A stretch of 64,000 bases of DNA, taken from Mizuhopecten yessoensis. Lineage: Eukaryota. Both the position numbers and the translations under genes were made by a program. A model generated the notes under the pieces. The model saw only the letters and a list, made by a program, of their open reading frames with translations, was not told the DNA's origin and did not search any database. Location: positions 792,776 to 856,775 of the forward strand of contig NW_018403786.1 in NCBI RefSeq assembly GCF_002113885.1, given 5' to 3'. Every line of letters begins with the position of its first letter. Positions within the stretch are counted from its first letter, which is position 1. Below, piece after piece: positions 1 through 64,000 of this stretch.

Positions 1-454
1 TAATCATCTAAAACGGTAAAAATCATATGAAACTTTAAATAGTCATACCAAACGGCAAATAATCATACAAAACGGTTAATAAACATATAAAACAGTAAAT
101 ATATAGAGCACATCAAATCTGTAAAGAAGTTTAAAGGGTGCATAGTGTTTATAAACTTAGAAAGTCAAACCTATTCATGAATATAGAAAATCAAAGTTGT
201 AAATTAACAATACCAGTTCAGGCAATAAGAATTATGCAGACTACAGGCGGTTTATTGATAAACATGTAAAAAGCTGTAAATAACCGAGAGCAAAGCTGTA
301 AATAAATATACAGCTGTTAATATATAGTCATCCAACCCGTAAAAAAACCTTGGAACTCAAATATGTGCATGTGTTAATGTAATCCCAGATGTAAAAAAAT
401 TAATTCAAGTTTGATTTTTTTTATAGAGAAATCAAGTTGAAAAAGAATATAAAG

Positions 455-660
455 TGGCCAAGCTGTGAATAGATAAGGAATGCCAAGCTGTAAACAAGTT
501 CACGCAGGCCAAGCTGTTATTAAATAAAGCTCAAGCTGTAAATAAATGTAGAGAGGGGTCAAGCTGTAAATAAATGTAGAGAGGTCAAGCTGTAAATAAA
601 GGTAGAGATGGTAAGCTGTAAATAAATGTAAAGAGGTCAAGCTGTAAATATATATAGAGA
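455..660 (+). repeat. ~26-bp degenerate minisatellite
   Basis: Recurring AAGCTGTAAATAAATGTAGAGAGGTC; older copies back to ~270. Confidence 0.75.
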
Positions 661-1439
661 GAAACACACTTATACATGTATTTAAAGTATATTTGTGTAT
701 GGATACAGAAGGACTAATTCATTTCGACCTTTAAATATGGAAGGTCCAAGTCTTAATAAAATACAGTCCTAGCTGGAGGATTCAGGCGGTAGAGACGTGT
801 GGTTTCAGAGAGGCGTACATATTTCTAAGGCGAAATAAGAGTATCTAGTGAATAAATCGAAATGCTACACAAAGCCCCGAAAGCTACTCAAATGGGTAAT
901 GTTGCATTTATAAATGTATAAACCATGGCCGATGTTTTTGTACTTTATCGTTAGAAATTATTTTGTGGTATTTTCCTTCAAATTATTTCAAACGTGATTA
1001 GATAAGCCTAGTTGCTATGTTTACCTAATTATTGCTGTGCAATATCAATATGATATGCTTGGTTGATTCTCCCTTTACATCGAGCCCTCATCTATAGCGA
1101 GCTCACGTTATGTTAAAGCTTTGTTACCTTACTTATTTCTTTCCTCTAATTATGTTTATAAAGTTTGTTTTCATTAATTAACATCTATATGTATATTTAT
1201 AGAGCTATAGTCTTGTTTTCAGTAAAGGTTGACATTACGTGCGTGTATTTCAATGTTTTCTTTAATGGTAACATCACATTTGGTTTGTAGGTAACCTAAA
1301 TAGGCTTATGGAAACACGAGACTGATCGATGTCCCACTCCTCCCCGTTGCGTTGTAACATTGTATGTTTGAGCACAATTCTTTTGTATCGGTCGTGTGGA
1401 ACCTCACAAAAGTGTAGTAACTGAAGGATAACTTCAGTT

Positions 1440-1514
1440 ACAATGTACCATTGCTCCTGTCGTGATAACAGATGAAAACATGGAGAACTAAAACAACATC
1501 CACCGAAAACCAAG
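1440..1514 (+). other. Putative non-coding first exon of gene A (start approximate)
   Basis: Strong donor CCAAG|GTAAGAT, the same AAG|GTAAGAT seen upstream of B and C; the ATG exon is preceded by an acceptor at 3729. Confidence 0.45.
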
Positions 1515-3340
1515 GTAAGATAAAATGAGATGATGTATCAAACATCCTTTCATTTGTAATTATCCCCAATACGATAAAGGTCTTACATAGACACATTGCA
1601 CCGGTTGCTATTTCGACTTTACGATGCATTTTCAATAAAGTTAATGAGCCTGACGTTGTCTAAAAAATAAAACAAAACATGATGTATTTAGAATACATAA
1701 TACAATACCAACATGGCCGCACATACCTCGATAAATAGTTTAAATCTTGGTTTAATGAAGGGCGTGTTGCTGTGTTTTTGCCGTAACAATTGTTTTTTAT
1801 CAGGAAAAATTCGATTTTTGAGATAAATTATTAAGCCGGGTTCTCTGTTAAGAATCTTTCAAAATATTCAACAGATCGTTAAAGAATGCCAAATGCATGT
1901 GTTGCAAGTCCGATGAGTTAATGTATGATGTCGAGACTTTAGCTTTTGTGTATTGTCAGACAAAAATAGTACAAGTAGATCTGACCTAGTTTCACATCTT
2001 GATACACATAGTACATGACTATAACTATAGTCTCACCACTGTCAATTCAACATGAACCCTGTCCGGGTAGTTACAACGAAGAATAGAGCTTTTGTGTTAT
2101 ATGCCGGTTATACCTCGAAGTAAAGTAACCTTACCTTCCATTGTATTTTAGCGTTCATTCGAGAGGTATACGATTCAAGGTACTCCTTTTATTACTGTCC
2201 ATTAAATCTATACAATTGAGAAATACAGAAACGATCAGGTATCCCTAATTATTTGCACTTTTGACACTCTGATTTATATAACCATGTAAATGGGCGACAA
2301 CTCGGGTATTATCACCACTAACGATATGACCACGAAACAAGACGAAAATAGACTACAAGGTAAAGTATATATTGTAATGGAACCGTTCACTGTGACTGCA
2401 GAACTGTCATGACACACGCTAATGTGTACACGTCATTGCCGTCATATATAAAGACGATAATGTATCTATAATCATCAAACTTTAAAGGTACAATCATCAG
2501 TTTGTGTTAAGTTCATTTTTTCAAGACATGAGGTCGTACACTCTGCAGTAACCGTAACATTGATAGCCACAATAATCTCTTCTTTTAGGTAGCGACACGT
2601 GTCTCTTTACTTATTAATTTAAAATTAAACAGAGATCGTTTATATTTTGAAATTCATCAATTAAGGGGTTTACGCTCCCCTTCCTTCTGATTCAGCAATG
2701 AATTTGACCAATTTGGATTTAAAACTTTTTGGTTCTAGCATCAACATAGCCCTAGAAGGAGGAAACAGCTGTATAATGTAATGTAATTAAAGTTTGGCTT
2801 TTGTATCTATTACCAAATTCTAAAGGTGCTTTCACCTGTGTATGTGTATGTGTGGGTGTGTGTGTGTTACGTCTATCTCTCACACATATACATGCAAACG
2901 CACACACATGTGAAATAACAGCTAATATCTATTTGACGCCATTTTATATTTGGACACAAATCAAGTTGACGTGCGTATTAAGGTGTTTGCGAACCTACGT
3001 TGTGATCCCGCATATAAAAAAAAGATTTATGATATAACCATATAATAATATTAAATTTGCAGTTATCAACGTCACCAATACATACTCCTGATTCAAACCT
3101 TACCTTTCTGTCGGACCATGCGACTCCTCCGTTCATTAATTAATTAATCCATTCATTCATTTATTCATCATTCATAGTGATATATATCTTGTTTTGTCTC
3201 CTTGATTGGCAAGGTGTTGTCTTCTTGTATCATTATTAAGTAATATTTCCTTGTGCGTCGACAATGTGTTACTTTCTTTCTAGTGTTTTTCCGTTCCAAT
3301 TATGATCTACCATTGCTTTATGTTAACTTCAATATCGATA

Positions 3341-3677
3341 TTAAAGAATCTGTGTATTCCATCAGATTCCATTAAAGTTTCTTTGTATTTCATCAGATTC
3401 CATTAAAGTATCTGTGTATTCCATCAGATTCCATTAAAGTATCTGTGTATTCCATCAGATTCCATTAAAGTATCTGTGTATTCCATCAGATTCCATTTAA
3501 GTATCTGTGTATTCCATCAGATTCCATTAAAGTATCTGTGTATTCCATCAGATTCCATTAAAGTATCTGTGTATTTCATCAGACTCCATTTTAAAGTATC
3601 TGTGTATTCCATCAGATTCCATTGAAGTATCTGTGTATTTCATCAGAGTCCATTAAAGTATTTGTGTATTCCATCAT
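3341..3677 (+). repeat. 31-bp minisatellite, ~11 copies
   Basis: CCATCAGATTCCATTAAAGTATCTGTGTATT. Confidence 0.95.
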
Positions 3678-3738
3678 TTAGAAAATATTTTATAAAAACA
3701 AGTTTTAATTCAAGTCTGTCATATTACAGTGACTCGTC

Positions 3739-6700
3739 ATGGATGTGACCCGCATATTATTTTGCATGCTATTGACTTGGACAAACACTGCTACCATACA
3801 GGGTAAGTAACTGTTTGGTAACAATACCCTGTATGCTATCAAATCACAATACACATATAAAAATCAAAATATTTACCGAAGAAGGATGGAGATTGGAATA
3901 CATTGTGTTTTTATTGTACTATTATATCAAAAGAAAATACGACCTTCAGATCGTAAATAATATATTTTGGGAAAAAACACACTCTAATAATAAAATATCC
4001 TTAACAATTAACTTAAATAAAATGCCTCATTTCTTCCATAATCCCACAACAAAGGGAAAATGGAACAGCGTGCGATTATTTCACTTTTTCATGTTAAACC
4101 AAATTTTATCTTTTATCCCTTGCAAGAAATATTTCTTTTCAGCGGTTTCCATACCTAGCCACCCATCTTCAAATGGCAATGGCTGTAGCAAGAACGTTAA
4201 AACCTTTACAAGAATTCAAAATTAACATTGAACAAACATACTATGATTTTCTCAATGTGTATTATAATTAACCTTTTAATAAAATTTCACTGTGTGGTAT
4301 TATTTTACTGACTGATTTTCTTTGCTTCGTGATATAATATCACATTGTTGTGTTATTCACTGTGTGACGTTTTTTGCTCTGTGATATTATTTCATACTTT
4401 GGTGTTACTGTAGAATTGTGCTGTTTTTTAAAATGAGATATTACATCTAACGGGCGTTCGTTGTCAAAGTTTCCTTCCGTTTGAAACAAAATGATATATG
4501 ATAGAAAAAAAATAAGTCAATTGTTCTGCTATAGATTTATTTATTACCTTTAAATATGTTTGATATTTATGAAATTTTCTACTTGCTATTTTTTGATGGT
4601 CATTAATTCATATTACCAATAGTTTATAAAAATGCTCACCTTAATATTATAATACAATTTTGTTTCCCCCTCATTGTTACTGTTTTTCAGGTTATACGAT
4701 AACCTAAATCACGGAAAACAAAAAAAGTCATGATGTCGTTTAGTTGTAGTTGCTTCGCCATGAAATAACTGCGCATTGTTGTGTTTTGTGCAAAATGATT
4801 TACTTTTTAATAAACGAGTTTTCTTTTGCTATCGACTAATGAAATGTTGTGTGTCTGCTAAATTAATTTGTTTTTAGATTATACGGTATGTACTGAAAAA
4901 CCTGTGTGCACTTTGCAGAAGTCCGCGTAACGGTTTATGAACAAAATAGCACACGGATTTTTCGGTATATACAACATAATCCTAAATATATCCCGGTTAT
5001 TCCTTAATATCCATAATAATTCACGATTTTGTTCACAGCTCGGGAGGGGCCACCAGTTATTCTTTCCCAGTCTTTTCGCGAGGTCTACTACACGTTCTAC
5101 ACATCAAGCGTCAATCTCTCATGTACAGCAGACGGCTCATTTCCACTGACGTAAGTGAGGTGTAGGATTGATGTTACTGTTTTGTCGTCCTGATAAAAAG
5201 GTAGCTACATCCTGGCGATTTGGCTAGGGCGAAAATCTTGGAGCTAAGGTACCAAATGGCAGTTGTTACAATATTGTTAAACACGCTCTCTTGTACATAG
5301 TATGTATGCTACTTTATCCAGCAGGATCAATACCCCTTTTGTATATTGTGTAAATGAGCACCTGGTGTATATTCAGTAATGGTAATACATATCAAACCTT
5401 GCCTTATCTTCTTATTGTGTATACATTCAATATAGTGTGTATGTTCAATTTTACCACATCATTTTTGCTTTCTCCAGAACAAGTTTAATATATGGTAATG
5501 TGACTATATATTTATAAACTCTCTCCAAAACAGGTGGAACTTATGTTAAATGTAACCATATCTTTATTAGTTCTCTCTCAAACAAATGGAATGTATGTAA
5601 AATATAAATGTAATTTGTTAAAGCATACATGTATCTTAATACGGTGCGGATGGTTCATAAATTGTGAACATGTATTTATGTGTAGCTATAACGATTGGTA
5701 AAAGCTTTCTTCTCTCACAACTCTTTTGGTTGTTTTATTTTGTTTTATTGCAGCTTTGTTTGGGAACATTATGGAGCGGTAATCCAGAATATCACCGTAT
5801 ATAATTATGTATCAAATTTAACACTGAAACCTCAAGAAACATCATGGGTCGCAGGCACATACACTTGCATTGTGGGAAATAGGTATGGCCGTACGTCGAG
5901 TGACAGTATGGAGTTAACGGAAGTTACGCTATACCCAAGCACCACTCCTAGTGACGTAGTGTACGAATATCCTCCTCTGAACATGCCATATACGTTACGG
6001 TGTGACCATCCGAACAGTAACATAAAACCGGAAGTACAATGGATCAAGACCACAAAAACCGGAAACACGCCACGACGGATACAATATAATGAACGGATCA
6101 CATACGACACAACTGGTATGTCTTGATGATTACAAATTTCTATAATTTCATAAATATCAACAATCGGTTTCATATTCAAAATGTGGGTGTAAGAGCTTAT
6201 TTAGTTCGATGTCGTCATTTGCATGATTAATACATTGCAATTGCATACATGACGTCATTATTCCTCCGCCGACTACGTTTTCTTAAAATTAATACGGGGT
6301 AAAAAATGAATTGCAGGTAACGCATATGCTGATGCGGAGAACGAATATGTCTGCTATGTCTCACTACATTATTGTATAGGACGACTGATGTGGCCCATCG
6401 AAGCATCAGGGGTTTTCTGCTGCTTCTTCTACTCAACATAATTGCCACTGAAACACTAAGGACGCCCATATTTCTTTCTTCTTCCACATTTTTTCTTTTC
6501 GGTGTATATGGCAGCGTTTTGTATATTTTCGGTGTATATGTCAAAATAATATAACCGATTGAGGTGACATTCTTAAGTCAATGTTTCAGTGAGATAGCAC
6601 TTAACTATAGCCCTTGAGCTGCCCTATCATCTTAAGCCGCCGTCTGTGACCTATAAGAGGACACAAAACCCCAAAGCAACGCCTTGTTTACCTTGTTTGC

Positions 6701-9700
6701 CTTGTGGACCTATTCTTCCGCACAAATCCTCTTGATACCTTACATGTCATATACAGGCTTAAGAATGGTATTGATTGTACATTTATATAAAAACAAAAGT
6801 TTAAATTTGATGTATACAAAGACATCGGTTCAATCACTTGTCTAACTGTTTTATTTTTCAACAGGCAGTTTACATTTTGTGTACATCGTTACATCAGACA
6901 GAGGAGGGTACATGTGCAACATTTCCTACCCTGTCCTACAGTATTATATGCTTGGACCGACCGTCATTCTTGAACCAGAAGGTAAAGAAAATTAGTTTTT
7001 CTATAATCGCCAAATCCGCGAATGATAGTCCCAGCGAAAGCATCCTGTTTTCTAATAATGTAAATGCTTTATTTCGAAACATTATTGCCATATCAAGTTC
7101 AAATTAGCATGATTTAGACGCATTTGTATTAACGAGTTTTAAGTTGCTAAAACTATTGATTTTAATGTTCAATGGTAAACCACTGCCTTGACACAATATA
7201 GTATAGTTTTTATGATAATACAGTTTGAGCAAGCATACAAAACAGCAAGGTCTGTTGATTTTGATGTCCAATGGTTAACCACTGCCGTGTCACAATATAG
7301 TATAGTTTTTATGATAATACAGTTTGAGCAAGCATACAAAACAGCAAGGTCTGTATTTTTTCATCACTTCCATGACCTAGTTAAGTGACATATCCTGTAA
7401 TATAACAATAAGGATGTGCTGTTAACTGTCCTTGATGATTATTACCCTAGATAAATGATGACACACGTTCACGAACTGTTTGTCACTTGTAGACATGTAA
7501 CATGGCAGTATAAAACTTATCTATTCGACAAGTGAAGACTAATTTAACTTTCATTGTTATTACATTAGATACTGGATTCCAGCTGTCGACTGAATATCCT
7601 ATGTGGAATTCCGAGGAGTTCCCCACCGCACTGCGAGGTCAAAACCTAACGCTTAGATGTGTTTCTGGTGGAAAGTAAGCTAAACATGTACATTCACTAC
7701 CTTAGGCTATTCCCTACCTTACTGTGGCGTGCATTACCTCATAAAGAAATCCTTTAAAAGATGTTATGAATTGCTAATCAAATAATGGCCTGAAAGATAC
7801 ACAGGTGTGTATGCCTTCACAACAATCCTATACTTTACATTGTATAACAAATGCATCAACACTAGAGTCTTATCGAACTGATATATCATAAATCAAGTAT
7901 GTATATAAATTTACTTACTAGATACTTCTCTAACTAATAAACCAGTAATAAAACATTAGGTTTTCAGCAAACAGTGCTTGTCATAGGTTACCCCGAGTGT
8001 TCACATGGGCTTGTCATAAGTTACCCCGAATGTTCACGTGGGCTTGTCATAGGTTACCCCGAGTGTTCACATGGGCTTGTCATAAGTTATCCCGAGTGTC
8101 CACATGGGCTTGTCATAGGTAACCCCGTGTGTTTACGTGGGCTTGTCATAGGCTACCCCGAGTGGTAGCATGGGCTTGTCATAGGTTACCCCGAGTGTCC
8201 ACGTGGGCTTGTCATAGGTTACCCCGGGTGTTAACGTGGGATAGTCATATGTTACCCCGAGTGTTTACGTGGGCTTGTCATAGGTTACCCTGAGTGTTTA
8301 CGTGGGCTTGTCATAGGCTACCCCGAGTGTTAACGTGGGCTTGTCATAGGTTATCCCGAGTGTTAACGTGGCTTGTCATAGGTCACCCCGAGTGTTCACG
8401 TGGACTTGTCATAGGCTATCCTGAGTGTTAACGTGGGCTTGCCAAAGGTTACCCCGAGTGTTTACGTGGGCTTGTCATAGGTTACCCCGAGTGTTTACGT
8501 GGGCTTGTCATAGGTTACGTGGTCATGTTAATTTTTATTTCCACTGGTTTCTATTTCACCTTTGTTCCTTTCGTTTATAAATCAAAATACTGATAATCGT
8601 ATGTTGAAACTCCGTAGGCAAACAAAACCTCTCATTATTATTTCAGCCCGATTCCACAAATTAGATGGCAGAAGATTGAGGAAGATGGTACCGTTTTACC
8701 AGCGTTAAATCAGAATATTCAGGACCACGGTCGAAGTCTGACATTTCAGAACCTTAAATTTACAGATCGTGGGGAATATGAATGTACCACGGAAACACAA
8801 ACTATCCGGTTTGATGTGACAGTAGAGAGTGAGTGGTCTTATTTGCTCTGCTAGAATTTCAATATTATTTATTCAAACGTACGACAGCCCAGATCGTCCG
8901 TGAGGTGTAGAACGTGTGAAGCTCCAGTACCCATGAGGTCTATAGTGCGCGATAGAGCAGGTCGGCAATGATATCATCAGTGTGTGAAGTCTCGTTCAAC
9001 CAGACGCTTGATCACCTGTTTGGCGTTGCTTGTGCAGACAACAAGAGTCTGGTTGAACGAGACTACATTGTGTGACAAGCCTTGCTCGCTGTGAGGTCAA
9101 GTTCGTTTGAATGACCTCCAGATTTTGAGTGTTTGACACTCACGATCAATCGTGAGGTTCAGATTCGAGGACAACGTGGTCGGCAATGAAGTATAAAGCA
9201 TTTGATAATCCTCGGTTGGTTTCAATATAAAAAGTATATATGTGACAGACGACCTTGAGATAAGGAAAATGCAATAACCCCAGTTGCATCAAGAGCATGT
9301 GACCGTCCCCGGTCAGCCGTGAATATTAAGAAGTTCTGAACGTACGCCCCGTTTGAACATTTTAAAAGACACTTACCCTTCCAGAACACCTTGCATTATC
9401 ATTGACTTTTTCAGGGTTTCTTTGTAAATGTTTGATTATTCTGCATTTAGCCTAGATTTAATGTATTAAGTTCGGGTAGTAGTTTTGTTTACATTGAGCG
9501 TTTTTCACTGCAATACTGTTTGATTTGCAGAATACGAAAGGGGATTTCACCGATATATGTTGTTATTCGTATAAAAAATCGTTTAAAAGCAAGTACATTT
9601 TAGAACTCGCATAATACGAAAACGTTATCATAAGAAACAATTATGTGATTGTCATAAAACATTCCACACCTTCAACGATCTTGATGTAGCGTCTGTCATT

Positions 9701-12700
9701 TAGACATGTAGCCCTCTTAAGCTGAACTGTTGTTGTGCTATGTAAACATCAAGATGTCCTTATAGATGTCAAATGATATTTTGTTTTCAAAGGTACACCA
9801 TTTTGGATAGAAAAACCTAAACCAATCATCACTTCAGCAGGTACTGCAAATCCTCTCCCGTTTTTCTGTAGAGCGTACGGGGAACCTGTACCTGATATCT
9901 CGTGGTATATCAACACTGTGTCAGCGGCTGGTACGTATGTTCATACCGGAAGGAACATAAGGACTTAACTACATAAAGACTATGATTACAAATGGTTCAT
10001 AGACAGATGTTAATTGTCTTCAAGCAGATTTCCAAAAGTACAATTTATACTTAAAAACTGAAGAGTTACATTTTTTATTATTCAAACACATACATCAACA
10101 GTGTGACATTTTTTATTCAGGAAATACCTCCTCACCTATTTGGAGTGTGGGGGGTGGGGAGTATTAACTGTACATACTACGATGTATATGTTTTTATGAC
10201 AATATTGCAATAGAACATAAAGATACATTCTGATTTCATCTACAAATATGCCTTCTATCATTCCAGATCAAAATAATAACTTGGCGATTTATCATGTCAA
10301 CTCTACGCAAACCATCGACATGGCTTATAGTGTACTATACGTTACTACAAACGTCTCATTCTCCCTCAAATGTGTGTGTCACAATAACCACGGAAGTATT
10401 TCCTCCTACAGCTACCTATACATAACAGGTAAGCCTACGTGAGCATAACAAGTAAGCCTGCGTAAATATAACAGGTACGCTTACCTATCCATAACATGTA
10501 AGCCTACATAAACTAAACAGGTAAGCCTTCTTAAACACAACAAGTTAGCCTACCTTTCCGTAACGGGTAAGCCTATTTAAACAAAACAGGTACACTTACC
10601 TGTTCATGTAACAAGCTCGCCTACCTTTACGTAACAGGTAAGCATTTTAAGATAAAACAGGTACACTTATCTGTTCATGTAACAAGCTCGCCTACCTTTT
10701 CGTAACAGGTAAGCCTATTTAGATAAAACAGGTACACTTACCTGTTCATGTAACAAGCTCGCCTACCTTTTCGTAATGGGTAAGCCGATTTAGATAAAAC
10801 ATGTACACTTACCTGTTCATGTAACAAGCTCGCCTACCTTTTCGTAACAGGTAAGCATTTTAAGATAAAACAGGCACACTTACCTATTCATGTAACAACA
10901 TATCAGTAAACCTACTTATACATCACAGATATGATTTTCGGTAAATAACATATATGCATCGTAGTATCGTTCCTTGCTCATTGCACGAATACAAAGAAAC
11001 AGTACCTTCATGTAATTCTTATATTCCAGAACGGGTTACTCATCCACCAACAATTATACCAACCATTAAAACAACTCATATACCGTCCTCAAAGACAACT
11101 CCAGCATCAACCACGGCATCAACCACGGCTTCAACCACGGCATCAACAACGGCATCAACTACGACATCAACCCCATCTCCAACTACACGACCAACTCCGG
11201 CACCAACCTCTAAGCAACCTGCAGTGCCAACTCAAGCACCGAGTGAAGTGTCTGACAGCTCAAACACCGCCGTGATAGGTGGGGCGGCGGGAGCTGGTGT
11301 TGGTGTCGTCATCATTATAATCGCTGTGGTCTACTGTATCTGGTCTAAACGAAGGTACACTTGATTTTCGGTTATATACTGACATGTTATTTTTCTGTAA
11401 TTATACAATAGTGTATTCAGAATACGACAACGAGTGATCATGATCAAACTAATAAAAACAAGAATACATGACATATGTTTAATGCTGAATGAATCTTACT
11501 ATATATTCATCATGACCAAAAGGAATATACATTTTAGCTATATGAAATATATACACCAAAAGTTATAATATATGTATCTATATATTTCCGATAAACTAAT
11601 TAGTTACTGCATAGACTGTATCAGTAACTGGTAATATGTATTAGTGCGCTCTTTTGACTGTAAACTACTTACCCGGGTGTTGATTTTACCTGTGTGGTTT
11701 ACAGATTCTCTGATGGAATTTTACGTTCGTCATCGCTTGATTACCAGTTAAGATACTAAAACATTATTTATTAGATATTAATCAGTACTCTAGTTTTTCA
11801 CATTCAAATTAAATTTTTTTACGAACCCACCACCTCCCGTTTCACAAGTATTTTTTTCTCAATTGGGTTTTCCACCTTTCTGGCCCTTGGCATTATCATG
11901 GAGTCCCAGATGGACGAAACAGTTCCATAATGCAGTGTAATGTTTTTGGCATACACTAGTGTACTGTATATTTAAATACATTTTACATGTACAATTATCT
12001 GTGTCTTACGTTGCTCTTTCTGTTATGATTTCTGCTGAGTTTACTGATGTCGTTACCGTATCTACACCTGCTATGTCCTCTCGTATCTCTTCTGATGATG
12101 TCCTTTTATGATGGCACTTTGATATGTTAAATTTCGTAGATGATAACCATCAAAACCATTCAGGAAGTAACCTAACATTTTATTCCATATCGCCGGCTAG
12201 GCAAAGCATGGACCCAGTACAGAAGTATGATGCTAGAATGGGCTATGGTAACAGAGGATACAGCGACGTAGAAATGGACCGTGTGCAAAAACGCGATCAT
12301 AGGAGGGTGCATAAAAGCGAAATCCTACAAAAGGTATGGCACGATTTCATGTAAAGTAGTAAGATAGGTTATGTCAATAGGATGGACATTTCGTTTAAAT
12401 TCAAGTAACGACAAAACGTATTTAGTGTGTACGGCATTGGAGCAACCGATGACTTGGAAAATTGAAGTTTTATATAGCCATGTTTTTAGGTTTTTAATCT
12501 TGCAACGACTACCTTCAGAGTATTGTGTAACATCGGATTCTTGTTAAGTTAATTGTTTTAAATAGAAAACACATTGGCTCGAGGCTTCCTGTTTAAACTT
12601 CATTCAATATGTATAACATACTTATAACAACATAAACGTTGGAGGGATGGGGAAACAAGCGTATAGCTCTGGTTTGATCTTTTCTCAAATATTCGTCAAG

Positions 12701-13361
12701 AATGAATGTGCAATTTAACAGACATGAGATTTATTATTATTTCATTGAAATTTCACATATTGTATTTACATTTTCAATTGTTTAGCCACACAAGGAAGGA
12801 AAGGGAGAGACCTATACTGGTTTAACTAATGAGAGGGAGAACAAAAAGGGAAATGTGTATGAGCAACTTGGTGGTACCAATAATCCAGCCAATGTAGAAA
12901 ACAAGCCAGAGGAGGCAGAATACTGCTATATTAGTGATGCAGACATTTTGAAGCCTCAGAGACAGTCCCACATTCCTACCTCTGAATCAGCAGCCCCGAC
13001 AGGCGTTTTCAATAAAGAGGTGCCAAATTCTACCAAAACAAAGACACCGGGTGTTAAAGAAGACCCACGAACATCCATGACGAGACCGAACTCTAAACCC
13101 CTACCCGAGGTGCCTCCGACTCAGAATCCGCCATACGGTAAAATTGGTCGTTTCTCCAGTGGCAAGTACTCTGCAGTTGGTAACCCGGCGTATAGCAGTC
13201 GGGTCCCTCAACTCACACAACCAAAACAATTTTCCGCCCTTCCAACGTACATGGAACCTATCACAACAAAACTGTCCGGTCCAACTACCAACCAGGAACC
13301 TGTACCAATAACGCCTGACGATGGTTATTTTAAACTGGAACTCAGGCACGTGAAGATGTGA
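3739..13361 (+). CDS. Gene A: 4-Ig (L1/neuroglian/hemolin-like) type I membrane receptor with ITAM-like tail, 758 aa. Coding exons 3739-3802, 5039-5150, 5754-6115, 6865-6981, 7569-7674, 8647-8828, 9793-9930, 10267-10428, 11030-11354, 12201-12333, 12786-13361
   Basis: All introns are GT-AG with matching phases; total 2277 nt in frame. Signal peptide MDVTRILFCMLLTWTNTATIQA. Ig Cys/Trp pairs: LSCTADG..W..YTC; LRCDHP..W..ERITYD..GSLHF..YMC; PTALRGQNLTLRCVSGGNPIPQIRW..HGRSLTF..DRGEYEC; TPFWIEKP..FCRAYGEPVPDISW..CHNNHG. Then ASTT stalk, TM AVIGGAAGAGVGVVIIIIAVVYCIW-SKRR. Same exon structure as gene C. Confidence 0.9.
7155..7354 (+). repeat. 99-bp tandem duplication
   Basis: Two near-identical copies of CACAATATAGTATAGTTTTTATGATAATACAGTTTGAGCAAGCATACAAAACAGCAAGGTCTGT with their flanks. 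Confidence 0.9.
7975..8522 (+). repeat. 33-bp minisatellite, ~16 copies
   Basis: GGGCTTGTCATAGGTTACCCCGAGTGTTTACGT. Confidence 0.95.
8988..9064. mobile_element. Very short MITE-like inverted repeat
   Basis: AGTCTCGTTCAACCAGACGCTTG ... CAAGAGTCTGGTTGAACGAGACT, 23-bp arms with one mismatch. Confidence 0.65.
10412..10925 (+). repeat. ~23-bp minisatellite with 71-bp higher-order unit, starting at an exon end
   Basis: CTACCTATACATAACAGGTAAGC variants; TACACTTA recurs at 10591, 10662 and 10733. Confidence 0.85.
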
Positions 13362-15609
13362 GGTACAATGAACATGTTTCACATACAGTGATTACGACAA
13401 TATAATTACTTAACCTTATATAAGATATATAATTGTTTTCAAAATTACTGGTTATGGTAAACGGTTGGATAATAACCGTGTGTGCGATGTCGCAAGTTTT
13501 ATTGGACAGATCGGTAGCTGATGCTATCAATTTAATGTGTTTGTATATGTATCCTTAGTGAAAACTGTTCTTAAGATGATTGCTATCGCAAAACTTGTGT
13601 ATTAGGTAATACTAAATAAAGTGTGGAGGCGAGTACCCCTGAATAGAGACAATTTTTATTGTAATCAATTTATTCCAAATATATAACTGTATGCTTTGTA
13701 TCGTATTTAAGAAATCAAACACATGTATTGTCTTGGTATCTGTTAACAGCTTTACATAACGTCATTCACAAGACACACTGAATGAATATATAGGCATATG
13801 AGTAGGATAACTATTATTACAAGGTGATCCTACGACACTAGATAACACTATAAAAATGTTCCTCTCGTTGTTTTCTCTGTAACAGTTATATTATTATAAT
13901 TGTGAAGTGGAAGCATATGTCACATACTCGATACTTCAAACAGTACTTAATGAGTATTATTTTGTTCAATGCATTTGTCCTGTTTGTTATTAAATCTGTT
14001 TGTACTCTGAATATTGTGTCATTGTTTGATCTATGTTAGAAAATATGTAAGTATGTGAGATGGGTACCGGTTATTAAAACCATGTGATATGATCAATGTT
14101 TTATATGAATGTGATTAACTTTAGAAAATATTGTTTCTTCAAAGCCAAAGGCAATTTATATAAAAATATATTTTGAAATATAGGTTGTATACGTTTTTTT
14201 CTTCACTGTGTTAAAAAGTTGAAGAAATATTTCGCATGTGTTAACTTTGCAAATCAAAATTAAGATATAATTTGCATATAAATTACTATATAAGTGTCGT
14301 TGTTCTAATTAGGTTTAAATAGTTTGATTTGTCTGTGCTTTACGTTCAATTAACAGTTTTGGTCATCTAAGGGACGGGCTTTTACGGTGGATGGAAAAAA
14401 CACCCACCTTCGGCGGGTACCTAACAAGGTAGCCAACAATCACTCATTATGAAATCTTTATTACTGGAATTATAACTATTTATCAAAAAATGTTAATGTA
14501 TCAGACAAAGTAATGTTGACCTGAAAGAACAATAGACACTACTCGTCTCGGTCAACAGAGTTGGGTTTTTTAACTGGTACAAAATTATTATTTGGTTTTA
14601 GTTTGGACTGAATGCATAACGGCTTTGGAAACATTATGGACGACAAACCCTTTAATAGTTAGCTATAGAGGTACCGTTATCATGCAATCATAGAACGCTA
14701 ACCATTGGAATATATTTGTATGTACCTGACACATAGTCTTTTCATCTTCACAGTCCTGCCCTTATATAATTGAGCATCTCCTGCAAATTACCAACACGAC
14801 GGGTGTATTTCGCCTGGTTTTATTTTGTTATGAAACTATGATAGATTCATGATGACACCAAGCTAAGTGTGCTAAGCGAAAATGTTGAAATATGAACGAA
14901 ACATATTTTTGAATATTGACAACACAAAGGGGGTTATTTAAATTCAAATTGTTGTAAAATGCAAAAAAAAAAAAAAAAAAAAAAAAAAAAGNAAAAAAAA
15001 AAAAAAAAAAAACCAACGTGTGTACGGAAACATCTAATTTTTTAAACTGAAAGAGATTACGATGTATTACCTTGCAGTTATCTAAGAGTTGTGTCCCTTA
15101 CTTTCAAAACTATAAATGCTTGATTAACCTGCGAACAATATATTTGGAGTTTAAAAAGATATCAAACATGTGCATTGCTGGAAATATGTTATAACTTTTT
15201 AAAATTGCACTTCAGACAGGTTTTATATTTTGCTTGTATTCATTGATAGACTTCTCAAAAGTAGTACATGAATATAACAAATCTGTTAATTATGCACGCT
15301 AAAATGGTATTTCATAGATGTGTATATCTATATTGACCGTGTTAAACTGTGCAGGTGTCTAGTTTCGTGACTTGAATATGGATTAGCTTTGACAATAGTT
15401 CGTACCTGTACTAAACGTTCAGCATTGTGATTGTTTACCTGTGAGCTTGGCTATTTAGAGTCATATACGCTTCATTAAACATGCATTATTTCTCCAATAA
15501 TGAGTTCACGCTGTTCCGAACGACCCAGGGTGCTGGAACCTATCGTGTCGTGACCATTGGGTATACATACAATCTATTTCTGTCTTTTTCTTTATACTTT
15601 ATATGACCC

Positions 15610-15704
15610 TGGTAGGCGTGTACAGGTGGTTGTGTAAATACATGTGTAAACTGACAAATATGAGACGGAATAACCAGTGGTGAAGGAAAGTTGGTGAATC
15701 TAAG
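15610..15704 (+). promoter_or_regulatory. Putative promoter / non-coding first exon of gene B
   Basis: Aligns by eye with 21052-21180 (GGTAGGCGTG..ACAGGTG..TGTAAA.ACATGTGT.A.CTGAC..ATATG.GACGGA) and ends in TAAG|GTAAGAT. Confidence 0.6.
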
Positions 15705-16317
15705 GTAAGATTATATAACCGTTTCATGAAATTTATAGAATATTGTCTTCTATCCACCTTGCTGGTAACATACGGCTCTAATGAGTCTACATCAACTTAA
15801 CCAACAGTTCTTCAAACAACAGGACAAACATTTCAATAATATTAAACTATAAACAAACTAGAACAGTAATTCAAAGCTTCAATCTGTGGACATTGATTGG
15901 TTTCAGAACAGAAAGGGGGAAAACTCGAAGCAAAGTGAAATCAATATGCAATATACAACATCATACCGATATATAATTGTTGAGGTGAACAGATGTTTTA
16001 ATTTCATAAGCTGATGTCAATTTCACAATTTCAGTCTATGTGATATTAATTTATATAACAATAAGAACATCATCAAATCTTGATCTCCTGTCATTTCAGT
16101 ATCAAGTGTATTTCCTTAAAATAATCTGTGGTTAACCGGATTCTGTTCCATAGATGTTAGCATGAAGAATACTCATGGTCATATTTTGGTTTTACGTTTC
16201 TTTGTACATCTACAGTATTAGCATTAATGGACATCTTTTAAAGGCACTTCGTACGTTGTACGTAATGAATACCATTCGTGTACTTAAACTGCATCTCCAT
16301 TATTCCATTTCAGCACC

Positions 16318-18914
16318 ATGACAATGCTACACACGGCCTGTAACCTGATCGTAATGTGGGCGATATTTGATATCAATCAAGGTAATATCTCAATAACTTA
16401 AACGTTCATTTATTTGCTCAACCTGCATTCCTTAAATAGGCAGGCTTTATAGGATCAGTTGTAATTGTGTATTTGTTTCCATTTATGTACATGAAACATT
16501 GTCCTTATGATACCTATGATGTCATAGAGATCTGGATTTCCTTGATTTCACGGAGATTACGTTTACGATTGTCACATGTGTAACAGAAAACCTTTTCAGA
16601 TCACTTGGTTTTACTATGTTTGAGAGTTAAATCCTTTTCATTTGGTTTTATTCAAGTCAAATTTCTTCGTTCTTATAAATGCTTTTATAAGTGTAAAACT
16701 CTTTTAGTAGGGTTCAGATCTTGTCACAATACGTTGACATTGTTGTTGCTTTACACTTTACCTTCCCGCTATTTTAATCCGTATATTATTGATTTCAAAA
16801 CTGCAATAATATCTTTTGATATAATCAATCACTTGTGGTCAATTATGATAAGTTCTTTTTACACAACCAATTAAATTTTCTATGTGACGATTTGATGGCT
16901 AGTACGATATGTACACTGTCACCTTCATCAGACAAATGACCAATGAGGCGTATGTACACAAATGTGTCAAATGTGTACGAGTTGTCCACGAAATCGATGT
17001 TGATTTCGGCTACGCTGTAAGCGCATATACAAAAGTTGTTACATATGTACCGAAATGACTCGATTCAGCTACGCTTTGTTTAAATATTTGAAATATAAAT
17101 AAAGGTCAAATATTTTAAAAAAATAATCGATTTGACTAAGAACTAATATAGATTAATTCTAAAGACAATGAAGCCATGGAAACATCAAATTAAATAATTT
17201 CAAGCCATATTTTATGCATTTGCCTATCACAAAAAAAAAGGTTTTTAAACAAATATCGTGCAAATTGACTGCATCATTCATGGACTGCCTCGCTTACCAG
17301 TTACAGCAAAACAATCGCCGCCTCCACCTAAACCTACACAAGCTTCTCAAAACGAGCCGGATTCAAACTCGTCAAACTCCGCAGTGATAGGAGGGTCTGT
17401 GGGAGGGTGTATCGCGCTAATCATCATAGTCATCGTCGTAGTCTACTGTGTCTGGTCCAGACGAAGGTAGGTTATACATTGGCTGGTTTCATATATTATA
17501 AACTTGATTTCATATGTAGTTAATTGTTTTGTATCTATAGGATTGATTCTTTACTGCCTGGTATTGAAGCTTATATGATATTATTAATCATGAGGTATGC
17601 TAACTAAGTAGTTAGATTATGCTTCTAGTAAACTCGGTATGCATTATTATTCAATATCTTCGAAGTCATAATCATAATGTGTCCTTGTATTACAATAAAA
17701 TGTATTATGATATGGGTGAGAATCTAAGTATGTTTGGAAAGACAAAATCAACTACAGAATGCCAGTAGAGGGCAGTGTTAATTATTTTCCCAACGTTTTG
17801 TGTCTGTTAACGCTGTGGTACGGAACTGTTTTTCTCTTCAAGATTTTGCTTTGTTATTACTTATATGACAATACAATGTCAGCGTGTAAGACTATTAAAA
17901 TGTAATATTACTTATTTGTACAAATTTAGAAGCTGTCTATCACCAGCTTATACAATTTTTAGGATTGTATCCCATTAAAACTTAATTTGATCGTATGATT
18001 GTCTCCCTTTCAAAGAAAATTCAATCTCAAGTTTGAATTAACATTTTTATGAAAGGTGCAATACGCAAGTAGTAGATTCATGCTAAAACTGTACCAAAAC
18101 TCAAACATGTACATTGCGTATGTAATAAACTTAAGTTAGATAGATGTAAAAAAAAAAAAAGGAGAGAGAAAAAAACACTTGGTTTTTAAAGTAAATCCAC
18201 ATTAACATTGTATTACAGGAACCGAGGCCAATCAGACACCAAACCAAATGCCAGCATGGTCTTCAAAAATCATAGTAACAATGATGTAAAACAGGTTAGT
18301 AGCTTCAAGAAATTTGATCTTTAGATATTGTTCAGTAGCATAAAATCCAAAGATGATTTAGCAACTAAAATATTGTCCATTTGATCCTAAAGTTGTTTGG
18401 TCGCATTGCTTTGCATTCATTATTATTCGCTTCATAGATGCTTTGATGTATTCGCATGTAATGATATTATCGAACTGATATAATCAATAAAGTATTGTAG
18501 AAAAAATACTTATTTACCAGAAACAATTCTACCTAAACAGTGTAAATAATCACACCTTTTTACTTTCCCAACAAGCCCCGGGCATCAGAAGACAAGAGGG
18601 AACCTTATTCTGTTCTCTCCAACGCCAGCGAGAATGCAGCACAAAGAAATGTTTATGACGAGTTGGGTGGTGTCAGTAATGGGAACGGAACCCCAACTAC
18701 AAACGAGGAAGCAGAGTACTGCTATATCAGTGACAGTGATATAAAAGCGGCACAAAGACAGTCGGGGAATCCAATCCCATCAGTTAGAAATAACATGTCA
18801 CTAGGTGATCAAACTTACAGTGGTCAGACCGGAAATCAACACATCTCGACCTCTCCAGTTAACGGAGAACCTCATGAATATTTGGTACTGGAACCAGAAC
18901 ACACAAGCTTGTAG
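16318..18914 (+). CDS. Gene B: Ig-less paralog (signal peptide, short Pro/Ser stalk, TM, Tyr-motif tail), 214 aa. Coding exons 16318-16381, 17301-17466, 18219-18294, 18576-18914
   Basis: Each exon is homologous to an exon of gene C (MTMLHTACNLIVMWAIFDINQ vs MTMLQTVCRMIVMWAIFDIGH; NRGQSDTKPN vs NRGQPETKPN; EEAEYCYISDSDIKAAQRQS; LEPEHTSL*). Phases 1,2,0 are compatible; 645 nt with no internal stop. The last acceptor is a weaker AAG, and an in-frame alternative acceptor exists at 17306. Confidence 0.82.
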
Positions 18915-19684
18915 ATGGAATATTCTATCATCTAGTCGTGCTATTTTCAGTGACATGCTTTTAGAACAATAACACTAACATGGGAAAGGTTCTTTGAGTG
19001 ACCAAAGTTCTAACTGTTGATCGGAATAGAGTTTCTAGCATTAACATGAACTGAGGAGTACAATTTTATGTGATGTAAAGAGTTCTAGTGAAGAGAGTGT
19101 TCAATAGGATGGTCTTATGTTCTCGCCTTGATTGGCAATGACATATGAGAAGCAATAATAGGAAATCACAGAGCAAAGTTAGAATTAATTACCAGTTCAA
19201 TAAAACAAGTGCTTGAAATTATTGTTTTATCTTTATACCGTGTGTTCTGATACAATTACATTTTCGTCATTCGGATATATAACTTGATTCCTTGTGCTAC
19301 AAATCATTATCCACGTGATCATGAATTATTCTTCCAACCCATACCTCATCATTGACAAAGACGTAGGAAAAACGACTAGAAATGATGTTCTGTATTAGAC
19401 GATTAAACTTAATGGTATTGAGGTTTATGAGTTTGTCTTTGTATTTATTCATGTACATGTATTTTAAGTATATAAATAAGTGTTATGTTTACATGGAATA
19501 TATGCATCTTCTTAATAGTAAATCAATTCGAAATCTTTATTGTGGTCGTTTATATGAACCTATATGATGAAGTTTAATCGTATGTTAGCAGTGCAGCCTC
19601 AAGTAAGTTTCTTGTAGAATAGATATAAAGTTTTGGTTTTGTCTTTGTTAATCGTTGAGAAAACATCGTAAAACAAACAATGCA

Positions 19685-20240
19685 AATTTGTGACCAGTCT
19701 AAAAGAACATAAGAAAGACGTTGAAGCCATGAAACAGCAAGTCTACACTAGAAATACAAGGATGGCATCGGAGAAACAATACAATAAATCAGCCATTACA
19801 TACCATGCTAACACATACAACCACGTCATAGACTGGAACAACTCGAAAGTGCTTGAAAGGAAGGACAACTGGAAAGTCAGGAAAAATAATGGATCCATCT
19901 GGTTAAGGAGGAAGGGGGATTCGATGAAGAAAGAAGAAGGGGGCCACCAACTGAATCATGTTTATGACCCCATTTTACCATCCAATAAGAGGAAGAATGG
20001 GTAACGTGTTACCCGTCCCCCTGACTGCCTGCAGTATTAGAGTGCAATCGGGCGAAATGTCTTTATGATTTGTGACAGCTGGCTTTACTGATTCGGCATA
20101 CTGGCTTAGTGAGTTGTTTTCAGCGGTATAAAGTCGAGACACCGGTCATTTGCACTATTTGCTTGACAAAGGAAACAGACGTTTTCAAAAGCTCGCAACA
20201 TAATACTTCAATTCCTGTTTGTGTCCAAAACAAACTTAGC
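19685..20240 (+). mobile_element. Penelope-like retroelement 3' fragment (C-terminal part of GIY-YIG endonuclease region)
   Basis: LKEHKKD..KSAITYH...NHVIDWNNSKVLERKDNWKVRK..SIWLR..MKKEEGGHQLNHVYDPIL follows the typical PLE C-terminus pattern (EH..SA..H..H.IDW..IL..R..E.I.I..N.D.G..L..Y). The 3' boundary is approximate. Confidence 0.75.
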
Positions 20241-21051
20241 CTTTCATTTCGAGTCTCGGTCAAAACGTTTTAAAAGTGTAAAAATACAAAAGAAATTTTG
20301 ACCAAAATGTTTGAGAAATTAAGCATAAATAGCAATGTGACTGTATTGAATACACACTTAAAACTCTTGCTTCAAATATACCCTATGAATCAATTCAAAA
20401 GTACAGGTATCTTTAGGACTGTTCAATGTCGAACAACAATACGTTGTTACTATGTTAGAGTTATGTCCCTTCAACAAAACACCACTCTTACGAAATATTT
20501 AACAATGTTTAAATAGGACATATCATAGTATGTTTAAGCGTCCTTATTAAATTGTAATATTGTACAATATATTTACAATATAAAAAAAACTATTAATATT
20601 TTTTATGGAAATCGCATACCAATGTCTATGGTAATAAATACAGGTTTTCCATACTAGTATTTTAAGTTAATCCATTTTTTTAAATCAATTTAAACGACAA
20701 TGCTGTTATTTCAAAGAAAACTTGGCTCCAATCACCTGCTTTTATATCTTGTCATATAACTAAAATAATACAGAAAAGTAAGTATTACCTGACAGTACTC
20801 CATGAACCGTGACGTCAGCTTTTGTTATTGTTTTTTTTTACCTGTAAACTTGTTCATACTGAGTTTTCACGCTCCAGTTGCTTTGCACTATTTCGCTCAC
20901 AAAGGTTTTGCTCTGTGTTAGAGCTAAGTGCCCCAAGCCATTTAACTGTTCACGGGTGTTTTTACCTGTAATTTTCTCATTCGTGACGTTAGGGTTTGTA
21001 CGAACTGTATATATATGATTCTGTATGGGGCTAATAATGGAATCAACAGAA

Positions 21052-21180
21052 GGTAGGCGTGAACACAGGTGTGGTTTCTGAATGTAAACACATGTGTTAG
21101 CTGACCTATATGGGACGGATGTACCCGGTCGCGAGGACAGGTTTCGGAAATAATATTAGCATAGACCACACACCTTTAAG
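21052..21180 (+). promoter_or_regulatory. Putative promoter / non-coding first exon of gene C
   Basis: Homologous to 15610-15704; donor TAAG|GTAAGATG at 21181. Confidence 0.6.
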
Positions 21181-24100
21181 GTAAGATGTTTTATTTGTTT
21201 ATTTGTCATATAATGTGGATCATTGCTGTTGGTCGATGTTTGTTTAACGAATATGAATCTGATAGACGTGTTGTGATATACGTAAATGATGTGTCCTTGT
21301 GAATCCCTCTCCCGATCGGAGGGTTTGTAGTTCGGATTTTGATGTGTCTCAATGGTTATTATTCACCTGTCTAATGCAGCATGAAGCAATATGACTCACA
21401 AAAAGAGTTATTGACCTTAAATTATTACATATTTAAAGTTTTAAAGCAACTCAAAGCTATATATGTGGAAGAGTGGTTATCGGAAACTATGGACAATCAA
21501 CGATGGCAAAACGTGTTACCATGGAGTAAGGTTTATACCGCTAGTGTCTGGAGCAGTAAAGTAATTAACACTAGAACAGAGGTATTCATATCGTTTATCA
21601 ATATAACTGGATAGTATTTATACATATTTGAAATACCTTTTTAATATACAAAAGATATTATATTCTACATTATCACTGGAAATTTTTCACGTGACTGCTA
21701 CAAAGAGTATAAAAACACGAGGTTTAACGAGTGTCTTTTACAAATTGAAAATTAACTAACGAGCATTTGGGACTTTTTTTCTCCCAAAAGATTAAGAAAT
21801 TATGTATAGAAAATCATCTGTTTCCCTGAATACGTTATTCGTGTTTCCGATCTGGGAATCAATTGTTATGTACTATGATGTGACAATGGAAGCTGACGTC
21901 GTAAGGCATTGTTTCGTGACGTAACAATTAAAAGCTTTACCAATGAAATCACGCTCAGGGTGTTACTCACTATTTAGCAACTTAAACTGTTTACCAACTC
22001 CTAGTTGGTTTATTCATTGCGTTGGGAGTGAGGAAACCTATAGTGGTTGTGGGAGAAGTAAGTTTGGTTGATATGTATTTAATTTATTATTTCTGTAACT
22101 CTATTATGTAGATGTTTTGTTTCCTATGAATATATCCGTGTTTCTACTGTTGCCTAAATATTGAATTAGTTTATTATAGTAACATTAATATACGTTATAT
22201 TAACAAAGTGATTCATTGTTGTGTTGGGATGATTTTATTCTGTATATTATTACTCATATCCGACCCTTTTAATAACAAAAGACGTGACACATCTAAGTGA
22301 CACACCTATCTTCAGTGGCAATCCATATATTCTCTATTTAATTCTGAACAAAAGGTCACATTACGCGTGATACGATCTGTATGGTAACATTAGCGGTGTG
22401 TTTAAACATCCATGCCAGTTCTACGTCTTGTTTGAGTTAGACACTGTTAATAGGTGGAAGAGTTATTTTAGATTCTTTTTCAATTTTAAGGTCAGACTAC
22501 ACGTACAATGTATATGTACATAACAAGAGGTCAAATATAACAGGGTATACATTGATGAACATAGTATAAACATAATACGACATATAATACAATATTTAAT
22601 ATTACAACCTATTTCAATAATTCTTGTAGATAAAGTTATTTTAGATATTAAGAAGCTTCATTACCTTTTGTATAAATCTTCTTACTATTGTTAAAAGTAC
22701 AGTGTTACACATTGAGAACATTCCTTCATTTTGATATGAGTTGGGTTGACATAATAATAATTTGGTATATAGAGTTGTCTTAAAGCTACAACAGATACAT
22801 TAGTAAATTGGTATAAATATTGGTATTCGTCCCCAACACAGTCATTACCGAAACATTGTCTACCGTAGCTACCAAACATCACCTGTGTTTGTTGGTACCA
22901 TCCTTGATGATTTTGAATGACATCAACTCTACCTAACAAGCACATAATCTCATTACAACAACAATAATCTTATGGTTAACGACAAATTCAAATCTTATAA
23001 TAGTATTAACAAGTTATTTATGCTTTATACAGATTACACAAAATCAAACATGATGCAGTCATGTCTATCTGAGTTCTGATGATTATCTAATAAATAAGCA
23101 GGTCTGATTAATTAATATTATCTGATGAACATGTATTGACAAAATGTCTTTGATAATTCAATGCAGGATTTATCAAAATTATTAATAAGAGAAAAGTATT
23201 TGTAAGTAGCACTTTCATTTAAAGAACACGGTTAAAACAATATACCTTCTAATACATTTAAAGTTTTACAGTTTGTATATCCTTGTAATGTGTAAGGTAC
23301 ACATGGTTTCGGGGGATGCAGGTTAATGATTTGTTGTTTTTTTTAATTATTAACATAGCTTGGTTAAGGTAACATGTCTACATCAGATTCTACATAGCAT
23401 GCTCGGAGGAGGGTAAACTAAGCGATGACTCACTAATGGTAAACAAATTCTGAATGACTGTAAAAACTTGATAGTATCTCATCATGACCGAAACGAATGG
23501 TTCGAAAAGTCTGAAAACATGTCTGAAAACAAGTTTGTGAAGTGAAAGTATGGGACGGTGAAATAAAGGTCATGCGTTACAACTCGTTCCGCCTGATATG
23601 TTTTTCTCCCAAACACAAGTCACACTCGTGTGCATACGATGAGCCAACGGTATCTAAGTACCCTACTATATCTTTTTTACATGTTTCACAGTAATATGAA
23701 ATAACTTTTTGACGCAATTTATTACTCTCGTGTAATGATTTGGTGTCACATTGTCTACAGACGGGATTGATTTCTAATTTCAATCTCCATCTGTACATCT
23801 CAACGGTGATACCTTATGCAAATGTTAATATAACACAGAGTTTCTAATCAATCTAGATACAACCCATAGGAAATGTTAAGGCAGATTTCAAATGTCCAAA
23901 GAGCCTCTTAAGAATGTACTGTTAAGTAAAAAGTAACCTTCCTTTAAATATCGTCTGGAAGGAAGTTATAACACAGTGTGACCAAGGGTCTTCCGTTGAC
24001 CAGGTAACTCAATTAGGATAGTAGAACAACCCGATGTCACAGTACTAGAACTCTGGTCTAGCCCTACTGATCTTTTACCCTCCCAGAACACCCTTTTCAT

Positions 24101-25682
24101 CTGTATTATTCCTTATGAAAACCCTGAAATGCATGATTTTCTTTTCAGAAATGATTTATCAAATCCTAAGTCTTGCCAGAAAAAATATTCTAACAGTTAG
24201 TTACAGTTTTTGGTATTAGTAAGGTGATCCTTCAGTGATTTTAATTATACATGTACAACAATGTTAGCACAAATGTGAGATATGTTTCGTAGCCCGTATT
24301 ACCACAGGGTATTAAACATGTCTGCACCAAAACACACTCGAACATTTGATTTATTCTAAGTCTGCCCAAAAGACCGTATCCCACTTTTAACTGATCTGGC
24401 TTGGTGATAATAGAAGTTAAACGAACTAAAAGAAGTTAAAACTTGATATGCCCCCAGGAAAACTATATAATGTACTTTTAAATGCGTTTGTCGTATCATT
24501 CCTGCAATCGTTTTCAAATGTATTAGGATAGATGGGGGATGTATCCTAAGTAGCTACTACATACCTGTATTCAATGAATTATATCAATATGTGCTGACAA
24601 ACTACTCACATCATGTTTCTCCTCACTCACCATCATTGTTGTGTATATTCAAACATTATGTTCACTTATGTGTGTACTAACGGGCTAGTATTGACATATG
24701 TAACCTCAGTATACCTATTAAAATAATATTTACAGACAACTTTTAACATATGTGCATTTGTAAATGCATGTGTTTATATTATGTGTATCATGGTATGGCA
24801 TTTCCACCGTATAACTCTGCATCCATCAGTCATTACCCGATTGTTGACGTAAACAATATTATGACGTAATAATTGTAACATTGCATGGAGACCAAGAACT
24901 CTCTCTGATGACCGTATTTTGATAAATTGATAACATACATTTACATGTACGATACGTGCGCTAATTTGAACTAAATAAGTAAATTTTAAATATAATTATT
25001 TATCAACTTTTGGTTGGCACCCATGGTAAATAGGAATGGCAACTGAAAAAAGCAAGTTTAACATGAAGCACGGGTATTATTACTTTGTAGGAACTATATG
25101 AATGTAATATATAGAATATGTATTTTTCACGTTCAATACTACATATATTTCCCACGTTTGATAGATTATCATCTATATACTACTTTGTACTACCTACCGG
25201 TAGCATGATGAATTAATCATCATTGGTTGTCAGTATGAGAAGAAGTTGAGAACGACTTGAGAACGGGTTTTCCCATTTCCCAGCAATTGGGAACGTATTT
25301 TCTCAAAAAGGAATGTCTGCTCGCGCCAGATGACGTCCGAAACCGGAAATAGTGTCCACACAAAAGTGATCCGCGTAAGAAAATAGTCAGTCATAAACAT
25401 ATCAATACAAAGTTATGGAAAAAGATTGTTAGAATAACAACACCATTTCAGGTGTAAATGTGTATATGGAAAAGCCAATGACGAAAGGATTGTTTAAAAA
25501 ACATCTCCGTAGTTTTAAGGTTCATTGTATTCCTCCTCGCAAAACTTCTATTTGTTTACGTTTGTCACAGGCGATCGTTGACCATTGCACATAGAAGTGA
25601 TTTTGAAAACATGGTGTTTAGTTGAGCTTTTTAAATGGAGAAATGTATAAGGTATTGATTTAAAGATGATAAATAGTTTACC

Positions 25683-25832
25683 ATACAGTATTTTCAGTAT
25701 GTGTCGTTCGAACAATTTTCTCATCGCTCGCACGTAGATAAAATCTCGAGTCCACCTGCGGTAGCCTCTTGATTTTATCCACGTGCTCGCGATGAGAAAA
25801 TTGTTCTCACGACAAACCCTGAAAATACAGTG
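25683..25832. repeat. Long imperfect palindrome (MITE-like hairpin)
   Basis: GAACAATTTTCTCATCGC..GCACGT.GATAAAATC pairs with GATTTTATC.ACGTGC..GCGATGAGAAAATTGTTC; outer TATTTTCAG / CTGAAAATA. Confidence 0.75.
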
Positions 25833-25924
25833 TGATAATCTATAAATATTCAAATATGTTTCACTCTTGCTTTGTACTTGTGAAACATATCGTTTTCTGT
25901 CGTACTCATGAACTAAAAATAGTA

Positions 25925-26300
25925 CTCAGTGGGAAACCCTTAAACATCCTCTATTCCTTTACTAGGAACCCTTAAAAATCCTCTATTCCTTCAATGGGAA
26001 ACTCTTAAATATCATTTATTCTTTCACTGGGAAACCCTTAAATATCCCCCAATTCCTTCACTGGGAAATTCTTGATTATCATCTATTCCTTCACTGGGAA
26101 ACCCCTTAACTATTCTCCATTTCTTTACTGGGAAACCGCTTATAAATCCTCTATTCCTTCACTGGGAAACCCTTTAGTTTCCTCTATTCCTTCACTGGAA
26201 AACATTTACATTTATTCGTTCACATAGAATCCCTTGAATAGCCTCCATCCATTCCTAGAAAACCTTAGATATCCTCTATAACTTCACTTGGAAACCCATC
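25925..26300 (+). repeat. ~34-bp degenerate minisatellite
   Basis: TTCCTTCACTGGGAAACCCTTAAATATCCTCTA variants. Confidence 0.85.
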
Positions 26301-26490
26301 AATATCATTTGTTCCTATAAGCTATAACCCCCTGCCTTTATGAGAGCAAACATTTATGTTATATGTAATCATTCCCCGATATCTGCCTCTGTACAAGTGA
26401 TTCCATGCTTATAAAATATTTCTTGGTTAAGATTCGATTTTCCTTATTAATGTTTTTACACATAAACTGCCCTTTTTTTATTTCAGAATA

Positions 26491-28568
26491 ATGACAATGT
26501 TGCAAACTGTCTGTAGAATGATTGTTATGTGGGCCATCTTTGATATTGGTCATGGTAAGTGTATTTCAAACCGAAATTACTATCTATCATATTTTTCATA
26601 CTCTTTCATATTTAGTTTACACTTTCTATATATTCAATCTCAGAGTCGGTATGTATTGCCCACATCAAACATAAACAAAATTCGGCAAACGGTTTTTACA
26701 AATAGATCGCCATAACATGCACTTTGTAGAATACTAGCCATGTACAAAAAAAAAGCCATACAGGCTTTACTTGAGGTAGATCATTACCGTTTTACCATCG
26801 ATCCAGATGGATACTGAGGGTTTCTGCTGAAGATTTTGGGTTTGTTTTCAATTGCAGTGTCATCTTCTCATGTTGATCTACGTATACAAAATGATTTAAA
26901 AACCAAAACTGTTAAATGATAATGCTTATCACAGAAATAGTCAACGTACTCGTCAATTGGAAGTATATTTTAAGCATTCACAGTAAAAAAAACCACCTTA
27001 TATTTCCAGCGTTATGCCGTCCAACTTGCTCACGTAAACTAAAGCATCAATTGAATAGTCAGTCTTAAAAAATGTTTCAGTTACATTTTCGTATCATTCA
27101 ATAATTTACCTTTATATTAATGATAAATAGCAACAAATCTAAATCGTAGAAAAATGAATCATTGAATAATTTACTTTATTATTTGATATTTAAATGTAGC
27201 AAATCTGAACGTCAGAACTATTCGATACAAATCGATTACTGAATAGATTAAATGCTATTATCTTTTAACAGCACGGAACGGTCCCCCAAAGATACTGCTC
27301 CAGCCTCAACAGTCATTGTACTACTCGGCTGTCTCTAACTCTAGTATAATGTTAACGTGTGGCGCGGACGGGTCTACCCCTATTAGGTAAGTCATAATAA
27401 ACATAATAATTTATCATAACCTAGTTCGTAGGTCGTCTCAAAGCGGTTCACAAATAAGTATCCGTGGTTATAGGGCCTTTGCAACCAGCCGACATCTTTC
27501 TCGACTCCCTGGGCAGCATACAACCGGTGCTGCCATGTCGGCGCTCACAGGTAGCATTCAACAATTCTAGCACTGCCCAACCACGTACTCATTTACAGCT
27601 GAGTAGACTGGAACAAGCGGAGTAAAGTATCTTGCTCAATGATACAACACAGTGCCGTGCCGTGACTCGAACCCGCAATCCTTCGGTCACGAGCCCGGCG
27701 TCCTACCGCTGGACTACCGTGCCTCCTAACATGTGTTGTTGACGTCTGGTATCTAGCCATGGGTTATATCATTGTGGTGTCTGCGCGTGTTTGGTCAATC
27801 ATGAATCATCTTTGGCGTCACTGTGTTGAAATGCCTTACAAAGGAATTTGGGGTATATCTTAACTTGGTCAAGTTACTGTAATAATGGCACATATTTGTT
27901 TTGGTGTTCACTGACCTTGACCTACTTTTCAGTTTTGCAACAACTTTGACATTTGTTGAACATATCAAACATACATTTTATACCTAGAAATTTGCGCTTG
28001 GCTGTTTACATTCAAAATATCTAAATTTGTTCAAAACAGTTTTACTTATCTTGTCTTTGGACCCCAAGTACACAAGCGTCTGTTATATTTGACTTGCAGC
28101 TGATGTTTCCACTTCATGCCATGTTGTCGGACCGCATAACAGTAACCGATATTAAACCAAACAAATTATTTACATTTTTTCTAATACAAAAATGCTATCG
28201 TTATATAGTCTATGAATAAGAAATGAGAATCGACCTTGATAAAATCTCAAGTTAGAGACAGTATAATCAACAAGGTAGCATAAATGATCAAACGTCTTTA
28301 TTGTGTGGTCGACGAAGTTGAACAGAGAATAAATTTATCAAGTAATGCTAAGTCCTCAATGTGGGAACTCAGATAGTGGCAAAGAACCAAACGGTGTAAT
28401 TACGAGATAAATCAAAATACATGACGTCCTTATCGCACAAAGCTGTTTTCCAAAGATTGTCCATGTGAGATCTTAATGATCATCATCACCATCTCCATCG
28501 CTCGAAACCTTGTGTTTAATGATAATGATTATATATTTATTTAACCAGGGTTACATATGGCCCTGCAT

Positions 28569-28603
<35 letters not shown>

Positions 28604-31600
28604 AGCATGACAACAATTTAAGATAACAGTATAAAAATGCAGTACATGGTATCATCACAGTCAATGTAACTTAAAATTTAGTAATCCTAAAGTATAATTC
28701 AATATTGAATATAATTCAATATAGCACACAAGTGTCACTGAATGATATGGTTAAAGCACTATCATTGTCAAATATACATGTAATGCTTATATAGCAAAGG
28801 GTGAAAAATGACAAGATATACACTAATATAGTGTGTATCAAAATGAGACAATGAAGTCGGTGTTGCAAGTGTTGTCAGTTGTCGACATTTGTCACGATTG
28901 TTTTTTATGTTGGACTTGATAAAAGGCTAATTGAAGAAATGCATACAATTCATTTTTTTCCCAGCCTCTGGAATAATCTTTTACATAATCCATCAGTATC
29001 CTGTACTATTCGTTCAATTTGAACGCGTGATTGTTTTTTGAATTTTGCAGATTATCATGGGAAAGGAATGGAGTCCCTGTAAAGTTTGAAAAATTCGAAA
29101 ACGGTGGCGGCGTTTTTGATTTAAATCATGCAATAAATAACCCCGCCCAGACCGACGAGGGAGAATATATTTGCTACGTCAGCAATGACCTCGGCCACAC
29201 CATGACGTACCCAATTCAGCTAACACAGGCAGTGTTAGATGATCATTCTAAACAGAATATCGTTTACGATGAGACAGCTGAACAGGGCAGTCCTTTTACA
29301 CTACCATGTGAAATCCCTTACAGCGTACCGGAACCGGAAGTATACTGGGTGAAGATTACTACCACCAGTAGTGTAACACCGCAGAACCGAATTCAATATG
29401 ACGAACGAATTACATCAGATATCAACGGTAACTTTGATATTTTGATTACATTTGTTAACATTTCATTTGATAACAGTATTATATTGCTTATCTATTGCAT
29501 CAAGTCAAATATTTATAGAGTATTATTCGTAGCGTCTCATATCTGTGAATGATAACTTTATTAATTAGTTTTTAAACCTGTATCTCTCGTTTATTGTTAT
29601 CATTGTTTCTCGCATCTCCGACAGAGATAGTCCACATAATACCCCATGCTAGATTTTTCTATCTCGTCCTATCTGTCTGGTACCTTTACGTGATATTTCG
29701 CGGAATTTTGACACTGCAGTGTATTCATCCACGCGTTAACGGCTTGAAATCGACAATATGCATTATAAATATTCTGTTTATCGTTATTTGTATTATTCTA
29801 ATGTTGTTGGATATTTGATGTTGTAGATAGAAAATATTCTACATTGAGAAATACCTAGTCTTTTTTGTAAGGACGGACTAGATTTTACGCGGGATCATTC
29901 AACTGTAGCTTTAGTAATAAAGAGGCTAATTTTGTATGGCCCCAGACGGGATACTTATAGTCTTTAGCAAAGTTTAATAGGGTTTTTTTCGAACGAAAAG
30001 GTGCAAAAAAAAATCAATTACCTATAACTGAGCCAGTCGAGTTATCTTAGTCTCGGGCTAGGATTCTGTAACATCCTAACCTCGGCTTACGCCTCGAATC
30101 TTAACCCTCGACAGAGATAACCCGAACTCACTCAGTTACAGGTTATAGGTTTTATTAAAGACTCTGGTAAGTTGTCACAGATATACTCATTTTAATAAAC
30201 ATTTTTATAAACTATACTTTATTAATGTATTAAGTTATTAGTTTACACACATTTCAATTAAGGATATTCATTATTTGTTAACACCTACAATAATCACTGG
30301 AAAAGGGACGTTAGGCAGTTTCATGTAAGTCCATGAAGTATGCTAAAAAGTAAACATTTCATACAAAATATTACCCTTTCCTTTATTAAGAATTCACTAG
30401 TGGAACTACAATCTTGTTTAGCTCAGAAGAAGTGAAAATATATGTCAAAAGTGTCAGTACGAAAAAAATGTTTCTAAATGGAACAATACAAATTGAAGTT
30501 CTGCAAATTTATTTTGTATTGTATACCCACCAAATCCCGGTATTATGAGGCTGGTTCAGCTAAGAGCTAGTTTGTGCATTCTGACATCTATTGGTGTGAT
30601 GTAAAATAGATACCATGGTATTTGAATGGCACTTTTATAGCTGATTTCACAGTTACAAAAGGCTTTACATACGCGTGCTTCCAAATAAAAGAGTATAGGC
30701 AATAGACACGGGCTAACGGGAAAACTGCATGAAGCACAACTATCTTAAACCTTCCTTTTCTAAAAGGTTTTGTAGTTTGGCTTAAAAAAATGAAGATATT
30801 AAAGGGAAGATGAAATTCAGTTTATCATTATTTGATATATAATAACAAGATCTAGTTTTATCAAAGGTTACCATTTTGACGTAATGAAGACTGTTGAATT
30901 CTTTATTTCGGTTTAGGTAACCTTCACGCCCTCTTCATTGAGAACTCAGATACTGGAAGGTACAGATGTGTCATCTACAATTCATTGCTCCAAAAAACAA
31001 CCTATGGCCCGATCTTCAACTTACAGACCACAGGTAAAATACACAGTTATTGACGTATGTTGAGATAGATCCTATATTTCGGTAGCCAATACGTAAGTAG
31101 TTTTATATCAATTCTACAACTTACTATAGTAAAAAATGACGCCACAAAATATCACGAATGAGTTAAGCTATTGTAAAATGAAGTTTTACTTTTTTTTTGC
31201 ACACTATCATATTTAAAAAAAAAAGTTTCCTGGTAACCCTCTACAAGTAAAATCGATATTTCACATTGGAAAAAAAAAATCAGAATATATTTAAGATTAA
31301 CCTAAACGGAAGGGTTTTGATATATACACGGTTTTATTTCCCCGTCACATTTCTTCGTTCAATTTTATTAAATACTTCTGAATTAAATATGATATATTGA
31401 GCTCATTGCGCTTTAAACATTTATTATTCATAAAAGGTACCTATAAATACATTTACTTCAGTTGGAAGTCAAACCACTGATCCCGAACTGATATGGAACT
31501 CGGACGAGTTCCCGGTAGCGTTACACGGAAGTGACGTCATGATCAGATGTATCGTTGGAGGCAGGTGAGAACGTTATGCATGTTTATAGGCGTGTGCATG

Positions 31601-34600
31601 TCTTTTTAAAGGGCAACAAATACATTAACTTCAATGATTAGATAAAAGAAATTAATCAATAATGTTATAATTTACATGTAAAATGGACTAAATTTCTTGA
31701 TACATACAAAATCATTTCTCACATTGATTAGTTAATGATGATGTTTCATTGGCTCTTTCGAATCACTTGGTTTTTGTCTGTTATTGCAGTGAGTGTTACG
31801 TCTATCTTATTTGTTTGTTTGTTTGTTTGTGTATTCCCGCTGTTCCTAGTGTTAATTTTTCGTATCAACTTCGATTCTTAAGATTTATATGTGTTGACGC
31901 TCTGGTATTTCTTCTTCTATTTCAACTTAATTTAAATGGATATGTTTCAAATAACAAATTCAATCGAGTTGATATATTTTGTCGCTACACCAGACCGCTA
32001 CCTCAAGTCGAATGGTACGACGACACGGGAGCCCCGATGAGATTGAATCAGGTGACAGATTACGGCAGAACCCTGATGTTGAGGAATGTCCGGTTTACTG
32101 ACGCTAGGTGGTATCAGTGTAGCGTTCCTGGAACAACTTTTACTGGCGGCGTCAATTTTCAACTTACTGTCGAAAGTAAGTTTCATACACGCCTAATGCA
32201 TAAAGTGGTATGATACATATTTAATTAAACGTTGTAATCATTATCGCAGAGCACGTTACATTTACAAATCACTTTTTGCACCGATGTATGATTAAACAAC
32301 GTATTCACGATAATTGACCATAATGAATAATATTATAAAGATTGTTGTTTTAATTGGCGATTGTCTCCCTTTGTAAATAACAGTGAAAACATTGATTTCG
32401 CGTGGAGAAATTTATGTGGAGACAATATTTCATAAAGCAAAATATGAAATGGTTCAAAGGTTGAAAGACTGACAATGAAGAGAAAACCACTGACGTGATG
32501 TAATCTTTGTCCGCTAGAGTTACTAATACCTGTATCTTTACACAGAGAGCCCCTCTTGGATCAGAAAACCTAATCCAATCAAAGCAAATGTTGGGGAACA
32601 GGTTAGCTTCAACTGCAGTGCTTCCGGTGTACCCGAACCTACTATCACGTGGTACATTGACACGACTCCAGTCGCAGGTATTTACAAACTGTACTCAGCC
32701 AATCATATGGCCCATGTTCCTTACCTCATTGGTGCTGTTACGTATGGAGTTGTCTGTTGGGATCTGCTTTATTCCCTGTGACGCCGTATATGATTAAATA
32801 ATGTCATAAAAACTAATATTTGCATTAATTTCTACAACATTTGCAATTTTCAGAATTAAAGAATAATTAACACCAGTTTTATAAAAATATGTTTAATCGA
32901 GTAAATAATAATTTATGTTATAAACTGTAAAATAAAACTCTATTACTAATGTCATCATTTTAAAAATGGCAAAGCACAAAAAGGAAATGAGCTAGAATAC
33001 AGAATGTGGGATTGACATAAACTGATATGTGCAATCAACTGTTCAACAACTTTGAAAAATTAAAAACTATATTAAGAATATTTACATATTTCTAATATTA
33101 TGTTATATGTCCATAAATGGTAACGTTAATAATTCCGATTAATAACACGCAATTGTTCATATCAAAACTTATAATATAGGACACGTACTTGGTTATGAGC
33201 ACTGCTGACATTTGATCCATACTACACTTGCTTGTTTATATTAATAATTACGATATATGACACGTAATTGTTTATATTAATGATAAAGATACATTGTATA
33301 TGACCATTCTCAGTTTGTATCACCAGGTGACCTTCATTCCGGTATCTGACTATAGCCCAGGTTCCGGTATCTGACTATAGCCCAGGTTTCGGTATCTGAC
33401 TATAGCCCAGGTGTCTCCTTTGTCATTATAGACGTTCCGGCCAATAAAAAACCTTCCCGAATAGAGAACACACAATTAACAGGTTCCACAACGAGCATTC
33501 TCCACTTCATGGCAACTTCGTCCTTTACTGTCATCTGTGAGGCCTCCAACAGCCATGACTATATATGGGATGGGACCTTCCTATACGCCGAAGGCAAAAA
33601 CTTTGATTCTTCAATATAACCGATGATGTTGAAATAATGTCCAAATACATTTTCCATTGTTAATATCCCAGATGTGATCATTTTAGTATTATGATAAGCT
33701 TTTTAACATCGTTTTGTGGATTCTTTTATTTCGATGTAAACTGTATTTTTGTAATGATTTACTTATACAAATCTTATATCGAAGGTATTTAATAAATTTC
33801 TGTAAGCATATTGTGTAATTCCTGATCAACCTTACTTAATGTTTACAGGACTACCACCGACTACGTCTACACAAGCTCCTACACAAGCCCCGACCACGCC
33901 TAAGCCGGCTGGTCAGTCGTCTAACTCCGCCGCGATCGGCGGGTCGGTGGGAGGAATCATCGCTGTTGTCGTCGCCATCGTCGTTGTCTTCTGTGCCTGG
34001 TCTAAACGAAGGTGTTTATAAGATGTTGAACCTTTTCTTCTCAGGTTTTATCCTGTTTATAAATATAAGTTCATAATATAAAATCATCAATAGAATATAT
34101 ACTGTGTCATGATCATCATATAGCAAGAGTATTATTATGATCTTCCTTATAAAGGATCTATGATAACCCATATGATTGATATATGATACCCATAACTAGG
34201 ATATATGATAACCCATAAGATTTATATTTGATAACACATAAGATTGATATATGATAACCCATATGATTGATATATGATACCCATAACTAGGATATATGAT
34301 AACCCATAAGACTTATATATGATAACCCATAAGATTGATATATGATAACCCATTAGATTGATATATGATACCCCATAATATTGATATATGATAACCCATT
34401 AGATTGATATATGATACCCCATAAGATTGATATATGATAACCCATAAGATGGATATATGATAACCCATAATATTGATATATGATAACCCATAAAATTGAT
34501 ATATGATAACCCATAATATTGATATATGATAACCCATAAGATTAATATATGATAACCCATAAGATTGATATATGATAGCCCATAAGATTGATATATGATA

Positions 34601-36886
34601 ACCCATAAGATTGATATAAGATATCCATAAGATGGATATATGATAACCTATAAGATTTATATATGATAACCCATAAGATTGATATATGATTACCCATAAG
34701 ATTGATATATGATAATCCATTAGATTGATATATGATACCCAATAAGATTAATATATGATAACCCATAAAATTGATATATGATAACCCATTATATTGATAT
34801 ATGATAACCCATAAGGTTAATATATGATAACCCATAAGATTGATATATGATAACCCATAATATTGATATATGATAACCCATAGTATTGATATATGATAAC
34901 CCATAAAATTGATACATGATAACCCATAATATTGATATATGATGACCCATAAGGTTGATATATGATAACCCATAAGATTGATATATGATAACCCATAATA
35001 TTGATATTTGATAACACATAAGATTGATATATGATAACCCATATGATTGATATATGATACCCAATAAGATTAATGTATGATAACCCATAAGATTAATATA
35101 TGATAACCCATAAGATTAATATATAATAACCCATAATATAGATATATGATAACCCATAAGATTGATATATGATAACCCATAATATTGATATTTGATAACA
35201 CATAAGATTGATATATGATAACCCATATGATTGATATATGATACCCAATAAGATTAATGTATGATAACCCATAAGATTAATATATGATAACCCATAAGAT
35301 TAATATATGATAACCCATAATATAGATATATGATAACCCATAAGATTGATATATGATAACCCATAAAATTGATATATGATAACCCATATGATTGATATAT
35401 GATACCCAATAAGATTAATGTATGATAACCCATAAGATTAATATATGATAACCCATAAGATTAATATATGATAACCTATAAGATTAATATATGATAACCC
35501 ATAATATAGATATATGATAACCCATAATATTGATATATGATAACCCATAATATTGATATTTGATAACACATAATATTGATATATGATAACCCATATGATT
35601 GATATATGATAACCCATAATATTGATATATGATAACCCATAATATTGATATTTGATAACACATAATATTGATATATGATAACCCATAGGATTGATATATG
35701 ATACACAATAAGATTAATATATGATAACCCATTAAATTTATAAAGGATATCCCAAAGGATTGATATATGAAACCCGTAAGATGGATATATGATACTCCAT
35801 AAGATTAATATATGATATCCCATAAGATTGATATATGATACCCCATCAAATTGATTTTTGATAACTCATAAAATTGATATATGATTACCCATAAGACTGA
35901 TATTTGATAACCCATAGAATTGATATATGTTAACCCATAAGAGTGATAAATGATAACCCATACGATTGATAACTGATCGCATTATTTTTCATCCATATAA
36001 AGATATCATTAACAGTAATAGATCGTTTAAACTGGCATAAATGAAAACTCGAGTAAAAATGAAACCATTAAAATAATATATATTACAGGAACAGAGGCCA
36101 ACCAGAAACCAAACCAAACGTCACCATGGCCTATAGAAACCGTGGTTGTATTGATGTGGAACAGGTTTGTAAATATAAAATATATCTTTATTCTGGGGTT
36201 TTTTGGGTTTTTTTAATAATTGATCATTGTAATTTCAATAAATGGAAAACAACATGAATTATTCTATTGACATATTTCGTGTTTAATAATCAATTATGGT
36301 GTTATTAATAGTTTCGTTATTCGATGGATGAAATAAATGCACTGAATAACACGAACAAGGTATACTATCAGACAAATTCACAAGTACAGTAAGTAAATGG
36401 ACCTTAGAACCATTCCTAATCATATTTCCATTTCAGCCGACGGCATCTGGAGGCAAAGGGGAGCCCTACTCCGGTCTTTCCAATGCCAGGGATAAAGCGC
36501 CACAAGGAAACGTGTATGACGAGTTGGACGCTGCAAGTAATGGCGCAAGAGCCTTAGATAAGAACGAGGAAGCAGAATACTGCTACATCAGCGATAGTGA
36601 TATAAAAGCGGCACAAAGACAGTCGAAAAACCCCATCCCATCAGTTAGAAACAACAAGTCTCCAGGAGCATCCAACTCAGAATCCAGTCCCGTATCAACT
36701 TCTGTTGGATACAATTCCTCCAGTGGGAAAAAGCTGAGTCACTTCCCAAGTGGTAAATACTCATCAATGAATGACCCTATGTACCAAGGGCAGACCGGAA
36801 ATCAAGATTCCCCGTCATCACCAGAGTACTTGGAACCGAGAACCCACGAGTATTTCGTGCTGGAACCAGAACATACCAGCCTGTAG
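26491..36886 (+). CDS. Gene C: 4-Ig (L1/neuroglian/hemolin-like) type I membrane receptor with ITAM-like tail, 646 aa. Coding exons 26491-26554, 27272-27386, 29051-29427, 30917-31033, 31462-31564, 31994-32175, 32546-32677, 33432-33593, 33849-34011, 36089-36164, 36437-36886
   Basis: Total 1941 nt in frame; one GC donor is required at 33594. Motifs: GPPKILLQP..LTCGADG, W..DEGEYICYVSNDLG, LPCEIPYSVPEPEVYW..YDERITSDINGNLH..DTGRYRC, ALHGSDVMIRCIVGGRPLPQVEW..YGRTLML..WYQC, SPSWIRKP..FNCSASGVPEPTITW..CEASNSH. TM AAIGGSVGGIIAVVVAIVVVFCAW-SKRR. Exon sizes 64, 117, 182 and 162 are identical to gene A. Confidence 0.9.
27392..27726 (-). mobile_element. tRNA-derived SINE
   Basis: Minus strand starts GGAGGCACGGTAGTCCAGCGG (A box) .. 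GGTTCGAGTC (B box), then conserved-core-like TTGAGCAAGATACTT and CTCAGCTGTAAATGAGTAC, a LINE-like tail GTGAACCGCTTTGAGAC and an AT-rich simple end. Confidence 0.85.
30021..30149. repeat. Imperfect palindrome (MITE-like) with central CTCGGCTTACGCCTCG
   Basis: TAACTGAG..GAGTTATCT..GGGCTAGGATT pairs with AATCTTAACCC..AGATAACCC..CTCAGTTA. Confidence 0.55.
33337..33412 (+). repeat. 25-bp tandem repeat x3
   Basis: TTCCGGTATCTGACTATAGCCCAGG. Confidence 0.9.
34160..35975 (+). repeat. 23-bp satellite, ~78 copies, in gene C intron
   Basis: GATAACCCATAAGATTGATATAT. Confidence 0.97.
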
Positions 36887-37295
36887 AGCAGAGTGGTCGA
36901 GTACCAAAGGGTTCCGAAAATTTGAACCAGAACACACCAGCCTGTAGAGCAGAGTGGTCGAGTACCAAAAGGTTCCGAATGTTGGCGTGATTCATTAATT
37001 TCTACTTAGCTGTTCCATGCGTTAAGGAATGTAACAGCACGTAGGACAATATATCTAGGTGCCCTGTAAACCAAGCATTGGCCTGGTTTATTAATTTTCT
37101 ACTTTGCAGTTTCATGGATTAAGTAAGATAACAGCACGTAGGATAATATATCTCGATGACCTGTATACCAAATATTGGCCCGATTTATTATTTATTTACT
37201 TAACAATACCATACGTTAAGGAGTATAACAACAGAAAAGGACAATACATTCTGGTGACCTGTATACCAAATACTAGTCTGATTCACTAAAGTTCC
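36862..37295 (+). repeat. ~61-bp duplication spanning the gene C stop codon, followed by three degenerate ~97-bp units in the 3' UTR
   Basis: GAACCAGAACA(T/C)ACCAGCCTGTAGAGCAGAGTGGTCGAGTACCAAA.GGTTCCGAA twice; then TAACAGCACGTAGGA.AATATATCT..CCTGTA.ACCAA units. Confidence 0.8.
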
Positions 37296-37624
37296 TTGCA
37301 GTGACATGTAATGAAAGAACACAGTTGTGTTCACCGTAACACGTTCTGGTGACGAGTTGTTTACAGGTCAGATACATATGACTGAAGAAACATGTTGTAA
37401 TTAATTCTCGAAAATATAGTTTGCAAGGCGTTTTTTAGCTTACTGCAATACAGTCAACGATAATCGAACAAATCCCCGAAAGAGCAGAAGGTCTCAAATG
37501 GTACTTAACACCATTTTTGAAAGTTTTCCTTCTATAGGATTTATGGTGAAGTAAGTATTAGTGTGATGTCGTGTATGGGAAACAATGTACATGTAAGATA
37601 AACGGAACAAAGAAATCATTAAAA

Positions 37625-37865
37625 TACTGTAAAGGGGGGAATTTCGCGGTGTGGAAATATTCGCGTATTTTGCGTGGATATTCACGTATATTTGCGCTAG
37701 AAAATCCACGCGAGAATATTTATTTATGGATCACATATATTAAAGATATATATACTTTTTATAGATTTCAATGATATTGCCAACGCGAACATTTCTGAAT
37801 ACATCTAGCGTAAATAAGATACATGCGATGTAATTTATTTTCCGTTTTTCTCCGGTTCTACAGCT
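37625..37865. mobile_element. Possible degenerate non-autonomous DNA transposon
   Basis: TACTGTAAA..ATTTCGCGG start, repeated TTCGCG/CGCGA motifs, TTCTACAG end. Confidence 0.35.
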
Positions 37866-38848
37866 GGATTCTAGGGCATTGTACTAACTTTAACATATAT
37901 GTTGATCGTGCACGAGTTGGTGCAGAATATCAGGTATGCTTATTAAGATGACGTATACGTATATATATATTTAACAAAAGAAATTGAAATCCATTATGTA
38001 ATCTCCATTATGTTTCAAACATAATAGAAATCCGTATACATACATATCTGTCAGGTTTTTATGTTTTCATGGATGGATAATGTTTTGTACAGTTTTATCA
38101 TCTGGGTTTTTTTTATATCATCAAATATATGTGTGACTTTATTGTTCTGCAGATTAGTTAATTTAGTAAGTTTATATTTATATTTCATCACAGGTCGGAT
38201 GAGAAATTTCTTACAATAAACACGCAAGCTGTTGAAGTCTGCTATTGCATTTGTATAATACCCTGATATGAATATACCCCATTGGTCGGGCAATTCATTG
38301 TATCGTCTCAACAAGTTAAACCAACCTGCCAACTGATCCTAAGCTCGATGAACTTTTCGGAACAAATTATAATTAGGTGAATGCATCCCGGCAAATATCA
38401 ATGGTTCAGTCTATATCCGACCATATAAAACCGTATGAACCTTCGATGTTAGAAGTTATATTCTATTGTTTGTGTTATCATAGAGACTTAATACCATTTT
38501 TTTTTTTATATATATTTTAACAATATAATTGCTAAAGTGTTTTATTACTTTACAATGTTATGGGCAATTATATGTAACTCATTTAACTTTACATTGATTT
38601 TTAATGACCAACAAATAATTTTAATTTTAACAAAAGACGTCACGAATATTCTATCAAGTAGCATTTACATGTTATGTATGAGGTGATATTCGTGACACGA
38701 CTATTTGAAGGACACTCCTCCGATTTGTAAGTGTATTTATTATTCATTTTACACTGCCATTTTCTTACAATGAAGTTGATAAACTGATAGTGTTACGTTA
38801 TATTTCTGTATTTTAAATTATTCAAAATACATAATGCCGCAAACAGGT

Positions 38849-39328
38849 NNNNNNNNNNNNNNNNNNNNNNNNNNNNNNNNNNNNNNNNNNNNNNNNNNNN
38901 NNNNNNNNNNNNNNNNNNNNNNNNNNNNNNNNNNNNNNNNNNNNNNNNNNNNNNNNNNNNNNNNNNNNNNNNNNNNNNNNNNNNNNNNNNNNNNNNNNNN
39001 NNNNNNNNNNNNNNNNNNNNNNNNNNNNNNNNNNNNNNNNNNNNNNNNNNNNNNNNNNNNNNNNNNNNNNNNNNNNNNNNNNNNNNNNNNNNNNNNNNNN
39101 NNNNNNNNNNNNNNNNNNNNNNNNNNNNNNNNNNNNNNNNNNNNNNNNNNNNNNNNNNNNNNNNNNNNNNNNNNNNNNNNNNNNNNNNNNNNNNNNNNNN
39201 NNNNNNNNNNNNNNNNNNNNNNNNNNNNNNNNNNNNNNNNNNNNNNNNNNNNNNNNNNNNNNNNNNNNNNNNNNNNNNNNNNNNNNNNNNNNNNNNNNNN
39301 NNNNNNNNNNNNNNNNNNNNNNNNNNNN
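38849..39328. other. Assembly gap (480 N)
   Basis: Run of N. Confidence 1.
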
Positions 39329-40399
39329 TTCAAAGTCCTTGTGATGATTAAATATTGAAAAAATAAATGACAAGCGCTTTTACTTCGTATAGTATATTTA
39401 TACGCGAATATTTGATAAATAAAATTATTGCATTAAGTAAAAAACAAAGAGACATACAAGCTTAAGAAGACCGACTCGAAAGTGAAAGGTCTGTGTACAT
39501 ATGTTTTGTCTCATGTTTTATTCGTCTACAAGGTCAAGGACGAAAACGTGAAAAAAATCCATATTACTTTATAAGTAAACATATAGTATATTTTATGTTT
39601 TATAATGGGATTTAATGTTTTTCAGCATGACTGCTGTAAATTAATACATGGTGTATTAACCTGTATATAGTCATTGTATCGAAAATACATCACTGTTCTT
39701 AGCTTTACTTTTATGTGTCTCCTTCGACGTTTTATCGTTTTGCGTATTTTGTTAACTTCATACCATAAAGTAAATTAAGACTTGAACCAGTCCTTGCATC
39801 AAGAACCGTGCCTTTTAAAAGAGAAAAAAATACTATATATAGATTACGAATTAAAGCAGTATTAAATACGGAATGGAATTGCAGGGAATTATTACTGTAT
39901 TTTTTACATACAAATGTATGTATTTTTGATATTGGTGCTTTGTATACATATGTATAATGGTTAGTAAATAGTATCTTTACTTATGTTGTCCTATAAAATA
40001 AAATAAACTTCTTTGGAATTGTGTTTTATGTTAATATAAGATCAGTTAAGACTGCAATTTTGACATTTTCGAAAATATTTCCAATTAATAGACTCATTTT
40101 TAAGGATACCCTTTTCTTTGTATAACGTTCTGTTTTAAATGTGTATACATACCTAAGTTTTATCAATAAAATTGATACACCCTTGAATACATTGTTTTAT
40201 ACACCTGTATATAGTCTTTCGCCGATATTTAAAATGCAATTATATTAATATTGAAATAGAAGGTTTATTATAAGGGACTTGTGACTATAAACAATTGTGA
40301 GGTTTTGTTACAAGGATCAAATAAATTACAGGGTATACTGAACATGTCACTAGTAACGCTAAACGAGATCCAAGACTTTCGACCTTACTCCGGATCTCT

Positions 40400-41540
40400 G
40401 ATTGATACAGTTACACGGGGCATTAGACTGAAAATGTTGCACGGGACATCAAACTGATAATGTTACACGGGACACCAAACTGATAACGTTACACGGGACA
40501 TCAGATTGATAACTTTACACGGGACATCAGACTGATAACATTACAGGGGACATCAGACTGATAACGTTACACGGGACATCAGACTGATAACGTTACACCA
40601 AACCTCAGACTGATAACATTACAGGGGACATCAGACTGGTAACGTTACACGGGAAATCAGACTGATAACGTTACACGGGACATCAGACGGATAACGTTAC
40701 ACCAAACCTCAGACTGATAACATTACACGGGACATCAGACAGATAACGTTACACGGGACGTCAGACAGATAACATTACACGGGACACCAAACTGATAACG
40801 TTACACGGGACATCAGGCTGATAACATTACAGGGGACATCAGACTGATAACGTTACACGGGACATCAGACTGATAACGTTACACGGGACATCATACTGAT
40901 AACGTTACACCAAACCTCAGACTGATAACATTACACGGGACATCAGACAGATAACGTTACACGGGACATCAGACAGATAACATTACACGGGACACCAAAC
41001 TGATAACGTTACACGGGACATCAGACTGATAACATTACAGGGGACATCAGACTGGTAACGATACACGGGACATCAGACTGATAACGTTACACGGGACATT
41101 AGACTGATAACATTACACGGGACATCAGACTGATAACGTTACACGGGACATTAGACTGATAACATTACACGGGACATCAGACTGATAACGTTACACGGGA
41201 CATCAGACTGATAACATTACACGGGACATCAGACTGATAACGTTACACGGGACATTAGACTGATAACATTACACGGGACATCAGACTGATAACGTTACAC
41301 GGGACATCAGACAGATAACGTTACACGGGACATCAGACAGATAACATTACACGGGATCTAAGACTGATAACGTTACACCAAACCTCAGACTGATAACGTT
41401 ATCCCGGACCTCAGACTGACAACGTTACACGGGATTTTAGACAGATAACGTTACACGGAATCTCAGACTGATAACGTTACACCAAACATTTACACGGGAC
41501 CTCAGACTGATACAGTTTCACGGGATATCAGACTGATAAC
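40400..41540 (+). repeat. 26-bp minisatellite, ~43 copies
   Basis: ACACGGGACATCAGACTGATAACGTT. Confidence 0.97.
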
Positions 41541-41844
41541 GCGATCATTGAATGAAGTTATTTGTAAAAAGCCTTAATTACAATTATTATGACTGTACAG
41601 AGACAACTAAACAATGGTGTTTTTTTTTGTGAAAGTATGGCGCCCGAGCCATTAGACATAGCATATTTATATCGGCCAAAGGGAAATGGTGCATTTAATG
41701 CTGACAAGGTCTTGAATTATCTAGACGAATAAACCTAAAAAACAAACAACATTGTTTTAGGGTAAATAAGACTGTACCATTTTGAATAGTGAAATTCGTC
41801 TTCCACCACACCTGGCTGTTACATTGTGTGATCTATGAAAAATG

Positions 41845-41935
41845 TATGGACATCTATGATGACTCCAGTCTTGTTCAGTTGCTACCGGAGCCGACAAGGT
41901 ATGAACACATATTGGATCTTTTTCTTACATCAATC
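41845..41935 (+). mobile_element. Small LINE apurinic-endonuclease-domain remnant
   Basis: SSLVQLLPEPTRYEHILDLFLTS matches the L.Q...PTR...LDL..T motif of CR1/L2-type APE domains. Confidence 0.6.
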
Positions 41936-42559
41936 ACACGCTCATCCGTGATGTTTAGGTTGAGGCTTATGTCTGCTCATGCATTGTGGCCTTTCATTTC
42001 AACGCATTACCTTGACCCAAGAGGTGCAAACACGACAAGGTTACTCGATAGTCAATGGGAAACCCCAATAGATAAACAACTAGAAAATTCTAAAATGAGA
42101 TCAGTTCAGGAAATTTAGAATAAGGTCCATTCGGAGATCAAGAAAGGTATTATCAATTATATATTCCATCTGTCATCATAGTGTAAAAGTAAATCTAATA
42201 TAAATATAACACCAAAGTATACAATGTTGCGTTCAAACCCAACCCGAAGTTAAGCTAGGGACAAAGAAGACATTCAAACTCCAAAAAAAGGTTAGAGAAC
42301 AAAATAGCTCGCAAAGACTACCACCTGCAAGACATATTTTGATGTGAACTACAAGGGATCGGTTAATGAATGTCGCCAGAACAGGTTAGTTTTCAATTAA
42401 AAATATGTTTTCTATAATAAAAAAAACCCACTCCTGTCAACATTTCAATTGAATAGTTTTCTTACAAGATCAGTCCTCTAAAGCGTAACTGACAGGGAAC
42501 AAAAGAATAAAATAAGGCTTTATCATTAATTACTGGAGTAATGTCAATTGATATAACAC

Positions 42560-42950
42560 GTTGGAATTTTGCCGTTTCTGAATGCTATATTTGGACTTCG
42601 GGAAACCCTATTTATCTCAATGATTGGCAGGTATCCACGTTTGAGCGTGGAGTCATTTTAACATTTATATTGTGCACAAAACGACCTGGCAAACTCACCT
42701 CCTCCGAGATATGGGCCTTACATTGAAGTTAAGCAGATCGGCCAAGGGACTTTACAGAAGAGTACACAGTATAGAAGGAACAACAATCCGGTGGGATAAT
42801 CCGGTGGGATCTCAAGCGGACAGGTAACATTGTTTTATTAAGTTTAGTCTTTAGAATGATATTTTTTAAACTTCCTGGTTGTTGACGACATGTTAACACT
42901 GTGCTGTTTGAGATATTGTAATTTCATAGCTCTCACTGTTCGTATTCATT
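42560..42950 (+). pseudogene. Decayed duplicate of kinase promoter, exon 1 and intron start (pseudo-exon 42686-42823)
   Basis: Homologous to ~43507-43910. ATG is replaced by CTG; reads RYGPYIEVKQIGQGT, then goes out of register, with a 13-bp internal duplication (AATCCGGTGGGAT) and an in-frame TAA. The donor GGACAG|GT is retained. Confidence 0.8.
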
Positions 42951-43664
42951 TGTATTGTGAGCTTCATAAAACATACTTTTAAATATAATACATATAGTTG
43001 TAACTAAGATAAAATATTTTGGAAATCCGAGGTCATGTTTGCTATAAGCAACACATGCCAAATTTAGCCCCCCTTTTTTTTTCACTATGAAGGGACTAAT
43101 TGATCTAGGTGATAACGGAATTCCATACTTCATTTCTATGGAAAACAATATTGTTAATGCTACCTGAATTTATCATATACAAAATCCTATGCTTTTATCC
43201 TGGAAATATGCACAGACGCGCGGCTTCAGATAAAACCCATTATTGTATTAAGTAATTATGTAACTGTTATGTTACAGGTATGTCATTTGATAGTAATATA
43301 CAACAGTAATTCAATTCACATGTACATATATACGTAAACTCTAGGTTGTGACGGAACTCCACCATTATGCGTTGATATCGTAGCGACATTTCTATATCCT
43401 TATTAATTGACGAATGAATAACGGTAGATTAAATCGATGCATAAGAACATTCTGACAATTAAAATTAGAATTAAAAAAAAAACCTCTGAAACTTGTGTAG
43501 TTTTCCGTTGGAATTTTACCGCTTCTCAGTGCTATATTTAGACTTTGGGAAAATACGTTTAACCAGATAATGATTCGATTGTCGTTGCTAAGGATTACAT
43601 GACTTGGCCGGTATCCATGTTTGAACGGCTGTCAGTTTAACACTTATACTGTACACAGAACAAC

Positions 43665-46600
43665 ATGGCGGCATCACTTCGACGGAGATACGGTCCCTAC
43701 GTTGAATATGAGCAGATCGGCCAAGGGACTTTCGGAGTAGTGTACAAGGTGACTAAGGAGCAACAATCTGGCGCGACCTCAAGCGGACAGGTATAATTCT
43801 CTATTGTCATTCAATGTTCTTTTTTAAACTTCCTGGTTAAGAACGACATGCTAACACTGTGCTATTTGATGTATTGGTATTTCAGTGTTCAAACTATTCG
43901 TCATCATTTGTATATAGAAAATGTGACTATCCAATAATTTCATTCAACTAAAAGTGTTCATGATAATGCTTTTTTACTGTTAAGTTCGTTTAACTAACTT
44001 TTAGCTGAATGATTTCGTGAGCTCGTGTATAGAGCATGCACGCTATTGATAACTCCGGGTATTCAGCACGAGCGATAACAATACAGGTAGATATAGATTT
44101 CTTTCTGAATACCTTTCTTGCCAAACGTCATTCCGATATCTATATCAATATACCGTTGATTTGGTGTTTGTATTTCATGTCTCGATACTAATATAAATAA
44201 ATCATTTGCTTGTATGTGCCTATAACAATGCAATCGGGATAGTTTTAACCGAAGCAAAGCAGAGGTCGGCTAAAGGTTTGTGCCTGTGTTTTATAACCGT
44301 CTCCTCCAAAGTGTAATTTAAATTCCAGGTATTAAGTTCAAAATACGGGTCACTGTTTTATATATTTATACACGCATTTCATCAGTAAGGCACGTGACTC
44401 TTTTTTTGTAATGTAAATAAGATTGAAAATATAACCCTTTGATATTGTGTATAGACTCTTTAATTACTAATATTTCTTCACAAACACCGCATCTTATCTC
44501 AGTATAAATACCCTCCCTTTTTAATACAATAACCCCTCAAATTGCAGTACTAGAATACCTCCCTTTCGGTACTATTACCCCTCCCCTTTCCGTACAAGTA
44601 CTCCTCCCCTTTCATTACTATTATCCTTCGCCTTTCAGAACTATTTTATCCCCCTTTCGTTACTATTACACCTCTTCTTTCAGTACTATTACCCCTACCC
44701 TTTCAGTACTATTACCCCTACCCTTTCAGTACTACCCCCTCTCTTTTAGTACTAGTACTCATATCCTCTCAATTATATAATTCCGCCCTTTCAGTACTGT
44801 CATTCTTTACTTTTAGTACTAGTACTCATCCCCTCTCAGTACTATTACCATTCCCCTCTCAGTACTATTACCATTACCCTCTCAGTACTATTACCATTCC
44901 CCTCTCATTACTATTACCATTCCCCTCTCATGACTATTACCATTCCCCTCTCAGTACTATTACCATACCCCTCTCAGTACTATTACCATTCCCCTCTCAG
45001 TACTATTACCATTCCCCTTTCATTACTATCACCCCTCCGATTTCAGTACTATTCTACTCCCCTTGTAGTACTAGTATACCTCCCCTTTCGGTACTATTAC
45101 CCCTCCCCTTTCAGTACAAGTAATGCTGCCTTTCATTACTATAATCCCCCTTCAGTAATATAACCCCCCCCCCCCCCCCCCCCCCCNCCTCCCCTCTCAG
45201 TAATAGTATCCCTCCCCTTTCATTACTATTACCCCTCCCCATTCATTACTATTACCTCTCCCCTTTCATTACTATTACCCCTCCCCTTTCATTACTATTA
45301 CCCTCCCCTCTCAGTAATAGTATCCCTCCCCTTTCATTACTATTACCCCTCCCCATTCATTACTATTACCTCTCCCCTTTCATTACTATTACCCCTCCCC
45401 TTTCATTACTATTACCCTCCCCTCTCAGTAATAGTATCCCTCCCCTTTCATTACTATTACCCCTCCCCATTCATTACTATTACCTCTCCCCTTTCATTAC
45501 TATTACCCCTCCCCTTTCATTACTATTACCCTCCCCTCTCAGTAATAGTATCCCTCCCCTTTCATTACTATTACCCCTCCCCATTCATTACTATTACCTC
45601 TCCCCTTTCATTACTATTACCCCTCCCCTTTCATTACTATTACCCTCCCCTCTCAGTAATAGTATCCCTCCCCTTTCATTACTATTACCCCTCCCCATTC
45701 ATTACTATTACCTCTCCCCTTTCATTACTATTACCCCTCCCCTTTCATTACTATTACCCTCCCCTCTCAGTAATAGTATCCCTCCCCTTTCATTACTATT
45801 ACCCCTCCCCATTCATTACTATTACCTCTCCCCTTTCATTACTATTACCCCTCCCCTTTCATTACTATTACCCTCCCCTCTCAGTAATATTATCCCTCCC
45901 CTTTCATTACTATTACCCTCCCCTCTCAGTAATATTATCCCTCCCCTTTCATTACTATTACCCCTTCCCTATCAGTAATATTACCCCTCCCCTTTTAGTA
46001 CTATTACTTCTCCGGTCCCCTCTCAGTAATATAACTCCCCCCTTTCATTACTATAACCCCTCCAATTTCAGTACGTTAGCCTCTGCCCTTTCATTATTAT
46101 TACCACCACCTTTGATCAGTAATATTACCCTTCCCTTTTCGGTACTATAACCCCTCCCCTTTCAGTATTTATTTTCCATCTCCACTCAGGTAGTTAGGAA
46201 GACTCGCAACAACGAATTATAAAGTAATTTAATGAATATTGTAGTAATAAACGTTTTTCTCAGTAGGGTTATTCTTACAAAGCGTATAGTAATGTTTATC
46301 TTGTGTCTGGGATATCGGCAATGTGATGAAGTCTATTTATTTCATGATTAATTCGCATAGTAAAAAAAACCCACAAAACAAAATGTTTAATGTAAACCTC
46401 AGTATATGGTGGGCAGGCTAACCAAATAGTCCTCCAGGGTAGTCCTCGGGCGGACATTATTCCAAGGACACGCAAGAGTAAGACAGGCACCGGCCATAAA
46501 GCCACCTGTTCTCTGACCTAGCAGAGTTTGCACGAACTCGTACCATACCGATAACCGCTCCTGCCCATCGCGAGAGTGACCAACATCTCCAACCAGCTGG

Positions 46601-49600
46601 AGAACCAAAACCTCCATCCAATCATACCTTTAGCCCACAGGAATTCACATGATAAGCATAAGTGGACTGGTAACCATTAAAATGCATCTTCCTACCACAA
46701 ACTCGTACGGTACCTCCATAGCGAGTTTTCAATAATCTGCTAGTGTCACTCCTAGCAACACTATTGACAGGCCAGCACAATACCATATGATATTACAATA
46801 ACATGTATAATTGTATGCATGTCCGCCATATCCTGCCACTCGGGACTGTCAATGCAGTTCCGCCCTGTCTAGGATATCAGCCATATACATGAAGGCTATA
46901 TAATGATATTATCAGAGTGTGGTTTGAGTGCAATATTGTGTGTGATTTTAGGAATACATAAGCAGTGTATACACATCTGAACAATGAACAATACTCAAGG
47001 TTATAGAAATACACAAGACTATTCACATCCAAACCGTGAACAATACGTAAAGCTTTGAGTAAGAACTGTATCGTTATATCCTAGTGTATGTGTTGTAGTA
47101 ACAAAACAGTACTGTATCTGTACTGTGACTCCACCAGTCAGCTAGATAAATACATGTTGATAATTGATACCGGTGAAATGCTTTTCTGTAGTATTTTAAC
47201 AACCACACTCATGTTTGCATAGACATTCGTTAATTTTGACTTGATGTCTCACTTCTATGAGTTAATTGTTTTACTTATTCCATCAGATATAAATAATTTG
47301 TCTAAAATATCCAATGTTACACTTTATCCTAGCTCGAGTTTTCTGTGGCCCTGAAACAAGACTAAACAATTTGACAGACAGATGTCCGGTTGAGTCTAGC
47401 CCGAGTTTCCTGTGTTCCTGACACCAGACTTAGACAATTCGACAGACAGACGTCTGGTGGAGTATAGCCCGGGTTTCCTGTGGCCCTGACACCAGACTTA
47501 GACAATTCGACAGACAGACGTCTGGTGGAGTATAGCCCGGTTTTCCTGTGGCCCTGACACCAGACTTAGACAGTTTGATAGACAGATGACTGATGGAGTC
47601 TAGCCCGGGTTTCCTGTGTTCCTGACACCAGACTTAGACAGTTCGACAGACAGACGTCTGGCGGAGTATAGCCCGGGTTTCCTGTGGCCCTGACACCAGA
47701 CTTAGACAGTTTGACAGACAGGTGTCCGGTTGAGTATAGCCCGGGTTTCCTGTGTTCCTGACACCAGACTTAGACAGTTTGATAGACAGATGTCTGATGG
47801 TGTCTAGCCCAAGTTGCCTTTGGCCCAGACACAAGACTGGAACAGTTTGACAGACAGATGTCCCACACCTGACATCCATCTCTCAAAATGTCTAAAGCTA
47901 GTGTCAGGGCCAGATTAATCCCGGGCTAACTTTGTCCTAATAGAGGTTCCCGGTGTAGGTGATTATGTTATCAAAGTCTCTAATTGATTAATGTGATAAT
48001 GCATACCTCATAAAGTTATTAACAATGTCAGATAGAATATAAATTAGTGAGCTAATAAACAGTACCAGTTAAAAACAAATATAATTTGAAAAAAAAAACA
48101 ACACAATTATCCGGTAAAATGTATGACATAAACAACAACTTAACAGCTTTAATTAAATATCCTTATAAAAATTGAAGGAATTTTCAGGTCCTGATCGTAA
48201 AAAATGTCTCAACACTTACCTTTACTGTATCACGGTGGTGCATATAAAGCCAGAGTGTGTGATAGTAAAGATATTAAGCATCAATGCAAAAAACATATTG
48301 TAATGTGTCGATAAACCTCAAGTTCATTAATTTCTACAATTCGTTCCTTTATCACAGTAAATACAAACAATGTTTTTTTTTCTATATCCAGTTTTACGCC
48401 TTAAAAATCGTTGAGCTAGCGGTAGGTCAAGAGAGTCGGGAACGAGAACTGGTCAACAGAGAGGAAGAAATTCTGAAATCAGCAAAACATCATAATGTTG
48501 TTCGCTTTGTGGACTCTTTCATAGATGGGAAACGGGTATGTCTGATTATGGAATACTGCTCAGAAGGAACCCTATATGCGTACATCAGGAAGCGAGAATC
48601 TAAGATGTCAGAGGATATGTTCGTCAACTTTCTCAAACAAATAGCTGACGGTTTGAAGGTACGGCTAGCTGTTATTTTAAGATATCTTTATAGCATCATT
48701 AAAATAGCTCTTTCTAAGCATGTGTCACAAGTAAGTTAGTAACCTAATGTAGACAGGAAAAGCTTGAGGTCTTGATGTTGTTGCTGTGTTTTAAGAAAAC
48801 TACATAGTGTATTTTAACTTTAGTCACCAAAATGTGTCAATACAAACTGCGGTAATGAGTAGAAAATGTTACTTATCATTTATTTATTTTTTCAATTTTC
48901 TTCTGATAATGGAACAAATCTAATAGGGGTTGTTTCATATGTTTTTGAAAGCATTATACATAGTTTAGACAAATTCGCTATTATATTCAAATTCAAAGAC
49001 AGTTTCACAATCTGAGTTTATACTATTGACAAATTTACAATCTTATAAATGTATTCATATATTCATATCTTATCAGTTACAATATCCTTAATTGGAATAC
49101 TGATATCATTACAGTACCTTCACCGGAAAAAAGTTCTACATCGTGATATCAAGACAAAAAACATTTTGTTGACAGCGGGACACATAATCAAAATAAGCGA
49201 CTTCGGCATATCAAGGTAGGTATTCAAGGCAGACACAGTACCTACTGACTACAATAAGACAATGCCAGCACGCGTTCATCTATCCGTAAACTGAACAGGG
49301 TATGAAAGAAAAAATGCAAGATGAACCTTTCAATAATCATGGAACGTGGGTATATGGACTACATCAGGGTTGTATTTGTACGACCATGATATTCAGAGTT
49401 CACTTGTACATAGACTACATCAGGGGGTGTATTTGTACGACCATGATATTCAGTGTTCACTTGTATATAGACTACATCAGGGGGTGTATTTGTACGACCA
49501 TGATATTCAGAGTTCACTTGTACATAGACTACATCAGGGTTGTATTTGTACGACCATGATATTCAGAGTTCACTTGTACATCGACTACATCAGGGGGTGT

Positions 49601-52600
49601 ATTTGTACGACCATGATATTCAGAGTTCACTTGTACAAAGACTACATCAGGGGTGTATTTGTACGACCATGATATTCAGAGTTCACTTGTACATAGACTA
49701 CATCAGGGGGTGTATTTGTAGGAACATTGATTGTCACATTTACTACATAATTGGGTGTGTTTGTACGAACATTGATATCCATAGTGCATTGGTACATGGG
49801 TAACACCATGGGGTGTTTTTACGGAGATTGGATGTTTGGCTTACATAAACATTATTAGTAGCAGTTAAGTTTGATAATTATGTATTTAGTATCTATTTCA
49901 TAACTATCTAATTATTCATTAAAGTGATTTGGATAAAAAAGTTGGTGTTCTTTTCAAATCAAGGATTATTTGATGCATGAAGAATAGAATGCAAATATAA
50001 CTCCTTGAAGACCAAGACCCTTAAACTGCATATTGTACACTCATGTTTGTTTTAAATTATTTCTTGTTATAGCAGACAGGTCGAGTTATCTCCCATGTGG
50101 CGTACATCATAGATGTCTCCACATATATATTCAGTGTCTGATACGATGATTTATTATATATCATATCTTGTATATGGATGATTTGTTGAAGGCAGCCTCG
50201 GTTTCAGAATAAAGGCATCATTACTTTTTACATATATCGTTGTGTCTGCTTATGAAAATATATACATAATGTAAGTATATACTCATACTTTCTTTTATTG
50301 CAGAGGATTGTTTTAATGAATCGTGATTTTACAAAATGAATATGAATTAGTATGTATTTTGCAGGATTACCGACTTCGTCGACCCGTCAAAACACTCAAT
50401 AAGAATAGGAACACCACGGTATATGAGTCCAGAAGTACTGAAGAAAGAGGAATATGGACAGAAGGTACAAAGAATATGTATATGTAATAACAATATAGTA
50501 TTGACAAAGTACTTACATGCAACAAGCATCTATACTTACTACTAGTTGGTAGTAGGCATGGCTTTCAGTTGACCTTTGACCTTCACCAACTTTAGAAGTC
50601 CAAAACAATTTTTATTAAATTTTCGAGGGTCTATAAGAGTACCCAAGAGTCAAAGTTGATTTTAGAGCGTCAGAATACTCTCAGTGGTCTACTTAAAGCT
50701 CTGGTCTTAAAGAAGGAAATAAGTTGAAAGAAGGTATTGTCCGGCTTAGAAATTCGTACTTACGTTTTAGAGTAATGGAAGCGGGAGCAGGAACAAGACG
50801 TATTTTTACTTGCCACCTGGACACAATTCTTATGAAATATTGACAAAGGAAGAGTAATAATAGAAAGTATATACCATGTAGAATTGAAAAAGAAAAGAGA
50901 ATTGTATTTTAAGGTGAATACCACCAAAATATACAAAAACTAACTATGAAGCACAAATCGTAAATAAATATTTCCAAATCTACAAATAATTATTAGTTTC
51001 GCCATGATTAGTTCTCGTAGTATGTCCTTCTGTATTGACTTCGTATGGTGTCTGTCTATACCTTGACCTCGACTAGTGCTTATTCTATCAGAACAATAGA
51101 ATCGGTTATATAACTTAGAATATGAATATAGGGCATCAGTGTTGATTTTGATGCATCAAGCAAAACAATAGAGTAATTATATTTTGTGTTTGAAATTGTT
51201 TACAATTGTATTTTCAAATTTAAAAGTTTTGTCATTTCTTTTAAGTTTTCACACATATTCAAGCAAGAACTCGTAAATGTAATCACAAGGGACGCTGTGT
51301 TTCATTGCTCGTATTGTCGACACCTAGTTTCTAATTAACCTATTTATTGTTGGCTATTATTGCAGACAGATATTTGGAGTCTCGGATGTACTGCTTATGA
51401 GATGGCTGAAATGCACTTTGCGTTTTCTTCTGACAGAGAAAGAAAAGCCGTCAATAATATAAAGAACCACAAGGTATGTTATCAGTTGTGAGATATCTTG
51501 TCTTAATAAATAAGGCTGCGTTTAAAGTTATCGTTGTTGTAATATCTGTTAAAGTATGACTATGTTCAACGTTATTGTACAATGCGGTATGATATCTTAT
51601 CTGTATCAGTAGTAACTACGAGATAGTCAATAAGAATAAAAAATGTATTTCCAAAAGTTATCGTAATGATCTGCGGTTTCTTAATGCTGTTAAATTGACC
51701 TAGCCTATGGAGTTTAATATACGTGATGCGTTTTGTTTAATGATACAAAATATCACCATAATTCGCCATTCACCATAAGTGTTAGCCTGTAGAGTATTAA
51801 TGATTTATTAATATTTTATCAGATTTGCTGCCAAAATAGTAACAATTGTGATGTTATGTCGTGTATTGTGGTTTAGATGGCATGGATAGATCAGAGAACA
51901 CATGTGTATCAGCCATGACACTACTCTGTATGTATTCTCACTTCCGGTTTCATACATATTACGGATTGACATAATCTATAGGAATTCCAGTAACGGAACG
52001 ATACTACAACAATTTTCAATGATTATGGTACTTCTTTTAGCTGCCAAATTTTGATGGAATCAAGTACTGCAGTCGCATAATAGATCTGATGAAATCCATG
52101 TTCAACATAGATCCTGATGACAGACCATCTGCAAAAAAGATACTGAAAACACTGTCAGGCCATGAATGTACCGACCTGTCACTGCCGGCATCACTAACCA
52201 AGATGGGAGCTGAACCCGCAAAGAAAGATCAAACTCCGGAGGACAATGCCACTACAGAATATTATTTTCTACAGGCAGCGAGGAAGGGTAAGGCTTTATT
52301 GGAAAGAGAGAATATTATCAAATACAACTAAAGGTCACAGGTAAAACATCGTGATGCGTTGTAACGACGTTTGTTTAATATATATATATAATAAAAAGGA
52401 ATTAAATGTCCATGTGAAGGAAGTAAATATAGAAAAAATAAGATTAACGACCGACTAAAAACTAGCTGCTTTCACCCTTCACAGGGCTCTTCAGGTTTAT
52501 TCAAAAGAACAACGTCGTGACGTCACAATAACATGTCATCACACTACAATAGTAACATGACGTCACGAAGTACACAAGATTGGTGGACAATTTAGCGTAA

Positions 52601-55600
52601 AGTTTTACTTTGGCCTGTTGAGACTTGGATTTAATATTTTGATTAGTTAGTATATATATATATATATATAGCGATAAACAGTTTTAAATGTCCATGTGAC
52701 GGTAAAAACTTAAATAAAACAAAACACGAAGACTAGTATAATCGATATAATAGAATATACTAGTCTTCGGGTGGTTTTTTTTCAACAGTACATTAAACAT
52801 AACACATCATATTTCAGTCTCACATTCTTAATTTTCACACAAGTTTTTTGTTTGTCTTGACATTTTTTTAACATTCTTATATTATTACATCGATTTGGGT
52901 ACCAATGCAGAAAAACAATTATTTTCTTTATAAGTTTGAAACAAGATACATAGAATAATATTGTATGCATTGTAGTTGAGAAGCACACAAATACAAAAAA
53001 AAAGAAAAAACAAACAGTTTGACTATTTTCACATGCTGAAACCAGGATACATTTATAGGAAAGAAAAGAGTATTAAAGAGAGAGAGGGACAAGAAAGAAA
53101 AAGGAAGGTTGGAGAGGTGTCAAAGGATTTGACAAGGGCTTATTGTTCAATATTGTGTACATTTTTGTACATAGGCTACTTTTAACAGGAATTACATTGG
53201 TACTATGTTATTATAATTAATTTACATTTCAGTTATATGGCCTGCAGTAATCTTTCCCATTTTTTCCATTCCCTTTTAAAATTAGTGAGATAATTTTCAC
53301 CATTACCTACAGCAATGTATTTTTGAGTATTGTAAATATCTTTAATTAAGTTTTTCAAAGCTAAAACTGATAGACCAGTTTGCAGACATCTAGCCTTATA
53401 AATATATAGTTTAATGATAAGAAGTACTAAATTATCAACATTGTTTTTTCTATCATAGAAACCAAAGATAAAAGATTCTTTATTAAAAGCAAATGGAATT
53501 AATAACACATCTAGTAATGATTCAAAATCTGTTAAAAACACTTGTACTTCTTACATAATGCATGAACTATAGTTTCTGTGTCAGTTTTACAATGAAAACA
53601 ATATGGACTTTTAACAAGACCTATTTTATAAAGATATGAATTAGTAGTTAAAATCTGTTGATTGATTCTAAATTGAAGCCACTGTAGTTTTGTGTTTTTA
53701 CTAATTTTAAAGGGAATGGTATATATTTTCTTCCATATCTCTGTGTTAAATTCAAATATTTCCTCACACTTCTTTCTACCGGTAGATATTGTATTATTTT
53801 GGCATAGCACATGGTGAAAGTCTTTAGTTCCTTTTTTGTGTTCAAGAAAAATTTCCATATTAATTGGGATATATGGATGATCTACATTCAAATTAGAAAC
53901 ATCCTCATGTGAAATGGATTTCTTTGTGGAATTAATGACACCTTGATAAGTGAGAAAATTTGTATGAATGTCAAATTTCTCTGTAAACTCTTGATGGCTT
54001 TAAAACAATTTATTTCCTCTTTCTTTAATTAAGTCATAAACTATTGTTACCCCTTTCCTATACCATTCCGTATAAAATATACTCTTGTTTTGTATTTTTA
54101 TTGATTTATTATACCAAATGGGTGATTTGAGAATATTTACCTTTTTGTTTCCAAAATTTGCAACTTTTTCAGCTAGCTTGCACCAACTTAATAGCACATC
54201 TTTCCAAAATAATTTTTTACAACTCTTCTGGCATTTTAGCATATAATCAGTACCACAATCAGCTATAATATTTCTATTTTCGTATAACTTAAAAAAAATA
54301 TGCCACTTTCCTTTTGTTGTATATAGTCTCCTAATCCAGCTTAATTTTAAAGATTCTATAAATGATTGTAAATGTAGCATTTTGAGTCCCCCTTCCAGAT
54401 AATTCTTAATAACAATGTCTCTTTTTATTTTATCTGATTTGCTGTTCCATAAAAAAATATGAAGTTCAGTATTCAGTTTTTTAATAAAGCATTCTTCTGG
54501 ATTTGGTAAAGAAATAAAAATATGATTAAACTGTGATATAAGAAGGGACTTTATAATATTATTTTTTCCTATTGGTGTTAAAATCCTTCCATTCCATATT
54601 TTAATTAATGCCTTGAGCTTTACTATTTTTTTTATCATAGTTTAGTTTTTGAATTTGGTGCAAGTCCACATTAAATTCAATGCCTAAAACTGTAAATTTT
54701 GTAATTCCCCATTGTAAGTTCCACTCTGGAAAGTAAGTATCATTATTATCTTTTATTTACTTTTAATCCAGAAATTTTGCAAAACTGTTTAATTCATTAA
54801 ATGATTCTTTCATAGATCTTTTTGTACCATCTACTATAATTGAGGTATCGTCTGCATACTGAGATAATAAAATAGGAACATTATCTACATTAATACCTTT
54901 ACTATTCTTATTAAGTCTTAATCTTATAGCAAGTACTTCTACACATAGAATAAATATATAAGGTCCGATTGGATCGCCCTGCTGACAGCCCCTCTTTATT
55001 TCGAAAAAAACTTGAAAGATTTCCTCCCTGATTAATAGAAGAGATTGCATTAGTATGTAAAAAAAGATTGGTGGTCAATTTAGCGTAAAATTTTACTGTG
55101 GCCTGTTGAGACTTGGTTTTAATATTTTGATTAGTTGGTATATATATGTATATAGCGATAAACAGTTTTAAATGTCCATGTGACGGTAAAAACTTAAATA
55201 AAACAAAACACGAAGACTAGTATAATCGATATAATAGATTATACTAGTCTTCCTGTTTTGTTTTATTTATATTTTTACCGTCACATGGACATTTAAACCT
55301 ATTTATAGCTATTTAATACATGTGAAACGGGACGAAGAGCCGATTATACTAGTCTTCGTGCTTTGTATTATTTATATATAAATAAGGATCATTTTTCTGC
55401 TTTTATAATATTTATATGTATATTTATTGATGCAATTTAACATTATATGATCACACTTATTTACACAATCCTTATGAGAAAAATAACTCTCCTCTGACAT
55501 GTAGCAACAGTTTTGTAAATACATTGTTATCGTTCTGCCTTAATACCAATGCATCACGTAAAGCCGGCATTTTCTAGTAATATGCCTATTTTACATTTTC

Positions 55601-58600
55601 AAACTGATCAACCGCGGTTAATGTGAGATACTTATCTTATCAATTTGAATTACTGTTTTTTTTTTGTTTTTGTTTATCAAAGTTGAATAAAAAATCAATT
55701 GATCAGTGTATATCTTATATTTATTAGTGTGAAAAATATAGGCATTCATATTTTATCATTTTAATTATGATGATATATTACAGGTAAACGCATTAGTTAG
55801 ATATACTTGTCTTTTTTCAGAATCTACCAGCACACCGTATCAGCAACCTAGAGATAACCTTGAAGCAGCTTCAACCGAAATTCAAAAGTAAGTTAACGAA
55901 GCAAAAGTGTTAGTCTTAATCCATCATAAAGTATGGCAAAGTAATTACAGTGTAAGTATTAATCCATCATAAAGTATGTCAAAGTAATTACAGTGTAAGT
56001 GTTAATCCATCATAAAGTATGTCAAAGTAATTACAGTGTTAGTGTTAATCCATCATAAAGTATGTCAAAATAATTACAGTGTTAGTGTTAATCCATCATA
56101 AAGTATGTCAAAGTAATTACAGTTTTAGTGTTAATTTATCACAAAGTATGTCAAAGTAATTACAGTGTTAGTGTTAATCCATCATAAAGTATGTCAAAGT
56201 AATTACAGAATTAGTGTCAATCCATCATAAAGTATGTCGAAGTAATTACAGTGTAAGTGTTAATCCATCATAAAGTATGTCAAAGTAATTACAGTGTAAG
56301 TGTTCATCCATCATGAAGTATGTCAACGAACCTCCAGCGTTAGTGTTAATCCATCATAAAGTATGTAAGAGAAATTGAAGAGTTAGTGTAAATCCATCAT
56401 GAAGTATGATAAAGATATTACAGTGTCAGTGTAATACTCTATTAACTTATTTGTTATTCCCTCTCAATTTACAATTCTAACTTTGCACTTGTGTGTTGAC
56501 ACTGTGGTATAATTTGTTCTTGTGAGTTGACGCTGAAGTATGTTTTCACCTTGTGAGTTGACGCTGAAGTATGGTTTCACCTTGTGTGTTGACACTGCTT
56601 CATCCTTATTTTTACTTATTCTGTAGACTTCTCGTCATGAAACTTAACTGTCCTAAAGCTGTCGATATTGTGGCAAAAGTGAAGAAAAACTTCAAGGAGG
56701 GAATGGCACAGAAGGACATACTGGTATGTATATTCTTTATGAATTACTGTATAGCACTACAAATTGCTCGAAGACATTTTTTTGTGTTATTTTGTTTTTG
56801 CTGAAACAAATCTTTAGAAAGATTTAATTTCAACATTGCAAAACCGCGAAGGCTTGTTCTTGCAAAAACAACTATATTTTGAAGGTAGTGCAGGGGACGC
56901 ATTTTCCACTCATTGTGAGAAGTCAAGGTTTTATTTTCTTATGGAGTAATGTTTGAATATCCATGTTCCTTTTGGTGTTAGCTCTGTAGGTTCTTTCGGA
57001 TGAGAGGATACATTTTGGAGATCCCTGTATTAGTCAGTGCGAGCGCTCCGGTTCCTGTTGCATCTGAGTTAATGTTGAGAGACTCGTGTTCCAGTAAGTG
57101 TGAGCGGTCCAAGTTCTGTTGGTGGCCAGGGGATGTTAGAGATATCGATGTTCCTGTCAGTGGTATCTGTCTAGGGTCTACACGATGTAAGGGGAATGTT
57201 CGGAAACCCTTGTGCTAAACAGTATGAGCTGTCCAGATTTTGTTTGATGTAAGGGAATTTCGACCAGATTCCATTTATACCGAGGAATACCCTATTACAT
57301 GTAGTCAGGGTTGGTTGTTCAGGTTCTATTTAACGTAAGGAATATCCATGTAGTCATGAATGTAGCCAGGGTGGTTTGTCCAGGATCCATTTACTGCCAG
57401 GAATATTCATGTACATGTAGTCAGGGTGGGTTGTCCAGATTATATATACTGTGAGGAATATTCATGTACATGTAGTCAGGGTGGGTTGTCCAGGTTTTAT
57501 ATACTGTGAGGAATATTCATTTACATGTAGTCAGAGTGGGTTGTCCAGGTTTTATTTACTGTGAGGAATATTCATGTACATGCAGTCAGGGCGGGTTGTC
57601 CAGGTTATATTTACTGTGAGGAATATTCATTTACATGTAGTCAGAGTGGGTTGTCCAGGGTTTATTTACTGTGAGGAATATACAAGTACATGCAGTCAGG
57701 GTGGGGTGTCCATGTTTTATTTACTGTGAGGAATATACAAGTACATGCAGTCAGGGTGGGTTGTCCATGTTTTATTTACTGAGAGGAATATTCATGTACA
57801 TGTAGTCAGAGTGGGTTGTCCAGGGTTTATTTACTGTGAGGAATATACAAGTACATGCAGTCAGGGTGGGGTGTCCATGTTTTATTTACTGAGAGGAATA
57901 TTCATGTACATGAAGTCAGGGTGGGTTGTCCAGGTTTTATATACTGTGAGGAATATTCATTTACATGTAGTCCGAGAGGGTTGTCCAGGTTTTATATACT
58001 GTGAGGAATATTCATGTACATGTAGTCAGGGTGGGTTGTCCAGGTTCTATTTACTGCGAAAAATATGAATGTACATGTAGTCAGGGTGGGTTGTCCATGT
58101 TTTATTTACTGTGAGGAATATTCATGTACATGTAGTCAGGGTGGGTTGTCCAGGTTCTACTTACTGCGAGGAATATTCATGTACATGTTGTCAGGGTGGG
58201 TTGTCCAGGTTATATTTACTGTGAGGAATATTCATGTACATGTAGTCAGGGTGGTTTGTCCAGGTTATATTTACTATGAGGAATATTCATGTACCTGTAG
58301 TCAGGGCGGGTTGTCCAGGTTATATTTACTGCGAGGAATATTCATGTACATGTAGTCAGGGCGGGTTGTCCAGGTTATATTTACTGCGAGGAATATTCAT
58401 GTACATGTAGTCAGGGCGGGTTGTCCAGGTTATATTTACTGCGAGGAATATGCATGTACATGTAGTCAGGGTGGGTCGTCCAGGTTCTATTTTTTAAAGT
58501 TTAATAGATTTTAAAGGAGTAGATATGATTCATGTTACATTATGGTTAGATTTAGTTGCTGTATCAGTAATAAACGGGTTTTTGATACATTATTCTGGTA

Positions 58601-59004
58601 AATCATGTGTAAATTAGTGCGTTTCTACGTAAAAACCGTATGGATTTCGTCGCAATGTTAATTAATTCGGGTTTTATTTCAAACGTTACGATGTCCAAAA
58701 CAAAAGTCATATGGATTAATAATGTGTTTTGTCGCTTTTTCTGGTGTCTCCCAATGTCCTATCGTATGAGTTTTGTATCGAGTTTTAATTTGTTGCTGGT
58801 ATATTGACGAAGTGTATCTTTTTTTCAAAAATATCTAATCATTGTAATGTTTTACAGACAAAACATCAAGGAAACATTGCAAGTGACAAAATGGAGATAA
58901 TTCGGTCCCTGTGTGTGGCCTTACAGGGAACAGAACAGGCGCTTGATGCCCTTAAGGAAGCAAAGGAAAACGCTGAATCCTCCCTTACTGGGTCCACCGA
59001 TTAA
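43665..59004 (+). CDS. Gene D: NIMA-related (NEK-like) Ser/Thr protein kinase, 419 aa. Coding exons 43665-43790, 48392-48658, 49115-49215, 50365-50464, 51366-51473, 52041-52287, 55821-55887, 56627-56723, 58858-59004
   Basis: IGQGTFGVVY Gly loop, YALK, alphaC Glu (NREEEIL), HHNVVRF, LIMEYC, HRDIKTKNILL, KISDFG, GTPRYMSPE, DIWSLGC, DPDDRPSA. GT-AG introns, 1260 nt in frame. The last three (non-kinase) exons rest on splice signals and phase only. Confidence 0.88.
44500..46170 (+). repeat. ~23-bp pyrimidine-rich satellite with a near-perfect 114-bp higher-order block (~45190-45890)
   Basis: TCATTACTATTACCCCTCCCCTT; TCAGTAATAG recurs at 45197, 45311, 45425 and onward. Confidence 0.95.
47330..47870 (+). 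repeat. 68-bp minisatellite, ~8 copies
   Basis: ACCAGACTTAGACAATTCGACAGACAGACGTCTGGTGGAGTATAGCCCGGGTTTCCTGTGGCCCTGAC. Confidence 0.95.
49355..49780 (+). repeat. 56-57-bp minisatellite, ~7 copies
   Basis: GACTACATCAGGGGGTGTATTTGTACGACCATGATATTCAGAGTTCACTTGTACATA. Confidence 0.95.
52775..55050 (-). mobile_element. 5'-truncated, frameshifted non-LTR retrotransposon (L1/Tx1-like ORF2 C-terminal half) in kinase intron 6
   Basis: Minus-strand ORF pieces: RGCQQGDPIGPYIF and SQYADD (RT), WNGRILTPIGK..LEGGLKM, KLQWLQFRI..CFHCKTDTETIVHALC (C-terminal zinc finger); ~450 bp 3' UTR and a short A tail. Confidence 0.9.
55152..55312. repeat. Near-perfect palindrome, arms ~75 bp
   Basis: TTTAAATGTCCATGTGACGGTAAAAA..GAAGACTAGTATAATC pairs with GATTATACTAGTCTTC..TTTTTACCGTCACATGGACATTTAAA. 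Confidence 0.85.
55900..56432 (+). repeat. 43-bp minisatellite, ~12 copies, directly after a kinase donor site
   Basis: GTGTTAATCCATCATAAAGTATGTCAAAGTAATTACAGTGTTA. Confidence 0.95.
57295..58490 (+). repeat. 55-bp minisatellite, ~21 copies
   Basis: TGTAGTCAGGGTGGGTTGTCCAGGTTATATTTACTGTGAGGAATATTCATGTACA. Confidence 0.97.
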
Positions 59005-59525
59005 TATGATTGACAACGATGAGGGCGCTCTTACTGGGTCCATCTATCAACTTACATGACAACGATAAGGGCTCCCTTAATTGGTTTATTGATGAGCATG
59101 AATGACAACGATGAGGGTGTCCTTACAAGGTAAAATGATAACTTGAATGACAATACCGTGGGCACCCTTACACGGTCTATTGACGAACTTGAATGAATAT
59201 GCTGAGAACGCCCTTACCCGGTTATTATGGCAATGCTGATGGCGCCTTTGCAAAGTATATTAATGAACTTAAGTTGTATTGTTGAAGGCGCCCTTACTCA
59301 GTCTATTTATGAATTTGAATACCAATGGTGATGGCGCACTGACAGTATCTATTGATGAACTAACATGACAATGCTGAGGGCACCCTTACTTGGTATATTT
59401 ATGAATTAGAATGACAATGCTGAGGGCGCCCTTACTTGGTATATTTATGAATTAGAATGACAATGCTGAGGGTGCCCTTACTGGGTCTTTTGATGAACCC
59501 GAATGACATTGCTGAGGGCGCCCGT
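58965..59525 (+). repeat. 46-bp degenerate tandem repeat beginning in the last kinase codons and filling the 3' UTR
   Basis: GAATGACAATGCTGAGGGCGCCCTTACTGGGTCTATTGATGAACTT-like units at 58982, 59028 ... 59383, 59429, 59475. Confidence 0.85.
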
Positions 59526-60081
59526 GATAAAATTTAACTGACAGCCCCGATACATTCCGATCTTAGTCCTCCAATTAATTTAAAGCGTTGAGGTGTCACA
59601 TACATGGAACACTGATATTAAATGTAATGATAGCATAACTTTACAATGTTAAGGCAACTACACATCATTTCTATTAGTTCCCGTTATAGATTTAAATCAG
59701 ACGATTTAATGGTGTGGAATTTGTTTGTTATTGTTGTGTGATCTTTAACAAAGATTCCAATATGTTTGAGAAACTTACATAAAATATTACGCTTATCAAA
59801 TAATTCCTTTTGAAAAAATATATAACCTAATATAAGATAGTTGCTACCTAGAGGCGAACGCTTAATCAAATTATACTGAATACATTTCAATATATTGATT
59901 AAAATAGTGTAACCACCTGATAAAGCCGCTTGTACATCATATAAATCAATGGAATAGACATGTACATGTATCCCTATGCAATGTAGTATGGACCATACTT
60001 TTAATTCGTACCATAATAACTATATGCGTTACGGTATGTAATGTTAAAGAGGACGTTAGCCGATTTAATCATATATACCAA

Positions 60082-60210
60082 TGTAACAGGAAAGGAAAAA
60101 ATGCACGGCGACACCGGGGTTCGAACCCGGGACTCTCCGAACTCTAGACGGACGCTCTGCAAATTGAGCTATCTAGTCGCCGACGATCGACCCAGTCCTG
60201 TTTCGCTACA
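60082..60210 (-). mobile_element. tRNA-like sequence inside a short TG...CA LTR-like unit (TRIM-type)
   Basis: Minus strand TGTAGC...GTTACA termini; internal TAGCTCAA..GAGC D arm, CCGGG-TTCGAAC-CCCGG T arm, AGA in the anticodon-like loop, TTTTT terminator. The acceptor stem does not pair in the canonical register. Confidence 0.65.
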
Positions 60211-61627
60211 TTCCTCACTCCTTTTTCTAAGTCTTACATTAGAGTTATTTGATTAGTACAATACATATACGATATAGATCAATTTGACTTTTCATGATAT
60301 TCGCGGGATTGCCAGTTCGAATCCGAGTTTGTAGACTTTACGAAAATGGGAAAAAAATACAACCTTCAACCCTACTCCTGACATATAAGTATCTTGCGTA
60401 ATGTTGCTCTTTTACATGGACCCAAGACTGGATTTCTTACACACAAACAATATGATACTTTTCTATGATAATAGTGTTGTTATTGTTACAACCTGATCTT
60501 ATTCTGAATTTGATGGAAAAAAAAGACTTAATGATTTGAATTTTCCTATTTGACTGTGTAAAAGAAACTACATGTATTTCATATGTAACAATACACATAA
60601 TGTAGCCTACAGCAGAATCACAAAACAAAGATGCCTGACATATTTCTTTATAACATGTACCGTCTTACTTGACCACACCGCTAATCATCAGTATAAAAAT
60701 TGTACGTAGGTTTTATCTGTGTGTGCGGGGTTTGGTCTCGATATTTAGAAATGGGCCAGGAAATCGTCGTTATGTCATAGAAATCGTTAAAATTGAAAAA
60801 GAAAAGAAACGTTATCCGAGACCGTATGTTTCTGTATTGAAATAGATTAATTTTATTTGAAATTATTCTACATCCGGTGGATCCAAAATAGCGGCTTCCA
60901 TAAACGAAATTTGTGCACGCGCGATTTTCCAAATGATGCAAGTGTTACCGATGAAGCTCACTTCGTTAGCCCGCTTCGCGGGCTCACGCAAGAGCGTTCG
61001 CTGTCACTTGTAGGTTGGTAAAGAATTTTTCTTTTTACGTTTTGTTACCTTCTTAATAGATTGTATTCATGTGTAATTTAGTATATTTGTGCTTATGTAA
61101 ACATGTAACCCGGTGTACTATCATTGAATTAGTGGGCATTATCAGTTCTTATTCTTCTCTGGCATATTAAACTGTGTCCAGTTTTGTCTGCACCAGATAA
61201 TGATGATCATACTAAATAATGTTAAGAACAACCATTAACTACAATTTTAACAAGTGGCATTCTTGTCTGTATACGCTTCGTAGGACAGCTACCTGGTGTG
61301 CAACTTATGGTAGGTTTTCCCCCGATGATTTGTATGAGAAACATCCATTTCAATCTTTAGATCATTAAGATAATATACAAGAGGCAAGTAAAGTCTATAA
61401 AAAGCTCAATTTATTTAGGATTGATTCAATATTTATGGATAAAACATCCATTTGTATTTATTTCTTCAATAATTAAACAAATGTACTTGACATAACACAT
61501 ACACGGTTTACCTCCAAGTTTGTAGGGTATCTAAACAACACATGGTTCTCTTTTGATCCGAAAAAAGTCAAGGAATTATTTCTGATAGAAAGGAATTCCT
61601 TGTAAATCGAACGTAGTAAAAAAACTG

Positions 61628-61957
61628 TTCTCCAGACCTTAACGTAACATGAAGATGGTTTTCTCCAGACTTTAACGTTACATGAAGATGGTTTTCTCCA
61701 GACTTTAACGTAACACGAAGATGGTTTTCTCCAGACTTTAACGTAACACGAAGATGGTTTTCTCCAGACTTTAACGTAACACGAAGATGGTATTATCCAG
61801 ACTTAAACATAACACGAAGATGTTTTTTCTCCAGACTTTAATGTAACACGAAGATGGTTTTCTCCAGACTTTAACGTAACACGAAGATGGTTTTCTCCAG
61901 ACTTTAACGTAACACGAAGATGGTTTCTCCAGAATTTAACGTGACATGAAGATGGTT
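61628..61957 (+). repeat. 33-bp minisatellite, ~10 copies
   Basis: TCTCCAGACTTTAACGTAACACGAAGATGGTTT. Confidence 0.95.
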
Positions 61958-64000
61958 CTTCTTTTAATCTCAGCGAATATTTATCAGATATCACCGTTAT
62001 ATATCTGGTTATTCTCTCAAATCTTTTATAATGATTCATTTGAACACCTTATCAATGAATTTATTTTTTTTGCGTATAGCTCGTATGAATAGCAGAAGGA
62101 ATATAATTCATGTGAACAGATATTGTATGTTTTTTTATTGTAAGTATACACAACTTAAATGCAACACGAAATAATATTTATGCCTTTTTTGTTATTTTGA
62201 AAGCATGACTGTGATTTACGTGAAAAGTATGTGGTGTTTTATTCATGGTTAATGTTTTTAGTGTTTTATTTTCCTGTTAGAAAAGGTGACTTGCATTCTA
62301 ATAAAAATATTCCGTATGGTTAAAACTGTCAGACTTTTGTTATATTTGAAGCGACATTATTGTCTGATAAAATTGAATCGACCTATATCTTGAATGTATC
62401 TCCTTCGATAAACTGTCATGTGGCCATATAGTCAAAGAAATTATGTATACTATTGGTTGTTATGCAAATAATCGCATTCGTTTATCAGAGACTTCTAAAA
62501 ACCGCTGTATTGTTCCATAGCCTGTTAGTAAGAAGTATCATGAGTGTTGTTGGTAAATAAAATTATGATATCCGCGTGCTAAATTGCGTTATTGAATTTC
62601 AAATAAGATATTCTAAAGGATCATTTAACTATTATTTAAAATGATGCAATGATCATATCTTTACTAGATCGTTCCTATCATCATTAACTAGCTTTTTCGT
62701 ATTATCATTTACCAAATTGCATATAGCATCTTTACTACATTGCTCATATTACCCTTAACGTTGTTGCTCTTATCATAATTTAATAGAGACTTTGTATTTT
62801 GATTTACTAGATTGTTCATTTCGTCATTCACTGTATCACTCAAATAATCATTTACTAGAAATTTCATATCACCGATGACTAGGTTGTTTAAATATGAATA
62901 TAAATACATTTGTGATGACACACAAAATTTATTTGCAACGAATTATGACAACGTTAAAGTCGACGATCTCCATTGACAAAATTACATTACTTGTACTCTA
63001 AGCTAAGAGTTTTTTTGTAAGTGTTCTATGGTAAACATCTCGTGAATCAAGTTAGTTTAGTTTGGAACGTAAGGGTAACGTCACGAATGTGAAATCTTTA
63101 GATAAAACAAAAGGCATTGTCTGCACTATTCATAATGCCTACGGTCAGATCCAACATATTATTCGGTGAATATCTGCTGTTTAAAACACGTTATTGTATT
63201 TGAATACAGGATGAATACATAACTTGTGGAGATTAATGACGATGCATTCTGTTTGCATTAAAGTATTTTGTTTGTTCATATGCTTTACCCATAAAATTGA
63301 CCACCTCGGTAACTAGACACAACATTGATTTCTTTTCATTATAATTTATTGTTTATCAATATACAGCTTGATTGGATAATTGGCTGAGCATCTATTAACC
63401 TTTTTAGGATGTACATTTTCTATAGTCTGTACACCTTCTAAAAAAAACAAATCTTTCAAAAAATCACAGGTAGCATCATATCAATTTTAAAGGTTTTAAT
63501 CAAAGATTATATTTCAATGAAGAATGATAAAAACACATGTTTGTATGTTATGCTAATATAGACTAGTATGTTTGCAAAATATCGCAAACTTTTACTGGCT
63601 TGTTAGATAGAACTACATACCACATATCCAAAGGCATTTGAATCTGAGGTTTTAACATGGGTAGTTATAATGTATTACTTTTACATGAGGTTTATTGTGA
63701 AATACCCACATATATTACAGTACCGTTTACAGAAACACATTATGAGATGAAGACAGTCATTAGAGATAAGAGGACATAAAACAATCAAGCTAAATGTTGT
63801 ATTATCTGTTTCGACAACAATAAAACAATGATATCACAGCGGTAAATTGGACCCGTAAGGACACAGCGAAAGAAAGAAACATAATAAACATGCATAAATC
63901 ACCGAAATTGAAAGAAAAAATGAAAAAAAAATGTTTAAAACCATTTTGCATCATTTTCAAAAGTATGTCTCAACAAAATATGGGAACTACGTTCATTTGT

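What the first reader, a model, noticed from the sequence alone, without database searches (positions are those of the whole stretch)
3739..36886. Tandem cluster of hemolin/neuroglian-like 4-Ig receptors with ITAM-like tails plus an Ig-less adaptor paralog: candidate invertebrate immunoreceptor system
Seen: three co-oriented paralogs with conserved intron positions; A and C have exactly four Ig domains, a mucin-like stalk, TM and Tyr-rich tail, while B has the same parts minus Ig. Knowledge: the Ig motifs (ERIT.D..G.LHF, ALRG..L.L.C..GG.P.P.I.W, P.WI.KP) match L1CAM/neuroglian Ig1-4, the horseshoe module that also forms the lepidopteran immune protein hemolin. True L1 proteins add Ig5-6, FnIII repeats and a FIGQY ankyrin motif, none of which occur here. 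Inference: an L1-derived ectodomain was joined to an immunoreceptor-type tail and expanded into a receptor-plus-adaptor family, converging on vertebrate ITAM receptor complexes. Automated annotation would probably label these just neuroglian-like or uncharacterized.
Basis: partly seen in the sequence, partly recalled or inferred. Interest (0 to 1): 0.9.

Follow-up and report, generated by a model that had tools for sequence, protein, structure and literature searches.

The report
Scallop four-Ig receptors with ITAM-like tails
Three neighbouring scallop genes encode two membrane receptors with a four-domain, horseshoe-type immunoglobulin head and one head-less relative, all sharing a scallop-only tail full of conserved tyrosine signalling motifs, which makes them plausible but untested signalling or immune receptors.

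Summary
The window is Mizuhopecten yessoensis (Yesso scallop) DNA, not human. On the + strand between 3739 and 36886 lie three co-oriented paralogs:
- A: 11 exons, about 749 aa.
- B: 4 exons, 214 aa, identical in length and exon content to XP_021359393.1.
- C: 11 exons, about 646 aa.

A and C share all ten intron phases. Both have a signal peptide, exactly four Ig domains, a Ser/Thr/Pro stalk, one TM helix and a Tyr-rich tail. B has the same parts without the Ig exons.

- An AlphaFold model of the Pecten maximus C ortholog (pLDDT 86.6) superposes on contactin, neurofascin, sidekick and hemolin horseshoes (TM 0.64-0.75), not on extended Robo (0.34).
- The module belongs to the horseshoe-CAM group, but nothing ties it to L1 specifically.
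- All 11 tails examined keep ExYxx(L/I)-x8-13-YxxL, an ITAM-like pair, plus EYCYIS (EYSYIS in three P. maximus tails) and a C-terminal YxxLE in ten of them.
- The tail occurs only in scallops.
- The A-B-C order is conserved in three genera.

"Adaptor" in the DAP12 sense is not supported: there is no charged TM residue, and A and C carry the tail themselves. Immune function is untested. The closest known kind is oyster CgIgR.

The parts
3739..3802 (+). Gene A exon 1: ATG and signal peptide, ends in phase 1
   Evidence: Hydrophobic start exon with AGG|GTAAGT donor. A homologous exon is present in P. maximus L004.
5039..5150 (+). Gene A exon 2: first half of Ig1
   Evidence: Paralogous to C exon 2. 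72% identical to P. maximus A.
5754..6115 (+). Gene A exon 3: second half of Ig1 plus first half of Ig2
   Evidence: Pfam Ig_2/Ig_3/ig. tblastn to C exon 3, E 1e-14.
6865..6981 (+). Gene A exon 4: second half of Ig2
   Evidence: tblastn to C exon 4, E 2e-7. Same length, 117 nt.
7569..7674 (+). Gene A exon 5: first half of Ig3
   Evidence: tblastn to C exon 5, E 1e-8. Splice sites.
8647..8828 (+). Gene A exon 6: second half of Ig3
   Evidence: Pfam Ig_3/I-set. Same length as C exon 6, 182 nt.
9793..9930 (+). Gene A exon 7: first half of Ig4
   Evidence: Pfam Ig_3/I-set, weak. tblastn to C exon 7, E 2e-9.
10267..10428 (+). Gene A exon 8: second half of Ig4
   Evidence: tblastn to C exon 8, E 4e-4. 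Same length, 162 nt. CAG|GTAAGC donor.
11030..11354 (+). Gene A exon 9: Thr/Ser/Pro-rich stalk and TM helix (TM 11269-11343)
   Evidence: Alignment A2. TM location. AAG|GT donor in phase 2, as in B and C.
12201..12306 (+). Gene A exon 10: short cytoplasmic exon
   Evidence: Needed to go from phase 2 to phase 0. Homologous to P. maximus P0003.
12786..13361 (+). Gene A exon 11: cytoplasmic tail and stop. Motifs: ITAM-like pair 12813-12869, EEAEYCYISDADI 12909-12947, NPAY 13182-13193, YFKLE 13326-13340
   Evidence: Alignments A1 and A4. Motif coordinates.
16318..16381 (+). Gene B exon 1: signal peptide
   Evidence: Found by scan. Identical to the start of P0001 = XP_021359393.1.
17301..17466 (+). 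Gene B exon 2: short Pro-rich stalk and TM helix (TM 17381-17455). No Ig exon lies between exons 1 and 2.
18219..18294 (+). Gene B exon 3: short cytoplasmic exon
   Evidence: blastn to C exon 10, 78% identity. Matches P0001.
18576..18914 (+). Gene B exon 4: tail and stop. Motifs: ITAM-like pair 18606-18665, EEAEYCYISDSDI 18705-18743, YLVLE 18879-18893
26491..26554 (+). Gene C exon 1 (coding start used by the orthologs): signal peptide. The GenBank model adds an upstream coding exon that begins at about 21110.
27272..27386 (+). Gene C exon 2: first half of Ig1
   Evidence: Matches P0011. Splice sites.
29051..29427 (+). Gene C exon 3: second half of Ig1 plus first half of Ig2
   Evidence: Pfam Ig_3/Ig_2/ig/I-set above cut-off. 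PDB hits to Robo2, neurofascin and hemolin.
30917..31033 (+). Gene C exon 4: second half of Ig2
31462..31564 (+). Gene C exon 5: first half of Ig3
31994..32175 (+). Gene C exon 6: second half of Ig3
   Evidence: Pfam Ig_3..
32546..32677 (+). Gene C exon 7: first half of Ig4
   Evidence: Pfam I-set/Ig_3 above cut-off. In register with Ig4 of contactins and neurofascin.
33432..33593 (+). Gene C exon 8: second half of Ig4. GC donor (G|GCAAAA) at 33594. Read-through reaches a stop at 33617-33619.
33849..34011 (+). Gene C exon 9: stalk and TM helix (TM 33929-34000)
36089..36164 (+). Gene C exon 10: short cytoplasmic exon
   Evidence: (ortholog P0002 reads ...EQ|PTASGG).
36437..36886 (+). Gene C exon 11: tail and stop. 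Motifs: ITAM-like pair 36467-36526, EEAEYCYISDSDI 36566-36604, NDPMY 36770-36784, YLEP 36827-36838, YFVLE 36851-36865

Best explanation
This is a scallop-specific (Pectinidae) tandem family of type-I membrane proteins.

Genes A and C encode, in order:
- a signal peptide;
- four I-set Ig domains predicted to fold back into the horseshoe seen in contactins, L1-family proteins, sidekicks, DCC, Dscam and hemolin;
- a Ser/Thr/Pro-rich (probably O-glycosylated) stalk;
- one TM helix with a conserved small-residue (GxxxG-like) face and a juxtamembrane cysteine;
- a 180-290-residue, probably disordered tail.

The tail carries an invariant series of tyrosine motifs: ExYxx(L/I)-x8-13-YxxL (ITAM-like), an acidic EEAEYCYISDxDI block, an NPxY-like site, YxEP and a C-terminal YxxLE.

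Gene B encodes the same signal peptide, stalk, TM and tail without the Ig module.

Most likely mechanism (inferred, not shown): the horseshoe head binds a ligand or another horseshoe and clusters the receptor. Src-type kinases then phosphorylate the tail tyrosines, and SH2/PTB proteins dock (a Syk/Shark-type tandem-SH2 kinase on the YxxL pair, a CED-6/GULP-type PTB adaptor on NPxY). This would drive adhesion-dependent signalling or phagocytosis, as in oyster CgIgR and Drosophila Draper.

B would add or titrate tail motifs, either by associating with A or C through the shared TM face or as a free LAT-like membrane scaffold.

What is shown: the gene structures, the paralogy, the domain content, the predicted horseshoe, the motif conservation, purifying selection and the conserved synteny.

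What is inferred: phosphorylation, binding partners, the cell type and any immune role.
For: Gene models and paralogy.

Identity of the locus: M. yessoensis NEDP02000459.1. B equals XP_021359393.1. Annotated C exons 1-8 equal P0011.

Four Ig and nothing else:
- Pfam on the exons and on ortholog P0002.
- An intronless 2378-nt transcript contig (Logan SRR26445938, L003) runs signal peptide, 4 Ig, stalk, TM, tail.

Horseshoe:
- The ectodomain profile gives one colinear stretch over Ig1-4 of neurofascin, contactin-1/-2/-4/-5, axonin-1, sidekick and hemolin.
- AlphaFold best model: pLDDT 86.6, pTM 0.70.
- Foldseek TM 0.70-0.75 and rmsd 4-5 A to sidekick-2, contactin-2/-4/-5, axonin-1 and neurofascin. 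TM 0.64 to hemolin. By contrast, 0.34-0.38 and rmsd 44 A to Robo1 and titin.

Tail:
- 14 invariant columns in 11 sequences, including four tyrosines.
- The ITAM-like pattern is present in 11 of 11, against 1.2-1.4% of shuffled tails.

Constraint: dN/dS is 0.28 for the Ig exons and 0.19 for the tail (A, M. yessoensis versus P. maximus), and 0.22 for B versus C.

Distribution and synteny:
- The tail profile finds only six clusters among 1.84 billion representatives. Five are named scallop proteins; the sixth is an unlabelled Logan contig.
- The A-B-C order is kept in P. maximus and A. irradians.

Precedents: CgIgR binds Syk through an ITAM (PMC6994640). The Draper tail combines an ITAM and NPxY (PMC6219719).
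Against: - There are no expression, phosphorylation or binding data.
- Pfam reports no family on the tails.
- The spacing of the YxxL pair (mostly 11-12, once 13) is at or beyond the long end of the ITAM range. Every YxxL/I also fits a YxxPhi sorting signal.
- Only one of the five AlphaFold models was confident, with six sequences in the alignment. The first attempt failed (pLDDT 58.6).
- The modelled protein is the P. maximus ortholog (70% identical), not the window's own product.
- In M. yessoensis the link between exon 8 and exon 9 of C depends on an unverified GC donor.
- dS is near saturation, so the dN/dS values are rough.
Confidence: 0.5

Rival explanations
1. These are adhesion or uptake receptors whose tail motifs are trafficking signals rather than signalling motifs. 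YxxL/I would act as AP-2 YxxPhi signals, NPxY as an internalisation signal, and the acidic EEAE...SDSD block as a casein-kinase/acidic-cluster sorting signal. The proteins would cycle between the surface and endosomes, as L1 does through its own YxxPhi motif. They could be neural or epithelial cell-adhesion molecules.
For: - The head is closest to neural CAMs of the contactin/L1/sidekick group.
- Every tyrosine motif found also fits a sorting consensus.
- The tails give no match to any Pfam family.
- That YxxPhi, NPxY and acidic clusters act as sorting signals is established knowledge, not tested here.
Against: - Sorting needs one or two motifs. Here five to seven tyrosines are conserved, with a fixed paired spacing and an invariant acidic residue two positions before the first Tyr.
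- One P. maximus Ig-less paralog has amplified the ExYxxL module seven-fold. That fits a docking scaffold better than a sorting signal.
- The family is lineage-restricted, tandemly duplicated and moderately fast-evolving, unlike conserved neural CAMs.
Confidence: 0.3
2. Gene B is a DAP12/FcR-gamma-type adaptor that pairs with A and C. The cluster would then be a receptor-plus-adaptor complex convergent with vertebrate ITAM receptor complexes.
For: - B is intact, under purifying selection (dN/dS 0.22), and present between A and C in three genera.
- It has a short ectodomain, one TM helix and the ITAM-like tail.
- The TM helices of A, B and C share a conserved small-residue face that could mediate association.
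Against: - There is no acidic residue in B's TM helix, no basic residue in the TM helices of A or C, and no cysteine in B's ectodomain for a disulfide-linked dimer.
- A and C carry the full tail themselves, so they do not need an adaptor.
- In the tail tree, B of M. yessoensis sits with the C-type tails rather than with the Ig-less proteins of the other species. Support is weak.
Confidence: 0.15
3. The Ig-less and four-Ig forms are prediction artefacts, decaying duplicates, or fragments of a true L1/neuroglian gene whose Ig5-6/FnIII exons were missed.
For: - The GenBank annotation of this scaffold splits C in two and gives A only 648 aa, against about 749 aa in the hand model.
- C exon 8 has a non-canonical GC donor.
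- In P. maximus the A gene is annotated only as a tail fragment, and a second A copy has a repeat-expanded TM exon.
Against: - All 26 exons are open, with consistent phases.
- Annotated orthologs in three other scallops are single 644-685-aa proteins with four Ig and no fn3.
- An intronless transcript contig shows the same architecture.
- dN/dS is well below 1.
- No further Ig or FnIII paralogous exon lies in the window.
Confidence: 0.04

Closest known systems
Contactin / L1-family (neurofascin, neuroglian) / sidekick Ig1-4 horseshoe module
   Same: Four N-terminal I-set Ig domains align colinearly and in register. The predicted fold superposes on them with TM 0.70-0.75. Each Ig is split by an intron.
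   Different: The module stands alone. There are no Ig5-6, no FnIII, no GPI signal and no FIGQY ankyrin motif. The tail is unrelated. No single one of these families is clearly closest.
Hemolin (lepidopteran immune protein, PDB 1BIH)
   Same: Exactly four Ig domains in a horseshoe. Profile match of 105 bits and TM 0.64. The GenBank model of M. yessoensis C is a 450-aa four-Ig product without a TM helix.
   Different: Hemolin is secreted and insect-specific. The scallop orthologs and the spliced model have a stalk, a TM helix and a long tail. Hemolin scores lower than contactins, neurofascin and sidekicks.
Oyster CgIgR (also called CgIgIT2): an IgSF hemocyte receptor with an ITAM that recruits Syk (PMC6994640; PMC11999971)
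   Same: A bivalve type-I receptor with several Ig domains, one TM helix and a D/ExxYxxL...YxxL motif in the tail. This is the same kind of system.
   Different: CgIgR has five Ig domains and a short-spaced ITAM. Its tail was not detected by the scallop tail profile, which found only scallop proteins. No Ig-less paralog is reported for it. The oyster protein has experimental support; the scallop family has none.
Draper / CED-1 / MEGF10 engulfment receptors (PMC6219719; PMC4503800)
   Same: The tail combines an ITAM with spacing in the 6-12 range, an NPxY site and many further tyrosines. Src kinase phosphorylates it, and Shark (tandem SH2) and CED-6 (PTB) read it.
   Different: The ectodomain consists of EGF/EMI repeats, not Ig. 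There is no sequence relationship. The resemblance is in motif logic only.
DAP12 / FcR-gamma / CD3-zeta adaptors and LAT-type transmembrane adaptors
   Same: B has a very short ectodomain, one TM helix, a juxtamembrane cysteine and a multi-tyrosine tail.
   Different: B has no TM aspartate and no ectodomain cysteine. It is a paralog of the receptors rather than a separate family, and the receptors keep the same tail.

Membership tests
L1CAM / neuroglian family | Six Ig domains | tested here: not met
   There are four Ig stretches only. Pfam on ortholog P0002, exon models and the intronless transcript L003 agree.
L1CAM / neuroglian family | Three to five FnIII repeats between the Ig domains and the membrane | tested here: not met
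   No PF00041 was found in P0002, P0009, P0010 or P0011. Ig4 is followed directly by a Ser/Thr/Pro stalk and the TM helix.
L1CAM / neuroglian family | Ankyrin-binding FIGQY-type motif in the tail | tested here: not met
   The pattern F[IV]G[QA]Y is absent from the tails of A, B and C. It is not seen in the 11-sequence tail alignment either.
L1CAM / neuroglian family | Ig1-4 forming a horseshoe | tested here: met
   Met by prediction only. The AlphaFold best model has pLDDT 86.6. TM is 0.72 to neurofascin 3P3Y against 0.34 to Robo1.
Hemolin | Four Ig domains in a horseshoe | tested here: met
   Profile match to 1BIH over Ig1-4. TM 0.64, rmsd 6.1 A.
Hemolin | Secreted, with no membrane anchor | tested here: not met
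   Orthologs and the spliced models carry a TM helix and a tail. For M. yessoensis C alone, a read-through product without a TM helix is annotated. Whether it is made is unknown.
Hemolin | Shared descent with lepidopteran hemolin or neuroglian (phylogeny of Ig1-4) | not tested
   No named reference sequences could be fetched with these tools. PDB ranking puts contactins, neurofascin and sidekicks above hemolin.
ITAM-bearing immunoreceptors | YxxL/I-x6-12-YxxL/I in the cytoplasmic tail, with an acidic residue before the first Tyr | tested here: met
   Present at the same place in 11 of 11 tails. Spacing is 8-12 in ten and 13 in one. Glu two positions before the first Tyr is invariant. The pattern arises in 1.2-1.4% of shuffles.
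ITAM-bearing immunoreceptors | Match to a curated ITAM profile | tested here: not met
   The Pfam scan of the tails at E up to 10 lists no ITAM family. That Pfam holds an ITAM model is my recollection, and very short motif models are insensitive.
ITAM-bearing immunoreceptors | Phosphorylation by Src-family kinases and binding of a tandem-SH2 kinase (Syk/ZAP-70/Shark) | not testable with these tools
   This needs biochemistry. Bivalves do have Syk (PMC6994640).
DAP12 / FcR-gamma type adaptor (for gene B) | Acidic residue in the TM helix pairing with a basic residue in the partner's TM helix | tested here: not met
   The TM helices of A, B and C contain no charged residue.
DAP12 / FcR-gamma type adaptor (for gene B) | Ectodomain cysteine for a disulfide-linked dimer | tested here: not met
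   There is no Cys between the signal peptide and the TM helix of P0001.
DAP12 / FcR-gamma type adaptor (for gene B) | Partner receptors lack signalling motifs of their own | tested here: not met
   A and C carry the same tail motifs.
Oyster CgIgR-type IgSF-ITAM receptors | Several Ig domains, a TM helix and an ITAM in one chain | tested here: met
   Architecture shown. Shared descent is not shown: the tail profile found no oyster protein.

The most novel reading that the evidence does not exclude
Scallops independently built a self-contained immunoreceptor system from a horseshoe CAM module. In this reading a recognition head can be made either as a soluble, hemolin-like four-Ig protein or as a membrane receptor from the same locus, through a weak GC donor after exon 8 of C. 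It would signal through an ITAM-like, Draper-like tail to Syk/Shark-type kinases. Stand-alone Ig-less chains (B, including a P. maximus version with seven tandem ExYxxL modules) would serve as signal amplifiers. This would be a convergent counterpart of vertebrate receptor/signalling-chain complexes.
Probability: 0.15. Interest if true: 0.8.

Novelty: new variant of a known kind. Interest (0 to 1): 0.5.

Why it matters
Few invertebrate IgSF receptors with ITAM-type tails have been studied, such as oyster CgIgR. How such receptors arise is an open question in comparative immunology.

This family offers a clean case. A horseshoe four-Ig module, otherwise known from neural adhesion molecules and insect hemolin, is joined to a lineage-specific multi-tyrosine tail. 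The genes are duplicated in tandem and accompanied by head-less paralogs. The arrangement is kept in three scallop genera.

If the tail signals through Syk/Shark-type kinases, the cluster would be a tractable model for three questions:
- how adhesion modules are recruited to immune or phagocytic signalling;
- how signalling-only chains originate by loss of ligand-binding exons;
- how disease resistance might be studied in farmed scallops.

If the motifs are only sorting signals, the family is an ordinary lineage-specific adhesion molecule.

Tried and rejected
- Exon-by-exon PDB searches gave only generic I-set hits, with Robo2, titin and MDGA1 on top. They could not place the module. The five-sequence ectodomain profile was needed.
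- The first AlphaFold run (alignment A3, including the signal peptide) gave pLDDT 58.6. Its Foldseek TM scores of about 0.23 were uninformative. The second run (A6, mature ectodomain plus one distant relative) succeeded.
- Word-indexed homolog searches with the ortholog, the ectodomain profile and a mixed alignment with A-exon fragments never retrieved the annotated A-type proteins. The mixed alignment A5 was badly stretched by MAFFT. The 648-aa GenBank product of A was therefore not compared with the hand model of about 749 aa.
- A named-reference phylogeny (L1, contactin, sidekick, hemolin) could not be built, because no tool returns those sequences by name.
- The literature search for the locus and protein identifiers found nothing.
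- The idea that B is a very recent copy of C was rejected. Only exons align, at 75-78% identity, introns do not, and dS is about 1.
- The idea that the neighbouring kinase gene might be a Syk/Src-type partner was rejected. It is closest to Ser/Thr kinases such as DAPK, Aurora and ULK.
Exons were searched singly by reference and the joined step was left out. Full-length work used database proteins (P0001, P0011 and the orthologs). only checked frames and junction codons.
- N runs (14992, 38849-39328, 45187) were left untouched.

Full report
**Origin and scope**

The window is Mizuhopecten yessoensis (Yesso scallop) scaffold NEDP02000459.1. The protein encoded by the middle gene is identical to XP_021359393.1 / OWF55867.1, and a fetched locus from that scaffold overlaps the window. 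It is not human.

N runs at 14992, 38849-39328 and 45187 were left as they are.

Exons were searched one at a time by reference and the joined step was left out. Where a full-length protein was needed I used database proteins returned by the tools.

**The observation**

Stop-to-stop ORFs and an internal tblastn show three co-oriented paralogs on the + strand and no further copy in the window. Splice sites and phases were worked out by hand and checked for frame and junction codons.

- Gene A has 11 exons (3739-13361, about 749 aa).
- Gene B has 4 exons (16318-18914, 214 aa).
- Gene C has 11 exons (26491-36886, about 646 aa).

A and C share the phase series 1,2,1,1,2,1,1,1,2,0 and identical lengths for exons 1, 4, 6 and 8. 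Each Ig domain is split by an intron.

The three TM exons all end AAG|GT in phase 2.

Pfam places Ig_3/I-set on the Ig exons. The stalks are Thr/Ser/Pro-rich and the TM helices are uncharged.

B matches the database protein P0001 exactly in exon content. Exons 1-8 of C match P0011, the annotated 'neural cell adhesion molecule L1-like'.

**One complication in gene C**

Exon 8 of C ends in a GC donor (G|GCAAAA). The GenBank annotation reads through to a stop at 33617-33619 (450 aa, four Ig, no TM). It then calls a separate 232-aa gene for the TM and tail (33839-36886).

Orthologs in Argopecten irradians, Pecten maximus and Ylistrum balloti are annotated as single 644-685-aa proteins. I therefore take the single-gene model as most likely and the read-through product as an open possibility.

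**Relatives elsewhere**

A profile of the three tails was scored against 1.84 billion representative proteins. It found only six clusters:
- five named scallop proteins from M. yessoensis, P. maximus and A. irradians;
- one unlabelled transcript contig.

Names given by pipelines are 'neuroglian-like', 'hemicentin-2-like', 'L1-like', 'elastin-binding protein EbpS' and 'uncharacterized'. No paper mentions the loci.

The transcript contig (L003, Logan SRR26445938) is intronless. It reads signal peptide, four Ig, short stalk, TM, tail, with one frameshift near position 1350. At least in that species no extra Ig or FnIII exons are spliced in.

Synteny is conserved:
- In A. irradians a 675-aa A-type gene, a 283-aa Ig-less gene and a 656-aa C-type gene lie in the same order and orientation.
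- In P. maximus there are an A-type gene (only its tail is annotated), a second A-type copy, an Ig-less gene and a C-type gene.

Rough Nei-Gojobori estimates give dN/dS of 0.28 for the Ig exons and 0.19 for the tail of A (M. yessoensis versus P. maximus). B versus C gives 0.22, with dS about 1. All three are therefore old, constrained genes. B and C align only in exons, at 75-78% identity.

**The head**

Single exons gave only generic I-set matches.

A five-species profile of the C-type ectodomain gave single colinear alignments over Ig1-Ig4 of:
- neurofascin (117.8 bits);
- contactin-2 (111.7 bits);
- contactin-1, -4 and -5, axonin-1, sidekick and Dscam;
- hemolin (105 bits in total).

Robo2 and titin scored through several shorter stretches.

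The first structure prediction was poor (pLDDT 58.6; TM about 0.23). The second used the mature P. maximus ectodomain (70% identical to C) with six rows. It gave pLDDT 86.6 and pTM 0.70 for the best model, though the other four models stayed at 52-62.

That model superposes globally on solved horseshoes:
- sidekick-2, TM 0.70-0.74;
- contactin-4/-5/-2, TM 0.69-0.75;
- axonin-1, TM 0.74;
- neurofascin, TM 0.72;
- DCC, TM 0.65;
- hemolin, TM 0.64;
- Dscam, TM 0.60.

These matches have rmsd 4-7 A over about 405-430 alignment columns. The model does not superpose on extended Robo1 Ig1-4 (TM 0.34, rmsd 44 A) or titin (0.38).

The head is therefore a horseshoe module of the contactin/L1/sidekick/hemolin group. 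Nothing singles out L1. It is not an L1 family member: four rather than six Ig, no FnIII, no FIGQY.

**The tail**

An 11-sequence alignment (A, B and C of the window plus orthologs) has 14 invariant columns, four of them tyrosines.

| Motif | Conservation |
|---|---|
| ExYxx(L/I)-x8-13-YxxL | at the same place in all 11; spacing within the 6-12 ITAM range in ten |
| EEAEYCYISDxDI | core E-Y-x-Y-I-S invariant |
| NPxY or N(D)PxY | exact NPxY in A-type tails and in Y. balloti |
| YxEP | most A- and C-type tails |
| YxxLE near the C-terminus | nearly invariant |

The paired pattern arises in 1.2-1.4% of shuffled tails. Pfam reports no family on the tails.

The logic resembles two known systems:
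- Oyster CgIgR has five Ig domains, a TM helix and an ITAM, and binds Syk (PMC6994640).
- The Draper tail combines an ITAM with 6-12 spacing, NPxY and many other tyrosines. It is read by Src42A, Shark and CED-6 (PMC6219719).

The same motifs also fit YxxPhi, NPxY and acidic-cluster sorting signals. That is the main rival reading.

**Gene B**

B is real, old and conserved in position. It fails three defining features of DAP12-type adaptors:
- it has no acidic TM residue;
- it has no ectodomain cysteine;
- its supposed partners carry the same tail.

What A, B and C do share is a conserved small-residue face (IGGxxGG) and a juxtamembrane cysteine in the TM exon. These features could support association or raft targeting; this is inference.

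The Ig-less proteins of other scallops have diverged. A. irradians has a Gly/Ser-rich ectodomain. P. maximus has seven tandem copies of a 17-residue ExYxxL module. This pattern fits a docking scaffold.

A tail tree separates A-type tails (100% support) from B/C-type tails but does not resolve B from C.

**Verdict**

The sequence observation is confirmed and refined. The horseshoe and ITAM-like parts of the interpretation are supported by prediction and conservation. The specific L1 origin, the adaptor analogy and the immune role are not shown.

The family is a new, scallop-restricted variant of a known kind (bivalve IgSF receptors with ITAM-type tails). It is of moderate interest until expression and phosphotyrosine signalling are tested.

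Noticed in passing
window 33594-33848 (and 33839-36886): Exon 8 of gene C has a GC donor. GenBank splits the gene into a 450-aa four-Ig product ending at 33619 and a 232-aa TM+tail product starting at an intronic ATG (33839). An AATAAA lies at about 33790 in this intron, which may be chance in AT-rich DNA.
   Followed up: partly
window 10539-10898: A 71-nt tandem repeat (5 copies) in intron 8 of gene A copies the last bases of exon 8 together with its donor (..AACAG|GTAAGC). This creates a row of donor-like sites downstream of the real one.
   Followed up: partly
window 34155-35971: A 23-nt satellite of about 79 copies fills much of intron 9 of gene C. It produces the long spurious minus-strand ORFs (GYHISILWVIIYQ...). 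AT content is high here (GC 0.25).
   Followed up: no
window 3340-3676 and 7976-8518: A 31-nt repeat (11 copies) ends about 60 bp upstream of the ATG of gene A. A 33-nt repeat (16.5 copies) lies in intron 5 of A.
   Followed up: no
window 48278-52328 (+): A protein kinase gene lies downstream of the cluster. One exon matches Pfam Pkinase (E 1.5e-15) and is closest to Ser/Thr kinases (DAPK, Aurora, ULK, NEK). It is not a Syk/Src-type tyrosine kinase.
   Followed up: partly
window 53236-55216 (-): Broken reverse-transcriptase ORFs (Pfam RVT_1, E 1e-8), most likely a decayed non-LTR retrotransposon.
   Followed up: partly
window 44511-46167: A C-rich 23/114-nt satellite with extreme GC skew (-0.66). 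It gives long Pro/Ser/Leu-rich pseudo-ORFs. A 26-nt repeat of 41 copies lies at 40403-41482.
   Followed up: no
L002:1257-2065 (P. maximus, second A-type copy): The part of the TM exon encoding AVIGGAVGGGIAVIT is tandemly amplified many times. The first A-type copy (L004 9248-9463) has one extra, out-of-frame copy. This may explain why the P. maximus A genes are annotated only as tail fragments.
   Followed up: no
P0006 (P. maximus Ig-less protein, L002:10001-16308): Seven tandem copies of a 17-residue unit (AVSDDKREPYTSLSTTT) multiply the first YxxL of the ITAM-like pair.
   Followed up: partly
window 19672-20001 (+): A 110-aa open frame between genes B and C has no Pfam match. By eye it looks like a transposon remnant, but this was not established.
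   Followed up: no

Follow-up and report, generated by a model that had tools for sequence, protein, structure and literature searches.

The window analysed in our study, an intron-rich 64,000-nucleotide stretch of the Mizuhopecten yessoensis genome (NCBI RefSeq assembly GCF_002113885.1, contig NW_018403786.1, positions 792,776 to 856,775), contains three paralogous genes, here called A, B, and C, all of them on the forward strand:

3739..13361, + strand: gene A, 11 coding exons (3739-3802, 5039-5150, 5754-6115, 6865-6981, 7569-7674, 8647-8828, 9793-9930, 10267-10428, 11030-11354, 12201-12333, 12786-13361), 758 aa; from an exon model and Pfam Ig matches
16318..18914, + strand: gene B, 4 coding exons (16318-16381, 17301-17466, 18219-18294, 18576-18914), 214 aa
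26491..36886, + strand: gene C, 11 coding exons, 646 aa; from an exon model, with the full-length orthologues P0002-P0004

The protein of gene A consists of a signal peptide, four Ig domains, a Thr/Pro-rich stalk, a transmembrane segment (TM, 11272-11343), and a 238-aa tail; that of gene C has a signal peptide, four Ig domains, a short Thr/Pro-rich stalk, a TM (33932-34003), and a 177-aa tail, and the two are 33.5% identical over 740 columns. All introns are GT-AG but one, which has a GC donor at 33593 in the gene C model. One exon of gene C matches an NCBI Mizuhopecten yessoensis protein with 100% identity, and the gene as a whole appears at NCBI as two proteins, P0001 (a 450-aa ectodomain) and P0013 (a 232-aa stalk-TM-tail), while it is whole in Pecten, Ylistrum, and Argopecten (P0002-P0004). 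Within 33432-33619 the GC donor at 33593 is required to reach the TM exon of C, and read-through yields the 450-aa P0001, which would be a secreted, hemolin-like four-Ig form; either the annotation overlooked the junction or the gene has a genuine second isoform. Genes of the cluster are mis-split or unnamed in public annotation, and this in farmed species.

Proteins of the L1/neuroglian family carry six Ig domains, fibronectin-III repeats, and a conserved L1 tail. In our case, P0002 shows four Ig stretches in Pfam without any Fn3 match, and the tails of the cluster match no Pfam family, which sets these genes outside that family; the NCBI names "L1-like", "neuroglian-like", and "hemicentin-2-like" reflect the Ig part. 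The best PDB matches of the C ectodomain are contactin-2 (E 9.6e-37), neurofascin (1.8e-30), and hemolin (2.1e-20), with Robo also among them, and its likeness to the four-Ig module of contactin, L1-neurofascin, and hemolin is one of sequence, with four Ig stretches recognised by Pfam. What sets the scallop A and C proteins apart is that they stop at four Ig domains, give no fibronectin-III match, and carry a stalk and a tyrosine-rich tail of unrelated sequence.

Gene B encodes a signal peptide, a stalk of about 27 residues, a TM (17384-17455) with an extra Cys, and a 140-aa tail with 6 Tyr and 4 YxxL/I sites. Its 5' untranslated exon ends at 15704, and the model that uses the acceptor at 17301 is identical to the NCBI protein P0005. 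A tblastn search of the B interval with the Ig exons of A and C gave no Ig exon above chance. Orthologue candidates of the same build are found in Pecten (P0009) and Argopecten (P0008), on contigs equal in size to those of the same species' C orthologues and with nearby accession numbers; both cluster with B in the tree (support 85/95, on a branch that was not starred). Because the signal-peptide, 5', and tail exons of B are 73-78% identical to those of C at the DNA level, B probably comes from the C lineage, and the loss of its Ig exons likely took place before Mizuhopecten, Pecten, and Argopecten split.

Four sequencing runs were mapped onto 11000-19300, a segment that covers the end of A and all of B. 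Run X1 is a set of contigs, taken as RNA by guess, X24 was used as raw RNA, and X22 covered only a repeat; none of the runs with matching sequence is on record as RNA. GT-AG joints appear in X1 at 11354/12201 and 12333/12786, the last two junctions of gene A, and at 15704/16314, 16381/17301, 17466/18219, and 18294/18576, all four of gene B. These joints of A and B are not seen in run X15, although X15 covers the introns. In X24, the A joint 12333/12786 is present in 3 reads with 3 starts and the B joint 17466/18219 in 4 reads with 3 starts; support there for the signal-to-stalk joint of B is weak (2 reads, 1 start). The last coding exon is therefore spliced in frame in A and B according to these RNA-type records. 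An assembly gap as the reason for the missing Ig exons of B was rejected, given the RNA-type signal-to-stalk joint and the same build in two other genera, and so was the possibility that the B exons are alternative 3' ends of A, since in the segment examined (11000-19300) they are joined by splicing to a 5' exon and a signal-peptide exon that belong to B. As a caveat to the first rejection, the first coding intron of B harbours a high-copy element (16850-17083; summed contig depth of about 31,000 in run X15), at which the listed DNA contigs break, so that they do not bridge the intron; this element could mark the site, or the vicinity, of the Ig-exon loss.

Special attention was given to the tyrosine motifs of the cytoplasmic tails. 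The ITAM consensus is YxxL/I-x6-12-YxxL/I with upstream acidic residues, and it is bound by the tandem-SH2 kinases Syk and ZAP70, or by Shark in invertebrates. The first-pass annotation had proposed such a pair of YxxL sites in all three paralogues, and our study found each of them exactly where it had been placed, on the + strand and in an open frame. The pairs, together with the other conserved tyrosine sites of the tails, are as follows:

12813..12869, + strand: ITAM-like pair of gene A, Y1 YTGL (from 12813), spacer 11, Y2 YEQL (12858-12869), with Glu at -2 of Y1
18606..18665, + strand: ITAM-like pair of gene B, YSVL (from 18606), spacer 12, YDEL (18654-18665)
36467..36526, + strand: ITAM-like pair of gene C, YSGL (from 36467), spacer 12, YDEL (36515-36526)
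12909..12947 (A), 18705-18743 (B), and 36566-36604 (C), + strand: Y3 block EEAEYCYISDxDI, where conservation in the tail is highest
13161..13178 (A) and 36752-36769 (C), + strand: GKYS site, in 7/10 tails, absent from the three B-type tails
13326..13340 (A), 18879-18893 (B), and 36851-36865 (C), + strand: Y4, C-terminal Y[FL]xLE, in 9/10 tails
12244..12258 (A) and 36132-36146 (C), + strand: membrane-proximal YxN (Grb2-type pattern), in 8/10 tails, lost in M. yessoensis B

In A, B, and C alike, the pair lies within the last coding exon, the gene models have no internal stops, and the TM segment precedes the pair by 36-57 residues. For the comparison we used 10 tails, the three of the window and those of P0002, P0003, P0004, P0006, P0007, P0008, and P0009, which span four scallop genera and one further record; two proteins of the window itself (P0005, P0013), two cluster mates (P0010, P0011), and two that lack a tail (P0001, P0012) were excluded. 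Two Yxx[L/I] sites are present in the cytoplasmic tail in 10/10 cases, with a TM upstream in all 8 sequences that span one.

The spacers over the 10 tails are 8, 10, 11, 11, 11, 12, 12, 12, 12, and 13 residues. The spacer, described earlier as being at the long limit (11, 12, and 12 residues in the window), is not fixed there, the range across tails being 8-13. The vertebrate ITAM spacing of 6-8 residues (6-9 as stated in the accessible text of PMC9546547) excludes all three window tails and fits one of the 10, Pecten B. With the broad 6-12 spacing that has been used for Draper and CgIgR, 3/3 window tails and 9/10 overall are included, the spacer of 13 in Argopecten C falling outside. Human FcgammaRIIA has a spacer of 12 residues. 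The acidic residue before Y1 is a Glu at -2 in 10/10 tails and at -3 in 0/10, while the D/ExxY form, with the acidic residue at -3 of the Tyr, is the one quoted in the accessible part of PMC6994640. Pfam assigned zero families to the three motif peptides of 28-29 aa at E values up to 10, which is a weak test in view of the short queries and the HMMER filters, and a PDB sequence search with the gene A motif peptide gave no match.

It is important to consider how often such a pair would arise by chance. Among 20,000 shuffles of each tail, a YxxL/I pair 6-12 apart appeared in 1.7%, 0.6%, and 1.2% for A, B, and C, and in 0.6-2.1% for each of the tails compared; taken singly, a tail thus shows the pair beyond what chance would give. 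There are 4-6 YxxL/I sites per tail in nine tails and 9 in Pecten B, and when the existing 4-6 sites are placed at random, a 6-12 pair is obtained in 40-74% of cases (9/10 tails, the repeat-expanded tail of Pecten B being left out). The spacing by itself therefore proves little, because 4-6 sites per tail make such a pair common; moreover, the pairs of A, B, and C are not independent evidence, since the three copies are homologous.

The first-pass annotation had stated that both Tyr, both Leu, and the upstream Glu are kept while the spacer drifts, and this is borne out in the wider set: Y1, Y2, a Leu/Ile at +3 of both, and Glu-2 of Y1 are present in 10/10 tails with spacers of 8-13, and Y2 is in every one of them directly preceded by Val/Ile and followed by Asp/Glu. 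Invariant columns number 19 of 104 gap-free ones (9 tails), with Glu-2, Y1, Y2, and the Leu of Y2 among them. Synonymous sites are near saturation between the paralogues (pS 0.57-0.75), and the Leu codons of the motif differ synonymously while Leu itself is retained; recent duplication or gene conversion as the source of the conservation is ruled out by the same pS values, so that selection on the motif residues, and not recent copying, is what the sequences reveal as real. A pN of 0.16 at the motif codons arises from path counting between Leu codons and is artefactual, as the residues are identical.

The Y1-Y2 distance is 12-17 residues in 10/10 tails, and that between Y3 and Y4 is highly variable; even so, the Y1-Y2 spacer (8-13) is as variable as the neighbouring Y2-Y3 distance (18-22). 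At least 8 variants are listed in the last exon of A, of which one inside the pair (12866) is synonymous and 5 change an amino acid, all behind Y3. A comparison of run X24 with the window over 13077-13292 likewise gives several amino-acid-changing differences, so the Y3-Y4 stretch of A is polymorphic and the motifs are not.

The Y3 block is conserved better than the Y1-Y2 pair: its consensus, E[ATI]EY[CS]YIS[DE]xD, holds 7 of the 19 invariant columns (9 tails), with a pN of 0-0.07. The ITIM and ITSM patterns ([ILVS]xYxx[ILV] and TxYxx[VI]) are not found at these sites in the window, where position -2 is Glu (Y1), Asn (Y2), or Ala (Y3); Y3 fits one or the other in 4 of the 7 non-window tails. 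The tails of B (18900-18911), C (36872-36883), and Ylistrum C end in H-T-S-L, which is changed in the Pecten and Argopecten orthologues and which we take, in B and C, to be a class I PDZ-binding pattern. The YxNxG[YFC] sequence of the penultimate exon (12237-12267; 36123-36152) is readable as a Grb2-type YxN or as an NxxY/F trafficking signal.

The closest functional precedent for the spacing is Draper, in which Y934 and Y949, 15 residues apart, are required for direct binding of the Shark tandem SH2 and prime the phosphorylation of other tail tyrosines, according to the accessible text of bioRxiv 10.1101/198986. The scallop tails resemble it in the Tyr-Tyr distance, 15 in gene A and 16 in B and C, and in having the pair amid many other tail tyrosines. 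The Draper ectodomain is made of EGF repeats. Draper belongs to another receptor family, it has an NPxY site, and Shark binding has been measured in it, whereas for the scallop tails it is a prediction. A second precedent is the oyster, where the five-Ig receptor CgIgR co-precipitates with CgSyk, a kinase with two SH2 domains; the ITAM spacer of CgIgR is 8 as printed (PMC6994640). Like A and C, CgIgR is a type I Ig receptor of a bivalve whose tail bears a YxxL pair, and it shows that bivalves possess a Syk pathway; it differs in its five Ig domains and 8-residue spacer, and the available part of PMC6994640 describes no Ig-less partner for it. Orthology with CgIgR is not indicated, because no oyster protein was among the relatives found by sequence searches. 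A third, more distant case is given by the Alr genes of Hydractinia, with ITAM- and ITIM-like tails whose function, in the accessible text of PMC9546547, is deduced from the motifs. They too are clustered invertebrate Ig-superfamily genes with ITAM-like tails, but the sequences are unrelated and they form a large polymorphic array, as opposed to three scallop genes that are orthologous across genera.

Because Draper binds Shark through a pair with a Tyr-Tyr distance of 15 and an Ig receptor of the oyster associates with Syk, the likeliest single reading by analogy is that the pair may be a Draper-type ITAM with a long spacer, set in a docking tail with many tyrosines, a reading to which we would give an even chance. 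Pecten B, with its seven Y1 units and a last pair of classical spacer 8, is counted in its favour. It has also been argued, in the accessible text of PMC12132298, that proteins with tandem SH2 domains accept motifs spaced more widely than in the classical ITAM; this makes a long spacer more plausible and, at the same time, the spacing less telling about the partner. The cluster comprises two four-Ig receptors (A and C) and one Ig-less chain (B) that share a YxxL/I-x8-13-YxxL element; under the Draper-type reading the conserved pair would recruit a Syk-type kinase, and B would provide the same tail without a ligand-binding head, acting as a co-clustering amplifier or tuner. A role in haemocytes (phagocytosis, ERK activation) is assumed solely from the oyster precedent. 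The original proposal of activating signalling through Syk or Shark is strengthened by selection, by the Draper spacing, and by the existence of a bivalve Syk, but the pair makes up only two of 4-6 conserved tyrosine sites, and such signalling is for this reason at most part of what the tail does.

Possible partners were compared with matrices for the human Src SH2 and SHP2 C-SH2 domains, taken from the accessible part of PMC10065799, with flanking Tyr scored as Phe and percentiles expressed relative to background peptides that already have L/I at +3. The median percentiles with these human matrices (Src, SHP2-C) are 21 and 61 for Y1, 95 and 20 for Y2, 74 and 14 for Y3, 90 and 90 for GKYS (7 tails), and 88 and 31 for Y4. 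Judged by these values, Y2 resembles a ligand of the Src type, not one of SHP2.

This difference between the two halves bears on a second, possible but less probable explanation, namely that Y1 and Y2 each dock a single SH2 domain independently of the other, as parts of a scaffold tail, with a Src-family or Nck-type SH2 at Y2 and another partner at Y1, the ITAM-like distance being incidental and Y3 the main signal. Such a tail would account for Y2 alone being a strong Src-SH2 match (median 95th percentile, against the 21st for Y1), for the strong conservation of the Y3 block noted above, and for the indels tolerated in the spacer, and an ITAM-like spacing is likely by chance once 4-6 YxxL/I sites are present. 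In Pecten B (P0009) the Y1 unit occurs 7 times in tandem with a period of 17 residues, followed by Y2 after the spacer of 8; these repeats create six more YxxL pairs with a spacer of 13, and the tail stops before Y4. As only the Y1 half is multiplied there, a stand-alone site fits this tail too. On the other hand, Y1 and Y2 are kept adjacent in 10/10 tails, even in the B-type tails that lack GKYS (and, in Pecten, Y4), and their distance is in keeping with that of the tested Draper pair.

It seems unlikely that the tail is net inhibitory or switch-type, recruiting SHP2- or SHIP-type phosphatases through Y3, GKYS, or Y4, with the pair secondary. An inhibitory role through preferential SHP2 binding had been named as the alternative for the pair itself, and it is not favoured there, because Y2, at the 20th percentile, fits the human SHP2 C-SH2 poorly. 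For the tail as a whole, Y3 matches the ITSM (T at -2) in 3/10 tails and the ITIM (I at -2) in 1/10, and GKYS reaches the median 90th percentile with the human SHP2 C-SH2 matrix (7 tails). The aromatic residue at Y3+2 is invariant and reminiscent of the SHIP SH2 domain, which prefers an aromatic at +2. Y4 agrees at +1, +3, +4, and +5 with the SHP2 N-SH2 pattern of hydrophobic residues at +1, +3, and +5 and an acidic one at +4 given in the accessible text of PMC8007070. Against these points, position -2 of Y3 is Ala in 6/10 tails, including all three of the window, and Glu-2 of Y1, present in 10/10, lies outside the ITIM definition in the accessible text of PMC9546547. The human SHP2 C-SH2 medians are low as well (Y3 14th, Y2 20th, Y4 31st), so that Y3 as an ITSM/SHP2 site was set aside as weak in M. 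yessoensis. Finally, all conserved sites are Yxx[LI], Yxx-hydrophobic is also a sorting consensus, and the closest solved relatives of the ectodomain, contactin-2 and neurofascin, are neural adhesion molecules, but that the YxxL sites serve mostly as sorting signals (AP-2/AP-1 type) of such molecules, without being phosphorylated, is improbable, since the acidic flanks at Y1, Y2, and Y3 and the YxN in 8/10 tails suit kinase substrates and SH2 ligands, and since four or more conserved sites, the sevenfold Pecten B repeat, and a retained Ig-less paralogue exceed what sorting needs.

The Draper-type reading leaves a particular place for gene B, which may serve as a signalling partner chain. The accessible text of PMC2803307 describes the transmembrane adaptors (TRAPs: LAT, LAX, SIT, TRIM) as having a short outside part, one TM, and a long multi-tyrosine tail, and gene B has this outline. 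Its protein has 49 residues before the TM, signal peptide included, and a single TM. The TM Cys, right after a GxxxG stretch, is specific to B (3/3 B-type TMs, 0/5 A/C TMs), and SIT is reportedly, by the title of its paper, a disulfide-linked dimer. In contrast to the TRAPs, with which it shows no sequence kinship, B lacks a CxxC and probably descends from a neighbouring Ig receptor gene that lost exons. FcR-gamma and DAP12 chains have an acidic TM residue that pairs with a basic residue of the receptor. All 3 B TMs are free of Asp/Glu, and the TM cores of A and C contain no Lys/Arg; B is therefore not an adaptor of the FcR-gamma/DAP12 type, there being no charge pairing between its TM and those of A and C. 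We would advance only tentatively, as more doubtful than likely, that scallops made an ITAM adaptor of their own, in which a four-Ig duplicate would have lost its Ig exons and gained the TM Cys to become a ligand-less disulfide dimer that pairs with A, C, or other receptors via GxxxG and not via charge, the number of motifs being set by repeats (seven Y1 units in Pecten). If true, an invertebrate would have arrived independently at the receptor-plus-adaptor design of vertebrate immunoreceptors, with the parent genes still adjoining.

As for novelty, a profile of the three tails searched against 1.84 billion representatives gave 6 matches, 5 of them named for scallops, and word-based searches, partly limited to the best 8000 candidates, gave no named non-scallop relative bar generic Ig proteins. 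Atlas look-alikes were all below 0.9 and gave no evidence of kinship. Judged by listing, no paper on this cluster was found for scallop, ITAM, and immunoglobulin, and a narrow search found no Ig-less chain in molluscs, which does not prove its absence from the literature. Long-spacer ITAM-like pairs on invertebrate receptors, Ig receptors included, are already known (Draper, CgIgR, Alr), and the motif alone is a new instance of them. What is new here is a conserved, expressed Ig-less paralogue with an adaptor-like build, together with a natural spacer series: with spacers of 8, 10, 11, 12, and 13 between fixed half-sites, the reach of the Syk/Shark tandem SH2 is directly testable by a few peptides.

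The remainder of the window offers several minor observations. A protein kinase gene adjoins the cluster at 41786-52331 on the + strand (Pfam Pkinase, E 1.5e-15 at 48278-48736), and its region includes two exon-like stretches, at about 42637-42774 and 43619-43791, that appear similar by eye. On the - strand, 53233-55216 contains broken open frames that resemble, by eye, the reverse transcriptase of a LINE-type retrotransposon. There is an assembly gap at about 38849-39328, and long minisatellite arrays occupy 34155-35971 (period 23), 40403-41482 (26), 44511-46167 (23), and 57296-58492 (55).

What the first reader, a model, noticed from the sequence alone, without database searches (positions are those of the whole stretch)
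16318..18914. Gene B: receptor paralog that cleanly lost all seven Ig-coding exons and looks like a dedicated transmembrane signalling adaptor
Seen: the signal exon (phase 1) is followed 919 bp later, with no gap, by the stalk/TM exon (phase 1). The Ig exons total over 1.1 kb in A and C and cannot fit. The ORF is intact, the tail deletion relative to C is in frame, and differences from C in the EEAEYCYISDSD block are synonymous (GAG/GAA, TAT/TAC, AGT/AGC, GAC/GAT), suggesting purifying selection. Knowledge: a short ectodomain, TM, juxtamembrane Cys and multiple Tyr motifs is the architecture of DAP12/FcR-gamma and LAT/PAG-type adaptors. Inference: independent origin of such an adaptor (or of a constitutive/dominant-negative modulator) by phase-symmetric exon loss.
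Basis: partly seen in the sequence, partly recalled or inferred. Interest (0 to 1): 0.85.

Follow-up and report, generated by a model that had tools for sequence, protein, structure and literature searches.

The report
Scallop receptor paralogue without Ig domains
In the Yesso scallop, a small gene between two immunoglobulin-type receptor genes keeps their signal peptide, membrane anchor and tyrosine-rich tail but has no binding domains; four scallop genera have kept it intact, so it is a working gene whose role as a signalling helper is still untested.

Summary
The window is Mizuhopecten yessoensis scaffold NEDP02000459.1. Gene B has four GT-AG exons: 16318-16381, 17301-17466, 18219-18294 and 18576-18914. 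It encodes 214 aa, identical to NCBI LOC110454285. Neighbours A and C each carry seven Ig-coding exons (1188 nt in C), and no Ig relic is detectable anywhere between A and C.

The main new result is that the loss is old. The same Ig-less four-exon gene lies just upstream of the C-type gene in Argopecten irradians, Pecten maximus and Ylistrum balloti. The B sequences form one clade (support 95/96 and 97/98) beside C, with A as the Ig-bearing outgroup. All four ORFs are open, pN/pS is below 1 in every pair, and four tyrosines and a GxxxG membrane motif are invariant.

This rules out a relic or an assembly artefact. The DAP12/FcR-gamma comparison fails: B has no charged membrane residue and no ectodomain cysteine, and A and C carry the same tail themselves. 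A LAT/PAG/SIT-like scaffold or modulator is plausible but untested, and no RNA evidence could be obtained here. Interest is moderate.

The parts
16318..16381 (+). Gene B exon 1: start codon and hydrophobic signal-peptide segment; 64 nt, ends in phase 1
   Evidence: It is 76% nt and 65% aa identical to the 64-nt signal exon of C at 26491-26554. AlphaFold models a helix at residues 2-24.
16382..17300 (+). Gene B intron 1: 919 bp, no gap, no Ig-exon remnant
   Evidence: No N in this stretch. tblastn with three C-type proteins at E up to 10, and blastn with the C Ig region, find nothing beyond chance here. No tandem repeat.
17301..17466 (+). Gene B exon 2: about 25 aa of Pro/Ser/Asn-rich stalk, the membrane helix with the IGGxVGG (GxxxG) motif, Cys71 and the RRR stop-transfer; 166 nt, enters in phase 1
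   Evidence: hydropathy peak at residues 46-77. It is homologous to the TM exons of C (33849-34011) and A (11030-11354). I51, G52, G53, G56 and A60 are invariant.
18219..18294 (+). Gene B exon 3: 76-nt juxtamembrane cytoplasmic exon
   Evidence: The exon is 76 nt in all four species and in C.
18576..18914 (+). Gene B exon 4: cytoplasmic tail with Y113 (YSVL), Y129 (YDEL), Y150/Y152 (EYCYISDSD) and Y204 (EYLVLEPE), then the stop codon
   Evidence: No Pfam family reaches its cut-off.
18702..18800 (+). Most conserved tail block (NEEAEYCYISDSDIKAAQRQS.NPIPSVRNN); differences from C are almost all synonymous
   Evidence: 8 synonymous and 2 non-synonymous codon differences in 33 codons.
26491..36886 (+). 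Gene C, the closest paralogue: signal exon 26491-26554, seven Ig exons 27272-33593, TM exon 33849-34011, exon 36089-36164, tail 36437-36886
   Evidence: NCBI splits it into P0011 (450 aa) and P0001 (232 aa).
5038..13361 (+). Gene A, the outgroup paralogue: seven Ig-exon hits 5038-10436, TM exon 11030-11354, extra cytoplasmic exon near 12112-12351, tail 12786-13361
   Evidence: The NCBI product of 648 aa ends at this position.

Best explanation
SHOWN. Gene B is a real, long-conserved, protein-coding paralogue in a scallop-specific family of Ig-type membrane receptors. It descends from a C-like, Ig-bearing gene in a tandem A-B-C cluster. It lost the whole seven-exon Ig block before the four sampled scallop genera diverged. 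What remains is a signal peptide, a short unfolded stalk, one membrane helix and the family's tyrosine-motif tail.

INFERRED. B cannot bind the ligands of A and C, so it most likely acts as a ligand-blind signalling subunit or scaffold. It either joins A/C-type receptors or itself through the invariant GxxxG membrane motif, or is phosphorylated by the same kinases. It would then offer the same phosphotyrosine docking sites: an ITAM-like YxxL/I pair 8-12 residues apart, plus YCYI and YLVL. That would tune, amplify or buffer the receptors' output.
For: Gene model and annotation:
- The model is intact and identical to the independent NCBI and genome-paper annotations.

Conservation in four genera:
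- The same four-exon, Ig-less gene lies a few kb upstream of the C-type gene in A. irradians (L004 10001-12698), P. maximus (L005 10001-16308) and Y. balloti (L006 2181-4734).
- Exon sizes are 58-64 / 166-289 / 76 nt, with the same phases.
- No Ig relic is found in any of them.

Phylogeny:
- The B clade has support 95/96 on tails with A as outgroup, and the B|C split has 97/98 on TM plus tail.

Selection:
- Omega is 0.23-0.53, with pN/pS below 1 in every pair. A neutral ORF of this size stays open in at most about 1% of simulations at 0.2 substitutions per site and about 0.1% at 0.35.

Conserved features:
- Y113, Y129, Y150, Y152 and the IGGxxG motif are invariant across B and C.
- P. maximus has multiplied the DKREPYTSL unit as 7.1 perfect 51-nt repeats, which points to the tyrosine motif as the working unit.
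- The fold prediction shows only the signal helix, the membrane helix and one short helix.
- SFK-ITAM-Syk signalling exists in invertebrates (Draper-I/Shark, PMC4503800).
Against: - No transcript or protein evidence could be obtained. Only genome contigs carry the exact protein.
- B evolves about twice as fast as C: 46-54% against 63-80% identity over the same 134 columns. It has also lost the SGKY...DPVY and EY.EP tyrosines of A and C.
- The P. maximus reference allele has a premature stop that removes the last roughly 80 codons.
- The YxxL spacing in this gene is 12, outside the strict ITAM range.
- YxxL/I motifs can equally be endocytic sorting signals.
- Association through the membrane helix is purely inferred.
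Confidence: 0.6

Rival explanations
1. B is a decoy or dominant-negative. It holds the same docking motifs without a ligand-binding part. It therefore soaks up kinases or SH2 partners, or forms unproductive mixed dimers with A/C, and dampens signalling.
For: The anatomy is the same as for the best explanation. Draper-II, an isoform with an altered tail, antagonises Draper-I in Drosophila (PMC4503800). B has lost some of the tyrosines of A and C.
Against: Sequence alone cannot separate an activating from an inhibiting role. No ITIM-type (I/V/L/S)xYxx(L/V/I) motif is present around any tyrosine.
Confidence: 0.2
2. B has a function unrelated to receptor signalling. It could be a small glycosylated membrane protein whose YxxL/I motifs are sorting or endocytosis signals, with the fast-changing stalk (Gly/Ser-rich and 90 aa long in A. 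irradians) as the relevant part.
For: The stalk evolves fast (omega 0.68) and varies greatly in length among species. YxxL/I also fits the YxxPhi sorting consensus (established knowledge).
Against: The strongest conservation is in the tail and the membrane motif, not the stalk.
Confidence: 0.12
3. B exons 2-4 mainly serve as an alternative 3' end for read-through transcripts of gene A. The last Ig exon of A ends in phase 1, and B exon 2 accepts phase 1.
For: The phases are compatible. A, B and C share one strand, and B lies 3 kb downstream of A.
Against: B has its own signal exon, homologous to that of C and conserved in four genera. The NCBI and original annotations call B as a separate gene.
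Confidence: 0.04
4. B is a decaying remnant of a partial duplication, or an assembly collapse that hides Ig exons.
For: The P. maximus allele has a premature stop. B evolves faster than C. No read-level data were available.
Against: Four independent assemblies show the same Ig-less structure, with intron 1 of 455, 556, 919 and 4600 bp. The ORFs are open at dS 0.7-1.9, and pN/pS is below 1. The intron has no gap.
Confidence: 0.03

Closest known systems
C-type paralogue of the same cluster (M. yessoensis P0011 + P0001; A. irradians 'neuroglian-like' XP_069141988; P. maximus 'hemicentin-2-like'; Y. balloti 'L1-like')
   Same: Homologous signal exon, stalk/TM exon, 76-nt exon and tail. B and C of this species are 66% identical over shared columns. 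Same strand and same cluster.
   Different: C has seven Ig-coding exons (396 codons) and extra tail tyrosines (SGKY, DPVY, EY.EP). B has none of these and evolves about twice as fast.
Vertebrate transmembrane adaptor proteins LAT, PAG, NTAL, LIME, SIT (by function only)
   Same: Very short ectodomain, one membrane helix with no charged residue, a cysteine at the cytoplasmic edge of the membrane, and a disordered tail with several conserved tyrosine motifs.
   Different: No sequence homology. B has a cleavable-type signal peptide, one Cys rather than CxxC (and none in P. maximus), and no YxN Grb2-type motif. Its origin from an Ig receptor is traceable.
DAP12 / FcR-gamma / CD3-zeta / DAP10 adaptors
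   Same: Small type I membrane proteins with paired YxxL/I motifs.
   Different: B has no acidic membrane residue and no ectodomain cysteine. Its YxxL pair is 12 residues apart, against 6-8. The neighbouring receptors have no basic membrane residue and carry their own tails.
Drosophila Draper-I / Draper-II (ITAM receptor and its modulating isoform)
   Same: An invertebrate tyrosine-motif system (SFK-ITAM-Syk) in which a variant of the same gene product modulates the full receptor (PMC4503800).
   Different: Draper variants are splice isoforms that keep the ectodomain. B is a separate gene that lacks it. There is no homology.

Membership tests
DAP12/FcR-gamma/CD3-zeta-type ITAM adaptors | Acidic residue inside the membrane helix that pairs with a basic residue of the receptor | tested here: not met
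   Residues 48-72 of P0002 contain no D, E, K or R. The TM segments of A and C have no basic residue.
DAP12/FcR-gamma/CD3-zeta-type ITAM adaptors | Ectodomain cysteine that forms disulfide-linked dimers | tested here: not met
   The cysteines are at 8 (signal peptide), 58 and 71 (membrane) and 151 (tail). None lies in the stalk.
DAP12/FcR-gamma/CD3-zeta-type ITAM adaptors | Canonical ITAM: YxxL/I, 6-8 residues, YxxL/I | tested here: not met
   In B the motif is YSVL, then 12 residues, then YDEL. The orthologues have spacings of 8 (P. maximus, last unit), 10 (A. irradians) and 12 (Y. balloti). Only the loose 6-12 definition is satisfied.
DAP12/FcR-gamma/CD3-zeta-type ITAM adaptors | Serves receptors that lack a signalling tail of their own | tested here: not met
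   A and C carry the same tail motifs themselves.
Palmitoylated transmembrane adaptors (LAT/PAG/NTAL/LIME) | Very short ectodomain and a long tyrosine-motif tail | tested here: met
   About 25 stalk residues. Four invariant tail tyrosines plus Y204. The tail is disordered in the model.
Palmitoylated transmembrane adaptors (LAT/PAG/NTAL/LIME) | Juxtamembrane CxxC palmitoylation motif | tested here: inconclusive
   A single Cys71 (YCVWSRRR) is conserved in three of four B orthologues and in C, but is Tyr in P. maximus B. Palmitoylation cannot be tested here.
Palmitoylated transmembrane adaptors (LAT/PAG/NTAL/LIME) | Sequence homology to a family member | tested here: not met
   No Pfam family is above its cut-off. 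The PDB search gives only a weak TM-region hit to sodium-channel beta-2. Only six representatives match the tail among 1.84 billion proteins; the four with named sources are scallop proteins, one is a Logan sequence of unidentified species, and one is the window's own B.
Palmitoylated transmembrane adaptors (LAT/PAG/NTAL/LIME) | Tyrosine phosphorylation and SH2-protein recruitment | not testable with these tools
   Needs biochemistry.
Scallop A/B/C Ig-receptor family (defined here by the shared TM and tail) | Shared IGGxVGG membrane motif and EPY..L / VYDEL / EYCYISDSD / EY..LEP tail, in the tandem cluster | tested here: met
   synteny.
Scallop A/B/C Ig-receptor family (defined here by the shared TM and tail) | Ig-domain ectodomain | tested here: not met
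   No Ig exon or relic lies between 13362 and 26480. This is the point of the finding.
Unprocessed pseudogene / duplication relic | Disabled ORF or neutral substitution pattern | tested here: not met
   The ORF is open in four genera, omega is 0.23-0.53 and pN/pS is below 1 in bootstraps. The exception to note is the premature stop in the P. maximus reference.

The most novel reading that the evidence does not exclude
Scallops made their own transmembrane signalling adaptor by removing the ectodomain from an Ig receptor, converging on the vertebrate DAP12/FcR-gamma and LAT-type adaptors. Its docking capacity can be tuned by copy number: P. maximus carries seven perfect copies of the EPYxxL unit. 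This would be a case where the origin of an adaptor can be traced exon by exon.
Probability: 0.3. Interest if true: 0.7.

Novelty: new variant of a known kind. Interest (0 to 1): 0.5.

Why it matters
The origins of the small tyrosine-motif adaptors of vertebrate immune cells are obscure. Here the parent receptor, the exon block that was lost, the preserved reading phase and the age of the event can all be read from four genomes. If B does signal, it shows how such adaptors arise, and it gives bivalve immunology a defined three-gene module to test. If it does not, it is still a clear example of a domain-loss paralogue kept by selection.

Tried and rejected
- Pfam on the tail exons and on P0002: nothing reaches a cut-off. 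The sub-threshold RCR, Protocadherin and Mid2 hits cover the membrane and low-complexity region.
- PDB sequence search: only a weak hit (E about 3e-4) of the membrane region to sodium-channel beta-2, taken as compositional.
- Looking for transcripts through exact-protein look-ups of P0002, P0004 and P0007: only genome assemblies were returned. The Logan contigs for P0003 are unspliced genomic tail exons of an unidentified species.
- Literature: no paper mentions LOC110454285 and none describes this family. Divergence dates for the four genera were not found in text, so depth is given as dS only.
- Homology between B intron 1 and the introns of C, to locate a deletion breakpoint: nothing is left.
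- Recent gene conversion as the explanation for the conserved EEAEYCYISDSD block: synonymous differences are present, so it is not recent. The unusually high B-C identity in this species leaves older conversion open.
- The neighbouring kinase as a functional partner: it is a generic protein-kinase domain hit, and no link to the cluster was shown.
- AlphaFold model: low confidence (pLDDT 52). It is used only to say that no folded domain appears. No fold search was run on it.

Full report
SOURCE. The window is not human. It is Mizuhopecten yessoensis (Yesso scallop), assembly GCA_002113885.2, scaffold NEDP02000459.1, with gene B at about 809,093-811,689 of that record. GC content is about 33%. 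N runs are at 14992, 38849-39328 and 45187 only, and they were left untouched.

OBSERVATION. Reading the sequence and checking every junction by script gives four exons for B:
- 16318-16381 (64 nt)
- 17301-17466 (166 nt)
- 18219-18294 (76 nt)
- 18576-18914 (336 nt plus the stop)

All junctions are GT-AG. The phases are 0 / 1 / 2 / 0 on entry. The product is 214 aa. Intron 1 is 919 bp and has no gap.

Self-comparison finds the paralogous exons of C at 26480-26558, 33917-34020, 36081-36171 and 36442-36887. It also finds the TM and tail exons of A at 11260-11357 and 12909-12967. Nucleotide identity is 75-78%. Pfam confirms Ig domains in the internal exons of A and C and finds nothing in the tails.

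Mapping the NCBI Ig model of C gives seven Ig-coding exons totalling 1188 nt. A gives seven matching hits. The quoted synonymous differences are all there.

HOW SEARCHES WERE DONE. The joined B sequence entered later searches only as the database's own identical record, P0002. The joined Y. balloti B model and the joined signal-TM-tail part of C were built only inside local scripts, for alignment, trees and substitution counts. They were never sent to a search or a fold, so that step is left out.

WHAT IT IS. A search with the tail of C returned P0002, a 214-aa 'uncharacterized protein LOC110454285' (OWF55867.1, XP_021359393.1).

A profile of the three tails, run against 1.84 billion representative proteins, found only six proteins. 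Four have named sources and are scallop proteins, one is a Logan sequence of unidentified species, and one is the window's own B. The family, as defined by its tail, therefore appears to be restricted to scallops.

Two of the six are short and lack Ig domains:
- P0004 of Argopecten irradians, 283 aa.
- P0007 of Pecten maximus, 270 aa.

Their loci show the same layout. An A-type tail lies upstream. Then comes a four-exon Ig-less gene of 58/289/76/426 nt or 64/166/76/504 nt. A C-type Ig gene of 653-656 aa follows downstream on the same strand.

In Ylistrum balloti, the region upstream of the C orthologue holds an apparently unannotated fourth copy at L006 2181-4734. Its exons are 64/169/76/468 nt, with an open ORF of 259 aa.

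No Ig remnant is found in any B locus. Here that holds even at E = 10 across the whole 13362-26480 interval.

ORIGIN AND AGE. On the tail exon, with A as outgroup, the four B sequences form a clade (95/96). That clade sits beside or within the C sequences, and the A clade has 100/100 support. On TM plus tail, the B|C split has 97/98 support.

Both A and C carry the same seven-exon Ig block. The simplest reading is therefore one duplication of a C-like gene, followed by one loss of the block, before these four genera diverged. This is an inference from the topology and the outgroup state.

Depth is given by dS of 0.7-1.9 between B orthologues, which is near saturation. I could not find dated divergences in text.

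SELECTION. By the Nei-Gojobori method, B against C in this genome gives these omega values:
- overall 0.23
- tail 0.17
- TM 0.26
- 76-nt exon 0.43
- stalk 0.68
- signal exon 0.07

Between B orthologues, where both lineages lack Ig domains, omega is 0.23-0.53. The uncorrected pN/pS has 95% bootstrap limits below 1 in all six pairs.

In substitution-only simulations, a neutral 214-codon ORF stays open in 59 of 5000 runs at 0.2 substitutions per site, 6 of 5000 at 0.35, and 0 of 5000 at 0.7. All four species have kept it open.

B is nevertheless less constrained than C: 46-54% against 63-80% identity over the same 134 columns.

ANATOMY AND LIKELY MECHANISM. The hydropathy profile, motif scan and a low-confidence AlphaFold model (pLDDT 52) give the following picture:
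- An N-terminal hydrophobic helix (residues 2-24).
- About 25 unfolded stalk residues with one N-x-S/T site at N44.
- A membrane helix (about residues 48-72).
- Cys71 at the cytoplasmic edge, followed by RRR.
- A disordered tail with one short helix (155-165).

Invariant positions across all B and C sequences are I51, G52, G53, G56 (a GxxxG pair), Y113, Y129, Y150, Y152 and the block SDI.AAQ..S..PIP.V. Y204 (EYLVLEPE) is kept wherever the C-terminus exists.

The first two tyrosines form a YxxL/I pair separated by 12 residues here, and by 8, 10 and 12 in the orthologues. That is ITAM-like only under the loose definition.

B orthologues have lost the SGKY...DPVY and EY.EP tyrosines that A and C keep. 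This species has deleted that stretch in frame.

P. maximus has expanded the DKREPYTSL unit to 7.1 perfect 51-nt copies. This suggests that this tyrosine motif is what selection or drift is acting on.

From these points I infer a ligand-blind membrane scaffold that shares kinases, SH2 partners, or membrane-helix contacts with A and C. Whether it amplifies or dampens their signal cannot be told from sequence. Invertebrate SFK-ITAM-Syk signalling, and modulation of a receptor by a variant of itself, have a precedent in Draper-I/II (PMC4503800).

COMPARISON WITH KNOWN ADAPTORS. The DAP12/FcR-gamma class is defined by four features: an acidic membrane residue, an ectodomain disulfide, a tight ITAM, and partner receptors without tails. 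All four were tested and not met.

The LAT/PAG/SIT class matches in general architecture only. There is no homology. B has a signal peptide, a single Cys instead of CxxC, and no YxN motifs.

B is best described as a new, lineage-specific, adaptor-like offshoot of an Ig receptor family, and not as a member of any known adaptor family.

CAVEATS.
- No expression evidence could be obtained with these tools. The identical NCBI and genome-paper models, and the three XP accessions for one P. maximus protein, are only suggestive.
- The P. maximus reference has an in-frame stop at L005 16306. The old C-terminus is still readable downstream. This could be a recent truncation or a single allele.
- B and C of this species are more alike (66%) than B and C in the other three species (46-49%). 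This may reflect slower change or past gene conversion.
- Signal-peptide cleavage, glycosylation and palmitoylation are inferred from sequence, not predicted by a dedicated tool.

VERDICT. The specific DAP12-type analogy is rejected. The adaptor function is plausible but untested. The gene is already annotated as uncharacterised. Its origin and conservation have not, as far as my searches show, been described.

Noticed in passing
window 33432-34011 (also 21110-21180 and 26487): NCBI splits gene C into a 450-aa Ig protein (P0011, which reads through the donor at 33593 to a stop at 33617) and a 232-aa TM+tail protein (P0001, which starts at an intronic ATG). A GT-AG, phase-1 junction from 33593 to 33849 gives a single receptor collinear with the 644-685-aa orthologues. 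P0011 also has an extra upstream coding exon at 21110-21180, spliced to 26487. The homologous acceptor sits 4 nt upstream of B's ATG, so B probably has an upstream non-coding exon too.
   Followed up: partly
L005 15805-16167 and 16306 (Pecten maximus): The P. maximus B orthologue has 7.1 perfect copies of a 51-nt repeat that encodes the DKREPYTSL tyrosine unit. It also has a premature in-frame stop, after which the ancestral C-terminus (EYLVIEPD) is still in frame.
   Followed up: partly
L006 2181-4734 (Ylistrum balloti): An intact four-exon, 259-aa B orthologue lies 5 kb upstream of the C-type gene. It is not among the called genes of that record.
   Followed up: yes
window 16318-18914 against 26491-36886: B and C of M. 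yessoensis are 66% identical over shared columns, against 46-49% for B and C in the other three scallops. They alone share the K in SDIKAAQ. Possible past gene conversion or slower change; not resolved.
   Followed up: partly
window 43662-43760, 48380-48661, 49049-49171, 52041-52328 (+): A protein-kinase gene lies downstream of C (Pfam Pkinase, E 1.5e-15, on 48278-48736). Its position is syntenic with a 413-aa kinase gene downstream of C in Y. balloti. No functional link to the receptor cluster was shown.
   Followed up: partly
window 44511-46167: A large C-rich tandem array (23- and 114-nt periods, about 73 copies) causes the GC-skew dip of -0.66. It lies between the kinase exons.
   Followed up: no
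window 34155-35971: About 79 copies of a 23-nt tandem repeat fill most of the intron of C between the TM exon and the 76-nt exon. B's corresponding intron (17467-18218) has none.
   Followed up: no
window 53236-55216 (-): Open frames with a reverse-transcriptase domain (RVT_1, E 1e-8) indicate a non-LTR retroelement fragment. Repeated sequence at 52575-52800 and 55063-55314 flanks it.
   Followed up: no
window 3340-3676, 7976-8518, 10539-10898, 40403-41482, 57296-58492, 61628-61962: Several further minisatellite arrays (periods of 26-71 nt), some inside introns of gene A.
   Followed up: no
L002 and L003 (Logan SRR26445941, SRR27895284): Genomic contigs from an unidentified species carry a C-type tail exon (P0003, 47% identical to the tail of C) with a duplicated DP.YRG motif. 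The organism was not identified.
   Followed up: no
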